From contig NIVC01000462.1 in the NCBI GenBank assembly GCA_002269645.1, forward strand, positions 649,516 through 713,515: DNA of 64,000 nt, read 5' to 3'. The notes beneath the pieces are model-generated. The model searched no databases and had not been told where the DNA came from. It saw only the letters and a list, made by a program, of their open reading frames with translations. Origin of the DNA: Macrostomum lignano (lineage: Eukaryota). The position numbers and the translations under genes are program-made. This document shows positions 1-64,000 of the stretch, piece by piece. The stretch's first letter is position 1, and the number at the start of each line of letters is the position of its first letter.

Positions 1-225
1 ACCGCCATATTTCCATGTCATCAGGTTTAGGCAGCGCTTTTTGATGCTTGCAAGTAAAATGCAATTATTTGTCTCTTTTGTGCTTTGTCCAAATGATCTA
101 TTAAAGAAACCAACTCCTATTTTAGATAGTTAAAAAAAATTTGCGTTGCCGTTTCTGACACGTAGAGTTTGCAGATTCACGGCATCTCTTGCTCTGCCTC
201 TCCCGCCCTTTGCTTGAAGCACACA

Positions 226-2735
226 ACTACGTAGGACGCAGAAACTGCAGGGTTTTCAGAATTCTGACGCAAAAAACGCAAATTATACTACTATCTGAAA
301 ATGAAGTAAGTAGTATACAAAAACGCTATCCTAAGCGTGATGTGGCAATATGTAGTTGTAATAATCCATGTGCTCATATATGTACATTAATTCCATGTAC
401 ATTAATCCCTAAATATCTCAAATTGGATATGTACATTAATTCCATGTACATTAATCCATATCCCAAATTGTCTATCCCCAATTCTATATGTACATGTGCA
501 TTAATCTACAGTGTCATCCCCAGCGCGCGCGCGCACCAAAATTACAACTCGAAACCCTACTATATGTACAGTGTACAATCTCATCTACTACTACCAAATG
601 AGTCAACTAATTGTGTAGCCTACAACGTAATGTATATTTCCAATGTACATTTCTCAGACATTTGAATAATACGGGTCGGAGTCTATATGTACATCGATAG
701 CCTCTATACTCGTATCCGCTACATACCCCAAAAATTAGGTATGTACATTTTCACCCTCGGAGAATGTAGGTTTGAATATGCTGATAATTTATTCGAAATC
801 ACTTATAAAATACACATACTTTCATATAGAGGCGGGCCTGTACAAACTCTCGCCAAGCGATGGGGTGGAGGTTGCGTCATCCAAGCCTCTCCCAAGTCTG
901 CCCCCCCCCAAATACAAGACTGTGTTGAAGCAGTGCTTTATATTTCTATTGACAGTGAGTATGATACAAGACGCTTCGTCGCGCTTTAATTACAGTAAAC
1001 CATCCCCTCGAAGCTCCTATACTGAATGCTGAATCACCCTTTAACTCGACCATAGTCAAATTCAACCCTGTTCGAAAACAGCCACCCCTCCGATGTTCAC
1101 CAGACACAGCGCAGACCCCATAACAAATCGAGCTAAATTTTAACACTCGCCCCTGTTCTCTCTGTCCCCCCTTCTAAATGCCAAGGAATTTCGACCCTCT
1201 CTCCATTTTCAGTGTACAGACAGATCTTTCCACAGCACAGACCCTATATTAAACTTCAAAACCCCTCTCTTCTCCGATTACGTCATCCATGCCGCCCCAG
1301 TTAGCAAGAAACCAACTTTTAATGCACACATCAACCCCCGCGAGCAAATCCGAGTCCGCCAACCTCTACCTGCATTGACAAACCCCAGCTGCATTTGTAA
1401 ATGTACACAGCCTATGAATCAGTGTCTCCACCGCATGCAATTCTGATTTACTTGATTCTAAACTTTGTAAATTGTATAAGTCACCCTTGCGTTATACTAG
1501 AAGTAGTGAAGTCCACATATTTAAATACGTGAGGCTATTCAATTCTGCCTCTCCGCCTCCCCTACCTTCTCACTTCAAGCTTTCAGACTTGGTCTTTGAG
1601 ACGGTCGGTTTAATCTGTTAGAAGCAGGAATGAATCATGCACTGACCTCTCCATACAAAGTAAAGTTGGAATTTCAGACAAGAAATTTGGTTATTTTAAA
1701 AGCTAAATGACTAGAAATGCACATTTTTTTCATTAAAATGCAGCTTTTTACAGTTTTTTTACGATTTTAACCTTAAAATGCAGACTTTGTTGATCAAAAT
1801 CAGTAGTTTCATCACTAGAAACCATACTTTCAGCAGCTAATTTGTCCAAATATCGCTTTCAACTTGACCTTAGACTGCTTTTAAGCAGGAATGAACCCCC
1901 CACAAACATCCACAAGCCAGCCCAAAATCATCCAAAGACATGGCTATTGAAGCCTAAATTGCTAGAAATGCGCATTTTTTCATAAGAAAATACAAATTTT
2001 CACAGTTTTTATGCATTTTTACGTTAAAATGCAGACTTTATTGATCAAAATCAGTAGTTTCATCACTAGAAACCATACTTTCAGCAACTAATTTGTCCAA
2101 ATATCGCTTTCAACTTGACCTTAGACAGCTTTTAAGCAGGAATGAACCCCCACAAACATCCACAAGCCACCCAGAATCAACCAAAGACATGGCTATTGAA
2201 GCTTAAATTGCTAGAAATGAGCATTTTTTTCATAAGAAAATACAAATTTTCACAGTTTTTATGCATTTTTACGTTAAAATGCAGACTTTATTGATCAAAA
2301 TCAGTAGTTTCATCACTAGAAACCATACTTTCAGCAACTAATTTGTCCAAATATCGCTTTCAACTTGACCTTAGACAGCTTTTAAGCAGGAATGAACCCC
2401 CACAAACATCCACAAGCCACCCCAGAATCAACCAAAGACATGGCTATTGAAGCTTAAATTGCTAGAAATGAGCATTTTTTCATAAGAAAACACAAATTTT
2501 CACAGTTTTTACGCATTTTTTTCGTTAAAATGCAGACTTTATTGATCAAAATCAGTAATTCATCACTAAAAACCACAATTTTAACACAAAATTATCACAA
2601 ATGCTACTTCTGGAACTCTGAGACAGCTTTGAGCAGGAATTATAATCGCACACGGATTACCCGAGCCAGTCCAATATTCCACTGAAGCCAGGGTTTTTTA
2701 AAGCTGAATTGTTAGAATTGCTCATTCTTTCGTTT
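226..2735 (+). repeat. Left terminal inverted repeat arm
   Basis: Mirror of 5549..8100; ORFs 687..989(+) and 7252..7599(-) give the same peptide. Confidence 0.95.
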
Positions 2736-3100
2736 AATAAATGACAATTTTCACAGTTTTATTATTTTCTAACGTTAAAATGCGAAATGTATTGGTCAAA
2801 CTTAGTAGTTTCATCCCAAAAGCCATAATTTCAACCGCTAATTTGTCCAAATGCTGATTTCAAAGTTGGCAAGAGACAGCTTTCGAGCAGGAATGAGTTA
2901 CACACTGATCTCCATATGCACACCCCGGCCCAAGTTGGAATTCCACCCAAGACATTTTCATTGAAAGCTAAATTACTAGAAATTGCACATTTTCGTTTTA
3001 AAAAGGTCAATTTTCACAGTTTTTACTCTTTTTAACGTTAAAATGCTGACTTTATTGAACAAAATTAATCACTTCATCAGCAGAAACCATAATTTTTACA
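1623..3100 (+). repeat. ~250-bp-unit tandem repeat inside the foldback (6 units; mirrored at ~5549-6660)
   Basis: AGCAGGAAT anchor recurs at ~1623, 1884, 2135, 2385, 2632 and 2886. Confidence 0.9.
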
Positions 3101-5548
3101 ACTTAATGCTGTTTCATCATTCAAATGTATGTATTTGGTACGTGTAATACCCCTCATGAAGTCAGGGAAGGGATTATTCTTGAATATTGGGTTAAAACGT
3201 ACAGTTTGCTATAAACCTAGCTATAATAATTTTAACATATACAGTCGGCGAAGCGGCCCGTTGATTTCGATTGACATTTAAACTGTCCCTCCCAGACCTC
3301 TCTCTCTCTCCTTCTGCACCCACCGAGAAAAGTGACTCATGCGGCAATCAGCTGGACAGGTTTTATTACTGAATTGGCAAAACAGCCAACACCCAATGGT
3401 CATATTAGACTCGTCTTCACAGCACAGACCCATGTAGAACAGAACCACTCGTCCCTGTCTCTCTGACCTTACCATTTCTAACTGTCAAGGAATTCCGACC
3501 CTCCCTCTCCAATTTCAGTGTACAAACAGATATTTTCACAGCACAGACTCATATATTGAGCCTCCTCCAACCAAAACCCTATCTTGATTACGTCATCCAC
3601 CTCCCCCATAGAAGCAGTTAGCAAGAAACAAAATTTTTCGATGCACATATGAACACTGTGAACCATGCAAAATCGCACATCTACGGGTCGATTTTGATTG
3701 ACAATTTAATACCTTTTGTTGATGCTGCTGTGTACAGTAGTCTTATTTCCGAAGCTCCTAGCAGTCATCTTATAGATGTGGTGAATCAGTGTTGTTTTTG
3801 CCAACTTTACATCTTGATTCATCCTCCAAATTCTTCAACTCTGACCATATTCAATAATTTAACCCATGCAAGTAGATTTGCCAATTCGCCAAATTAGCCA
3901 ATACGAATGGGGCCAGAGGACCCACCCAAATCGAGCCCTTGTCTCTCTCAGGCCTCTCTCTCCTACACATACCCCAGAAAAGTGACTCATGAGGCAATCA
4001 GTTTAACAGGTTCAGTATACTGAATTGGCAAAACAGCAAACACCCAATGGTCAATGGACTCGTCTTCGCAGCACAGACCATTTTGAATAAAGCCAAAACA
4101 CACATACACCCCTATTCTCTGACCAAACCTTTCCATTTCTAGTTGTCAACGAAATTCGACCGGCCTCTCTCTCAATCCCAATGTACATTTTGACGAAGCA
4201 AGCAGATCTTTTCACAGCACGGACCCAGCCTCCCCCAACCAAAGCCCTATCTCTGATTACGTCATCTATACATCCTATACTATACATCTATACAAAGACG
4301 GTCTCTGACTGTTTTTACCCTGGTTGCCTCTCTGGTAGCTTGTCTAAGGGTTGTGCGCAATCCGATTGGCTATGCCAATTTCTAAGGGTCCGCCCCGGAG
4401 GGGCTGTGCCCGTTCTAAAAATAAACCCTATCTTTCTTAGGTGTACATTCCAATTATTTGGCCCTCGGCCTTGGTTTAGGGGGGGTGGTGCCCGGAGTGA
4501 GTAGGTTCTCTGGACTGCAGTGTGGCTAGGTCGGGACTGAGCCCCCTGGTCGTACCCGCCCTGCAGGAAAGAATGACCAATTCACAAAGGTGTACGGTAG
4601 ACCCAGTAGCATGCCAGCCCTGAGGCTGAGCACCCGGGCTGCAGGTCGGCAAGCTGCCTGCTTAGGGCTATGGTGCTCCTCCCCACTGCCATTTCTTTTT
4701 TTCTGGGCTGGCATCCCAGCGCGGTTTTATCCCCTGCTTTTATTGGTTTTATCTTAATTAGGCCTTGAGCCAAACCCAATTTCTTGGAGTTATGAGCTCT
4801 GCCCTCGCCCGGTCCATCTTGCCCTGTCCTCGGGTCCATCTCCTGGCTCCTGCTGAAAGGTCCCTGCTTGCGTGTCTCTGGCTCTCATCCTGACAGTGGA
4901 TTGGTGTCCTGGGAAGGATGTTCGTCCCGAACCGGGGACAACCGGCTGAGTCCGGAGTCCTCTTGCCCTGGGTGCCTCTTCTCCCGACCCCTTGGCCTGG
5001 CCCCCAATAATGAGCTGGATAGGCGATGCCCTTGGGTTGGTAGCAATAGAGGTGTTTGCTACGTCCGCCTAGAGTCTCCCCCTCGGATACAAGCCTTCCA
5101 GACTCACTCCAACATAGAGCTGGGTAGCGAAAAGCCTTGAGGCTCGAGACCTACAGCTTATACCTGGTTCTGACTGTTTAGGATCGCTCTTGGTAAATAG
5201 CTGCCCAGACTCTCTCCAATAGTTAGCCCTTTCCAAGACTTCTGGGTTTCCCCGCTCTTGGACGGCTGTTCAGTTAATCCAATTTCTGTTTTTTCGCGCA
5301 CTCCGAGGACCTGTCTGCTGGGGGGTGGCCTGGGTGGACTCGGTCCTAGCACCGTCCCTGATTCCACTGTTGGTTTGGCGGTGTCTTGTACCATAGACTT
5401 GAAGTCCCTCGCCCTTCTCCAACTAAATTGGTTTGGGTATCTCGGGTTCAGTCGTATCTGTTCCCTTGGTAGTGCCCTCTGCGGCAGAGCCCCTCCCAGG
5501 GCTGATCCGCGGGTAGCCCCGTAGCTTCCCACCCCGTTTAACAACAAC

Positions 5549-8100
5549 AAACGAAAGAATGAGCAATTCTAACAATTCAGCTTTAAAAAACCCTGGCTTC
5601 AGTGGAATATTGGACTGGCTCGGGTAATCCGTGTGCGATTATAATTCCTGCTCAAAGCTGTCTCAGAGTTCCAGAAGTAGCATTTGTGATAATTTTGTGT
5701 TAAAATTGTGGTTTTTAGTGATGAATTACTGATTTTGATCAATAAAGTCTGCATTTTAACGAAAAAAATGCGTAAAAACTGTGAAAATTTGTGTTTTCTT
5801 ATGAAAAAATGCTCATTTCTAGCAATTTAAGCTTCAATAGCCATGTCTTTGGTTGATTCTGGGTGGCTTGTGGATGTTTGTGGGGGTTCATTCCTGCTTA
5901 AAAGCTGTCTAAGGTCAAGTTGAAAGCGATATTTGGACAAATTAGTTGCTGAAAGTATGGTTTCTAGTGATGAAACTACTGATTTTGATCAATAAAGTCT
6001 GCATTTTAACGTAAAAATGCATAAAAACTGTGAAAATTTGTATTTTCTTATGAAAAAAATGCTCATTTCTAGCAATTTAAGCTTCAATAGCCATGTCTTT
6101 GGTTGATTCTGGGGTGGCTTGTGGATGTTTGTGGGGGTTCATTCCTGCTTAAAAGCTGTCTAAGGTCAAGTTGAAAGCGATATTTGGACAAATTAGTTGC
6201 TGAAAGTATGGTTTCTAGTGATGAAACTACTGATTTTGATCAATAAAGTCTGCATTTTAACGTAAAAATGCATAAAAACTGTGAAAATTTGTATTTTCTT
6301 ATGAAAAAATGCGCATTTCTAGCAATTTAGGCTTCAATAGCCATGTCTTTGGATGATTTTGGGCTGGCTTGTGGATGTTTGTGGGGGTTCATTCCTGCTT
6401 AAAAGCAGTCTAAGGTCAAGTTGAAAGCGATATTTGGACAAATTAGCTGCTGAAAGTATGGTTTCTAGTGATGAAACTACTGATTTTGATCAACAAAGTC
6501 TGCATTTTAAGGTTAAAATCGTAAAAAAACTGTAAAAAGCTGCATTTTAATGAAAAAAATGTGCATTTCTAGTCATTTAGCTTTTAAAATAACCAAATTT
6601 CTTGTCTGAAATTCCAACTTTACTTTGTATGGAGAGGTCAGTGCATGATTCATTCCTGCTTCTAACAGATTAAACCGACCGTCTCAAAGACCAAGTCTGA
6701 AAGCTTGAAGTGAGAAGGTAGGGGAGGCGGAGAGGCAGAATTGAATAGCCTCACGTATTTAAATATGTGGACTTCACTACTTCTAGTATAACGCAAGGGT
6801 GACTTATACAATTTACAAAGTTTAGAATCAAGTAAATCAGAATTGCATGCGGTGGAGACACTGATTCATAGGCTGTGTACATTTACAAATGCAGCTGGGG
6901 TTTGTCAATGCAGGTAGAGGTTGGCGGACTCGGATTTGCTCGCGGGGGTTGATGTGTGCATTAAAAGTTGGTTTCTTGCTAACTGGGGCGGCATGGATGA
7001 CGTAATCGGAGAAGAGAGGGGTTTTGAAGTTTAATATAGGGTCTGTGCTGTGGAAAGATCTGTCTGTACACTGAAAATGGAGAGAGGGTCGAAATTCCTT
7101 GGCATTTAGAAGGGGGGACAGAGAGAACAGGGGCGAGTGTTAAAATTTAGCTCGATTTGTTATGGGGTCTGCGCTGTGTCTGGTGAACATCGGAGGGGTG
7201 GCTGTTTTCGAACAGGGTTGAATTTGACTATGGTCCGAGTTAAAGGGTGATTCAGCATTCAGTATAGGAGCTTCGAGGGGATGGTTTACTGTAATTAAAG
7301 CGCGACGAAGCGTCTTGTATCATACTCACTGTCAATAGAAATATAAAGCACTGCTTCAACACAGTCTTGTATTTGGGGGGGGGGGCAGACTTGGGAGAGG
7401 CTTGGATGACGCAACCTCCACCCCATCGCTTGGCGAGAGTTTGTACAGGCCCGCCTCTATATGAAAGTATGTGTATTTTATAAGTGATTTCGAATAAATT
7501 ATCAGCATATTCAAACCTACATTCTCCGAGGGTGAAAATGTACCTACCTAATTTTTGGGGTATGTAGCGGATACGAGTATAGAGGCTATCGATGTACATA
7601 TAGACTCCGACCCGTATTATTCAAATCTGTCTGAGAAATGTACATTGGAAATATACATTACGATGTGAGCTATACAATTAGTTGACTCATTTGGTAGTAG
7701 ATGAGATTAGTAATTCTCACCTCTGTGTACATGTAGTATTGTACATGTAATGTTGGGGGTTCGCGCTGGGGATGACACTGTAGATTAATGTAAGTGTACA
7801 TATAGAATTGGGGATAGACAATTTGAGATATGGGTTAATGTACATGGGATTAATGTACATATCCATAGGGATTAATGTACATGGAATTAATGTACATATC
7901 CAATTTGAGATAGATAGGGATTAATGTACATGGAATTAATGTACATATATGAGCACATGGATTATTACGACTACATATTGCCACATCACGCTTAGGATAG
8001 CGTTTTTGTATACTACTTACTTCATTTTCAGATAGTAGTATAATTTGCGTTTTTTGCGTCAGAATTCTGAAAACCCTGCAGTTTCTGCGTCCTACGTAGT
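5549..8100 (-). repeat. Right terminal inverted repeat arm
   Basis: Begins AAACGAAAGAATGAG (reverse complement of 2721-2735) and ends CCTACGTAGT. Confidence 0.95.
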
Positions 8101-9110
8101 CACACATAATGTAAGAATTTTGAAAGGAATTTAGAGAAATTCCAGATAGCAAGCGGAGGGTAGAGCAACACTTCTCATGTCAGCCATCCAGTCTGAACTA
8201 CTTCTCCGTTGCAATAAAAAAGTAGTATTTGATATTTTTGTTTTAATTGTTTTTCTCAAGGAAGGCCGACTGCGCATTCTGTGTTGATTCCATGGCTGCA
8301 GATTCCCCTGGCAACGGGACGAGAGTAGGCCGGCCGGGAGACAACTCGGACGATGCTCGAGAAGGCCCGGACTCCTCAGAGAGGAGAAGAACGTACTGTT
8401 GTCTGGGAAGAGACGAGAACTATTGCGAGGGACAGAGGTTTTGGAAAGGGAAGAGCCGCACCCAACTCAACCAATGCGTTAAAATCCCCACTCCGCCACC
8501 CCTGCGAGGGTAGAGCGGTTTTCCATAGCAACCAGCTGGTCTGCACTCTATCAGGGACTGCGTCCCCAACTCAAAGCATTACAAATGCGTACCGCTGTGA
8601 AGACCGCTGCCCCAGCTGCCTCAGAAAACGGAATTTCGAAGTTGTCATAAATGTAGAAAGCTGCTCAGCTTTTCACTGCGTAAATTATGTCCAAGAGTCG
8701 ATCATTCAGTCGTTGCAATGCTTCTTCGACTTTACAATGCATGGTTACTCGGGTTTTCTTGAGACAGGCGAATTTGCATTGGAGAAGGAGGCAGAAGTTG
8801 CTGATTTAGTCAGGACTCTGTTATGACCTTTGGGAGGCCGGTCTGACTGCAGACTCGGTACAAGAGTTAGCGAGAGAGACTGAAGAAAGTACCGCTTTCT
8901 CTTGAGTCAAAGGGCCCAAAAACCAAAATTTTGTGTGCTTTAAGCGGTTAAGTGTCTGTGCGAAGAGGAATTTTTTCAGGAGGACGACAGAAAGACTCGA
9001 TAGAACAGCAATGCCCACACAAGTACCACATGAAGTACTATTCAGAAGTTGGCTGTATAAGGGACTATAAAAGTGAGCCTTTTCTTTTGAGAGCGACTCT
9101 GTGAATGAGA
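8101..9110 (-). mobile_element. Dispersed repeat of unknown family with a decayed ORF (copy 1, interrupted by the foldback)
   Basis: Homologous to 13300-14500 and 24250-24775. Shared minus-strand peptide F[NK]ALVE[LF][GD]AALPF. Confidence 0.6.
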
Positions 9111-9241
9111 CCAAAGCCCAAGAAAAGGCTTTGTTCCTTCAAATATTTTGCGCTGTCATGGAGCGCCACAATTCGAACCCACGACCAACCTAAGCTACTC
9201 TCAACGCTGAAATTCTAGTACTTAAAAAATTGGACCGTGCC

Positions 9242-10130
9242 AATATATACCAATACATAAATATACCAATATATACCAATACATAAATATACCAATATAT
9301 ACCAATACATAAATATACCAATATATACCAATACATAAATATACCAATATATACCAATACATAAATATACCAATATATACCAATACATAAATACACCAAT
9401 ATATACCAATACATAAATATACCAATATATACCAATACATAAATATACCAATATATACCAATACATAAATATACACCAATATATACCAATACATAAATAC
9501 ACCAATATATACCAATACATAAATATACCAATATATACCAATACATAAATATACCAATATATACCAATACATAAATACACCAATATATACCAATACATAA
9601 ATATACCAATATATACCAATACATAAATACACCAATATATACCAATACATAAATATACCAATATATACCAATACATAAATACACCAATATATACCAATAC
9701 ATAAATATACCAATATATACCAATACATAAATATAACAATATATACCAATACATAAATATACACCAATATATACCAATACATAAATATACCAATATATAC
9801 CAATACATAAATATACCAATATATACCAATACATAAATATACCAATATATACCAATACATAAATATACCAATATATACCAATACATAAATACACCAATAT
9901 ATACCAATACATAAATATAGCTACCAATATATACCAATACATAAATATACCAATATATACCAATACATAAATATACCAATATATACCAATACATAAATAT
10001 ACCAATATATACCAATACATAAATATACCAATATATACCAATACATAAATATACCAATATATACCAATACATAAATATACCAATATATACCAATACATAA
10101 ATATACCAATATATACTAATATATGCCAAT
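9242..10130. repeat. 26-bp AT-rich minisatellite (CCAATATATACCAATACATAAATATA)n
   Basis: Direct tandem array, bounded by ACCGTGCC at 9234-9241 and 10131-10138. Confidence 0.95.
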
Positions 10131-10142
10131 ACCGTGCCTCTA

Positions 10143-10915
10143 TACGAGAGGTGTTTTTCAAATGATCGTAGAAAAGCCATCTTCGAATAAAGCTATAGCC
10201 TTGAAAATTAACAGTTAAATTTTCTGCCAAATCAATTGAAAAGGCCACCGAAAATCCGCGATCAAATTCTGATCCCCTCATTGCATTTCCTGCGTTCTCT
10301 GAGGAGCAGTCAAGAGCCACAATGCTGTTCATTTTTCGTCGAGGCTCTAATGCCAGTGAAGCTGCTGCTGAGATGAAAACTGTACATGCATGATGATGTG
10401 CTCCATCCCTCAGCACTGTGCACAAGTGGTTTGGCCATTTCGATCTGGCTGACGAGCCAAGAGAAGGTCCTCCAAGAACATCAACAGACTCCTTGAATGT
10501 GGCTGCTGTGCAGTCTGCTCTGAACGAGGATGCAAGACTGACGATTGGGAGGATGGAGGAGAGTCTGGGCATCGATACCACATCAATTTGGAGGATACTA
10601 AATCACAGTCGATGGTTTGGTCACTGAAAAGAGCGCCACCTCCCCAAAAGGCGAAGCGAGTGAGGTCAGCTGGGAAATCATGTTTGCGATTTTCTTCTCG
10701 CCTAGAGGCGTCGTGGCCTCGGTGCCAGTTGAACAAAGCCGCACGGTGACCTCTGATTGGTACGTGACCAGCTGCTTGCTCGCTGTGTTCAATTCCATCG
10801 GAGCTGACCGAGGCAAAGCGGAGCTACGCTGCTACTTCCTGCGTCACGACAACTCAGCAGCGCACACAGCGCACAACACAGTGCAGTACATTCAGGCTTC
10901 TGGGATCAAGCTGCG
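10143..10915 (+). mobile_element. Degenerate mariner-type DNA transposon
   Basis: TA followed by a TACGAG-type TIR start. Peptides STVHKWF..F...DEPREGPPRT (HTH) and IMFAIFFSPRGVV...HDNSAAH (DDD core), broken by stops and deletion. Confidence 0.8.
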
Positions 10916-11044
10916 TGGAAAGTTTACGGGTTGCTTTGATAGCTGGCTGCCATAGGCGTAGGAACGTTTCAAAAAGTGGGGGGGGGGCAGGTTCAGTGAC
11001 AGATTTAGGGAGGGGGGGCGCACAGGGCGCACGCCCTTGTCGAG

Positions 11045-11423
11045 TTAGATTTAGATTTTAGCGCCGCAGGCACTCATTTTGGCGCCGCAGGCACTCATTT
11101 TAGCGCCGCAGGCACTCATTTTAGCGCCGCAGGCACTCATTTTGGCGCCGCAGGCACTCATTTTAGCGCCGCAGGCACTCATTTTAGCGCCGCAGGCACT
11201 CATTTTGGTGCCGCAGGCACTCATTTTGGCGCCGCAGGCACTCATTTTAGCGCCTCATTTTGTTCCGCCGGTGCTGTGTTTCTGTCGCCCTGAAGTAAAT
11301 TTTTTTATTTCTATAACGGGTCAACAAAGATGTGTAGGGGGAGGGACAAAGCATTGGCATGTCCCTCCATAACTTTTACGGGGCGGACGTGTCCCCCCTG
11401 TCCCTCCAGTGGCGACGCCCCTG
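11045..11423 (-). mobile_element. Small non-autonomous element carrying a 21-bp minisatellite (TAGCGCCGCAGGCACTCATTT)n
   Basis: Same CAGGGGCGTCGCCA end, GGGGGAC box and 21-bp array as 24785-25530, in opposite orientation. Confidence 0.7.
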
Positions 11424-12469
11424 CTCTGAAAGCTTTCTAAGTGCTACTTGAAAATCTGAAAGTGTTTTTTGCGAGGAATGGTTGGCCACCTAAAATACTT
11501 GTACACCTTTTCTTTCTTACGCTCGCACTTGCCTTTTACTTGCCTTGAATCTTGCCTGATATTGCCATCAATTTGGTTTATTTCACGAACATCAAACTCC
11601 AAACCATGAGTTGCGTATGCAAAAAATTGATTTGTGTTGTCGAACTCTAAGGCTTTCTTTGGCTTGTCTGAGTCGAGGAGTTCTATAATTAGCAATCTGG
11701 AGTGGAAGCAAGTTTTACCTCATGAGGCCACGCTAGTCTGGCCTCATTTGGTAAAATTGAAAAACTCGCTTCAACTCCAGATTGATAATTATAGAACTCC
11801 TTGGTCTGAGTAAACTGAGTAAGCCTCTGACTCGCTACGTCAGATTGAAATGATTCGTGCAGATGTTATTCCCGTACGCTTAAATATTTAATGTTCAAAA
11901 AGTTCGAAATAACTCGCTTTTAATAAAAGTCTTAACGATTTGGACTCTTGTCATCATTGAAGCTTACTTTTGGGAGTAGGTTGCAATAAAACTTGGAGTA
12001 CACTCGATTTAAACCTATGTAAGACATCAACACACACTTTTTTGGCACTTATTTGATTTTTAATGCATTGATTTTTTCACCATTAACTAAGAACTCAATT
12101 GAAATAAATGATTTTAATAAACGTTTTATTGTAAATCTTCGTTACAAAACCAGGTGCAACTCAATATGCGTACTTTTATTGAAGAGCGGCTCGTAAATTT
12201 TAATGTTACCGTGAAAAAATTCAAACTTGAGAAACTTTAACGCTTTGAGCCTTTGCTATTTCTTAAGAATTTAAGCATTTTAAGCATTTATTAATAAGTA
12301 TAGAGTCATTATAATTGTCATTTTTCTATGAAAGGTAGATGTACACGCACATTTAAGCGGTTTAAGTTTAACTGTTAAACAAGGACACAGCAGTCTATGT
12401 AATGCCTCTAAAAAGTGATTTAATTATTTTTAAAGCCTTTTTTCTTTGTCCAAGTAGCCACATCCTGGT

Positions 12470-13284
12470 CCTGGTCCTGGTTGACGCGCACAGCAGGTGG
12501 TCAGAGGTGCACAAGATGAGCAGCACCGCTGCAACTGCGACAATCAAATGCCTGCGAGAAATCTTCGCTCGTCTTGGCCTACCGAGAACTTTGGTGTCGG
12601 ACAACGAGTCTCAATTCGCTTCAGCCGAGTTCACTGAGTTCGTCAGTTCCAATGGCATCCGACAAATCTTCTCGGTGCCATTCCACCCGGCGACCAACGG
12701 CCAGGCCGAGCGCTTCGTCCAGGTGCTGAAGCGGCAACTGATCAAGTGCGGTCACTCGGACGCGCAACTTCAACGACTGCTGATGGCATATCGCAACACT
12801 CCGCACAGCGTCAGTGGCACCGCGCCGAGTCAGCTGCTCATCGGCCGCCGGCTGCGTAGCTGGCTGGACCTCCTGACACCCTCGTTGACTTCGGCCATGC
12901 AACAGCGACAGCAGCATCAGCTTCAGCAGCAGCGGCCAGCGTGCCAATTCCGGCCTGGAGATCGCGTGCTCTACCGCGATTTCAGCACTACCCGATTCGA
13001 GTTCGAGTACCACCTGACAGATTGATGCTGAAGTTAGGGCGTTATCTAAGGGGGGAGATGTGACATAGTGACACGATGGACTTTCTAATAGTTTGTGCGT
13101 ACTCGTACTGAGTGTTGAGACACTAGCAGTGGCGATATTGTTATTTACCGACTTAGTGAATTCTATTCAACCCCACCTCATGCGCGCGTGAATCTGTCTG
13201 CACCCACCACCTTATTACTAATCAAAATAAATAAAGTCAGCCAAGCTCTAAAGCGAGCACTTTTCTCACTCCTACAAGTCAACA
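12470..13284 (+). mobile_element. Ty3/gypsy integrase fragment + PPT + 3' LTR
   Basis: VDAHSRW..., LVSDNESQF, HPATNGQAERFVQ integrase motifs. Purine tract AAGGGGGGAGA then TGTGAC at 13059. LTR has AATAAA and probably ends CA at ~13284. Confidence 0.85.
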
Positions 13285-13299
13285 CTATTGCTTCAGTTA

Positions 13300-14500
13300 T
13301 CAAAGTTTATCACGCTATCCAAGGAAACAACTCATATTTCAGAAAACTGTGGCGTTCAATTGAAGTTTGCGATGCCGCTGCTGACATTCTGAGCTTGCAG
13401 ATTCGCGGGGTGCCTCTTCCTCTGCCTTCTCCTCTCTTGCTAGAAGTAAGGAATGTAAGAAATCTGAAAGGAATTCTGACAGCTCCACAGCAACCTAGCG
13501 ATAAAAACAGCAAACGAAGAGAAGAGGAAATGGACGCAAGAACGAGCAATGAGACACGTCCTGTGTTAGGCAACCAGTCCAACCTAAAAGAAACCACATA
13601 AAGAAGAATTACCATAGAAACCCCTTGAGACTGATATCAGCCGACTCAAAAAGCTATTAGCTGATAAAATTCCATGCATGAGCGCATGAACTACTCTTCT
13701 CTTGCAATAGATGAGTAGTATGTCATTCTTGTTTCAATTTTTTAGTGCGAGGACGGCGGATTGCGTGTGGCCACAGATACCCCCCTTGCAACGGGACGAG
13801 ATCAGGCCGGCCGGGAGCCAACTTGGTCGACGCTGGAGAAGGCCCCAAACCCCCGGAGACGAGCAGCAGAACGCACTGTTGACGGAGAATTGCCCACGAT
13901 GAGCACAGTGAGGGAAAGAAATCCAGGAAAGGGGAGAGCCGCATCCAACTCAACCAATGCGTTAAACCCCCTACTCCGCCACCTCTGCGGCTTTCCATAG
14001 CAACCATGCGGGCTGCACACCATTAGGGATTGCATCCTTAACTCAAAACATTGCGAAAGCGTACATTTTGTGAGGGCCCTTTCCTCCACCTTAAAGGAGA
14101 GAGATTCTGAGGATACACTGTATTATAAAAGGAAGAATATTATTGGATATGGATTCGTTCGGAGCTGCGTTAATTAAATCGCAGAGTCGAGCATTCAGTC
14201 TTTGCGATGTTTCTTAGACTGTGCAGGGGCTGCTCAGATTTTCTTGAGAGTAGCGAATTTGCATTAGACAAAGGAGGCAGAGGTTGCTGATGCAGTCAGG
14301 ACTCTGTTGAGGGTCCGGTCTGACTGCAGAACCGGTACAAGAGTTAGCGAGCGAAACTGCATGAAGTTTTACAGAGTGCTTAAGCGGTTAAGTGTCTAAG
14401 CGAAGATGAATTTTTCAGAAGTACCTGAGGAAGCTCAGCAAGCAATACCCACAGAAGTACCTGATGGAGCAGCAACGCCCTCAGAATTGCCAACGGAATC
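13300..14500 (-). mobile_element. Dispersed repeat of unknown family (copy 2; contains the empty site of the foldback insertion)
   Basis: Aligns to 160-225 joined to 8107-9100, and to 24250-24775. Confidence 0.6.
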
Positions 14501-15740
14501 TGCCGAAACTTTTCTAATCGTTATTCGTACCAAATAGCTCGTATTTGCCTGGGTCACAGCTATTTTGCAGGTTCTTAGTTTCCACGAAAAAGAGTCGTAG
14601 GCACAGATAAGCTTAAAAAGCTATCTATCATCAACTGAAATTCATAAACTAACTTAACTGCGATGCAGAGGTCAACTCAAATAATCCTGCCCCTCTCCCC
14701 ATGGAATATTTATTATTTATGATGCAGGAAATGCCTCGCTACCTGAGTCGCTTCTCTGTCGACAGCATAGCGGGAAAACTGATGGATTAATTGGAAATCA
14801 TTGAATATATTTGGGCATCATTAAATATATTCACTGCTTTTAATACGTAGGTAGCATGGGTATAGTTTGAATGCTTTCTGGCCCCAATTAGTTAGGAGGT
14901 AAAATTTTACAGTTTCTGCAGCTGTTTTATAATAACCAACCAAGCTCAGGAGCCACGCAATTTGCTCAGTGAGCTGTGCCGCTGTGCTGCCTGTGTATTC
15001 CCCACACCACTCGCCAATTTTTCATCTCAATTCTTTCCATTCGACTTTCACACAGAAAAGTCCTCATCTCGCTTCAATTCATCACATTACGTCTGCAGTA
15101 GCAGTGTGAAAAGCATTGACTCAAAGCTTTTTAAGTACTATTTGAAACTCTTGAATGCGATTTTAGTGAGGTATGGCTGGCCTCACAAAATACACCTCGT
15201 CGCCTTCTATATGATCCCAGCAAAGTTCAGATTTCGGAAATTAAATCAGGAAATTTGCTTCTTTTTGGTATCAATTTGGTTTATTTCACAAGAATCAAAC
15301 TAAAAACAATCAGTCACGCATGCCTTCTCTGATCCTCTCTCCGTCCAGCAGACTTATTTTATCGTATGGTTTTGTCTGCACCATGTCTGAGAAGAAAGCA
15401 GCTTGTCAATTTCAATGTAATTGGGAGAAAAAACTTGAGATAAAAGAAACTTCTGAAGCTTACTTATGTAGCAGTTTTCTATAAAATTCGTGAAGTTACA
15501 TTCGAATTGCAGTTTTCAAGGCTCTAGTAGCAGTAATCACACGATAAATATTTTGAAAAAAAGGAGAGAACAGTCAATCTATATCCTCTTTAAAGTACAC
15601 TCATTTCCTAATCAAAAGCTTATTTTTAAATCCTATTTCAGCACAAAACCGGTAATCTTCACTTCGACATGAAAAAATAAGCAAGACGTTTTGGCTTCTT
15701 TTTCACATCGGATCGATAGCCTGGGAGGATCAAAAGTCAG

Positions 15741-16420
15741 TCAGCCGCGCACAAAGTAGTCTCCATCGGTGCTGCTCAGACTGGCAGGCGGGTAGGCGAA
15801 CCTCAACAGGTGGCACAGGCGCTGCTGGCCAGAGAAAATCACAGCCTGGCAGGCAGCTGAGGCCTCGCACAGCATCAAACACTCGGCCTTGATTTTGGCA
15901 GCGCTGGTCCAGTAGGTGCTCTGGGTGGACTCCACCGTCTGGTTGGTCCTTGGCGTCTGCTCAAAATACTTTTTATCTACAAAAATTCAATTCTGGCTTT
16001 TACCGAATGCACCAAATTTAGTTTGAATAGTCTAACAAAAATGTTTTAGAAGAGACCTGACTCAAAAGCTCACCTGAATAGGCCAAAGCGAACACGGAGT
16101 AGCGCCACGGGCCTCCGCATTTAGAAGCTCCGCTCCCAGCGCAGACGCTGTTGCAGTCGGTCTCGCTAGCAGCTCCAAGAGACCCATAGGAGTTTCCGCA
16201 GAAACAAAACTGACTGACCTGCTCACCGATGTACGGGAAACCGCCCAGTGAGCAGAAGCTGCTGCAGAGCTCGTGCGTCATATTGACACTGCTCAGTGCG
16301 TTTTCGAGAGTATCGATGCTGAACTGTCCAATTCTGCTCACACCAATGAGTCCTTTCAGATCTGTAGCTGCATTGTCTATAAAGCAGCCAATATAGGACA
16401 TCTGAGTTACTCTGCCGGCA
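15741..16420 (-). pseudogene. WSC + PAN/Apple-like gene A, 5'-truncated (no signal peptide); exons ~16420-16074 and 15976-15741
   Basis: WSC motif YIGCFID...CSSFC...CFCG...C...C.G...CG. GT-AG phase-1 intron as in the paralogues. In-frame TAA 8 codons upstream of MSYIGC, where an unrelated repeat is joined. Confidence 0.75.
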
Positions 16421-16934
16421 GCAATTTACCTCCATGCCGCCTGGCCTGATCCGTCCAAGTAGCCTCTTGCACCATCGTTGACAGACCACATCATCCGAGT
16501 CGTACTGTCCGTAGCCGTTGTAGGAGGTGCTGCGGTGCTGCAGTGCCCGGGGGTTTCCTTGTCAAGTTTTTTCTAGGCATCCATCAACTCTTACCTCCCT
16601 TACCTTTGGTTTTTCCACGGGCTATTTCTGTACACTCTAACTTTATTATAACATTGTTCACTCTTAAAATACACGAAATTTAGGAGCTAAGCGCAATTTA
16701 AAGATGGCATGCAACTGTAAATCAACTGACCTGCACTTTAGGGTTGGGGTCAGGGATAACTGACCCCGTTAGGTTTTATGTGGGTTGTCAATCTAGTCTA
16801 CTCACCGATGGTCTCGATAACTTTATGAAATGATTTTAATAATGTATTTTTAATGCTAGATAGGTTACTATGAGCAGTACCCTGAGCACATTACGAAATA
16901 TCTGATTACGCAAAAATCTTTCCTAAAAAACGAC

Positions 16935-16941
16935 TATAAAA
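16935..16941 (+). promoter_or_regulatory. TATA box of WSC gene B
   Basis: GACTATAAAAGCCC ~50 bp before the ATG; same motif upstream of gene E (30556-30562). Confidence 0.55.
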
Positions 16942-16989
16942 GCCCTAGGAGGAAACACTTCCTAGCAGCTCCCTTCCGCCAAGCCCAAA

Positions 16990-17499
16990 ATGCTCAAGAC
17001 GATTTCATATTTTACAAACTTTGCTGTTCTGGTTGTTAGCATTTCTGGCAGGGCAACTCAAGTGTCCTACATTGGCTGCTATGTGGACAATGAGACCAGA
17101 GATCTGAGAGGACTCACTGGAGTGAGCAGAATCGGACAGTTCAGCATCGAAAGCTTCACGCTGAGCAGCCTTAATATGACACACGAGCTCTGCAGCAGCG
17201 TCTGCTCTCTGGGCGGCTTCCCGTACTTCAGTGTGCAGGCCAATTATCATTGTTTCTGCGGCAGCTCCTACGGGTCTCTCGGAACTGCAAACGAGACCGA
17301 CTGCAACCGCGTCTGCGGTGGAAACGGAGCTCAAATGTGCGGAGCCTCGTGGCGAAACTCAGTCTTCGCCCTAACCTACCCTTTTATCACTGAACGAAAC
17401 ACTGATATATATATATATATATATTTTATCACTGATAAAATATACCCTGACGACGGCCCTAGTGGGTTGAAACGCGTTGGTTTTCGCCATAAATGTTGA
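16990..17499 (+). CDS. Secreted WSC-domain protein B; PAN exon lost, C-terminus derived from a Penelope-like insert
   Basis: Signal peptide + complete WSC domain almost identical to gene E. The sequence switches to foreign DNA at 17382, next to where E has its splice donor. Confidence 0.7.
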   Translation: MLKTISYFTNFAVLVVSISGRATQVSYIGCYVDNETRDLRGLTGVSRIGQFSIESFTLSSLNMTHELCSSVCSLGGFPYFSVQANYHCFCGSSYGSLGTANETDCNRVCGGNGAQMCGASWRNSVFALTYPFITERNTDIYIYIYFITDKIYPDDGPSGLKRVGFRHKC

Positions 17500-17545
17500 T
17501 CTTAAGCTTTATTTATTTGCTATTAATTAAGCGAGCAACTCTACT
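17382..17545 (+). mobile_element. Penelope-like element terminal (pLTR) remnant
   Basis: (TA)n tract, then a CTGACGA...GAAACGCGT hammerhead signature typical of PLE termini. Confidence 0.6.
17444..17481 (+). ncRNA. Minimal type I hammerhead ribozyme (PLE-type)
   Basis: Stem I ACC/GGT; core CUGACGA; stem II GGCCC-UAGU-GGGUU; GAAA; palindromic stem III ACGCGU; GUU cleavage triplet. Confidence 0.65.
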
Positions 17546-17732
17546 ACAGAAAACCTGTGCTTCCTGGACCTTGGAGGGCTGTACTCTGAGCTCGGAGTGA
17601 AAGACGGCTCTGATTGGTCTAAGAGCGAAGCGCCATCTCGCAAATTTCGCACTTAAAAGTCTGCTCGCTCTTGTCTGACTGGAGATTCAGAACTGCCGAA
17701 TTCGTGTTCCAAGTTCCTTTTCGAGCAGAGAA

Positions 17733-18487
17733 ATGTTCCGCCCAGAAGCGGCTGTGTCCGTTCTGTTCTGCGCTGCCCTCCTGCTGACTTGCGCCACCTG
17801 CAGACTCGTCAGCTTCTCCTACCTGGGCTGCTACAAAGACCATTCGTTCGCCAGAGACCTAAACGGGCTCAGTGCAGTCAGCAAGATCGGTGTGTTTATT
17901 GTCTATCACCCTTCTGGTGGTGTCTTTTCGAGCATGATGTCGCACGAGTTGTGCAGCAGCATCTGCTCGATCGGCAGCTTCCCGTACTTCGGGGTGCAGT
18001 ACGGGGCTGAGTGCTACTGCGGCAACTCGTACGGATCCCATGGCCTGGTGAGCGACGCCAACTGCAGTATGGATTGTCCCGGTAACGCGATGCAGAAATG
18101 TGGCGACTCCAACAGAAACTCCGTGTTCGCCCTGAGCTACTCAGGTACTATTATGGTTTCTACTAAAAGCTCAGTTTCTACCATCGCCAGAATGACACCA
18201 TGCTGAGACGATAATTTAAGAGGCTTCATTTTCGTTTAATTTCAGTTTCGGACAACAACACCTACACTGTGGTGAAGCAGTCCAGCCCTCCCGTGACATC
18301 CGGTACCACCTCCGTCTGGCCTGTCGCTGCCCAGTCCGTCAAGGACTGCCTGCTGTGGTGCAGCGCCAGAGCCGACTGCCGGGCCGCCGTTTTCTCCCGA
18401 CAGGAGCTCGCCTGCCACCTGCTGGAGTTCGTGTACCCGCCAGGCCACCTGAGCGGGCCCGAGTGGACTCTGTTCGTGCGTGGCTGA
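17733..18487 (+). CDS. Secreted WSC + PAN/Apple-like protein C; exons 17733-18144 and 18246-18487
   Basis: Signal peptide, WSC cysteine pattern, GT-AG phase-1 intron, PAN-like C-x3-C-x5-C...C-x-L, stop after FVRG. Confidence 0.9.
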
Positions 18488-20051
18488 GCTCGAGCGGTGC
18501 TGTGACCGACTGGCTCAGTTGTTGAGCTGAGCATGGACTCAAAGCAAACTTTAACGACCAGTTTTTGATGCGTAATCCTACAGATTTGATCCAAGCAAAA
18601 ATAAAAGGCTTAATAACATTAGTGACGCAACTGGCATGACTAAATTCGGTTTATTCTGTTCTGTTCGTGCTTTTAGCCCTACCGGTAAAGCATTTTTTGT
18701 CAGTCAATGTCAGCGATTTCGATACGCTCTGAAAAATAGTTGCACGTGTGCAACTGACTATCTTTTACTAACTCATCCTGTGATCAACCGAAAGTTGCAG
18801 AACATGTGAACTGAGCACCCACCGAGTGCTTGAATGGCTCTCGTTAATGGGGCGTTAGGAAGGAATGTGTATGCGAAGTTTTATTTGGTCCATTAATATT
18901 TCAAAGTCTAATGATGAATTATTTTAATAAAATTCAGACATTCTTCCACCAAACAGGGAACATAGCAACTCAGAGGCCGAGGACGAACAAAGAATGAACA
19001 GAATTATGAAAGCTTTTACACGAAGTGCTCGAAGTACTGCTTTAGCAGATGATGCATTTCACCTGGGAGACTCCTTGCTACGAGTGTACCTGAATTATGC
19101 TTCAGTCACAGTGGACTACATAAATTCGCCACATATACTCTCTTAATTCAATTAATATTGGTACGGGCCACCAGTTTTACCATCTGGGTAAACTAGAGCA
19201 ATGCGGAGTTTTGTGCCTTGATGTTTAATAAGAACACAAATTGTTCCGATGGGGTCGAGAATCGAACCCCGAACTTTCAGTTGTGTGTCGTGAGCACAGT
19301 TTAAATTCATAAATACATAAGTCTGGTAAAGGATACACATATAAACTTTATCTCCACAATGTATTATTCTCAGTGCTACAGTATAACAGTAAGAGAAAAT
19401 GCGGTAGAGAAATAACTGAATAACCAGGTACCAGCTGCCACTAATTTGCAACAGCATTTCCTCTGACGCTGCTTCATTGGTTTTGGTTGAAACAAAACTA
19501 TACTTTTTGTATTCATCTGTTTGTCATCGAAACACAATGCGGTTTTTCTGCGACTGTGGCTACCCACTGAGTCCCGAGCTTCTAAGGAAGTAGCTAGGCT
19601 AGATATTGCATATAAATCCAAGAAAAAGCAATCAACATGAAGGCAGTCTTGCTCCCGACGTCTCGCATCATAGCAGCTCAAGAGTTTGGCTTTGTCTGTG
19701 AGTTCAGGCAAATTAGCTAGCTCGCGTTTTAAGAAGCTCACTAGCAATCTGCCCCTCTCCCCGTTCGGAAAGCAACAAGAGAAATAAAAAAACATCTGGA
19801 TAAACTACATTACCATTTTTCCATCTGCGTTCACCATTGTTATTCTCTCAGGAAAATGACGTTTAAAGGAAAAAATCATCCACCCGGAACGCCAACTGTC
19901 TGGCCTAGAATATCAGATGTTCCAGGAGCTTTGGCTCTAAGCATGTGAATAACTCCAATGAGCCAACGCATTTCAGAAATTCCCCCTGTTAGCCTTGACA
20001 TCCTAGCTATTTTCCCCATGTGTCTTTTACGGTCGAAAGGGCGATTCTTAT

Positions 20052-20420
20052 TTGGTTGACATGTCGCTTCTTTTCTGTTAGACCATGTCGCTTCTTTTCT
20101 GTTTCACCATGTTGCTACTTTTATGTTTGACCATGTCGCTTCTTTTATGTTTGACCATGTCGCTTCTTTTATGTTTGACCACGTCGCTTCTTTTATGTTT
20201 GACCATGTCGCTTCTTTTATGTTTGACCATGTCGCTTCTTTTCTGTTTCACCATGTTGCTACTTTTATGTTTGACCACGTCGCTTCTTTTATGTTTGACC
20301 ATGTCGCTTCTTTTATGTTTGACCATGTCGCTTCTTTTATGTTTGACCATGTCGCTTCTTTTATGTTTGACCATGTTGCTTCTTTTACGTTTGACCACGT
20401 CGCTTTTTTATGTTTGAGAA
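20052..20420. repeat. 24-bp minisatellite (ATGTTTGACCATGTCGCTTCTTTT)n; paralogous 23-bp array at 37200-37910
   Basis: Tandem array; its flanks are shared with 36800-37990. Confidence 0.95.
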
Positions 20421-20961
20421 GCGCTTTTATGTGACTCAGCAGCCGCTGAAGAATTGTTCTGCCAAATTTCATATACTAGCTAGTTTATTAACTGATCGGA
20501 ATGTAGAGAACTGTAAATCATCATAACGCACTACTTTGAAGTAATATTCTAATAAAATCTATTTAAACAGAAGTGACTCAGAGCCCTACGGTAGGACCAA
20601 CGTTTTTTGATCAATCAAACATACGCGACCTAAGTAAATAACGGGGTTTAAATCAGTTTTCCACCAAAATTTTACTATAAATGTAGGAGAAAATCCGAGT
20701 AAAAAAATTCAGACTCAGAGCGGTCTCAAGCAATACCTTGTAATACGTTAACTAAGAAGATCCATATCTCCGAGAGAAGAAATCCGGACAGATTGGTAAG
20801 CGTTTCCCGATTTAGTTCTTTGCTATAGCACAAATAAGTTGATAAATTGAGTTTATGAGAGCCACTTATTGTCGACACATTTGAGAAAGGCCTCCTTGTT
20901 TCCTAGGATACATTCCTAGAGGATTTATTGATTTGAATTGAGTTATCCGTTGCGTTTCGGA

Positions 20962-22520
20962 TGTAACGAAGAAGATGCCCTTCAGGAGGACTTGTTACAG
21001 ATACGAAAATAATTCAATTGTTCATAAGGGCGTCACGTTCTATTGTGAATTCCGAGCTCGAGGACCGTCAAGAATTGTGATTCGCTCTCGTTTTGGTCGA
21101 CCCACAGATAAAGTTAAGGACTCCAGAAGACAACAGCTGTTCACAGGAACCAGCTGCCGCCACCGCTCAGCAAAGCGAGCCAGCCCTACAAACAACAGGA
21201 CTCCGCCGAATACCGACCGCAAGAGGATCCGCTACAGTAAGAGTTATTCGATTTCGTATATACCTAGGCATTTGTTCCCCTGTGTAAAAGTGGGAGATCA
21301 CCACTCAATATAAACTCTTCAACTGGTGATCTCGCCCAGGCCTAACTCAGGCTCGATCCCAGGCCTAACTCAGGCTCGATCCCAGGCCTAACTCAGGCTC
21401 GATCCAAGGCCTAACTCAGGCTTGATCCCAGGCCTAACTCAGGCTCGATCCCAGGCCTAACTCAGGCTCGATCCCAGGTCTAACTCAGGCTCGATCCCAG
21501 GCCTAACTCAGGCTCGATCCCAGGCCTAACTCAAGCTCGATCCCAGGCCTAACTCAGGCTCGATCCCAGGCCTAACTCAGGCTCGATCCCAGGCCTAACT
21601 CAGGCACGTCAGGCTAAATCATTCCAGACCAGGCGAGACTGCTAAAAACACCTGGACACAAAATAAAATTTATGCATTGCGTAACCCTACTGAATTTTTC
21701 GTGCCGGCCTACCATTGTTTGCATATAAACCCTATGATTCACCGCACAACTCAGCTGTTCAATTTTGTGAATATCTCATTATTTCAATCACCCCCTTTCT
21801 CTTTGATAAAGTCGTTATATAGAAAATTTTCCCCTCGCCTTTTTCGCTTCCTCCTGAGTAAATAACAGCCGCGCCCGCACACACACACACAACACACACC
21901 CCCACCCATTGCTCACCACTTTGAGAGGTCAATCTGGAAAATCCTTTGGAAATTGACCCCAATCTTGACTTTCCACCATTTCCATTTGAAAATATGGCTC
22001 GAAGAAACCCTACAGTGCATCGTGATGTTAATGAAACTGTTGGAATGTATACCATTTATAAGGACTTTAACACCTTCATTGAACACTTTGACCTTGTAAC
22101 TCGCGAAAACGGACTACTACAAAATCTAGAAAAGGCACTTCTTCTTCCTCCACTGCTAGAAGGTACTGCTCGAGAAATTTATGGCAAACTAAATGCTCCT
22201 GCCCAGCAATTCGCCAGATGTGGAACCAATCTATCTGTGCTTCTACACAAACTTCATTATCGAAAAATGAGTCCGACGGAATCCTAGCTTCCAATTACCT
22301 TCGTCGATGATGTTCGCAAAATTATTAAAGCGTTGCAATTGCACCAGCCACCACCACCGAACCCATGAGCTCAACCTATCGGACCAGCAAAACTAGCTGC
22401 ACGAGAAAGACAACGCCTTGCTGATCGAGAACAAAGCCTAATCCTCCAAGTCATTAATAATGCTCAACCTTGTCTGCGAGACAGGTTGTTAAGAGAAACT
22501 ATTGAGACAGAGGAACAGAA
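20962..22520 (+). mobile_element. 5' end of an LTR retrotransposon: LTR (~20962-21321), PBS, 23-bp tandem repeat in leader, gag fragment
   Basis: TGTAACG...TTCA, then TGGTGA at 21324. Array (CCCAGGCCTAACTCAGGCTCGAT)n at 21335-21605. Gag-like FIEHFDLVTRENG...KALLL..LLEGTAREIY. Confidence 0.65.
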
Positions 22521-23344
22521 AGTTGAGAAGTAAGTTCCCCACGGGGCGCTATCACAAACCCTAAAAATCACATTCTCTAAAAGCAACCTACATCACAAAC
22601 CCTAAATATCATAACCCCTAAATATCACATTCTCTAAATTCCAAAATTCCAAATTCCAGATATTTAGGGGGTTATTGTATTTAGGGTTTGTGCAGCTGAT
22701 GTGTCTTGTAAAATTATAGATTCAATTGCTTAAGAATTTACGTACTTAGCTCGTATGCTCTTTTTCCATCAGATGCTACTTGAAGTATAATTCAACATGA
22801 CCAATACCACGCGCTGCTCGTAAAAATATGTAAATACCTCGTACACTATTCCTCTACCTACGGTTCTAGGTGCTACATCTATTATCCTTACAAGAAATTA
22901 AAAATGAACTCTTCCAATACGTTAACGATATGGTCCTTCACCCATTCCCCATTGACTGTACAACGCATTGGAGCAGCTGCGGATCTCCTGAACTCTCCCA
23001 AGGCTTGGGTTTGAGTTGTCAGGTGTTGGCAGGTGTTTAGGGATAAAAAATGTCGTGCTACATAGCGGCAGTCAAAAGCTGGTAAGACTTTCGCCCGCAC
23101 GCAGACCCCGGAATTGTTTGCTGAACGCTGTTTCATGCCAACTAAGAAAGTTTTAGACAATTTCCTAACTTTTCTGAAACACCTTTTAGGCCTTACTATA
23201 GAGTTGGAACCATTATGGACAGATGTAGAAGTATATTGAGCTACTCATGAAAAGGTTATTGAGGCCGTCCTATTCATGGCATCTCTTTGGAATTTGAGCA
23301 CAAATCAACTACATGGTCTATAGGCATTTTTCTACAGGCATTAG

Positions 23345-23525
23345 TATACGGGCATTCGTCTATGGGCATTTGTCTATGGGCATTTGTCTATGGGCATTTG
23401 TCTAATGGGCATTTGTCTATGGGCATTTGTCTATGGGCATTTGTCTATGGGCATTTGTCTACGGGCATTTGTCTATGGACATTTGTCTATGGGCATTTGT
23501 CTATGGGCATTTGTCTATGGCTATT
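23345..23525. repeat. 14-bp minisatellite (CTATGGGCATTTGT)n
   Basis: Direct tandem array. Confidence 0.95.
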
Positions 23526-24249
23526 TATCTGTGGATGATTTTTACGTCATTCTGGCTTCCCTTCGGCCGCCTATCAAAACTCAACACTTAAATTTAAATA
23601 TTTTTATTACTACAATCTATATTACTTATAATAGTTTAAACGGGTAACGCGATTATCTAAAGTCACGTGTGCCCTGCCAGCTTCCAACTTTCCGCACAGC
23701 ATGTACTTTTATCTCAGCCCCAGGGGCAGAGCCGGTCGCCTGTACGAAATGCGTCTGGCTCTAGCTCAACGAGTTCCTGGGCTCGATTCCGTGAGCAGCC
23801 ACATTCTGTAGAATCTTAAAAAAGCTGCTTAGGGTTTATTCCTCCCAGAGAAACTGGTTGACAACAAAAAACGCAAAACACTGCTTTGCAATTACAGAGT
23901 CAAGCATCCATAGCATTGTCTTATTGTTGAAAAAATGTTCAATTGCTTTGCATTGAGAGCTGATTGAATAGAAAATTGCTGTAACCCGAAAGACTTTGAA
24001 ATTACAGGAGAGGAAAATAGAATTCTTGTTTTCTACCAGTTGAACCAGTTTTTTACCCTAAATATTTTAAGAGGGAACGAAAATTCCAGACTGAACGATA
24101 AGCAACCTCTGAGCTAGACACCAACACCGTAGTTGACTGGCATTGAACTTTACTCACTATTACATTTTTTTAAAGCCCACAAAACCTAGAAACACAACAC
24201 TTCAGCTGGAAAGTCAACCGGTTATTTAAAAAATTCTTTTAAAAGTTCG

Positions 24250-24775
24250 TCTCTTCCTCTGCCTTCTTACAGCTCCACAACAACGTAAGGATAAAAACAG
24301 CCAAGCAAAGAGACGATAAAACTGAGCAATGAGAGATGTCCTGAGATCACTTCTCAAAATCCATACCGGTATAAAGAAGAATTACCATAGTAACCACTCA
24401 AGACTGATTGCATCCGACTCAGATAGCTAGTAGCACATATGAACTACTCTTTTGTTGCAATGAATTGAGTAGTATGACATTCTTGCTTTCAATTTGTAGC
24501 GCCTGGACAACAGATTGCGTATTCTGTGAAGATTCTGTGTTTGCAGATCCCCCTGGCAACGGGACGAGATCGGGCCGGCCGGGAGACAACTTAGACGACG
24601 ATGGATATGGCCCCGGACCCCGGAGATGAGCAGCAGAACGCACAGTTGACGGGAAATTGACGATAAGTTCAGCGAGAGACAGAAACCCAGGAAAGGGAGC
24701 GCCGCATCAAACTCAACCAATGCTTTAAACTCGCCACTCCACCGCCCCTGCGAGGGCAGAGCGCTCTGGGGCTGC
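24250..24775 (-). mobile_element. Dispersed repeat of unknown family (copy 3)
   Basis: Aligns to 13420-13980 and 8200-8520. Confidence 0.6.
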
Positions 24776-24784
24776 GTCCTTAAC

Positions 24785-25530
24785 CAGGGGCGTCGCCAAC
24801 GGGAGGGGGACAGGGGGACATGTCGCCTCCAGTAAAAGATCTGAGGGGACATGCCAATGCTTTGTCCCCCCACCCCTACCTTGTGGCCCGTTGTGAAAAT
24901 CAATAACAATTGCTGCATGGTGACAAAATAGCGCCTGCGGCGCTGAAATGAGTGCCTGCGGCGCTGAAATGAGTGCCTGCGGCGCTGAAATGAGTGCCTG
25001 CCGCGCTAAAATGAGTGCCTGCGGCGCTAAAATGAGTGCCTGCGGCGCTGAAATGAGTGCCTGCGGCGCTGAAATGAGTGCCTGCGGCGCTGAAATGAGT
25101 GCCTGCGGCGCTAAAATGAGTGCCTGCGGCGCTAAAATGAGTGCCTGCCGCGCTAAAATGAGTGCCTGCGGCGCTAAAATGAGTGCCTGCCGCGCTAAAA
25201 TGAGTGCCTGCGGCGCTAAAATGAGTGCCTGCCGCGCTAAAATGAGTGCCTGCGGCGCTGAAATGAGTGCCTGCGGCGCTAAAATGAGTGCCTGCCGCGC
25301 TAAAATGAGTGCCTGCGGCGCTAAAATGAGTGCCTGCGGCGCTGAAATGAGTGCCTGCCGCGCTGAAATGAGTGCCTGCGGCGCTGAAATGAGTGCCTGC
25401 AATGCTAAAATGAGTGCCTGCCGCGCTGAAATGAGTGCCTGCGGCGCTGAAATGAGTGCCTGCCGCGCTGAAATGAGTGCCTGCAATGCTAAAATGAGTG
25501 CCTGCAATGCTAAAATGAGTGCCTGCAATG
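24785..25530 (+). mobile_element. Small non-autonomous element with an expanded 21-bp minisatellite (array ~24930-25512)
   Basis: Homologous to 11045-11423; about 27 units versus about 9. Confidence 0.7.
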
Positions 25531-25948
25531 CCGATTCCGAAAATAATGTAAGTAGTATGCATGAGGGGGCTTCCAGGACAATTTTTGTTAAATCTCCCCT
25601 TAGATCAACATCTACTAAGATCTATTCATAAATAATGCGCTTACACCTAAAATCAGCCATCCCAATGCAATACTTACAACCACTCATCTAAGGGGGATAA
25701 AAAAGTCACCCACCCCTTCCATAAAACAACCTAATCCCATTTAGATCGACATCTACTACGATCTATTCATATGCAATGCACTGACAGTTATAATCAGCTA
25801 TCACCATGCAATACCTACACCTGTTTATCTTAAATGGGAAAACTAGTCGATTCCATAATCGATTCTAGCTAGCATGACTAAGCATTTTTTAGCCTGAACT
25901 AAACTGCGCATAACCAAGGCTCCTCAACCACAACCGCTACTGAACTAC

Positions 25949-26351
25949 CTAAACCATCCTTAGACTTAAAATAATTTCCTTGTAGCTCATTCTGGTTTTC
26001 GTCATCGCATATAAAAAAGTCATGCACAGCTCTCCACAGGTGTCACTGTTAAGATCTTGAAGTATAAAGTCTGAGCGGTAAATTTTTGCCCTTTAAAGTA
26101 ATTTCTCAATTCTTCAGGTGGGGCTGTTCCATAGCTATCAAAGTAGTATTATGTATGCTTGCGATCAGGATCAATCAACCAACAGACCCAATGAGAACCT
26201 GGTTTGTCAAAAGTGTCAAAGTTCATGATACCGCATTCCTTTTTTATGGTATTGATTGATTTTGGAAGCGTATCTCTCATAAAGACCCCTCGGAAGCTTG
26301 GAATATCTCAAATTCATTAGCTAAATCTTGAAGAAAAGTATACGTTGTCAT
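25949..26351 (-). pseudogene. Maverick/Polinton adenain-like cysteine protease, frameshifted
   Basis: IPSFRGVFMRDTLP...ECGIMNFD...PGSHWVCW...YYFDSYG..PPEEL...QDLNSDTCGELC (H/D/Q/C catalytic motifs). Confidence 0.85.
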
Positions 26352-26369
26352 TTTTAGATTTTATTAAAT

Positions 26370-27110
26370 AAAAACCTTTTTCTCGCCACCTCCAATGACC
26401 AAAGGGTAGACTTTCAATGTTGCCATCTAAGACAAATCGTTTGTTGTCTGCACCTGAAAGACCAATCTTCTTTCTTTGAATTGTATAAACCACGAGTACA
26501 TGGTCTTCTGACTGCAGTTTGGAGAATTTTGCCAGGCCAGGTCTCTATATTCGACTTCTTTTAACTCATTTTGAACTACATGCTTGGGAATACCTTTCGA
26601 TCTTTTAATAGGTTCTGAGTCCTCACATTTTATAAAGTAGGACTTTGCCCTCAGACCGATGAATTCGCTGATGATGTCCCCAGCCTTTTCATCTTTCATT
26701 TTCCCTAGGATTTTTTTATTTTGGGTGGAAAGTCAGAGAAGTAGTTATGCAGTTCTGTTGGGATCTCTACATCCACCTCATAAATTGCAGGTGCTGAGAA
26801 GTCCCATTCAATTTTTTCAAGCCACCTGAAATTTCCAACGGGTAACTCCTGATTCATTGCCCAACCATGGAGATTATTAGCATCTAGGTAGCTAATATAA
26901 TTTAAGGGTTGTTCCTTATTATAATCTTCAATGTAGGGGTTATTCGCTTTAGCATGCCTATGGAGGACACAGACAGAGATGCCCCTCTTTTCGAACTTTC
27001 GACAAAATTGTACATATCTATATCCGTTAAGAGTTCAATGTACCAATCTGTATCTTGATCCCATTTCATTTTCAACAATGATTCCCAGCTAGTGACAGGC
27101 AAAGACACAA
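26370..27110 (-). pseudogene. Maverick/Polinton protein-primed DNA polymerase B fragment
   Basis: ELLTDIDMYNFVE..KRG, YLDANNLHGWAM...LP, GKMKDE..G.II.EFIGLRAKSY, DNKRFVLDG...LPFGH. Internal deletion at ~26720. Confidence 0.9.
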
Positions 27111-27670
27111 AATGCGCAGGGAAGAAGTTTATCCAAGAAGTTTAACCAAGAAGTTTAGCATTATGAGCAATTGTAATAACCATCCTGAGAAGCTTTGCTT
27201 AGTGTAGAATTCTGACACTGTCCATCCGTAAACTAAACCATTGCTGATCGAGACGGGAGTCAGATCCTCTTCCTATGAGACACTGCACAAACGACTGCCA
27301 CCCAATAGCCGTGGCTTCCCCAAGCGTTGATTCCCAAAGCAGCTAGCGGGAAAATGAAAGCCCCATCAGTCAGAAACAATAGCAGCTGAGACTGGGGTGG
27401 GTGGTGGGAGCCTGGGTCATGGCTTAGAAGAGTTCTCTTTCTCTCTGTGGCTAAGAGCCGCCCCTGAGTCAGTCTAGTAGCAAAATCCCCTCCCCTAGTT
27501 GATCATTGCCATTGCTTCCATCCCCGAACAGCCACCCCTGCCGGCGCCCCAACCCCCAGGTTCTCAATCTGCATCCGCGCCGCTCCCGGGATTCTGGGCC
27601 ACCGACGCAGGTTTCAACTCCGCTTCATTGTCGCCTAATTGCCACAGGAATCGCTGAATACGCTGCCAAA

Positions 27671-28297
27671 ATGCTGAGCAAGACCAACTCAATCTTTCTC
27701 GGACTTGGCGTCCTCGCTTTCTTAGTTGGTAAGCTGGCTGAAGCATGTAAAATATACAGTCGTTTGTACTCCAATAAAGTAAACAGATTTTATTATTATC
27801 AGCTAAATCTGTTCACACGCAGGTGTCGGACACGCCATTAAGTGTCTGGCATACACCCACGCGGGCATTGAAGACCTTCGCGGCACCCCCATTGTACTGG
27901 AGTGCGGTAGCAACGTGACCACCTGCAGCAAGATGATTTCTGTTCAAAATCACACGGCTTCGAGCATGACCTTTAAATTCAATGTCAGCTTTACTGTGAG
28001 TAATCGATGAATGAGCTAATTAAGTTAGTTCTGTCTCAGAATTTTCGCCCCCATCCAAAGCAGCTGTGAACTCAACCGCACTCGCATTCTCAGGTCTACA
28101 CTGGCTTTTGCGGTGGCTGCTCTTCCAGCTTGCCGTCTGGTTTCACCTGCACCACCTGCAACACCGACCAGTGCAACTCCGCCTTCGCCGCTGTGCTGAC
28201 TGCGCCGTGCAACTCCGATTTCGCCTCTGTGCGCGCCGCCGCCCTGCTGACCCTGGCTCTGCCGCTGCTGATGGCCGCCGCCCTGCGCAGCTTCTGA
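27671..28297 (+). CDS. GPI-anchored Ly6/uPAR (three-finger)-like protein, 144 aa; exons 27671-27728, 27823-27995, 28094-28297
   Basis: Signal peptide MLSKTNSIFLGLGVLAFLVG. GT-AG introns in consistent phases (1, 0). IKC...C...TTC.K...GFC..C...CTTCNTDQCN. Hydrophobic C-terminal GPI-type signal. Confidence 0.85.
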
Positions 28298-28415
28298 AAG
28301 CAGCACGCGAACCCGAGAGTTCTAAGAGAGAATGAAACGCTTTGAAATGTTCCACAAAAACTTTGATAGCGTTCCCTGATATTCAACATCGATTTCTGTT
28401 ACACAAAGCAAATTA

Positions 28416-29370
28416 CACTCCGAATCTCTCCTGACATTCACTCCGAATCCCTGCAGACATTCACTCCGAATCTCTCCTGACATTCACTCCGAATCCCTGC
28501 AGACATTCACTCCGAATCTCTCCTGACATTCACTCCGAATCCCTGCAGACATTCACTCCGAATCTCTCCTGACATTCACTCCGAATCCTTGCTGACATTC
28601 ACTCCGAATCTCTCCTGACATTCACTCCGAATCCCTGCAGACATTCACTCCGAATCTCTCCTGACATTCACTCCGAATCCCTGCAGACATTCACTCCGAA
28701 TCTCTCCTGACATTCACTCCGAATCCCTGCAGACATTCACTCCGAATCTCTCCTGACATTCACTCCGAATCCTTGCTGACATTCACTCCGAATCTCTCCT
28801 GACATTCACTCCGAATCCCTGCTGACATTCACTCCGAATCTCTCCTGACATTCACTCCGAATCCCTGCTGACATTCACTCCGAATCTCTCCTGACATTCA
28901 CTCCGAATCCCTGCAGACATTCACTCCGAATCCCTGCTGACATTCACTCCGAATCTCTCCTGACATTCACTCCGAATCTCTCCTGACATTCACTCCGAAT
29001 CTCTCCTGACATTCACTCCGAATCTCTGCTGACATTCACTCCGAATCTCTCCTGACACTCACTCCGAATCTCTCCTGACATTCACTCCGAATCTCTCCTG
29101 ACATTCACTCCGAATCTCTCCTGACATTCACTCCGAATCTCTCCTGACACTCACTCCGAATCCCTGCTGACATTCACTCCGAATCTCTCCTGACATTCAC
29201 TCCGAATCCCTGCTGACATTCACTCCGAATCTCTCCTGACACTCACTCCGAATCTCTCCTGACACTCACTCCGAATCTCTCCTGACATTCACTCCGAATC
29301 TCTCCTGACATTCACTCCGAATCTCTCCTGACATTCACTCCGAATCTCTCCTGACACTCACTCCAAATCT
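28416..29370. repeat. 23-bp minisatellite (CACTCCGAATCTCTCCTGACATT)n, partly as alternating 46-bp dimers
   Basis: Direct tandem array just downstream of the Ly6-like stop codon. Confidence 0.95.
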
Positions 29371-29419
29371 CTTTTGGCCTTCACTCCGGAGTGGTATAGG
29401 GAATTTACGAGTATAGCAA

Positions 29420-29616
29420 ACCATCACTTTATTTTGAAAAAATACTTTTTCTTATGACCCCCACACCAGAGCATTTTTTGCTTTTTTCAAACTTCATATT
29501 TTACTCTTGATTCCATATTTAAACTATCCTTACTTCCTTTTTTCAATTTTTAAAAGTTAAAATTGCGCTGCGGGGGGTCATAAGAAAAAGTATTTTTTTC
29601 AAAATAAAGTGATGGT
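29420..29616. mobile_element. MITE-like short foldback with ~45-bp TIRs
   Basis: ACCATCACTTTATTTTGAAAAAATACTTTTTCTTATGACCCC is inverted at ~29574-29616. Confidence 0.7.
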
Positions 29617-30620
29617 GTGCTTTAACGTAAGGTTACGCTTACTCTATACTACTACTCTCAAAAACTCGTACTATTCTAAGTCTAGATGCAGACATCAACT
29701 GATTCTCACATCAGTACGTACCTTTTGGATGAAGGGAGAACTTACAATCCCCAACACTGCTCTGTACAGCTTCTATTGTTCTAAAAAATAGGGAACTTCC
29801 CCACAGCTTCTCTTGTACCCAGGAAGGGAGAACTACGTTTGTCTATACGTGGATCCAACAGTACTCTAAAAATCTCTTACCCAATCTAGTTGCTAGAACG
29901 GGAAATTGACGCGGCGCACACTGACCAGTTGCAGGCCGCCCTCAAGATAAGCGACGACGGAGTCAATCACTCCGTCGTTTACTTCCATGCCGCCTAGCCT
30001 GATCCGTTCAAGTGAACTCGTGACAGGCATTCGAGTTGTACTGTCAGTAGCCGCTGTAGGAGGTGCTGCGGTGCTGCGGTGCCCAGATTTTCCTTGTTGA
30101 GTGTTTTCTGGGTGTTACAAGTCTGTCTTTTGTATTGCGTTATATTTACGCAAGTTGTGTGCCGTGCACTCTCGGCTCTTGCAGCCGTTGCTCTTATCAG
30201 AGTCTTCTTGAATACTTATGTATTTCTATTTTTCACGAAGGCTCTTTGACACTTGCGCCAACTAATCGCAGTACAGGCAAATAAACTTGTCTATGGCAAT
30301 TACAAATTAAAGTTCAATCTGCTCGGGCAGAAGCCAGCCCGCAGCACTGGGCAACCATCAACCCCTTTCCTTTCGTACCTTTGGTCTTACCTCTACTGAA
30401 CAGTCTAGTGATCTAGATCTACTGATCGATGGTCTCGATAACTTTACGAAATGATTATAATAATGAATTTTAAATGCCAGAAACGCTACTTTAAGCAGTA
30501 CCCTCAGCACATTACAATATAACTGATTCCGCGAAGATCTTTGCTAAAATACGACTATAAAAGCCCAAGGAAGAAACACTTTCTAGCAGCTGCCTTCCTT
30601 CCCGGCCCAAAAATTCTCAA

Positions 30621-31344
30621 ATGATTTCATACTTTGCAAGCCTCGCTGTCCTGGTGGCCTGCGTTGCCAGCAGGTCAACCCAGGTGTCCTACATTGGCTG
30701 CTTTGTGGACAATGAGACCAGAGATCTGAGAGGACTCACTGGAGTGAGCAGAATCGGACAGTTCAGCATCGAAAGCTTCACGCTGAGCAGCCTTAATATG
30801 ACACACGAGCTCTGCAGCAGCGTCTGCTCTCTGGGCGGCTTCCCGTACTTCAGTGTGCAGGCCAATTATCATTGTTTCTGCGGCAGCTCCTACGGATCTC
30901 TCGGAACTGCAAACGAGACCGACTGCAACGGCGTCTGCGGTGGAAACGGAGCTCAAATGTGCGGAGCCTCGTGGCGAAACTCAGTCTTCGCCCTAACCTA
31001 CCCGGGTGAGTGAGCTCAGTGTGAGCAGTTCTGATTTTACCTCTATGTTTTCAGCGTCTTTAAGTAGAATTTATGATCAACTCTAACAGAAATTTTCTAC
31101 ACTTTCAGGCAAAAAGTATTTTGAGCAGACGCAGATGCCAAACCAGACGGTGGAGTCCACCCAGAGCACCTACTGGACCAGCGCTGCCAAAATCAAGGCC
31201 GAGTGCTTGATGATGTGCGAGGCCTCAGCTGACTGTCAGGCTGTGATTTTCTCTGGCCAGCAGCACCTGTGCCACCTGCTGAGGTTCGCCTACCCGCCTG
31301 CCAGTCTGAGCAGCACCGATGGAGACTTCTTCGTGCGAGGCTGA
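30621..31344 (+). CDS. Secreted WSC + PAN/Apple-like protein E; exons 30621-31005 and 31109-31344
   Basis: Signal peptide, WSC domain, GTGAG donor, TTTCAG acceptor, in-frame PAN-like exon ending FVRG*. TATA at 30556. Confidence 0.9.
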
Positions 31345-31896
31345 GCTCACAGTCAAGCATTTAGCGTTGGAATAATTCAGCTCCTAAGGCTTCTAGACTG
31401 GACAAAATATTTTGAAAGAATTTGAAAATTTGTCTAAACTACTTCATTGGGAGTTTTTTAAAGAAAAAAATGTAATAATTAACTTGCTAACTTCATATTC
31501 GGTTTTAAGCAACAAGAAGGAAATACACAGTGCGTGACAAGCTTCAACCAGCTACCGCAAGCAATACTCTTCAAAATATGCATCTTTTTTCAGTGCCAAA
31601 AGTGTTCTGCCTTGTAAAGCATATAGTTAAACAAAGCCGTCCTAGAATCCCTTGGGCATCCCTGCCCGCTGCCATTTTTACCTAACTAGCTGGCGGAGCC
31701 TTCTCCTGAAAGCTATTGTGCTTGCTTAGCTTTGGAACGTTGGAAGTAATTAATTATTAATCTGTGAGTTTCTTGACAACGCGGAGCTGCAAAGCTATTC
31801 GGGGCCTTACTGTTGATTAGCAACTAAGAGAACTTTTTCCAGCTCAGTAAGCAATCTTTTGCTAATTAATGGAACCTGACGCACTCCTTGTTTTCT

Positions 31897-31944
<48 letters not shown>
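31897..31944. repeat. (CAG)n microsatellite
   Basis: About 16 perfect units. Confidence 0.95.
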
Positions 31945-31950
<6 letters not shown>

Positions 31951-32207
31951 GTATAGCTTTTTGCAGCGCATTTGGGCTTTCGTGCATTGAATTTAATCCA
32001 AAATGCGTTTGCCCATGCAACGGAGATTCAAAATTCAAAATGAGAAACACTCGAATGGCCAATGGCTGCTTTATGGCTGCTGCAGCTCGCAGCAGTCTGT
32101 GGACAGAGTCTGTGGATAATCTAATCGATAAAAAAAGCCATTTTAAATGAGAATTTCTCTCATCGCGCGCAATAGCAGCAGCAAAACGTACACACAGCAG
32201 CAGCAGA

Positions 32208-32310
32208 ATGCCGCCTCAAACAAGTGAAGCAGATCGCCGTCGCCTAACCGATGCCATCAACGCTGGGCACTCCATCAAAGACGCAGCAAGGGTGCTGCAG
32301 CTGTCAATGC
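32208..32310 (+). mobile_element. Possible Tc1/IS630-like transposase N-terminal HTH remnant
   Basis: MPPQTSEADRRRLTDAINAGHSIKDAARVLQLS resembles a transposase HTH start; only ~33 aa. Confidence 0.4.
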
Positions 32311-32369
32311 TGCCATCCTTTGTTGTCTTTTGTTCTTCTGCCTTTCAATGACTCTACATTGACTTTTGT

Positions 32370-32370
32370 C

Positions 32371-32448
<78 letters not shown>

Positions 32449-32501
32449 TAGTAGTAGTGGTAGTAGTACTAGTACTAGTAGTAGTAGTAGTAGTAGTAGT
32501 G

Positions 32502-32581
<80 letters not shown>
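32370..32581. repeat. (TAG)n microsatellite
   Basis: About 70 units with a few TGG/TAC variants. Confidence 0.97.
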
Positions 32582-33009
32582 TAGTTTATACGAAACTAAG
32601 TGCTATCTTTATAAGAGTGCACTGCCATTCTCTACAAATTGTAAGATGTTTCTTCACAAAAATTCCTTTCTAGCTACTATACAGTAGACGGTCTCTCATG
32701 TTATTGACATTTCTTCTCAGACAATAGAGCAGTAGACGTGTAAAATTCCATAGTACACAGGCCAAGCGTTTCCAAAAGTGTCTTAAGTTTAAGAACGTTG
32801 ATGGAGTTTCCATCTTAGACAATTAGTACCCAAGAGCGAACCAAGGCAGTACACTGCTGTGTACAAATGTTTTTAAAATGAGACTAAAACTCTTACGTAG
32901 CTACTGACTTGAAGCAGCACGTCCTGAAAATCGTTGAAAAACAGACAGACAAAAGTGCTATAAAATCAAGGTAGGCTGGACCATAGACAGCAGGCGAGTA
33001 CTTTCTGAC

Positions 33010-33360
33010 TGATAGATAAGCAAGCCTAGGTTGCGAGGCCCCTATCGCAACCCCAAGATAAAGAAACCAAGGTTCAACCTCGGGGGTGCGTCCAGCTCAC
33101 GCCAGTAGTCAACAGGTTTGCAGGGGAGACATCGGCGACCCACATCCAGCCGGTATCTCGGACGAAAGCGCGAAGGTCACGGATGTTGTCCGGGATGGTC
33201 AGCTCGTTCATCCACTTGGGGTGGCCGACGTATTTGTGCCTTGCCTTATTGAGGTAAGGGCAGAAGGTGACGTAATGCTCCGTAGTCTCCTCTCCTATGC
33301 CACAGAGGGACAAGTGGGGGCTGGAACCGGTTTGCAACGAGATGGTTGCACGTAGCCCAC
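33010..33360 (-). mobile_element. 3' end of a non-LTR retrotransposon (C-terminal CCHC finger)
   Basis: [17 protein letters not shown]....R matches the CxxC...ETxxH....C motif of LINE ORF2 C-termini. Confidence 0.65.
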
Positions 33361-34776
33361 CTAGGCCGTTAATTATAGCCTAGGCGTGTTGAAACGGGCT
33401 GAAACGCACGGCATCCGCCCGCTGCAATTATCTATGGCCGACTTCCATAAGTAAAAACTCGTATGCATATAAGTATCTAGTTAATGGGCGGTATGAATAA
33501 AAATCGAGAAAATCTCGGCAGAAATTCTTGTAAGCCAAGATAAAAAGGAAAATATTTTCTTAACTGTCGAGATTTTCACGCGTAGAAATTCTCTCAAGCT
33601 AAAAAAATCTGCAAAAGACATGAATAAAGTTTTCTTGGCTTGCAAGACTTTCTCGCAAGAATTTATGCAGCAAATTGTCGTCTATGGGCCAACCTGGGCA
33701 GGGTTGGGTGGAATCTCGAGAGACAGAAATAAGACTGGGTGCACTGTGCTCTGATGTACGCCAGTCTCTTTCGCAACGCCCGACTGGAAGACAAAGCACC
33801 ACCTCTGGTCTCTGTTGATTCCCGCAAAAAGTTCTCTGCCAGGAAGGACACGTGTTCCTCAGAAAACCGATGCAGCTGTTGGTATGTGCGCCAGGCGGAG
33901 AGGCCTGTCGTGGCTGATACGCCTTGCGCTTCCTTATTAATGCAAACATTTCAAATCTAAAGCAAAAAAATTCAGTGATAGAAATTCAGTGTCTGAGCTT
34001 TAGAAGAAGAAGCTCGTCAAAAACTCTAGTTTTTACACAGACATTGAGAAAATTGTGATTTTATTCATACGAGAGCGAGAAAATCTTTTTCTTCACAGAT
34101 TTTCTTAGCAATATTTTCTTGTCTCAAAATCTCAAGAAAATCTTCAGAAGAAATTCTCGCGAGAAAAAGTAATTTTCTTATTCAAAAAGGCAAGAAATTC
34201 TCGCTTTCTTGCAAGAAAAAAGTTTCTTAATAAATGCTTAGTATCAGTTACGATTTTTTAAATTCGAAGAATAAGGAGTTTTGGCCATAGACAATTTTTT
34301 AGATTTCATTCTTTCCTTCTTTGTCTAGAGTGCTGGTGTGCAAATGTGGAAGTTCCGCCCCAACACCCCCGCAAGGCGCTCAGCGCCCCCTTGACCCCAC
34401 TCTCTTCTGACTTTGCCATAGACATTTTGAGAGGGCCGTGAAACCGACTGAATACATTGGAGTAAGTGGGATTTTACCATGGACAGTCTCGAAAATCCCT
34501 TAAATTTTGCTGGATGCAAAGCGCTTTTATAGCGCAGTGAAAAAAATCTGGATTAAATGGCGTGATTTCGACTTGTTTCGAATTTGTGAATTTGAATTGC
34601 ATTCAACTACCAGAAAACCTGTGCTTGCTGTACCTTGGCAGGGTTGTACCCTGGGACCTCTGATTGGTCGAACAGCGATGCGCTACGAGTATCTCTTAAA
34701 AAGTCTGTTGGCTCTTATCTGCCTGGCAATTCACAACTGCCGAATTCGTGCTTCAAGTTCCTCTCCTAGCGGAGAA

Positions 34777-35518
34777 ATGTTCCGCCCAGCAGCGACTCTC
34801 TCCGTTCTGTTCTGCACTGCATTCCTGCTGACTTGCGTCACCTGCAGACTCGTCAGCTTCTCCTACCTGGGCTGCTATAAAGACAATCCGTCCACCAGAG
34901 ACCTGAACGGGCTCAGTGGAGTCAGCAAGATCGGCGGGTTCAGTGTCCATCACCCTTCTGGTAGTGTCTATTTGAGCATGATGTCGCACAAGCTGTGCAG
35001 CAGCATCTGCTCGATCGGCAGCTTCTCGTACTTTGGGGTGCAGTACGGGGATGAGTGCTACTGCGGCAACTCCTTCGGATCCCATGGCTTGGCGAGCGAA
35101 GCCGACTGCAGCATGGATTGCCCAGGAAACGCGGTGCAGAAATGCGGCGGGTCCAACAGAAACTCCGTGTTCTCACTGAGCTACCCAGGTACTGTTCTGA
35201 TTTCTAAAGCTCAGTGCCTATAGTCAGTTTAAAAACATGTTTACTAATGAGAAGCTGCATCTACCTCCAATTTCAGTTTCGGACAACAACACCTACACGG
35301 TAGTGAAGCAGTCCAGCCCTCCCGTGACATCCGGTGCCACCTCCGTCTGGCCTGTCGCTGCCCAGTCCGTCGAGGACTGCCTGCTCCGGTGCAGCGCCAG
35401 AGCCGACTGCCGGGCCGCCGTTTTCTCCCGACAGGAGCTCGCCTGCCGCCTGCTGGAGTTCGTGTACCCGCCTGGCCACCTGAGCGGGCCCGAGTGGACT
35501 CTGTTCGTGCGTGGCTGA
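34777..35518 (+). CDS. Secreted WSC + PAN/Apple-like protein D; exons 34777-35188 and 35277-35518
   Basis: Paralogue of C with the same intron position and phase, and an intact frame. Confidence 0.9.
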
Positions 35519-35982
35519 GCTCGAGGCGTGCAGTGACCGACTGGCTCTGTTGATGAGCTGAGCATTGACTCAAGCAAACCGTATCAAACCGTCTTTGATG
35601 CGAAGTCCCACAGCCCTGATCTAACTAAAAATAAAAGCCTTAAAAATATTTGTGACGCTACAGGCATGACTAAATTCGGTAGATTGCTTTCGCCCTACCG
35701 GTACAGTCACTCAAAGTCAGTGTGTAACTGACTTTACGTTTACTAACTCATCGTGTAACCAACCGAAAGTTGCAGGAGCAAGTACTCAACGCCACCGAGT
35801 GTTTGAATTGCTAACGCTCAATTAGCTAATGGGCGTTACTTTGCAGAATTAGAAGTAATCATTAGGAATGAATGTGTATACTGCATTAGCAAATGATGCA
35901 TTACATTAATTAATGCATTTCAGCTGGGAGACATTCCTGTTGCTACCCAAATTATGTTTCAGTCACAGTGGACTTTAATTCG

Positions 35983-36016
<34 letters not shown>

Positions 36017-37199
36017 AATTCAGCCAATACTGGTACCATTTTACGGCTAGGTGAACTGAAGAAATGCGGAGTGAAGTGTCTTGCTGTCAAGGACACAAAT
36101 TGTTCCGATTGGGTTGAGAATCGAAGCCCCGACCTTTCAGTCGTGAGTTGTGAGCGCGGTGTGAATTTATTTCCACAATGTATGCTTCTCAGTGCACTAT
36201 AGCTTTGAGAGAAAATTCATTAGAGAAATAGCTGAATGATCAGGTACCATAAGCACTCACTGATTTGCAACGGTATTAAAAATCCAATGTCATAAAGCAA
36301 CTGCACGGTAACTTGGTGGGCCGCGGACTTCTATTTTAGACTGGACGAATTTCATTTGGAAGACTACATGTAGATCATAAATTTCTGCAGCTAGTAAATA
36401 AATAATGTAGCTATCAATAGTAGTTTTCAGCTCGTTAATAGGGGTCACCTAATCTGACGAAGTCGGTGCTTTCGTATCTTTTGTATTCTTTCTTTGTTAT
36501 AGAAAACACAACGCAGTTGACTGTGAATGTGGCTACCCCCAGAGTCCGGACCTTCTCAGGATAGATATTGCAAACAAATCCTACAGAAAGCAATCAACAT
36601 AAATACAGTCTTACTCTCGACGTACGTCTCGCATCAAAGCAGCTCAAGAGCTGAGTAAACTATTGTTTGCCATTGTCGCTGACTTCAGGCAGACCAGATA
36701 GCTCAGTTGCGTTTTGTGAAGCTCCCTAGCAATCTGCCTCCCCGTTGGGAAGGCAACAAAAGAAAGGAAAAAAATATCTGAATAACCTACATTTCCAGTT
36801 TTCCCTGTGTGCTCACCATTGTTATTCTCTCAGGAAAATGATTTTTAAAGGAAAAAAGCATCCACCCTGAAAGACAGCTATCTGGCCTACGATATCAGGT
36901 CTACCAGGAGCTTTGGCTCAAAGCAGATGAGAAACCCCGATGAGCCAACGCATTTCAGCACTTCCACCCGTTAGCCTTGACATCTCAGCAATTTCTAACG
37001 AGCATTGATCGCCACAGCAATTCAGCAATCCCCCCATGAACCTTGACATTGCATCGAGTCCGCTGAGCCCAAGAACTTCATGGCAATTTCTCTGAGTCTT
37101 TGAAATCTTAGAAATTCCACCAACAGCCCTGACAATTTAGCAATTCACACCCATCAGCTTTGACATCTTTGCGATTTCCGATGAGTCTTTACGGTTGAA

Positions 37200-37910
37200 T
37201 GGGCGCTTCTTTTATGGTTGACATGTCGTGTGTTTTATGTTTCACATAATCCTCTTTTATGGTTTACATGGCGATTCCTTTATGGTTGACATATCATGTC
37301 TTTTATGCTTCACATAACCCTTTTTATGGTCGACATGTCGTGTTTTTTATGTTTCACATAACCCTTTTTTATGTTTGACATGTCGCTTCTTTGACGATTG
37401 ACATGTCGCTTCTTTTATGTTTGACATGTCGCTTCTTTTATGTTTGACATGTCGATTCTTTCAAGGTTGACATGTCGCTTCTTTTATGGTTTAGATGTCG
37501 ATTATTTTATGGTTGACATGGCGATTCTTTTATGTTTGACATGTCGCTTCTTTTATGTTTGACATGTCGATTCTATCAAGGTTGACATGTCGCTTCTTTT
37601 ATGTTTGACATATCGATTCTTTTATGTTTGACATGTCGATTTTTTATGGTTGACATGGCGATCCTTTTATGGTTGACACGTCGCTTCTTTTATGGGTGAA
37701 ATGTAACTTCTTCTATGTTTGACATGACGCTTCTTCTGTGTTTGACATGTCGCTTCTTTTATGTTTGACATATCGATTCTTTTATGTTTGACATATCCAT
37801 TCTTTTATGTTTGACATGTCGATTCTTTTATGTTTGACATATCGATTCTTTTATGTTTGACATGTCGATTTTTTATGGTTGACATGGCGATTCTTTTATG
37901 GTTGACAAGC
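37200..37910. repeat. 23-bp minisatellite (TTTGACATGTCGCTTCTTTTATG)n
   Basis: Degenerate tandem array, paralogous to 20052-20420. Confidence 0.9.
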
Positions 37911-38430
37911 GCTCTTATGTGACTCGGTAGCCGCTGATGAACTGCTCTGCCAAATTTCTTACCAGCTCGTAGTTTAACTGATCGGAATGTAGCCAGCAGT
38001 GCTTACTTACGAGTAGTCTAATTCGGACAACTGCAGTCGCATAATATATTGTATTTCTTTAACTTCATACATGTAGACGATATTATATCTTTAAAAAAAT
38101 GCATATTACAAAAGCATTAGTTGGCCCCTGCAGTCAGATATTGTTACAGCAGACGGTTGTCAAGACCCTTTCAATCTACGTCATCTAAAACCGGGATGAG
38201 CTGCAGGATGTCCTGCGACGCTGCTTTTACAACTTTGAGGTGGAATCATGGTGTTGTAAGATTTTCACCCTCGTTTATGCCAATGTTTAAGCCACTTTAA
38301 TTTAGTTTATGACATGAAAATTTGACTCTGACTTAGTTGCAAATTGCACAGCGAGAAGTCCAAGATCAGATAAGATTTGGAGGAGCGCACAGGAGGATCG
38401 TGTCTTAAAAATGAGATCTTTCGGGTATAG

Positions 38431-40799
38431 TGTGGTGAGCGAGAGACAAGCCAGTCAGGTTTAGTCCAACAAACAAAAAAAATTCTAACCCTCACCCAAA
38501 GGGTGGAGCTATTCTTATATTTACTCGAGAACGCATGTACATATACAAACAGAGCGCGCATGTACATCGGATGCCTTGACCCCCAAACACCGACTAGCAA
38601 AACAAACCAGTGAGTATACTCACTTTACAACATTCACCCTCCTCCTTAACAGTCACTAATTCCCTTCACAGCTGGCAATCAATGCGTCACGACCTGGCCG
38701 TACCACAACGGTGGTGCCCGCAGTCGCGCACTGCGCCGCAGCTCCGCGTCGGCCTCAACGGTCTCCGGCGGCGGGTCCGTCGGCCTTCTGGCGCTGCCGG
38801 CTCTGCAGCCACTGGCGGCTGTGGCGGCATTGCCGTTGCCGAAGTCGTGCTGGCACCCTCGGGCTCCGCATGAGGCATACAGAGGCTGGTGTGCCACCTT
38901 GAGCCGTCCTCTAACCTGACGATCGTCGGGCTGATGATGTCGTTGACCCGTAGAGGTGGTGACACGTGGCTCTGCAGCTTGCCTCGCATCCGCGGAGATC
39001 GCACTCGCACCAGGTCGCCGCACCCTAATTGAGGCGGTCGGGTTCTTTTGAGCCACTTGAACTTCTTTTGAACCGAATCCCTTAGGCTGAGCGGCACTCT
39101 GCGCAACGGTTGAGCAGTCGGTTGCACCGCGGGGTTGACTCGCGGCCTGTGCTGAAATCCTTTGATGTGTCCGAGTCCCTGAGTCAACTGGTCGAACCGG
39201 CCTGGGATCCAGTCAGGCAGGGCTCTGGTGCCGACTGTCTGCACTCGCTCACCGTCTGCAGTGACGATCCGCAGTCCCAGCTGATCCATGAGGTCGCACC
39301 CCAGGATGTCAGATCCGGTATTGACCACGCTAAGGTTGACGTAAGGCACTACTTTGTCCTTGAGCTGCACCGAGGTCAGGATGTCACCAAGCACGCCGAT
39401 CTTGCTGCCGTTGAAAGCGACCAGCTTCCGTGATGACGCCTGCAGGGGCACGTTGGAAAAAGTCTGTTGTACGTCGTCTTGGTGATGATGGAGACTCGCG
39501 AACCGGAGTCAACGAGCAGCTTGACAGGCCTCCCGTTTAGCAGCACTTCGCAGTGCTTGCTTGCTGCCGCAGCTGTCGACACAGTGCAGATGGAGTACTC
39601 ATCCTGAAGCTGTCGCACTCGGTTGCCGCTCCTGCAGACTCTGGCGAAGTGCCCGCACTTGCCGCAGGACTTGCACTTCTGCCCCTTTGCTGGGCAAGTC
39701 TGTCCACCGAAATGCGCCGCTGAGCCACAGTAGCCGCAGCTCCGGCCGTTGGTTGTCGGCTTCAGTGCCTCGTGCTGTCTTGCCGCCGCTCCACTTTTCT
39801 TGGCCTTGCTGATCTGCTGGACTCCCCACGAGCTGCTTGGGTCTGTGTGGCTGCCTCCCTTGATGGCCTGGGCCTCCAGCAGTCCAGTTTCCAGTCGCTC
39901 CGCCAACTGCACAGCTGTCGCCAAGGTCAGCTCCGGCTCCATAAGCAGTCGCTCCCTGATGTGGTTGCTGAGCACTTTCTCGACGAGCTGGTCACGCAGC
40001 ATCTCCTCCTGGAAGGTCTTGAAGTCGCAGTTCGAAGCCAGGTTTCGCAGCGCGGCAACGAAGTCGCTGATCTTTTCGCCCGGTCGCTGAGCTCTCTGTC
40101 GGAATCTGTGCCTCTCAGAAACTGCGTTGACCTTGGGTCCGAAGTGCGTGTCCAGGAGCTTCAGCGTGTCATTAACTGTTGATGGCGGTTGCTCTCCTTC
40201 CTCCTGATTGCTGCTGGCTTGTAGAGACATGTAGATGTTTTGTCCCTCTGCACCCAAACAGTGGATGAGCAACGCTTGTTTTCTTTGCTCCGGCAGATCG
40301 ATGGCTCCCGATGCTAGCAGGTAGTTGCTGAACATTGCTTTCCATCGGTTCCATTCAATCAGCGGTGCTCCAGCGGCTGGCAGAAACGGCTGCGGTGGCG
40401 AAATGTTGACACTCATTCTGTTGGCTGTATCTCTGCTTGACTGTTGGGCTGCTGCTTGTTGAGACCCTCTCTGTGGGTCGCCCATTGCACTTGCATTTGC
40501 ACCTTCTGTGCTGCTCATGACTTGGCAGATTTTAGAGTTCGCACTTGTGCTGAATCACGCTGGCCCAAATCAATTGATTTCTCCGCGCGACGCCAAAATG
40601 TGGTGAGCGAGAGACAAGCCAGTCAGGTTTAGTCCAACAAACAAAAAAATTCTAACCCTCACCCAAAGGGTGGAGCTATTCTTATATTTACTCGAGAACG
40701 CATGTACATATACAAACAGAGCGCGCATGTACATCGGATGCCTTGACCCCCAAACACCGACTAGCAAAACAAACCAGTGAGTAAACTCACTTTACAACA
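38431..40799 (-). mobile_element. Complete-ended, internally deleted Ty3/gypsy LTR retrotransposon (2.37 kb; gag + protease only)
   Basis: LTRs 38431-38632 and 40599-40799 (TG..CA; 1 substitution + 1 indel). 5-bp TSD TATAG. PBS TGGCGTCGCGCGG; PPT TTAAGGAGGAGGGTGAA. Gag with CCHC knuckle; LLVDSGS protease. Confidence 0.95.
39376..40518 (-). CDS. Gag (zinc knuckle) + aspartic protease of the LTR element; continues after a 1-nt shift into 39451-38687
   Basis: CGYCG...H....C and CKSCGKCGHFARVC knuckles; VKLLVDSGSRVSII. Confidence 0.85.
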   Translation of the reverse strand: MSSTEGANASAMGDPQRGSQQAAAQQSSRDTANRMSVNISPPQPFLPAAGAPLIEWNRWKAMFSNYLLASGAIDLPEQRKQALLIHCLGAEGQNIYMSLQASSNQEEGEQPPSTVNDTLKLLDTHFGPKVNAVSERHRFRQRAQRPGEKISDFVAALRNLASNCDFKTFQEEMLRDQLVEKVLSNHIRERLLMEPELTLATAVQLAERLETGLLEAQAIKGGSHTDPSSSWGVQQISKAKKSGAAARQHEALKPTTNGRSCGYCGSAAHFGGQTCPAKGQKCKSCGKCGHFARVCRSGNRVRQLQDEYSICTVSTAAAASKHCEVLLNGRPVKLLVDSGSRVSIITKTTYNRLFPTCPCRRHHGSWSLSTAARSACLVTS

Positions 40800-41833
40800 T
40801 ATAGCCGCAGAGTGCACGTTAAACATCGGCTCAATGCCTAGCAAACTTCTATAGTTCTACAGTTGGAATCACGGAAGCGATTTCCAGGCAAACTAGGATG
40901 ATTGTGACTGTGCTAGGAAGATAGTTCTGAACAATAGCTTTTCTATTCTATTGTTTATTAGTCGTCTAATAAACAATAACAAAACACCATGGATGTTTTG
41001 ATTTCAAAGTTAGCCAACACACATTTGACGGAAGTTAAGCATGGGCGATCTACAGGAAATCAAGCGAAAATCCCACAGGAAGCGAACAACTGTATTGATC
41101 CATTGTTAACCATCATGGACTGTTTCCGCACCTGCACTGCAACGTTGCTTATGGTGCAAGGGTCCGCTACGATCGGACTCGATCGCGCCTCTGTCTACAG
41201 CTCTCTGCTGTCTGCTGTCAGCGCTGGTTGTGAGACGATATGTCGCCAAGAAGGCGTTGCAAAATGTTTGAATAAAATTTTCAGACTTTTTTACCAAGCA
41301 TAGAGTTGCTGGAGTCATGGACAAACTGTACGGCAACAGCTTACAAACAAGATGTCGGTCGGCTAATGTGCCAAAAGAAACAGAAAACTTCTTGCATCGA
41401 CTTTCCACTTTAGTTGCCAGTGTGTGTGTGACGCTCTTCCACAAATCCTATAGAAGAAAAAGCCCACAGAAAAATACAATGAAAGCAGAAATCCATAATT
41501 TTGAAATTAATCTCTTTTGTGTTGAAAATCAGGCAGGAAAAATCCGGAAAATTTCTAACCAAGCGCTGATGAATTTTCAAGAGGAAGTTTGTCTGCAACC
41601 ATAGGCATTTTTTATTTCATTTTATTTCTGAAGCACACGGCGCAAAAAACAGCACGAGTGCAAAAACTAACAGAACCCCTGAATAAGAGAGTTTCTGCAA
41701 TGAAACCAACACAGCTTTTTAGCTTAAACTTTTATTTGTCTCGAGGATGTGGGACTTCGCATCAAAGATTCAGTTTGCTTGAGTCCATGCTCAGCTCATC
41801 AGCTGAGCCAGTCGGTCACCGCACCGCTCGAGC

Positions 41834-42577
41834 TCAGCCACGCACGAACAGAGTCCACTCGGGCCCGCTCAGGTGGCCAGGCGGGTACACGAACTCCAGC
41901 AGGTGGCAGGCAAGCTCCTGTCGGGAGAAAACGGCGGCCTGGCAGTCGGCTCTGGCGCTGCACCGGAGCAGGCAGTCCTCGACGGACTGGGCAGCGACAG
42001 GCCAGACGGAGGTGGTACCGGATGTCACGGGAGGGCTGGACTGCTTCACTACCGTGTAGGTGTTGTTGTCCGAAACTGAGAAATTGCACGATAAATAAGC
42101 TTTTCAATAATTAGCATGTTTTCATTCTGACTAAAGGTACAGGGATTTAGAAATCAGAATATTTGTACCTGGGTAGCTCAGGGAGAACACGGAGTTTCTG
42201 ACGGGGCCGCCACACTTCTGCATCGCGTTTCCCGAGCAATCCATGCTGCAGTCGGCTTCGCTTACCGGGCCATGGGATCCGAAGGAGCTGCCGCAGTAGC
42301 ACTCTGTGCTGTACTGCACCCCGAAGTACGGGAAGCTGCCGATCGAGCAGATGCCGCTGCACAACTCGTGCGACATCTCTGCGCTGCGGACTCTCTTGTA
42401 ATTTTCGACATCGAATCCACCGATCCTGCTGCCTCCACTGAGCCCGTTCAGGTCTCTGGGTGACACACGGTCTTTATAGCAGCCCAGGTATTCGAAGCGG
42501 ACGAACCTGCAGGTGACGCAAGTCAGCAAGAGGGCAGTGCAGAACAGAACGGAGAGAGTGGCTGTTGGGCGGAACAT
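41834..42577 (-). CDS. Secreted WSC + PAN/Apple-like protein F; exons 42577-42169 and 42075-41834
   Basis: Paralogue of C/D, inverted, with the same intron and an intact frame. Confidence 0.9.
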
Positions 42578-42909
42578 TTCTCTGCTAGGAGAGGAGCTTG
42601 GAACAGCTGAGTTAAGCAGTTCTGCATCTCAAGTCAGAAAAGATTCAGCTTTATTATAGCAACTCTGACTGGCAAACATAAAATCCGCCTTTGGACCAAT
42701 CAGGTCCGTTAGCAACGGTCGTCGAACACAGGTTTTTTGACGAGAAAATTTTTAGACCTTACACAATCAAGACTTTTTGTAATCCAATCGGGACTCTAGG
42801 AGTACGGGCTATGAGCTGCAAGCTAGTAAGCTACATGCGTCATGCGGGACCCCTGTGTCCTTCCCTTCGCGTTGGGAGGACAACAGGACACAGCATCTCC
42901 GAATGTGTA

Positions 42910-43440
42910 CTCACTGTGTCACAGATTCTAGGTACTCACAGGTGGACAATGTGAGCTCATTTGGTCACAGATTCTAGGTACTCACAGGTGGACAATGTGA
43001 GCTCATTTGGTCACAGATTCTAGGTACTCACAGGTGGACAATGTGAGCTCATTTGGTCACAGATTCTAGGTACTCACAGGTGGACAATGTGAGCTCATTT
43101 GGTCACAGATTCTGGGTACTCACAGGTGGACAATGTGAGCTCATTTGGTCACAGATTCTAGGTACTCACAGGTGGACAATGTGAGCTCATTTGGTCACAG
43201 ATACTGGGGTACTCAATGGTGGACAAAGTGTGCTCACTGTGTCACAGATTATGAGTACTCAATGGTGGACGATGTGTGCTCACTGTGTCACAGATTATGA
43301 GTACTCAATGGTGGACGATGTGTGCTCACTGTGTCACAGATTATGAGTACTCAATGGTGGACGATGTATGCTCACTGTGTCACAGATTATGAGTACTCAA
43401 TGGTGGACAATGTGTGCTCATTTGGTCACAGATTATGGGT
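42910..43440. repeat. 46-bp minisatellite
   Basis: (CACAGATTCTAGGTACTCACAGGTGGACAATGTGAGCTCATTTGGT)n grading into a second variant. Confidence 0.95.
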
Positions 43441-44084
43441 ACTTAATGGTGTAAAATGTTACACTCTTTGCACCTCGATAGTTTAACACAGTCTACGAAT
43501 ATACACAGACTAAAGTAAGCCACGAGAGAAAATGAAAGGCAAGCATTAATGATTAAATTTATAAACCTCAAAAAATCAGGTCAACTTCTGTCAGGTGTTT
43601 ATTTTTAACGCCGTGCTTATTAACAGGCCCGACAATCATTGCCACTATATAATTATTATTTAAGTTATAGCACAAGCACAGAAAAGTAATTATAGACAAG
43701 CAGACTAAAAACAAAGGAGGCTTTAAGAAACGAATTGGTCTCGTCGCACGTACAGTCGGCCGCTACTTACCAGTCTTTCTTATTACTACTGACATTGATA
43801 AGTAGTAAAAACACGCATCCAATAAAAAATATTACAATTGTAAAAAATAATTCAGAGTTGCACTTAACGGAAAGTCTAAGTCTGAATAAATACATGTAAT
43901 TAGGTGAGCGCCTCGCATTGAAAGCGATGCAACATGACATGAAGGCATCTGGATCTTGCTGATTTTCTATACATATCGTTTATTATTTTTTATGATACAA
44001 TACTTATGTACTTTACGCGGTGATACCTGATGAAGCATCTTTACGCGGTGATACCTGATGAAGCATCCGGGAGTCTGGGCTCAT

Positions 44085-44535
44085 GTGAGATCTGAGCTCA
44101 TGTGGGATCTGAGCTCATTTGGGATCTGAGCTCATTTGGGATTTGAGCTCATTTGGGATCTGAGCTCATTTGGGATCTGGGCTTATTTGGGATCTGGGCT
44201 TATTTGGGATCTGGGCTTATTTGGGATCTGAGCTCATTTGGGATCTGAGCTCATTGGGGATCTGGGCTTATTTGGGATCTGGGCTTATTTGGGATCTGGG
44301 CTTATTTGGGATCTGGGCTTATTTGGGATCTGAGCTCATTTGGGATCTGAGCTCATTTGGGATCTGAGCTCATGTGGGATCTGAGTTCATTTAGGATTTG
44401 AGCTCATTTGGGATCTTGAGCTCATGTGGGATCTGAGATCATGTGGGATCTGAGCTCATTTGGGATCTGGGCTTATTTGGGATCTGAGCTTATTTGGGAT
44501 CTGGGCTTATTTGGGATCTGGGCTCATGTGGGATC
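44085..44535. repeat. 17-bp minisatellite (GGGATCTGAGCTCATTT)n downstream of the UBE3C stop
   Basis: Tandem array. Confidence 0.95.
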
Positions 44536-44615
44536 TGATGAAGCACCAAGCAAGAATCTGAGCTCATGCAGCCGTATCTACCGTATCTATCAGCTCAGCT
44601 TAAAAGCTACTTGAG

Positions 44616-47600
44616 TTAACTGAGCTCAAATCCGCTATTAGACTCCACAGCTAGCATGAGCTTCTGCTTGAGCGTGTCCATGTCACCATAGTCGGGCAGC
44701 TTCAGCAGGTTGATGCAGGTGCTGGCGGTGGGCAGACGGTCGGTCTCGGGCACCAGCGCCAGCGTGAAGGCCGGCTGCAGCTCTTGCCAGCCGTACAGAG
44801 GCGCCCGAGTCAGCGAGGTGACAAACCGCAGGACGGCCCGACGCTGGCGTTCGTCGAAGTCGTCCAGCATGAGTCGCCAGAAAGCGGCTACGGTGTCGGA
44901 CTCGGCGGAGCAGTTCTGGTACTGCGTGTGTCGGCGAAGGTCCAGCACGTCTATCGGACTGTCGGAGCCGCTGATGAGCAGCTGCAGCTCGTTGTGGGAG
45001 AAGAAGGCCAGCCAGTCGCTGCAGGGGATCACCGACACGAGGCCCTGGGCGAAGGCCTGCGTCTGGGCGGCGGTCTGCCTGTGGAGCCGGTAGTCGGCGA
45101 GCAGCAGCTGGTACTCGGTGACATTGTCCGGCGTCACCTGGACACTGCTGCCGTCCGGTTTGAGTTCCACGGTCTCCGAGCGGCCGAGACGGTCCTCGGT
45201 GAGGCTGAAGTCCAACTCCATAGCTTCGAGGTCCTCGGCGCTTGCCGAGCTTAGGGCTAGCACGTTTCTAGGGAAAGGGGGGGGGCAATTTTTCGATACA
45301 TATCGGCGATTCTGATTATTTTTACTTTCGATACATATCGGCGATTCTGGTTATTTATACTTTTGATACATATCGGCGATTCTGATTACTTTTACTTTCG
45401 ATACATATCGGCGATTCTGATTATTCGTATTTTCGATACATATCGGCGATTCTGATTATTTTTACTTTCGATACATATCGGCGATCCTGATTATTTTTAC
45501 TTTCGATACATATCGGCGATTCTGATTATTTTTACTTTCGATACATATCGGCGATCCTGATTATTTTTACTTTCGATACATATCGGCGATTCTGATTATT
45601 TGTACTTTCGGTACATATCGGCGATTCCGATTATTTTTACTTTCGATACATATCGGCGATTCCGATTATTTTTACTTTCGATACGTATCGGCGATTCTGA
45701 TTATTTGTACTTTCGATACATATCGGCGATTCCGATTATTTTTACTTTCGATACATATCGGCGATCCTGATTATTTTTACTTTCGATACATATCGGCGAT
45801 TCTGATTATTTGTACTTTCGGTACATATCGGCGATTCCGATTATTTTTACTTTCGATACATATCGGCGATTCCGATTATTTTTACTTTCGATACGTATCG
45901 GCGATTCTGATTATTTGTACTTTCGATACATATCGGCGATTCCGATTATTTTTACTTCCGATACATATCGGCGATTCTGATTATTCGTATTTTCGATACA
46001 TATCGGCGATTCCGATTATTTTTACTTTCGATACATATCGGCGATTCTGATTATTCGTATTTTCGACACATATCGGCGATTCTGATTATTCGTATTTTCG
46101 ATACATATCGGCGATTACGATTATTTTTACTTTCGATACATATCGGCGATTCTGATTATTCGTATTTTCGACACATATCGGCGATCCTGATTATTCGTAT
46201 TTTCGATACATTTCGGCGATTCTGATTATTTTTACTTTCGATACATATCGGCGATTCTGATTATTTTTACTTTCGATACATATCGGGAATTCTGATTATT
46301 CGTACTTTCGACACTTTTCGGCAGTCCAGATTATTTGTATTTTCGATACGTATCGGGAATTATAATTATTTATACTTTCGATACATATCGGTAATTTTGA
46401 TTATTTATACTTTCAATACATATTGACAATCCTCATTTTTTGTACTTTCAATACATACGAGCGTATCAGCGCTGGACATTAAAATTATTTTTTAGTTTAC
46501 ATTGACCCTAAAAACCCAAACTCAAAAATCTTCAGCTCACCTATACAGCTCAGCATCGAGCTCTTCAAGCTCGTCAAGACTGGCCGCCGCCCGCTGCTGG
46601 GCGTCCCTCGCCCCGCTGGCGTAGATGATCACCCTCCGGAGGAAGAACGGCGCCAACGGCAGGTCAATGAGCAGCCGTTCGAACAACAGTTTGCCCAGCA
46701 GGCGGCCGTGAAAGAAATAGTGCGACGTGAATTCCGAATTGATGGCGGCGCTCAACGGGTTCGGGTACAGCGCGCCGGAGCTCGCCTGGCTGTAGAAGCC
46801 GCGCTGCGGATCAAAGGCTGCCGACAGCACCAGGGCAAGGAACTCCCGCATCAGCCCGCCACCGTCTATGCCGGCCTCCTGCGGCACCGTGGGATAGTTG
46901 AAAGCATGTGTGAGATATGGGATCCGAGAGTGAGATATGGGATCAGAGAGTGAGATATGGGATCAGAGAGTGAGATATGGGATCAGAGAGTGAGATATGG
47001 GATCAGAGAGTGAAATATGGGATCAGAGAGTGAGATATGGGATCAGAGAGTGAGATATGGGATCAGAGAGTGAGATATGGGATCAGAGAGTGAGATATGG
47101 GATCACAGAGATATGGGATCATAGGAGATATGGAATTATATAGTGAGATATGGGATCAGAGAGTGAGATATGGGATCAGAGTGAGATATGCGATCCGAGA
47201 GTGAGATATGGGATCACAGAGATATGGGATCATAGGAGATATGGAATTATATAGTGAGATATGGGATCAGAGAGTGAGATATGGGATCAGAGAGAGATAT
47301 GGGATCAGAGAGTGAGATATGGGATCCGAGAGTGTGATATAGGATCATAGAAGGAGATATGGGATCAGAGAGTGAGATATGGGATCAGAGAGAGATATGG
47401 GATCAGAGAGAGATATGGGATCAGAGAGTGAGATATGGGATCCGAGAGTGTGATATAGGATCATAGAAGGAGATATGGGATCAGAGAGTGAGATATGGGA
47501 TCAGAGAGTGAGATATGGGATCCCAGAGATATGGGATCATAGGAGATTTGGAATTATATAGTGAGATATGGGATCAGAGAGTGAGATATGGGATCAGAGT

Positions 47601-50600
47601 GAGATATGCGATCCGAGAGTGAGATATGGGATCAGAGAGAGATATGGGATCAGAGAGTGAGATATGGGATCCGAGAGTGAGATATGCGATCCGAGAGTGA
47701 GATATGAGATCAGAGAGTGAGATATGGGATCCGAGAGTGTGATATGGGATCCGAGAGTGTGATATGGGATCCGAGAGTGTGATATGGGATCCGAGAGTGT
47801 GATATGGGATCATAGAAGGAGATATGGGTTTAGAGAAGGAGATATAGGATCATAGAAGGAGATGTAGGATCATAGAAGGAGATATGGGATCATAGAAGGA
47901 GATATGGGATCATAGAAGGAGATATGGGATCAGAGAAGGAGATATAGGATCATAGAAGGAGATGTAGGATCATAGAAGGAGATATGGGATCATAGAAGGA
48001 GATATGGGATCATACTCGTAGAAGGAGATATGGGATCAGAGAAGGAGATATAGGATCATAGAAGGAGATGTAGGATCATAGAAGGAGATGTAGGATCATA
48101 GAAGGAGATGTAGGATCATAGAAGGAGATGTAGGATCATAGAAGGAGATGTAGGATCATAGAAGGAGATATAGGATCATAGAAGGAGATATGGGATCATA
48201 GAAGGAGATATGGGATCATAGAAGGAGATATGGGATCATAGAAGGAGATATGGGATCAGAGAAGGAGATATAGGATCATAGAAGGAGATGTAGGATCATA
48301 GGAGATGTAGGATCATAGAAGGATATATGGGATCATAGGAGATATAGGATCATAGAAGGATATATGATCATAGAAGGATCATAGATCATAGAAGGATCAT
48401 AGTCCATAGAAGGAGATATGGGATCATAGGAGTATATGGGATCATAGGAGTATATGGGATCATAGGAGTATATGGGATCATAGGAGTATATGGGATCATA
48501 GGAGTATATGGGATCATAGGAGTATATGGGATCATAGGAGTATATGGGATCATAGGAGTATATGGGACCATAGGAGTATATGGGATCATAGGAGTATATG
48601 GGATCATAGGAGTATATGGGATCATAGGAGTATATGGGATCATAGGAGTATATGGGATCATAGGAAATATGGGATCAGAGCCTTAGCTAGAGTCTCTCAA
48701 ATCGATGGAATTATTGGAATGCTCACCTCCAGGCCCAGCTCGTTGCGAAACGACACCTTAAGCCTAGGATAGAGATTCTCCTCCCCATACAGTTGGCTGA
48801 AGGCGTCCTCATAGATTTTGTCTCGCCTAGCGGTGACCCTGATACCGGAGGCGCCAAACTCGTGCCTATCATAATCAATAGAAGCTTTGTAGGCGTGCAG
48901 CAGTGAATAGAATAGGCGAACTCGGTCCCAGAAGTTGATGAGGTAGGGCGCCTCGGTGAGAATGGCCAGCTGTAGCCGCTCAGTAGAGGACAGGTAAGGA
49001 ATGCTGATTGAGTCATTCAGCACAGAATAGTAGCCAAAACTGTTGGAAGCTTCGCGCTCCAACCAGTAGGCCGGCTGCAGCGACTTGATGGGCGGAATGC
49101 GGCCCTGCACAGACCAGTGCGAGGAGGTGCCCGAAGATTCCAGGCTGGCGTTTGACGAGGCCGGAGTGAACTTGCGCAGCTGGTCCAGGCTGTACAGGCG
49201 GCTCACCAGGAGCTTCACGCTGGAGAACAAGCTGGAGTAGAGCTGGAGTAGCTCCCTGAGGGTGTGAGAGTCCGATTGGGATATTGTCAGACTGGGGATT
49301 TGAGCCCGATTGGGATATTGTCAGACTGGGGATTTAAGTCCGATTGGGATATTGTCAGATTGGGGATTTGAAATTGATTGGGATATTGTCAGACTGGGGA
49401 TTTGAAACCGATTGGGATATTGTCAGACTGGGGATTTGAGCCCGATTGGGATATTGTCAGACTGGGGATTTGAGCCCGATTGGGATATTGTCAGACTGGG
49501 GATTTGAAATTGATTGGGATATTGTCAGACTGGGGATTTGAGCCCGATTGGGATATTGTCAGACTGGGGATTTGAAATTGATTGGGATATTGTCAGACTG
49601 GGGATTTGAAACCGATTGGGATATTGTCAGACTGGGGATTTGAAACCGATTGGGATATTGTCAGACTGGGGATTTGAGCCCGATTGGGATATTGTCAGAC
49701 TGGGGATTTGAATTTGATTGGGATATTGTCAGACTGGGGATTCCAACCTGATTGGGATATTGTCAGACTGAGGATTTGACCCTGATTGGGATATTGTCAG
49801 ACTGGGGATTTGACCCTGATTGGGATATTGTCAGACTGGGGATTTGACCCTGATTGGGATATTGTCAGACTGGGGATTTGAAACCGATTGGGGTATTGTC
49901 AGACTGGGGGCCGCACCTGGAGCCGCTGCCAGCTCCGCTATTGTCAGCACCAGCAGCTGCCTCGGGTCCCACAGCGCCGCCCAGAGACCGCAGAGCTCGC
50001 ACGTAGTCAGCATTGAGCAGGTCGGGCCTCGTGTCAGGATGTGACAGCAGCAGCAGGCCCAGCAGAAGGTCGCGCAGGTCGGCAGACAGGCCCAGCAGGC
50101 ACTGGCGAGTCAGCGGCTCCGGCGAGAAAAGTCTGGCGAATGCGGCCAGCAGCGGCTGCAGGGCGGCCATGGCAGGCAGTTCGGGCTGTACAGCCCGAGA
50201 GATCAGCTGCACCAAGGGCTGCGGGTGCTGGCTGTGACGGAACTGCGAGATCGCCTGCCAGAAGCTGCGCAGGAATGCTGAGCGGGCCGGACCGGCGGGC
50301 GTCAGGGAGTACAGGCTGAGGCTGGGGGCCTGCGGGGTGGAGGGGGCTGCATCTCAGGCATTGACCAACCCTGCATCTCAGGCACTGACCAACCCTGCAT
50401 CTCATAAACTGACCAACCCTGCATCTCATAAACTGATTAACCCTACATCTCAGGCATTGACCAACCCTGCATCTCAGGCACTGACCAACCCTGCATCTCA
50501 TAAACTGACCAACCCTGCATCTCATAAACTGATTAACCCTACATCTCAGGCATTGACCAACCCTGCATCTCATAAACTGATTAACCCTGCATCTCATAAA

Positions 50601-51988
50601 CTGACCAACCCTGCATCCCATAAACAGACCAACCCTGTATGGTACTAAATTTCCTAAACCTGCGCTTTTACCGCACTAAAATCTCAAACAAGACCCAGCG
50701 ATAGCAATAGCCTTGAGAACGCACCATCTCGATGACGCTGCTCAGGTGCACAAACACTTGGCTGTCGGGACCATCGGCTACGGCAGTTCGGGCCACCTCG
50801 GCAAACCAGTCGCTCGACAGGCCGGCTGCAACGTCCTCGGCGAGGTCGGCTGGCAGCTCTCGAAGGCAGGGGCGGCTCAGGTGCAACAGCTGGAGCATCA
50901 GCCTAGCGCTCGCAGCAGGTGACATCGTGGCGCTGTGCAGAAGAATCTCGCGGCCCTGACAAGCCAGGAGGTGCAGCAGGCCTGGACCGGACTGTCCGTT
51001 GCCGGTAGCTGGCGACGTGACGTCGATTGCGGCAGCCAGCAGAGCTGAGCCCAGCCGAGGCTGCGAGGCGGCGGCGCTGGCCAGCAGGGGGCCGACCAGC
51101 TGGCAGGCGACTAACGGCGAGGCCGGCGAAGGCAGTTGCGAGACGGCGAAGAAGCTGCCGCCGATGCAGCGGCGGTGGCCTCTGGGTAATCGGGATGGAG
51201 AGGCTGCTTGAGGCTGGCTTCAGTTATGTTATCTCAAGATTCGAGTTGTGGGATCTCAAGAATCGAGTTGTGGGATCTCAAGAATCGAGTTGTGAGATAT
51301 CAGGCAAGGATCGAGTTGTAGGATCTCAAAAATCGAGTTGTGGGATCTCAAGGATCGAGTTGTGGGATCTCAAGGATTGAGTTGTGGGATCTCATGGATC
51401 GAGTTGTGGGATCTCAAGAATCGAGTTGTGGGATCTCATGGATCGATTTGTGGGATCTCAAGGATCGAGTTGTGGGATCTCATGGATCGAGTTGTGGGAT
51501 CTCATGGATCGATTTGTGGGATCTCAAGGATCGAGTTGTGGGATCTCAAGGATCGAGTTGTGGGATCTCAAGGATCGAGTTGTGGGATCTCAAGGATCGA
51601 ATTGTAGGATCTCAAGAATCGAGTTGTGGGATCTCAAAACGCGAGTTGTGGGATCTCAAAAATCGAGTTGTAGGATCTCAAGTATCAAGTTGGGATCTTA
51701 AGCATCGAGTTAAGAGTTTAGCTAGAGTATGTTACCGATATGAGCAGGCAGTGGGGCAGCACAGAGTCTGTCTGAGCAGGTGCCCGGTCAGCGTTCTGCA
51801 CTCCTGCTCAGGGCCATCACTGCCGGACTCGTTGGCTAAGCTGGAGGTCAGCGGCAGCAGCAGCAGGCTGCACAGAGACCGAGTGAGTGGCTGCGAAAGC
51901 GCGTCCGAGAGGTCGGAGCGGCCCGCCAGACCGCACCTGCGAGTGGGAGCGGCCAAGATGCTGCTTTGAGTCGGTCTTAGTGTCTTGG

Positions 51989-52060
<72 letters not shown>

Positions 52061-52064
52061 AGAG

Positions 52065-52117
<53 letters not shown>

Positions 52118-52192
52118 GTCTGTCTGTCTGTCTGTCTTAGTGTCTGTCTGTCTGTCTGTCTGTCTTAGTGTCTGTCTGTCTGTCTGTCAGAG

Positions 52193-52225
<33 letters not shown>

Positions 52226-52314
52226 TAGTGTCTGTCTGTCTGTCTGTCTGTCTTAGTGTCTGTCTGTCTGTCTGTCAGAGTGTCTGTCTGTCTTAGTGTC
52301 TGTCTGTCTGTCAT

Positions 52315-52385
<71 letters not shown>

Positions 52386-52388
52386 TAG

Positions 52389-52445
<57 letters not shown>

Positions 52446-54363
52446 TTCACCTGGTCACAATAAAGGCCAGCAGGTGCCTGAAGTAGCCTTTGCTAGCCAG
52501 GTACTGCCGCAGCGCCGGGGAGACACCCCCGCCGCCCTGCAGCGCCAGCTCGAGCACCCGCAGAGGCCCGGCGTACATTCGGCTGTCTGCGTGCTGGTCC
52601 AGCCGAGACAGGTGCGCCAGCGAGTTGCCAAGGAATTTGCCCAGGGCGAATGAGTCCAAATCGAGGCCGACTGATGAGGAAGCGGAAGATGGAGGACGCT
52701 GGGCAGCAAAAGAGCTGATGGCCCGGTGGTGCTTCACGTATAGGGAGCAGAGGTGCACCTGAAATACAGGTTGGGGGTTGGCGGGATTTAGTAGGTGTGA
52801 CCGCGTGGGAAAGCGGTGATCACACAGGTGATACCACAAGTGAGAAACCTGTGATCACACAGGTGACACCGCAGTGAGAAACCGGTGATCACAGGTGACA
52901 CCGCAGTGAGAAACAGGACACAAGCAGAAATCAAGATACTCACAATCCTGTCGCCATCCAGATGAGGCAAATAAAAATTATTCAGGCACTTGGCCAGCAG
53001 CAGAAAGTTGTCCCTGACTCCGGCATCGCCGCTGCTGTTGTCCAGAACGCTGGCAGCGGCCGCGGCCAGTTCGTCAAATCGCTGTCGAGTGAGATTTTGA
53101 GTGAGTCGGCGGCTCTGGCTGCCACGGTAGAAAGCCTGGATTCTGGTGGCTGCTTCCTCCTCTTGGCGGCGGTGCTGCAATCCGAAATTCCCCCCAATAT
53201 GATATAGTATGGAGTGCTCAAGGACCACTACAAATTGCTGTAGTATGGAGTGCTCAAGGACCACTACAAATTGCTCTAGTATGGAGTGCTCAAGGACCAT
53301 TACAAATTGCTCTAGTATGGAGTGCTCAAGGACTACTACAAGCTGCTCTAGTATGGAGTGCTCAAGGACCACTACAATTGCTGTAGTATGGAGTGCTCAA
53401 GGACCATTACAAATTGCTCTAGTATGGAGTGCTCAAGGACTACTACAAGCTGCTCTAGTATGGAGTGCTCAAGGACAACTAAAAAGTGCTCTAGTATGGA
53501 GTGCTCAAGGACCACTACAAATTGCTGTAGTATGGAGTGCTCAAGGACCACTACAAATTGCTGTAGTATGGAGTGCTCAAGGACCACTACAAATTGCTCT
53601 AGTATGGAGTGCTCAAGGACCACTACAAATTGCTCTAGTATGGAGTGCTCAAGGACCACTACAAATTGCTGTAGTATGGAGTGCTCAAGGACCACTACAA
53701 ATTGCTGTAGTATGGAGTGCTCAAGGACCACTACAAATTGCTCTAGTATGGAGTGCTCAAGGACCACTACAAATTGCTGTAGTATGGAGTGCTCAAGGAC
53801 CACTACAAATTGCTGTAGTATGGAGTGCTCAAGGACCACTACAAATTGCTGTAGTATGGAGTGCTCAAGGACCACTACAAATTGCTCTAGTATGGAGTGC
53901 TCAAGGACTACTACAAGCTGCTCTAGTATGGAGTGCTCAAGGACCATTACAAATTGCTCTAGTATGGAGTGCTCAAGGACCATTACAAATTGCTCTAGTA
54001 TGGAGTGCTCAAGGACCATTACAAATTGCTCTAGTATGGAGTGCTCAAGGACCACTATAAATTGTATTTATTTAGTTTAGTAGTTCCATTTAATGAATAA
54101 GTTAGTCGTTACCGATATGTATCGAAAATCAACTCAACAAACCTCACCTCTCTAAGCAGTCGTTGTTTCCGACTCTTCTCCAGCAAGTCGTTCTTTGTGT
54201 CCTGTTGATTTAAGCAATATTAAATTAGAATTTTAAATAACACAAGAAAAAGATTATTTTACAAAAAATCAATCATAAAATATCCTAGCTTATGCATCTA
54301 AAGAATTCTTACATCGTCATAGGCGGGTAGACCTTTAAAATCGGTAACGTAACCTCCGTACAT
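44616..54363 (-). CDS. UBE3C: HECT E3 ubiquitin ligase of the UBE3C/UBE3B (Hul5-like) family, ~1086 aa, 10 exons: 54363-54313, 54201-54148, 53174-52944, 52758-52451, 51963-51736, 51181-50725, 50329-49917, 49255-48727, 46878-46541, 45267-44616
   Basis: N-terminal DFK..P and IQ motif (IQAFYRG). HECT motifs [51 protein letters not shown]. All GT-AG with consistent phases, summing to 3261 nt. The first exon is the least certain. Confidence 0.88.
45290..46460. repeat. 35-bp intronic minisatellite (UBE3C intron 9)
   Basis: (TTTCGATACATATCGGCGATTCTGATTATTTTTAC)n. Confidence 0.95.
46905..48680. repeat. 20/18-bp intronic minisatellite (intron 8)
   Basis: GAGATATGGGATCAGAGAGT grading to GAAGGAGATATGGGATCATA and GGAGTATATGGGATCATA. 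Confidence 0.95.
49265..49905. repeat. 34-bp intronic minisatellite (intron 7)
   Basis: (CGATTGGGATATTGTCAGACTGGGGATTTGAGCC)n. Confidence 0.95.
50345..50640. repeat. 24-bp intronic minisatellite (intron 6)
   Basis: (CCAACCCTGCATCTCATAAACTGA)n. Confidence 0.95.
51230..51700. repeat. 21-bp intronic minisatellite (intron 5)
   Basis: (GATCGAGTTGTGGGATCTCAA)n. Confidence 0.95.
51985..52445. repeat. (TCTG)n microsatellite (intron 4)
   Basis: Tetranucleotide array. Confidence 0.97.
53205..54058. repeat. 36-bp intronic minisatellite (intron 2)
   Basis: (ATGGAGTGCTCAAGGACCACTACAAATTGCTGTAGT)n. Confidence 0.95.
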
Positions 54364-56826
54364 AACGTTATCTTACACTAGGTATGACTTAGGCCAAGGA
54401 CAGCAATGTGAGAATGAAATTTATTTTAAGCTTTAAGCAACAGAAGTTCAGTTCTGATTTTCTGCTAGAATATTTAAAGCAGCACATTGAGGGATTAGGG
54501 CAGGGTAGGGTAACGCACACATGCTACAATTGCGTACAAACTTACTCAGTCAGTCACCAAAATCAAGAGAAGGAAGTCAGCCTATATGCAGTGTTTTCTG
54601 CACTGCAGGATTTGCATACCATGTGCCGGCGTGTGTAAATAACAGAAAAATACAAGCCTTTGCTCAGGGACGAAAAGGTGAGCCGTGTTCTCAGACAGGA
54701 CAGAGGGAGCACCACGTTGGGGGTCTGGGGGAAATAAATTTTCTGACTGTCCAAAACAAATCTCAAGCCGAAAAAAACTATGCCCAGTGCCTCCTCCTCC
54801 TCTACTCTCAGGAAAAAGATTAGCAAACTTGTCGTCAAAGTAAAAGCTTTGCAGGTTTGCAGACTGATTGCTGAATTCATTGCGGCAACAGCTGCGAAAA
54901 AGAACCGATTTATTGTTTGCTAGACGATTTTTTTATATAAAAAAACAATAAATCTACGAGTGTTAAGACACGTCCGTGCCATGCTACTGTCATTAGTAGA
55001 GACAAGATTTCATCTACCCTATGATATCATCCACTGAAAAAGACCCACTATAAGTGTGATTATATGCAGTTCTTTTACTTTTTTAGCCAATGCTGTTGAT
55101 GTCATATCTTGTTTTTTTATATTAGACACAAGGGACTGCGTGCAACCTTGGCGCACTTTAAGCGACATTGTTGCACAACTGGCAAGAGGCATTACTGCTC
55201 ATTCCACTGACTCCCCTGAGCAGGCACGCATCAGATTGCAGGGAGGTTACAAAGTTATTTCACTATTTAAGTTCGTGCAAAACTTCTTAATAATGATTAA
55301 CAAGAGACTTTTCTTAGTTGTTTTTAGCATAATATACTTTAATTACTGTATTAGACACATACTAATTTAACAAAGATATTCTATCAATCATCTATATGAT
55401 TGATAGATGAGTGTATATGTAAATTCTATTATTCTAACAGCTTCCATTAAATGTAGTTAAAGTAGGTTAAGTCTAAATAAGCAGATTGAATTTTATTATC
55501 CAATTAAATTTGCAAGGGTCCACCTCCTTTGGGTGCCTTGAAGAACTCTAGTAACTTTCCTTTCTAACAGGATAACCAACCTGCTAGCACTTCCCGACGA
55601 TTGGGACAGTGAGTTATGGCATGCCACACAGAAATTTGAGCTGCTTCATGACTCGCGCAGGCCAAAACAGAAGTTTGCCATATCTGCACCCGGAAGGGCA
55701 TGAGTACAGCCAATGTCCAGTGTCTAAACATGGATAAAATCACTAGTGAAATAGCAAAACAGGCCCACAACACAAGGCCATTGGCACAGGAACACCTCAA
55801 CTGCCAACTCAAGGCAAAGGTGGCCCAGGAGGCCAAACAGGCACCATCCAGAAGCATGGCCACTTAGCCACCAATGGGGCATAAGGTTTAGTCATGCACC
55901 TCAAGAACCTTGCACATGGTGAGCACCTCTATCGAGCGGATCCAGCAGTTGCAGGCTGTGGTGCCAAAATTGATGACACAAATCCCAGATGAGATACAGT
56001 TGGTGGAGACTACTACAATGGTGACACCGCGGCTCCCAGTCCTGGCAGAGCATCAAAGTACCTGCCAGGTGCTGAATCCCTCCTGCATCAGCTGCTACCA
56101 TACCCTGACAAGATAAGGACTAGCCAATGGATGCAGCAGCAACTAGGCCAGAGTATTACTAGGCCATTTCTCTCAGAAGGAATCAACAATAGAAGGCAAG
56201 GCAGTGCTATAGAAGCTAGCATTCATATTTTGACCTTTGGGCACTATAACAATAGCAATAGGACCCAATATTCTAAAAAAGCACTAAGAATTCTTGGTCA
56301 TAGCAGAGTTGGACCTTCTAGATCAAGGGTCGTTTCTGAGGCAGCTTCTACTAGTACTAGTAATGCTTAGTCACTTACAACCTGTGCCAAGGCACAATAG
56401 ATTTTTGTCATATTTTTTCCATGTTGAACTTGCATTAATATAAAAACACATACTGTCTGAGCTGAACTTCTCCATTTCAAGTCAGAGGCTTAAAGTGAGG
56501 TTTGGTCATAAGTTATTTATAAAGAAGACAGAGCAAATATTGAGTTGAAATTTGATATGCTAGCAAAAATCATGTCAATAAAATAACATGCAAATAATTA
56601 AGAAGCTATATATTAATAACTATAAAAAGTGTTTACTTAGCAAATTTATTTCTTAAGATTACTAACCATTCATGCCCAACTTCGAAATTTCAACCAGCCA
56701 TGCAACTTACTTTTTGACCAAAAATGTGACTTACCTATAAAAGAAACCCTAAAGCAAAAATTAACATAATTTTGGGCAAATGGTAGGAGTAACTATAACT
56801 ATATTATTAGGGCTAATTCCTCGTCA

Positions 56827-59800
56827 TCTAATCCATTATACTAAAAATCAGAACTATGTACCTACCTACCTATCTATCTATCTATCTATAGGAACCTTCG
56901 TTTAACTTGACTTTGCGTGGTCCGAATTTCGTAGGGTTTTCTGCATTCGATGCGTATTGATGGTGCGCTGGTACACATAATTTTGCTAAGAAATTGCTTC
57001 ATTTTTTCGGGATTAAATATTCGAAAAACTCGATTTTTGCCCCATTTTTTAAAGTTCAAACAGTTTTTTTCCGATTAAGAAGCGTTCTGACTGCCGATGG
57101 AATTGTATTGCATCATAACTCAGTGCCAACTATAGCATTGGTTCTCTACAATGGCGTGGAAAGCTACAAGCATTGAAAGGTTGCGCAACACCTTTAAGTT
57201 ATTGAAATTGGGGGGAGGGTTTCGCCATTCAATTAGTCCTGGGCATTGCTTGGTTGTTAATTTCAATGCATCAACTTGCATGCCTCTCACTGTAGCTGGC
57301 GCTGAATGTACACCTTTTTAATTTCAATGCTTTAGAGCAGGAATGTTCAATCGTTGTTTGCGCTTTGAGTTTTTCACTTTCAGAAGAGAGCCTTGTATTG
57401 CTGGAAAGAGCTTGGAACGCTGAGTTCGGGAATATAATTTGTTTTCTGAGATTCGAAAAACTAAGAGCACAGCATTAAAAAGAAGATTTTTATACTTTTT
57501 ACTTTATATACTCATTGTACGCTCTTCCATATCGCAAACCCCTACTTTATCGCAACTCCGCAATTCAAGCCAGCGCCATTGTATTTAAATTTAGATTGCG
57601 TAATAAATTTATGTATTAAAGTGACAAAATTTTTCACTTTAATTGTTGACTTTAATAATTGAAACTGATATTGCCTGCCTGAGAAATTGATTATGTCATA
57701 ACTTGCTTCGAGTGATTTCTATGCTTGGAGTTTTCAGTGTTGAATTATATAAGTGCTACAATTCATATTATCAAAACGATGAGTTAGCCTAGAGGTGAAC
57801 AGACTGAACTGCTAATGCAGCGACGTGGGTTCGAATTTTTAGAGAGTAAAAGTATTTTTATTAAAAATTTTAACTTTAAAAAACGTCCGGTAAATCAGGT
57901 AAAAAAGAAGAAGCTACGAGTGTTCATGTAGTAGATTCAAATTTTTTTATTAAACTTTGAATTTTGAAAAGGATTATTGCACTAGATAAGAAACTAATTA
58001 TTGTACTAGCTGAGTAAATTGTTTCCCTGTCTTGCTTGGGTTACTTTCTATCAGGGGATGTGTTGTGAATTGAACTCCGACTGAAGTATTTAACTCATGA
58101 GCTTAAGATTATTTATATTTCTTATTTGAGAGAGATCAAGAAGGTGAGCTCTAGCAACTTTGGGCTAGAGCTAATTACCATAATTACTAATTACCATAGA
58201 AGAAACTGTAGCGATAGAATGCTTAGAGGAGATTAGTGCAAACAAACGGCATTGAATAACGAACTTGAACTTATATAAACTATAGTGCATCTCAGTGTGC
58301 GATACACCACAGGATGCTTGCTATCGAATGGACGCTTGCTCTTAGGGCATGCTTGATCGGGTGAGATTGCTAAGATGTCAAGACATACTGGGGAATTATT
58401 CAGATATGCAGGCTTACTGGGGAATTACTGAGAGAGATGTCAAGCCTTAAAGGGACTTGCTGAGATGCCAAAAGGAAATTGCTGAGGTTTCAAGGCGTAG
58501 GGGAATTTCTGAGATGTCAGGCCCTTGGACGGGGAGAAATTGCTAAGTTGTGAAGACCTACTGAGGAAATCACTGAGCCTTGACACCTCAGTTCATTCTC
58601 TCTTAAGCTTTGACATCTCAGCAATTCGCTCTCAAGGCTGAAGAGGGACTTTTTGAGACGCCAAGGCTTGGTGGGGGGATTGCTGAGATGTTAAGGCTTG
58701 GGGGGAATGTCTGAGATATAAAGGCTTAATGGGGGAACTGCTGGCGTGGGGGGAATTTCTAAAATGTCAAGGCTTGGGGGAATCACTGAGATGTTAAGAC
58801 TTACTGGGGGAATCACTGAGATATAAAGGCTTACTTGGAGACTGCTGAGATGTCAAGTCTTGGCGGGGGAATTCCTGAAATTTCAAGTCTTGAGAGTGAA
58901 TTTCTGAGATATCAAAGCTTAAGAGAGAATGAACTGAGGTGTCAAGGCTTGGGGGGAATTGTTGAGATGTCAAGTCTTGGGGGGGGGAATTCTGTGGATT
59001 GGGGATTCCTTCCATGAGGGCTGCTTCTAATGGATATCTTTAGATAGGTGATTCATTGGGAAATTCCATCGATGGGGGATTCTTTCGATGGAGGGTTCTT
59101 TGAATGGGGGATTCTTTAGATGAAGGATTCTTTGGCCTAGGATTTTATTGATGGGGGATTATTTAGATGGGAGATTCTTTGGATTCTTTAGATGGAGATT
59201 ATTTGGAGTATGATTCTTTGGATTATTTGGACGGGGTTCTTTAGATGAGGGGACTCAGATTCAGATTCAATGATTCAATGATTCTTTTGATGGAGGTTTA
59301 TTTATTTATTTGGATGAGTGAATATTTGCATTATTTTGATCGGGATTCTGTGGATGGGGATTATTTTGATCGGGATTCTATGGATGGGAGGATTCTTTGG
59401 ATAGGGATGGATGGGGGGATTCTTTGGATAGGGATGGATGGGGGGATTCTTTGGATAGGGATGGATGGGGGATTCTTTGGATAGGGATGGATGGGGGGTT
59501 CTTTGGATAGGGATGGATGGGGGAATTCTTTGGATAGGGATGGATGGGGGGTTCTTTGGATAGGGATGGATGGGGGATTCTTTGGATAGGGATGGATGGG
59601 GGATTCTTTGGATAGGGATGGATGGGGGATTCTTTGGATAGGGATGGATGGGGGATTCTTTGGATAGGGATGGATGGGGGATTCTTTGGATAGGGATGGA
59701 TGGGGGATTCTTTGGATAGGGATGGATGGGGGATTCTTTGGATAGGGATGGATGGGGGATTCTTTGGATAGGGATGGATGGGGGATTCTTTGGATACAGT

Positions 59801-61416
59801 TGGATGGGGGATTCTTTGGATAGGGATGGATGGGGGGATTCTTTGGATAGGGATGGATGGGGGATTCTTTGGATAGGGATGGATGGGGGATTCTTTGGAT
59901 AGGGATGGATGGGGGATTCTTTGGATAGGGGATTCTGTCGATGGGGGATTCATTGGCAGGGGAATTCTTCGGATCGGGGATTCTATCGATGGGGGTTCTT
60001 GGATGGGGATTCTCTGCATGTGAGATTCTTTGTATCGTGGATTCTATGGGTGGTGGATTCTTTGGATGGGGGATTCTTTAAATTTGAGATTCAGTTGGGT
60101 GAAATTTTATTGCATTGAAAAACTGTGGTTGGAGTTTGGACGAATAGCCCCAATGGGGGTTGGAATTGGCTAGCTGAGGAAATTGTTTCACTAATCTTGG
60201 TGGGGGTACTTTCTATCAGGGGATGCTTGCTCGGAAGAGAATTCTAAGATGGCAAGATTTACAGGGGGAATTATTGAAATACATGTATAAAATCTTACCT
60301 ATTGGAATTAATGAGATGTGAAGGCTTAAGAGGGACTTGCTGAGATGCAAGACTTGTAGGGGAGAATTGCTGAGATTTCAAGGCTTAACGGGGAACTGCT
60401 GAGATGTCAAGGCTTCGGACGGGGAGAAATTGGTGAGATGTCAAGGCTTTGGACGGGGAGAAATTGGTAAGATGTCAAGGCTTTGGACGGGGAGAAATTG
60501 GTAAGATGTCAAGGCTTTGGACTGGGAGAAATTGGTAAGATGTCAAGGCTTGGGGGAATTTTATGAGGTGTCGAGGCTCGGGGGAATTGCTGAGATGTTA
60601 AGTTTTGGGGGGAATTCTATGGATTGATGATTCTTTGGATGAGGGATGCTTCTAATGGATATCTTTGGATAGGTGATTCATTAGGGAATTCCTTTGATGG
60701 GGCATTGTTTCGATGGAGGGTTTTTCGAATAGTTGATTCTTTAGATGAAGGATTCGCTTGATGGGGGGGGGGGGTTATTTGGACGGGGGTTCTTTAGATG
60801 AGGGGGTTCTTTGGCCAAGAATTCTACTAATAGGGGGATTATTTGGATAGGAGATTCTTTAGATTCGTTGGATGGGGATTATTCGGACGGGGTTCTTTAG
60901 ATGAGGGAATTCTTTGGCCAATTATTTCTTTGATGGCGGATTATTTAGATGGGAGATCTATGGATTATTTAGATGGGGATTATGATGTGAATTATTTGGA
61001 CGGGGATTCATTGGGGGGGATTCTTTGGATATGGATGGATGGGGGATTCTTTAGGTAGGAATGAATGAGGAAATTCTTTGGATAGGAATGAATGAGGAAA
61101 TTCTTTGGCTAGGGATGGATGGAGGATTCTTTATATTTGGATTCTGTGGATGAGGGATTCTTTGGATGGGGATTCTGTGGATGAGGGATTCTTTGGATGG
61201 GGATTCTTTAGATAGGGGGCTTCTGTAGATCGGGGATTTCTTGAGTAGGGGATTCATTGAATGGGGAATTATTCGGATCGGTGATTCTATCGATGGGGGT
61301 TCTTTGGATGGGGGATTCTTTGCATGTGAGATTCTTTGCATCGGGGATTTTGTGGATGCGGAAAACTGTGGTTGGAGTTTGGATGGAAAGCCCCAACGGG
61401 GGTTGGAATTGGCTAG
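56827..61416 (+). mobile_element. Composite non-autonomous Helitron-like array with a duplicated 3' module
   Basis: 5' TC...TATACTAAAAA plus microsatellite start at 56827. 3' hairpin CCCCAA[TC]GGGG followed by CTAG at 60170-60173 and again at 61413-61416. 58006-60173 is repeated as 60174-61416. Confidence 0.6.
59385..59930. repeat. ~26-bp G-rich minisatellite (GGGGGATTCTTTGGATAGGGATGGAT)n
   Basis: Tandem array inside the Helitron-like module. Confidence 0.95.
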
Positions 61417-61444
61417 TCCTATATATATATATATATATATTATA

Positions 61445-62105
61445 TCTAATATACTAAAAATGAAATGCTTGGTTGCTTGCTTGTAATTGATTTTCTCCCG
61501 AACGGCTCAACCGATTTTCTTCAAACTTGCACCATTCGATCAGAAATTTTCCCGGGACGGTACATGCATATTGGCTAAGAAATTGCTCAATGTTAAAGGG
61601 ATTAAATATTCGAAAAACATGATTTTTTGCAAAGGTCAAGCAGCTCTTTCGACCTGAAATGCATTGTAAGAATGCTAGAGAAAAATCTGACTGGTTGAAT
61701 TCTGATTCTGAAATAGATTGCATCACAATACACTTTATTTATCGTCTGTGTACTGGCTGAATTTGACACTCAATTGAATTGCGTCACAGCTTTGAGGGTG
61801 AAAGTATAGTGCAGTACTGAATTTATATTACGTAACCATATTGTAAACTTTCATAGACACTGGTACTGACTTGCCTAAGAAATTGATTATGTCATAACTG
61901 CTTCGCGTGACTTTTTACTCTACCTGACTTGGTGTGAGTGTTGAATTAATTATATAAGTGGTACAAATTCACTGATAACTTCGATGAGAGCTAGCCTAGA
62001 GCTGAGCAGACCAGACTGCTAATGCAGCGACCTGGGTTCGAATCTAAGTAGTTTAAAAGTAGTAGTGTAAAATTTTTTATTAAAAGCTTTTATTAAAGGA
62101 CTAAA
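61445..62105 (+). mobile_element. Helitron-like 5' portion (second copy) with a tRNA-derived segment at ~61988-62046
   Basis: TCTAATATACTAAAAATG...ACGGCTCAACCGATTTTC start typical of non-autonomous Helitrons. Homologous to 56827-57960. A-box-like TAGCCTAGAG and B-box GGTTCGAATC. Confidence 0.6.
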
Positions 62106-62109
62106 TAAA

Positions 62110-63990
62110 AACACTTAGATTACTGCACTCGATAAGCCAAGGATTATTGCTATTAATAAACCAAGGATTACTGCACTCGATAAGCCAAGGATTATTGCTA
62201 TTAATAAACCAAGGATTACTGCACTCGATAAGCCAAGGATTATTGCTATTAATAAACTAAGGATTACTGCACTCGATAAACCAAGGATTATTGCTATTAA
62301 TAAACCAAGGATTATGCACTTGGCAAACCAAGGATTACTGCAATCGATAAGCCAAGGATTATTGCTATTAATAAACCAAGCATTACTGCACTCAATAAAC
62401 CAAGGACTATTGCTATTAATAAACCAAGGATTACTGCACTAAAAAAACCAAGGACTATTGCTCTTGGCAAACCAAGGATTACTGCAATCGATAAGCCAAG
62501 GATTATTGCTATTAATAAACCAAGGATTACTGCACTCGATAAGCCAAGGATTATTGCTATTAATAAACCAAGGATTAATGCACTCGATAAACCAAGGATT
62601 ATTGCTATTAATAAACCAAGGATTACTGCACTCGATAAGCCAAGGATTATTGCTATTAATAAACCAAGGATTATGCACTTGGCAAACCAAGGATTACTGC
62701 ACTCGATAAGCCAAGGATTATTGCTATTAATAAACCAAGGATTACTGCACTCAATAAACCAAGGACTATTGCTATTAATAAACCAAGGATTACTGCACTC
62801 AATAAACCAAGGACTATTGCTCTTGGCAAACCAAGGATTACTGCACTCGATAAGCCAAGGACTATTGCTCTTGGCAAACCAAGGATTACTGCACTCGATA
62901 AGCCATGGATTATTGCTATTAATAAACCAAGGATTACTGCACTCGATAAGCCAAGGATTATTGCTATTAATAAACCAAGGATTACTGCACTCAATAAACC
63001 AAGGACTATTGCTCTTGGCAAACCAAGGATTACTGCACTCGATAAGCCAAGGACTATTGCTCTTGGCAAACCAAGGATTACTGCACTCGATAAGCCATGG
63101 ATTATTGCTATTAATAAACCAAGGATTACTGCACTCGATAAGCCAAGGATTATTGCTATTAATAAACCAAGGATTACTGCACTCGATAAGCCATGGATTA
63201 TTGCTATTAATAAACCAAGGATTACTGCACTCGATAAGCCAAGGATTATTGCTATTAATAAACCAAGGATTACTGCACTCGATAAGCCATGGATTATTGC
63301 TATTAATAAACCAAGGATTACTGCACTCGATAAGCCAAGGATTATTGCTATTAATAAACCAAGGATTAATGCACTCGATAAACCAAGGATTATTGCTATT
63401 AATAAACCAAGGATTACTGCACTCGATAAGCCAAGGATTATTGCTATTAATAAACCAAGGATTATGCACTTGGCAAACCAAGGATTACTGCACTCGATAA
63501 GCCAAGGATTATTGCTATTAATAAACCAAGGATTACTGCACTCAATAAACCAAGGACTATTGCTATTAATAAACCAAGGATTACTGCACTCAATAAACCA
63601 AGGACTATTGCTCTTGGCAAACCAAGGATTACTGCACTCGATAAGCCAAGGACTATTGCTCTTGGCAAACCAAGGATTACTGCACTCGATAAGCCATGGA
63701 TTATTGCTATTAATAAACCAAGGATTACTGCACTCGATAAGCCAAGGATTATTGCTCTTGGCAAACCAAGGATTACTGCACTCGATAAGCCATGGATTAT
63801 TGCTATTAATAAACCAAGGATTACTGCACTCGATAAGCCAAGGATTATTGCTATTAATAAACCATGAATTACTGCACTCGATAAGCCAAGGATTATTGCT
63901 ATTAATAAACCAAGGATTACTGCACTCGATAAGCCATGGATTATTGCTATTAATAAACCAAGGATTACTGCACTCGATAGCCAAGGATTA
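62110..63990. repeat. 24-bp-based (48-bp dimeric) minisatellite
   Basis: Alternating CCAAGGATTATTGCTATTAATAAA and CCAAGGATTACTGCACTCGATAAG units. Confidence 0.97.
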
Positions 63991-64000
63991 CTGCGCTTGA

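Follow-up and report, generated by a model that had tools for sequence, protein, structure and literature searches.

A centre-deleted palindrome in Macrostomum lignano and a probable two-part Maverick with the same ends

Intact Mavericks (i.e. Polintons) are 12.7–24.6 kb long, intronless and carry both modules in one piece, according to the available text of a vertebrate study (PMC8097293) and a nematode survey (10.1101/2023.08.22.554363), and a 5'-AC end motif is described for Monopterus albus (section 7 of PMC8097293). The nematode survey and a second one (10.1101/2024.01.15.575659), in the portions at hand, required a span of 20 kb to include either a protein-primed polymerase (pPolB) together with an integrase or else a set of five core genes, so that split elements would be missed. 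The second survey describes as remnants the partial Polintons of C. elegans, in which a pPolB lies near a terminal inverted repeat (TIR) without an integrase at 10 loci. The accessible parts of papers on Bidnaviridae (PMC4061559) and the Drosophila Vesanto virus (PMC8363768) report linear genomes in several segments, with inverted termini that are related and a pPolB derived from Polintons; these viruses are ssDNA, and the bidnavirus capsid is parvovirus-like, with no integrase mentioned in the same part of PMC4061559. Polinton-like viruses and Tlr1 possess a capsid module (joined by an rve integrase in the case of Tlr1) with no canonical pPolB in the sections consulted of PMC11071308, and the snap-back defective genomes of AAV are palindromic molecules built from a single helper-genome end (PMC8235507, in excerpt). 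No description of a split Maverick was found in the PMC Creative-Commons papers and bioRxiv, including the available text of 10.64898/2026.10.13.758929, PMC3014272 and PMC8502044 (subscription papers and Repbase may hold entries), and no Maverick study in Macrostomum lignano was found in these two collections.

The stretch analysed here (the window) comprises 64,000 nt of M. lignano contig NIVC01000462.1. It contains an element at 226–8100 (ACTACGTAGG...CCTACGTAGT) that is directly adjoined at both ends by CACACA and that is, with little doubt, a satellite of a larger group with ACTAC...GTAGT ends (the ACTAC system). This system consists of gene-free palindromic satellites, elements encoding a pPolB (P) and elements encoding capsid proteins and an integrase (C). 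In common with Mavericks, it has a 6-bp target-site duplication, TIRs, pPolB, rve integrase, ATPase, protease and major and (probable) minor capsid proteins; unlike Mavericks, its modules reside on separate 9–11-kb elements (8.8–11.9 kb), its pPolB gene has spliceosomal introns and its satellites are whole palindromes. It differs from the Bidnaviridae by a capsid modelled as double jelly-roll, an integrase and the integration of all pieces. Polinton-like viruses and Tlr1, in the text available, have another replicase in cis, whereas we recognised none in C, for which there is a matching pPolB element; likewise, the C. elegans loci are presented as remnants, whereas P and C are a complementary pair of complete elements. 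We consider it probable (roughly 0.8) that P and C together function as a single Maverick in two parts, accompanied by hairpin satellites.

Structure of the window element

The earlier note described the arms at 226–2735 and 5549–8100 as reverse complements between exact CACACA duplications, and this was borne out by the sequence and by a global alignment of 2477 matches and 21 mismatches plus indels (Table 1). Nearly all of the differences between the arms fell into one patch (456–660 versus 7629–7870), with near identity elsewhere, as if the two ends had been derived from different molecules. No ORF of >168 aa overlapped the element. A discrete insertion with an empty site in the window had also been claimed; the flanks were indeed colinear with a paralogue lacking the insertion (left flank 137–203 versus 13363–13432, 77%; right flank 8108–8131 versus 13452–13475, 92%), but this paralogue is diverged; it supports a discrete insertion and does not by itself show the 6-bp target.

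Table 1. Positions of features in and around the window element
Feature	Position	Strand	Remarks
Left target-site duplication, CACACA (6 bp)	220–225		
Left terminus, invariant ACTACGTA plus variable positions 9–25	226–255	+	End type also in P elements and C elements of system A (P-A, C-A)
Left arm of palindromic satellite	226–4275	+	97–99% to L034, L113, L115 and L046 over at least 1947–4275
Block 73% identical to non-coding end of pPolB element	910–2091		L035 7725–8880
250-bp tandem array, 3.5 copies	1700–2575	+	Mirrored at 5709–6583
18-nt filler at left breakpoint	4276–4293		Similar to neighbouring arm sequence
1.26-kb (1257-bp) dispersed repeat, unrelated, in place of palindrome centre	4294–5550		Identical boundaries at five other loci
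Truncated right arm, mirror of 226–2735	5549–8100	-	2-nt overlap with inserted repeat at 5549–5550
Right terminus, first 30 nt identical to left terminus	8071–8100	-	
Right target-site duplication, CACACA	8101–8106		
Diverged paralogue of flanks without insertion	13363–13475	+	
Decayed protease and pPolB fragments of AG-ended Maverick M2	25952–27141	-	Outside ACTAC system

The reading of the 2.5-kb arms as TIRs did not hold. In family sequence the left arm continues to 4275, indicating that 2.5 kb is not a natural TIR length, and the arms are the remnant of palindrome arms of ~4.7 kb. A sister copy 118 kb upstream, which shares the left flank (98.5% over 3.1 kb), had kept an ordinary, longer arm at the breakpoint, and contigs of four runs continued as ordinary arm at 4273, indicating that the window copy is a secondary deletion. 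None of the window-specific inner junctions were present among the short-read contig pieces listed. The centre of the palindrome may have broken, been end-joined and been patched with the unrelated repeat, and the 18-nt filler would be a product of this end-joining. In all probability, the window element derives from a gene-free palindrome by loss of its centre, and the ends and 6-bp duplications of that palindrome are common to two separate coding elements.

Copies of the 1.26-kb repeat were 80–94% identical (best 40 of 696 candidates). This repeat (window 4294–5550; L220–L224) has fixed ends, one of them (CAA)n, lacks an obvious target duplication and is unclassified; it had very deep coverage in probable RNA runs, and joints between its end and its start in DNA run X2 point to circular or tandem copies. 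The remainder of the window (9240–63994) holds dense minisatellite arrays (Tandem Repeats Finder gave 52 rows for the window), and two segments (12393–12851 and 38855–39040) are similar to an rve/H2C2 integrase ORF and its neighbouring ORF at another locus and are probably LTR-retrotransposon remnants.

Family ends and palindromic satellites

The set of P, C and palindrome was present twice, i.e. as system A (ACTACGTA ends) and system B (ACTACTA ends), and the 5'-AG terminal motif of Mavericks was absent from both. The earlier note had advised that copies with the same termini be examined for 6-bp duplications, and these were exact in 70 of the 75 elements in which both ends were recognised, out of 81 regions tested (the other six lacked paired ends and are not counted); some of the 75 are repeats of one insertion (L040–L042; L043/L118). 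The five exceptions comprised three loci with mirror-image flanks (L032, L033 and C996), a single mismatch (L117) and C1711, and two duplications reached 9–10 bp due to their location in microsatellites. A search with the first 135 bp of the element gave 42 matches (best 40 of 217 candidates scored). Genome-wide, 123 matches to ACTACGTA-type and 226 to ACTACTA-type terminal patterns were obtained, the latter including a few C-A ends with ACT in front, as compared to none for reversed controls; positions were recorded for the first 100 of each type.

Positions 1–7 or 1–8 of the terminus were invariant within a system and positions 9–25 were variable, with the first 30 nt being the same at both ends in 60/75 elements. 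Positions 9–25 (234–250 in the window, and in all ACTAC ends) had the appearance of a modular mix-and-match between copies, usually the same at both ends of one copy. Terminal 16-mers were common to classes within A (5, 5 and 2) and within B (4, 3 and 5) and in none of nine cross-system comparisons. The terminus at 226–255 is predicted to function as a replication origin and integrase end.

Full-length satellites were whole palindromes of 9.2–9.9 kb in system A and 8.7–9.4 kb in system B (typically ~9.5 kb), consisting of ~4.7-kb arms that were about 99% identical to each other and a fixed centre (i.e. a 48-nt loop in A and 75–77 nt in B) with exact matches at 25 and 49 places. Both centres fold into an imperfect hairpin with the tip C-GCA-G on one strand, presumably an unusually stable DNA loop. 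The satellites were 72–73% identical to the P end over 1.2 kb. Three loci (L040–L042) were fold-backs of the pPolB-element end and resemble snap-back genomes; the main satellites differ from these in being old fixed lineages with a conserved centre, and in being integrated. In a 5.2-kb copy (L049), a single arm and the hairpin were followed by only about 80 bp from the other end, with the 6-bp duplication still present, and tandem 9.86-kb units, each with one satellite arm and the hairpin tip, were observed at L225–L227 (G000:C362).

Copies with deletions and nested insertions were frequent. The nested insertions (L044–L046, L116 and L121–L127) include a THAP/P-type transposase and an ORF containing CIDE-N. 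Large ORFs of L044–L046 (the copies covered by the Pfam scan), L101 and L121–L127 were considered as partner genes and rejected as the ORFs differ between copies; this variation, including that of the P-type transposase of L046, indicates nested insertions. The only recurring coding partners between ACTAC ends were Maverick genes.

Foldback elements have modular long arms with tandem repeats, and in foldback cut-and-paste transposons a partner carries the transposase between identical ends and the duplication is 7–10 bp. An unrelated transposon of this kind is extremely improbable here, with a 6-bp duplication, Maverick genes as partners and a transposase and other large ORFs that change from copy to copy. 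The same low probability is given to a fold-back artefact of assembly. Such artefacts are known in long reads (available text of PMC12870357), and the mirror-image flanks at three of the 75 loci indicate that fold-back artefacts or rearrangements occur in this assembly; most loci, however, had distinct flanks with 6-bp duplications, and an asymmetric centre fixed at 25 and 49 places together with ends common to Maverick-gene elements argue against both explanations.

The palindrome could also be a required third segment (e.g. a source of structured RNA) rather than a parasite. A palindrome is retained in both systems, its size class is the same in each and its hairpin tip is conserved, and contigs of probable RNA runs cover the satellite arm. 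This reading is nevertheless unlikely, as no ORF of >106 aa was found in the A arm, A and B arms had no DNA similarity and copies with deletions or nested insertions are frequent; the RNA cover also extended over the polymerase introns, so that DNA may be present in those runs. Parasitic satellites are the preferred reading.

Polymerase and capsid/integrase elements

The window element is not a canonical Maverick and works like a non-autonomous one. Its description in the earlier note as a protein-free element of the Maverick type with atypical 5'-ACTAC ends was upheld by same-ended relatives with 6-bp duplications that carry either pPolB or integrase and capsid genes. The coding genes that were sought between such termini (i.e. 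pPolB, integrase, ATPase and capsid) were all found, but divided over two separate elements.

Two loci (L035 and L050) combined the ends of the window element with a PF03175 protein-primed polymerase. A genome search with this pPolB, in which all 145 candidates were scored, gave 140 matches in two main groups of about 80–100% and 55–73% identity. Fourteen complete P copies of 8756–10530 bp were obtained, of which six belonged to system A (9486–9698 bp) and eight to system B (8756–10530 bp). The nearest proteins in UniRef are labelled Macrostomum lignano, and remoter relatives at 28–36% include proteins of Nematostella and Apostichopus. The pPolB gene contains four GT-AG introns of 74–81 nt that were spliced out in runs X11 and/or X13 (from one study, and guessed to be RNA), with no splice joints in runs X2 and X7; three of the introns lie within polymerase motifs, at positions common to systems A and B. 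C proteins had no match in the seven P copies tested, nor did the integrase query within the P copies examined. P elements of system B contained two extra ORFs opposite to pPolB (L072 582–1115 and 1162–2241) with no Pfam match, the first of which appears to us to resemble PC4. An intronless pPolB of the same class, at 30% identity, was observed at G000:C234.

The integrase of a canonical Maverick, used as a query, matched three ACTACGTA-ended loci at 30%. These C elements encode, on one strand, an ATPase, a protease, a major capsid protein, a protein that we take to be PW-like, a probable minor capsid protein (from its position and weak similarity), an rve integrase and four further ORFs. The integrase scored above the PF00665 cut-off. 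A model of the capsid protein (pLDDT 71, pTM 0.76) matched the capsids of PBCV-1, iridovirus and virophages (Sputnik and mavirus) with E-values of 1e-15 to 1e-12, consistent with a predicted double jelly-roll. Adenain was the best match for the protease (with a profile including M2 and M3 sequences), which is thus adenain-like. The ATPase has Walker A/B motifs and aligned with A32-type proteins; it scored below the PF04665 threshold, and a PDB search with its profile gave only generic P-loop matches. A genome profile search with PF04665 gave no matches although A32 genes are present, i.e. a false negative.

Complete C elements were 10.1–11.9 kb, those of system B (C-B) having ACTACTA ends, and no pPolB match was found in the 12 C-A and seven C-B regions carrying the C gene set. 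The integrase search gave 57 rows at 67–100% and then about 93 at 40–44% (best 150 of 1640 candidates). C-A and C-B capsids grouped with three environmental proteins at 80–81%, and C-A plus C-B was the sole resolved grouping in the integrase tree. No relative of the capsid was detected in IMG/VR and one, at 29% on a 7-kb contig, in a metagenome search. A Fic-domain gene was observed in C-B (L198 2385–3185) and not among the C-A ORFs scanned.

Canonical Mavericks were also present as single pieces with 6-bp duplications, i.e. M1 (AGTAGTAGT ends, about 18–19 kb) and M2 (AGTAGAA ends, 15–20 kb), together with the single-piece M3, which has its own pPolB (three integrase loci at 40–44%, two with an AGTAGT left end). 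The decayed Maverick noted 18 kb from the window element is real and matches M2, but belongs to this other, AG-ended family and is not a parent of the ACTAC family. M2 proteins matched at 26 kb in the window and the pPolB query did not, and M2-family proteins had no tblastn match in P elements and satellites. PF21738 matches were considered as ACTAC elements and rejected, those examined being canonical M1/M2. M1 has a 99-nt hairpin per terminus (L164 6366–6464; L166 7256–7355), a PLA2-integrase fusion and a D5-type primase-helicase, and at G000:C273 (L147–L148 and L167) an M2 is apparently nested inside an M1. P and C could be independent hitch-hikers on these AG-ended elements and not on each other, as M1–M3 carry integrase and capsid genes, M2 and M3 also pPolB, and the capsid tree placed the C capsid in a broad clade with M3. 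Against this, M1–M3 ends are AGTAG versus ACTAC, the M2/M-type polymerases had no significant similarity to the P enzyme, the P and C gene sets are exactly complementary and the variable terminal sequences are common within each system, making such hitch-hiking very unlikely.

The separation of P from C was consistent. None of the 53 C-type integrase places lay within 40 kb of the 106 pPolB places (fragments collapsed), and the two were on the same contig in three cases only, 44.5, 169 and 467 kb apart; capsid matches at ≥70% (best 150 of 280 candidates, by eye) provided no closer pairing with pPolB. No TIR-bounded ACTAC element contained both pPolB and integrase among the best 150 of 1640 integrase, the best 150 of 280 capsid and all 145 pPolB candidates, and a rare unsplit copy may exist among lower-scoring candidates or beyond the first 100 termini of each type. 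Additional loci that were checked held no unsplit ACTAC element; these were single-piece Mavericks, small fragments, a decayed C-like remnant (C621) and the pPolB of C234. P and C had little DNA in common past the first ~30 nt, with one 200-bp block in system A. Their TIRs were about 240–1350 bp in most copies and 2.6 kb in one, and those of the satellites are far longer than the 100–1500 bp of Mavericks. Genes were complementary across separate elements with a common terminal signal, as in multipartite viruses, and P and C probably complement each other.

Comparison of A with B gave pS values of 0.61–0.77 in every P and C gene tested and pN values of 0.04–0.41 overall (0.04–0.14 for integrase, major capsid, ATPase and protease; 0.20–0.35 for pPolB), indicating that both halves have been under purifying selection and diverged long ago; as silent sites are saturated, co-divergence of P and C between A and B is only qualitative. 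The split looks old given the two sets, the near-saturated silent sites, the purifying selection and the common intron positions.

Deletion derivatives are common in transposons, and P, C and the palindromes could be such derivatives of a single-piece ACTAC Maverick that is absent from the assembly or among unscored candidates; the integrase and capsid searches covered the best 150 of 1640 and of 280, and fold-back derivatives of the P end exist (L040–L042). This origin would, however, call for two absent parents, one per system, that had come apart at an identical point; the TIR interiors of P and C differ, their sizes are uniform and many open frames persist in both, and all 145 pPolB candidates were scored with none near a C-type integrase. 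Derivation by deletion is accordingly judged distinctly unlikely, and a bipartite Maverick is preferred.

Proposed propagation and significance

Kapitonov and Jurka are said to have put forward a protein-primed replication model for Polintons in 2006. In the mechanism proposed here, the pPolB of P would prime on elements of every class, at their ACTAC ends, and the integrase of C would insert all three, resulting in 6-bp duplications. A satellite strand, once displaced, would fold back on itself as a hairpin duplex of 4.7 kb and so regenerate the origin at once, an advantage for a parasite. The capsid proteins of C may package all three classes, and a packaging limit of this kind would explain their 9–11-kb size.

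Separate packaging into particles is put forward tentatively, with slightly less than even confidence. Equally tentative is the wider reading of the ACTAC system as an animal DNA virus of the double-jelly-roll kind that is segmented and integrates. In this reading, polymerase and capsid/integrase segments of about 10 kb each would be packaged separately, accompanied by size-matched hairpin satellites, and the virus would have persisted for long enough to divide into two lineages whose origin sequences are mutually exclusive. Whether a Maverick is a virus or a transposon is an open debate, and size-matched halves that are both intact are hard to explain without packaging. If true, this would be genome segmentation in a dsDNA capsid lineage, of which no description was found, and would provide a model for the origin of segmented relatives such as the bidnaviruses.

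Follow-up and report, generated by a model that had tools for sequence, protein, structure and literature searches.

Between 15.7 and 42.6 kb of the window analysed here, that is, the whole 64-kb stretch of Macrostomum lignano DNA, lie six paralogous genes for WSC(+PAN) proteins, four of them intact and two truncated. Paralogues that share a PAN type, even on different scaffolds, are near-identical in the PAN core (~140 bp, plus ~70 nt of 3'UTR), at synonymous sites as well. Divergence is seen in the WSC exon and the intron, with the biggest differences in four loop segments that also hold indels. The best explanation for the constancy of the PAN core is gene conversion within PAN types, together with ordinary purifying selection. 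As a whole, we favour the explanation of a tandem cluster with a concertedly evolving PAN core and diverged WSC modules, encoding secreted lectin-like adaptors, and rate the chance of its being right as about even. The features of the cluster are the following, by position in the window:

15741-16401, minus strand: copy A, 5'-truncated WSC+PAN gene, 187 aa; exon 1 remnant 16401-16074, intron 16073-15977, exon 2 15976-15741
16425-20506, no strand: segmental duplication, proximal copy; E-type and D-type gene pair, then downstream satellite; partner 29978-37992
16935-17499, plus strand: copy B; TATA box 16935-16942, signal peptide, WSC exon 16990-17382; PAN exon and splice donor lost
17610-18605, plus strand: copy C, intact, 217 aa; exon 1 17733-18144, intron 18145-18245, exon 2 18246-18487
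17610-17619 and 18600-18605, plus strand: signals of copy C, a CCAAT-type box CTGATTGGTC and AATAAA, respectively
29978-37992, no strand: segmental duplication, distal copy; E, D and satellite
30556-31344, plus strand: copy E, intact, 206 aa; TATA box 30556-30563, exon 1 30621-31005, intron 31006-31108, exon 2 31109-31344
34777-35635, plus strand: copy D, intact, 217 aa; exon 1 34777-35188, intron 35189-35276, exon 2 35277-35518; AATAAA ~35630
41731-42577, minus strand: copy F, intact, 216 aa; exon 1 42577-42169, intron 42168-42076, exon 2 42075-41834; AATAAA ~41736-41731

In the spliced models, the introns of the cluster genes are all GT..AG, phase 1 and 88-103 nt long, and each PAN exon terminates in FVRG, followed by the stop codon. 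The intact copies C, D, E and F encode proteins of 206-217 aa with a signal-peptide-like N-terminus. A preliminary description of this DNA had reported six paralogues with a two-exon layout, a phase-1 intron, an FVRG end and a copy B without PAN exon, all of which was confirmed by the spliced models and by tblastn over the whole window, where no seventh copy was found anywhere in the 64 kb. Its split of the copies into two subfamilies, A/B/E and C/D/F, was likewise confirmed. The length of ~205-220 aa that it gave for intact copies holds for C, D, E and F; with A included, the five models of ~200 aa span 187 aa (A) to 217 aa. The surroundings of the cluster are rich in satellites and retroelement fragments.

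A TATA box is common to B and E, and C, D and F have conserved promoter boxes and an AATAAA ~100 nt past the stop codon; for copy E, no canonical AATAAA was found within 400 nt of the stop. Copy D is Mlig003751.g3 (100% identity to PAA82585.1, BOX15_Mlig003751g3) and the sole cluster copy with a transcript-based gene model on record, the Mlig_3_7 gene models being derived from RNA-seq. No gene model is on record for E or F, despite their location within 10 kb of D.

The cluster has grown via segmental duplication and inversion, with A and B left as truncated relics beside four intact genes. Self-blastn of the duplicated blocks gave identities of 91% between B and E, 81% between C and D and 65-81% in the flanks. 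The 5' end of A was removed by a duplication breakpoint: its homology to E ends at 16420 and the segmental-duplication block starts at 16425. Copy A has no promoter and has lost most of its signal peptide, an in-frame stop lies immediately upstream, and the upstream region, without a TATA box, shows no homology to that of B or E. The rest of its ORF is intact, and dN/dS between A and E is 0.30. With its splice donor lost, the ORF of B continues into a (TA)n tract as far as 17499. Identity between B and E is 99% across the final ~300 nt of the WSC exon but ~81% upstream, and the concordant run is significant in a GENECONV-style longest-run test (permutation p = 0.007), which marks it as a gene-conversion tract. 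Gene conversion operates in this cluster.

All six copies matched the Pfam WSC domain PF01822 (E 1e-13 to 2e-17; 51-63 bits against a cut-off of 27.8), and the two exon-2 types tested, C-type and E-type, matched PAN_1 (PF00024) at 28.9 and 28.4 bits against a cut-off of 21.4; copy C gave E-values of 1.2e-16 for WSC and 1e-6 for PAN_1. The WSC cysteines C33, C74, C78, C94, C96, C111, C115 and C123 do not vary across 20 family members, nor does G124 of KCG(G), the WSC CGG motif, and the PAN core cysteines C172, C176, C182 and C194 are invariant in 20 sequences. Exon 2 holds only these four cysteines and lacks the third disulfide of six-cysteine apple domains, which links the N- and C-termini, so the module is a PAN and not an Apple in the strict sense. 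The hydrophobic N-terminal helix at residues 5-20 is signal-peptide-like and suggests that these small proteins are soluble and secreted; a C-terminal anchor is absent. The architecture is thus one of ~190 mature residues with an 8-Cys WSC, a short Ser/Thr/Pro/Asn-rich linker and a C-terminal 4-Cys PAN. The WSC and PAN modules of the preliminary description therefore stand, both being above the curated cut-offs, and its picture of small secreted-type proteins with genuine domains is borne out by the Pfam matches, the cysteines and the hydrophobic N-terminus.

An AF2 model of D has a pLDDT of 75.5 (80-92 in the WSC region, 52-82 in the PAN region). Its WSC module matched Kremen1 (E 2e-6) and yeast Wsc1 (7PZ2; TM 0.74, rmsd 3.3 Å) in Foldseek, the profile match to Kremen1 reached 2e-9, and compared with the Kremen1 WSC there is an insertion of ~20 residues between the first strand and the helix. 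For the PAN module, a moderately confident region of the model, the fold matches to factor XI, the HGF N domain and TgMIC4 were weak (E 0.01-1.4). The WSC domain adopts a PAN/Apple fold (PMC9024836), and as part of the overall explanation we hold, with middling confidence, that each member would be made of two PAN-fold modules in one small soluble secreted protein.

The family extends well beyond the window: at least 30 proteins of ~210 aa belong to it, and their genes form several tandem clusters. Apart from the cluster described here, we found 24 more M. lignano WSC(+PAN) proteins of ~205-218 aa, and further tandem clusters on four other scaffolds and at a second site on the window's own scaffold. 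All ten of the full-length profile matches of ~200 aa that were checked are from M. lignano, and among the full-length matches checked the sole one outside this species is on one environmental contig, with identical exon structure. A search with the PAN exon only returned one environmental protein as its single match, and a JGI metagenome scan gave nothing closer than distant WSC matches of 30-34% identity. The ten multi-WSC profile matches checked (271-394 aa; M. lignano or metagenome) showed no tie to named seminal-fluid genes. M. lignano is so far almost the only known source of this large gene family. No publication on the WSC+PAN architecture was found in a literature search, in line with the earlier remark that it is not a characterised family; it is an uncharacterised lineage-specific family built from known domains.

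Among C, D and F, the PAN exon differs at 3-4 of 80 residues per pair, with five variable columns in total, and the alignment agrees here with the preliminary description. The synonymous divergence of these exons is equally low, the PAN exon having a dS of 0.016-0.086 where that of the WSC exon is 0.24-0.33 (Fisher p = 0.04, 0.007 and 9e-5 for the three pairs). Family-wide, PAN-core dS is 0.03-0.14 where WSC exon dS is 1.2-1.9, between scaffolds too, and within PAN types PAN dS lies 3-60 times below WSC dS. The E-type exon 2 has an equally low dS (A-E, 0.16-0.18 vs 0.54), and the omega of the PAN core within the E subfamily is 0.1-0.3. Between PAN types, PAN-core dS is 0.67-1.2, and over 153 pairs taken between subfamilies, identity averages 0.52 in PAN and 0.56 in WSC. 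Compared with the environmental homologue, identity is at most 64% for PAN and at most 60% for WSC, and dS is 0.4-0.7 in the PAN core and 1.1-2.4 in the WSC fragment, indicating that the PAN core is able to accumulate synonymous change. A constancy that includes synonymous sites and is gone between subfamilies argues for gene conversion, and not for a specially constrained 'effector'. The proposal that PAN is a constant effector under stronger protein-level constraint is therefore not upheld: synonymous sites are near-identical as well, and between subfamilies PAN is no better conserved than WSC.

The identity profile of C/D/F is 94-100% in exon 2, 46-80% in the intron and 62-94% in exon 1, and the island of high identity begins right at the splice acceptor and extends ~70 nt into the 3'UTR. 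GC3 is raised in PAN (0.77-0.86 vs 0.60-0.78 in WSC), which fits the expectation under GC-biased gene conversion. The GENECONV-style longest-run test gave no significant result for C/D/F (p = 0.13-0.29), since each of these copies carries a homogenised exon 2. Codon bias alone was rejected as the cause of the low exon-2 dS, as the GC3 gap in C/D/F (0.82-0.84 vs 0.77-0.78) is too small for a 4-18-fold drop. Dual coding or an antisense ORF was also rejected, since E-type exons are equally low without such ORFs. As for the island edge at the splice acceptor, it is not predicted by conversion alone and needs the assumption that intron heterology halts the tracts.

The WSC exon presents a different picture. 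In the mature WSC of C/D/F, 21 of the 39 variable columns fall inside 24 named columns (after YKD, insert loop, QYxx, KCGxxx), a loop patch set picked after the data were seen. High entropy in the other subfamilies is found at the very columns that vary in C/D/F (Mann-Whitney p = 7e-7; Fisher p = 4e-4). The earlier observation that WSC variation is concentrated in a few loops holds accordingly, and the alignments indicate that these loops are truly hypervariable family-wide. Omega is 0.35-0.68 exon-wide and 0.17-0.39 outside the loops. Within the loops it is ~1.3 for the patches chosen after seeing the data, and with independently defined columns it is 0.58-0.61 for F vs C/D and 1.7 for C-D, where it depends on one synonymous difference. 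The ratio of loop dN to exon-wide dS is ~4 for F vs C/D (Fisher p = 5e-5), but loop dS itself is raised (~0.8-1.0) and indels are present in the loops. Almost half of the F-specific exon-1 sites (21 of 48) sit within the 16-codon loop, and the WSC insert loop of F (GFDVENYKRVRSAEM) looks like a replaced or indel segment. One family member, P0008, is E-like overall, yet bears an L1a-type loop. Taken together, loop dN/dS does not go beyond about 1. An excess of nonsynonymous change in the loops, whose absence the preliminary description had named as refuting its reading, does not emerge cleanly from these comparisons, and they do not demonstrate positive selection on the WSC loops.

In the explanation that we favour, purifying selection would hold the PAN core similar enough for continued recombination, resulting in concerted evolution, and the intron and WSC exon would be too diverged for conversion to reach, leaving them to drift or diversification. 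The proteins may act as extracellular lectin-like adaptors, in which the WSC module would attach by its loop end to a glycan or glycoprotein, carbohydrate binding being assumed from the domain family, and the PAN module would bind a partner common to all members of one PAN type, or self-associate.

Secreted lectins expanded in tandem are a typical feature of invertebrate immunity, a pattern in favour of reading the family as diversified innate-immune or mucosal lectins, with WSC loops positively selected for microbial glycans and PAN as a constrained effector. This reading, which we consider rather unlikely, also draws on the recurrence of WSC variation in the same loop columns across all subfamilies, the fairly high exon-wide omega, the loop dN to exon-wide dS ratio for F and the binding of beta-glucan by fungal WSC domains, as cited in PMC9024836. 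It is countered by the high loop dS and a loop omega that exceeds one for the post hoc patches but not for the independent columns of F vs C/D, by the loop of F being a segment replacement with an indel, and by a PAN constancy that includes synonymous sites but is not maintained across subfamilies or against the environmental homologue. No immune literature on family genes was found in the literature search, and for the role in immunity, mucus or adhesion that had been proposed we found no link; small secreted WSC proteins of this species are documented as prostate or seminal-fluid candidates. The P0008 loop and the wholly replaced loop of F are the points that can be cited for loop cassettes being shuffled by short conversions. 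Shuffling of this kind would belong to a self-diversifying system for ejaculate-recipient or microbial recognition, with a PAN core homogenised genome-wide into a few discrete types docking common partners, and this seems to us quite unlikely.

Two further explanations were weighed. The exon-2 near-identity might derive from a nucleotide-level function (RNA structure, localisation signal, small-RNA target or overlapping frame) and not from conversion, and an island that begins exactly at the splice acceptor and reaches into the 3'UTR would suit this, as would the antisense ORFs of 68-156 aa across exon 2 in C, D and F and a PAN-core dS below that of the WSC fragment even against the environmental homologue. 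It is nevertheless very unlikely in our view, since the E-type exon 2 has an equally low dS without long alternative ORFs, synonymous change does accrue in the PAN core against the environmental homologue and between PAN types, the raised GC3 fits biased gene conversion, and the B-E conversion tract is directly visible, in the other exon. Alternatively, segmental duplication in a genome rich in repeats and of recent polyploidy could have produced the cluster as a mostly neutral by-product, with mostly silent or decaying copies and loops under relaxed constraint. Truncation of two of the six copies, a gene model for D only, the exon-wide omega and the loop indels, satellites and retroelement fragments all around and a highly redundant genome assembly would all be compatible with this. 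However, C, D, E and F retain their ORFs, splice sites, 12 cysteines and promoter boxes (and C/D/F their poly(A) signals), omega is low outside the loops and in the PAN core of the E subfamily, and the exon structure is identical in another organism, the source of the environmental homologue, making a neutral origin unlikely.

Judging from the species literature, gland secretion is the most likely site of action of these proteins. Seminal fluid from the prostate glands would be the leading site, a tentative assignment to which we give somewhat less than an even chance, because small secreted WSC proteins of M. lignano are documented in the prostate. In this species, at least 20 of 76 prostate-limited transcripts match WSC-domain proteins; knock-down of Mlig-pro46 (WSCD2-like) leads to lower P2, the paternity share when mating second, and knock-down of Mlig-pro63 ('WSC domain-containing 2') alters the suck behaviour of the partner. 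Tandem arrays, with as many as 10 copies, are likewise known for the seminal-fluid candidate genes. The prostate-limited WSC candidates (Mlig-pro4, 5, 11, 38, 46, 49, 63 and others; Weber 2018 PMC5977470, Patlar 2019 PMC6953679) come from the same species as the window genes and resemble them in being small, of secreted type, with a WSC domain, in tandem multi-copy arrays, fast-evolving and mostly unannotated; a predicted secretion signal and a confirmed WSC domain are both present in our proteins. Where their architecture is stated, however, the prostate candidates have two WSC domains (RNA815_80.4), compared with WSC+PAN in the window genes, and neither their gene IDs nor their RNAi primers correspond to those of the window genes and relatives. 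If the proteins do act in seminal fluid, diversification would proceed via sperm competition or sexual conflict and not via pathogens.

Direct identity of the window genes with published seminal-fluid candidates was considered and rejected for those compared, 18 of the 76 Mlig-pro (those with published gene IDs and primers). Mlig003751 and the other family IDs are absent from the RNAi table of these 18 candidates, and the 36 candidate primers had no match to the window or to loci L001-L007 at up to three mismatches. Family gene IDs were also not found in the published main texts or supplements searched.

The best sequence and structure matches to the N-terminal module are the WSC domain of Kremen1/2 (PDB 5FWS/5FWT) and the cysteine-rich domain of yeast Wsc1 (PDB 7PZ2), which share with it 8 Cys, the CGG motif and a PAN-like fold. 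Kremen, however, is a Kringle-WSC-CUB transmembrane Wnt co-receptor and Wsc1 a membrane-anchored cell-wall sensor, whereas the window proteins are predicted to be soluble. The PAN module has the PAN_1 match and the four core cysteines in common with PAN/Apple modules such as the HGF N domain, the apple domains of factor XI and prekallikrein, and the apicomplexan TgMIC4 and SML-2, but not the third disulfide of apple domains, and the fold matches are weak. With regard to its mode of evolution, the family resembles conotoxin precursors, abalone VERL repeats and snail FREPs, in which one part of the gene is near-identical among paralogues, synonymous sites included, and another diverges quickly. 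In those systems positive selection on the variable part has been demonstrated, unlike in the loops of the window family, and the domains are unrelated.

A PAN core with a dS of ~0.03 beside a WSC exon with a dS above 1 in single genes provides a clean natural case of exon-restricted concerted evolution, and illustrates that 'constant' and 'variable' regions inferred from protein alignments alone can mislead. Should the self-diversifying reading be true, the family would be a flatworm counterpart of lysin/VERL or FREP-type systems, made from two PAN-fold modules. If the proteins are gland-secreted, and especially if they are part of the seminal fluid, a WSC+PAN class would be added to the main ejaculate protein class of a model hermaphrodite, and, with the PAN exon homogenised, a single dsRNA directed at it should suffice to knock down all members of one PAN type together.

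The window holds eukaryotic DNA in which spliced genes occur together with microsatellites, satellites and pieces of retroelements. A tblastn search of its whole length found exactly six WSC(+PAN) copies, A to F. Their spliced models (exon 1, WSC / exon 2, PAN) are as follows.

16401-16074 / 15976-15741, minus strand: copy A
16990-17382, plus strand: copy B, WSC exon only
17733-18144 / 18246-18487, plus strand: copy C
30621-31005 / 31109-31344, plus strand: copy E
34777-35188 / 35277-35518, plus strand: copy D
42577-42169 / 42075-41834, minus strand: copy F

Without exception the introns of these copies are of phase 1, have GT..AG borders and measure 88-103 nt, and each PAN exon in the cluster closes with FVRG and a stop codon. 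Pfam, which the preliminary description had named as a check, recognised WSC in all six copies (E 1e-13 to 2e-17) and PAN_1 above cut-off in both exon-2 types tested. The description of six paralogues is thus supported by models, copy count and domains alike. Copies C, D, E and F are intact. Copy A is without a promoter and most of the signal peptide; an in-frame stop lies directly upstream, and its homology to E ends at 16420, 5 bases away from position 16425, where a segmental duplication has its edge. Copy B retains a TATA box, signal peptide and WSC exon; its donor site is lost and reading continues into a (TA)n tract. Self-comparison showed that the duplication relates 16.4-20.5 kb to 30.0-38.0 kb, each copy of the block carrying one gene of E type, one of D type and a satellite, and that A is inverted relative to E, and F relative to C/D. 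A TATAAAAG box is common to B and E and a CTGATTGGTC box to C/D/F, which also carry AATAAA about 100-112 nt past the stop.

Between D and F lies a short LTR retroelement (38431-40800), the 203-bp LTRs of which (38431-38633 and 40599-40800) are 99% identical, suggesting a recent insertion. It is without a full pol and has two minus-strand ORFs, one 380-aa and gag-like with zinc knuckles, the other 254-aa and, from position only, putatively protease/pol-like. Directly downstream of the cluster is a multi-exon HECT-domain E3 ubiquitin ligase gene (44616-53400, minus strand; Pfam HECT is recorded on the product called from 44616 onward). Satellite or minisatellite arrays occupy 20023-20506, 37186-37992, 24925-25531, 11079-11300, 28416-29388, 42902-43459, 9200-10200, 53200-54080 and 62300-64000; within the segmental duplication one satellite is present twice, at 20.0-20.5 kb and at 37.2-38.0 kb, and a 21-bp-period array at 11.1 kb occurs again at 24.9-25.5 kb. 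By eye, one of two plus-strand ORF fragments (12402-13025 and 10617-10955) is retroviral-type integrase-like and the other mariner-like transposase-like.

Copy D matches BOX15_Mlig003751g3 of Macrostomum lignano at 100% identity, and scaffold NIVC01000462.1 contains the window at about 649.5-713.5 kb. A search with E returned another 24 proteins of this layout from M. lignano, about 205-218 aa in length. The DNA around six of them revealed more tandem clusters, the smallest with 2 genes and the largest with at least 7; four other scaffolds carry such clusters, and the window's scaffold has a second one at a distance of about 400 kb. When 1.84 billion representative proteins were searched with a profile, strong matches were mostly multi-WSC proteins, and M. 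lignano was the source of all ten full-length single-stretch matches (about 190-270 aa) that were looked up. The one exception outside this species is a short contig in two ENA metagenome assemblies (ERZ27309172 and ERZ28655790).

L002, NIVC01000462.1, 246.8-267.7 kb: cluster of 4 copies
L004: cluster of at least 4 copies
L005: cluster of at least 7 copies
L008, 1-630, and L009, 1-600: environmental homologue comprising the last part of a WSC exon, an identically placed phase-1 intron and a PAN exon

Some copies in the L002, L004 and L005 clusters are fragmentary; L004 and L005 appear to be a single locus that was duplicated, and the WSC dS between their genes L4e and L5g is 0.03. The environmental PAN exon terminates in ...LLRFAYPPASLSGIAGDYYQRG and a stop, after which come tandem repeats of the last 18 nt. 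No copy in the window or at the other loci exceeds 64% identity with this homologue. Its layout is the same, indicating that the WSC+PAN gene structure is present in at least one other organism. The cluster is part of an uncharacterised gene family of secreted WSC+PAN proteins, so far seen almost only in M. lignano, the component domains of which are known.

The 3-4 differences per 80 residues reported for the PAN exon of C/D/F were reproduced by sequence comparison. Nei-Gojobori estimates for these pairs gave dS 0.24-0.33 and dN 0.09-0.21 in the WSC exon versus dS 0.016-0.086 and dN 0.017-0.023 in the PAN exon, a significant synonymous contrast (Fisher p = 0.04, 0.007 and 9e-5) that is also seen for A-E (dS 0.54 versus 0.18, p = 0.008). 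In a sliding profile of C/D/F, identity is 94-100% over an island from the splice acceptor to about 70 nt inside the 3'UTR, flanked by an intron of 46-80% and an exon 1 of 62-94% identity. Family-wide, the contrast between PAN core and WSC is stronger than in C/D/F: in a third subfamily, cross-scaffold pairs included, dS is 1.2-1.9 in WSC, 0.2-1.1 in the linker and 0.03-0.14 in the PAN core, and between L2a and L4e, genes on different scaffolds, 1/36 synonymous sites have changed in the PAN core versus 50/74 in WSC. GC3 is higher in PAN (0.77-0.86) than in WSC (0.60-0.78). Between subfamilies, mean identity is 0.52 for PAN versus 0.56 for WSC, with PAN exceeding WSC in 53 of 153 pairs; in comparison with the environmental homologue, identity is about 50-64% for either module, and the PAN core has a dS of 0.4-0.7. 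Within the cluster, a conversion tract outside the PAN exon is seen directly between B and E, which differ at about 19% of positions in the upstream and signal-peptide region and, over the final ~300 nt of the WSC exon, at 3 (permutation p = 0.007).

These data do not point to a PAN specially constrained as a constant effector, as had been proposed, synonymous sites being nearly constant too and PAN no more similar than WSC between subfamilies. Instead, low PAN dS, the island, GC3, the lack of a between-subfamily or between-species excess and the B-E tract all argue from sequence that the PAN core evolves in concert inside a few discrete PAN types, by what appears to be gene conversion, probably GC-biased. 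Ordinary purifying selection acts on the PAN core too, and its omega within the E subfamily is 0.1-0.3. A nucleotide-level element keeping exon 2 constant is disfavoured, since synonymous change does build up between PAN types and between species. Codon bias can be set aside as the cause because the GC3 difference is too small, and so can overlapping ORFs, which are absent from E-type exons showing the same effect. Alternative-frame and antisense ORFs of 67-156 aa do span exon 2 of C, D and F (18242-18594, 35244-35577 and 41589-42114); they were not found in the less GC-rich E-type exon 2, and we read them as a composition effect of a 66-68% GC exon.

As had been described, WSC differences among C/D/F are grouped in four patches: after YKD, in an insert loop, at QYxx and at KCGxxx. 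Columns that vary here have high entropy in the other subfamilies too (Mann-Whitney p = 7e-7), so the hypervariable regions are real and family-wide. Tests for the excess of nonsynonymous change that diversifying selection would leave there gave mixed results. The ratio of patch dN to exon-wide dS reaches about 4 for F vs C/D (p = 5e-5) and, without significance, 1.1 for C-D; since dS within the patches, which were picked after the data were seen, is itself 0.9-1.06, omega is only about 1.3. In loop columns defined independently, from other subfamilies alone, omega is 0.58-0.61 for F vs C/D and 1.7, on one synonymous difference, for C-D. The raised dS of these columns (0.75-0.81 versus 0.19-0.22 elsewhere) and the concentration of 21 of 48 F-specific exon-1 sites inside one 16-codon loop, which has an indel, make the loops look like replaced segments, or like regions of relaxed constraint with many indels, where diversifying selection may or may not also act. 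P0008 (UniRef A0A1I8GC48) is 95% identical to E (30621-31344) and has the insert loop IGSLMLSS, as do the genes of locus L001, where E has IESFTLSS; this could reflect a loop-cassette exchange between paralogues.

Twelve cysteines (8 WSC + 4 PAN) are invariant in 20 members. With a hydrophobic N-terminus and no C-terminal anchor, the proteins are predicted to be soluble and secreted. An AlphaFold model of D (20-sequence alignment) has a mean pLDDT of 75.5 (WSC 80-92, PAN 52-82); in Foldseek its WSC module matched Kremen1 (E 2e-6) and yeast Wsc1 (TM 0.74), and its PAN module gave weak matches to factor XI, HGF and TgMIC4. Compared with the Kremen1 WSC, which the family profile matches at 2e-9, the stretch from first strand to helix is about 20 residues longer in the family, the addition being the insert loop. 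WSC is itself a PAN/Apple fold, and in the Wsc1 structure loops L1, L2, L4 and L5 cover one domain end (PMC9024836). In the model of D the four patches lie in the loops following strand 27-35, in the 54-68 hairpin, at the 90-92 turn and directly before strand 128-135, and may thus be situated at that same end.

The gene model of D derives from a genome-guided RNA-seq assembly, and D is therefore transcribed; E and F, less than 10 kb away, are without a gene model on record. The Macrostomum literature on WSC that we found was seminal-fluid work only. Among 76 prostate-limited seminal-fluid candidates of M. lignano (Weber 2018, PMC5977470; Patlar 2019, PMC6953679), RNA815_80.4 (Mlig-pro5) has two WSC domains, knock-down of the WSCD2-like Mlig-pro46 lowers second-male paternity, and silencing Mlig-pro63, which is annotated 'WSC domain-containing 2', changes how the partner sucks. 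Such candidates, too, sit in tandem arrays, with as many as 10 genes. The comparison with the window family covered the 18 of the 76 for which IDs and primers are published, and none of them matched. Secretion in seminal fluid or by genital glands is, tentatively, the leading context for the family; the immune or mucosal lectin role suggested earlier seems unlikely, and a largely neutral expansion slightly more so. The preliminary description stands as an observation and in part as an interpretation. The family's most interesting demonstrated property is a concerted evolution confined to one exon, in which the PAN core is kept alike next to a WSC exon that diverges.
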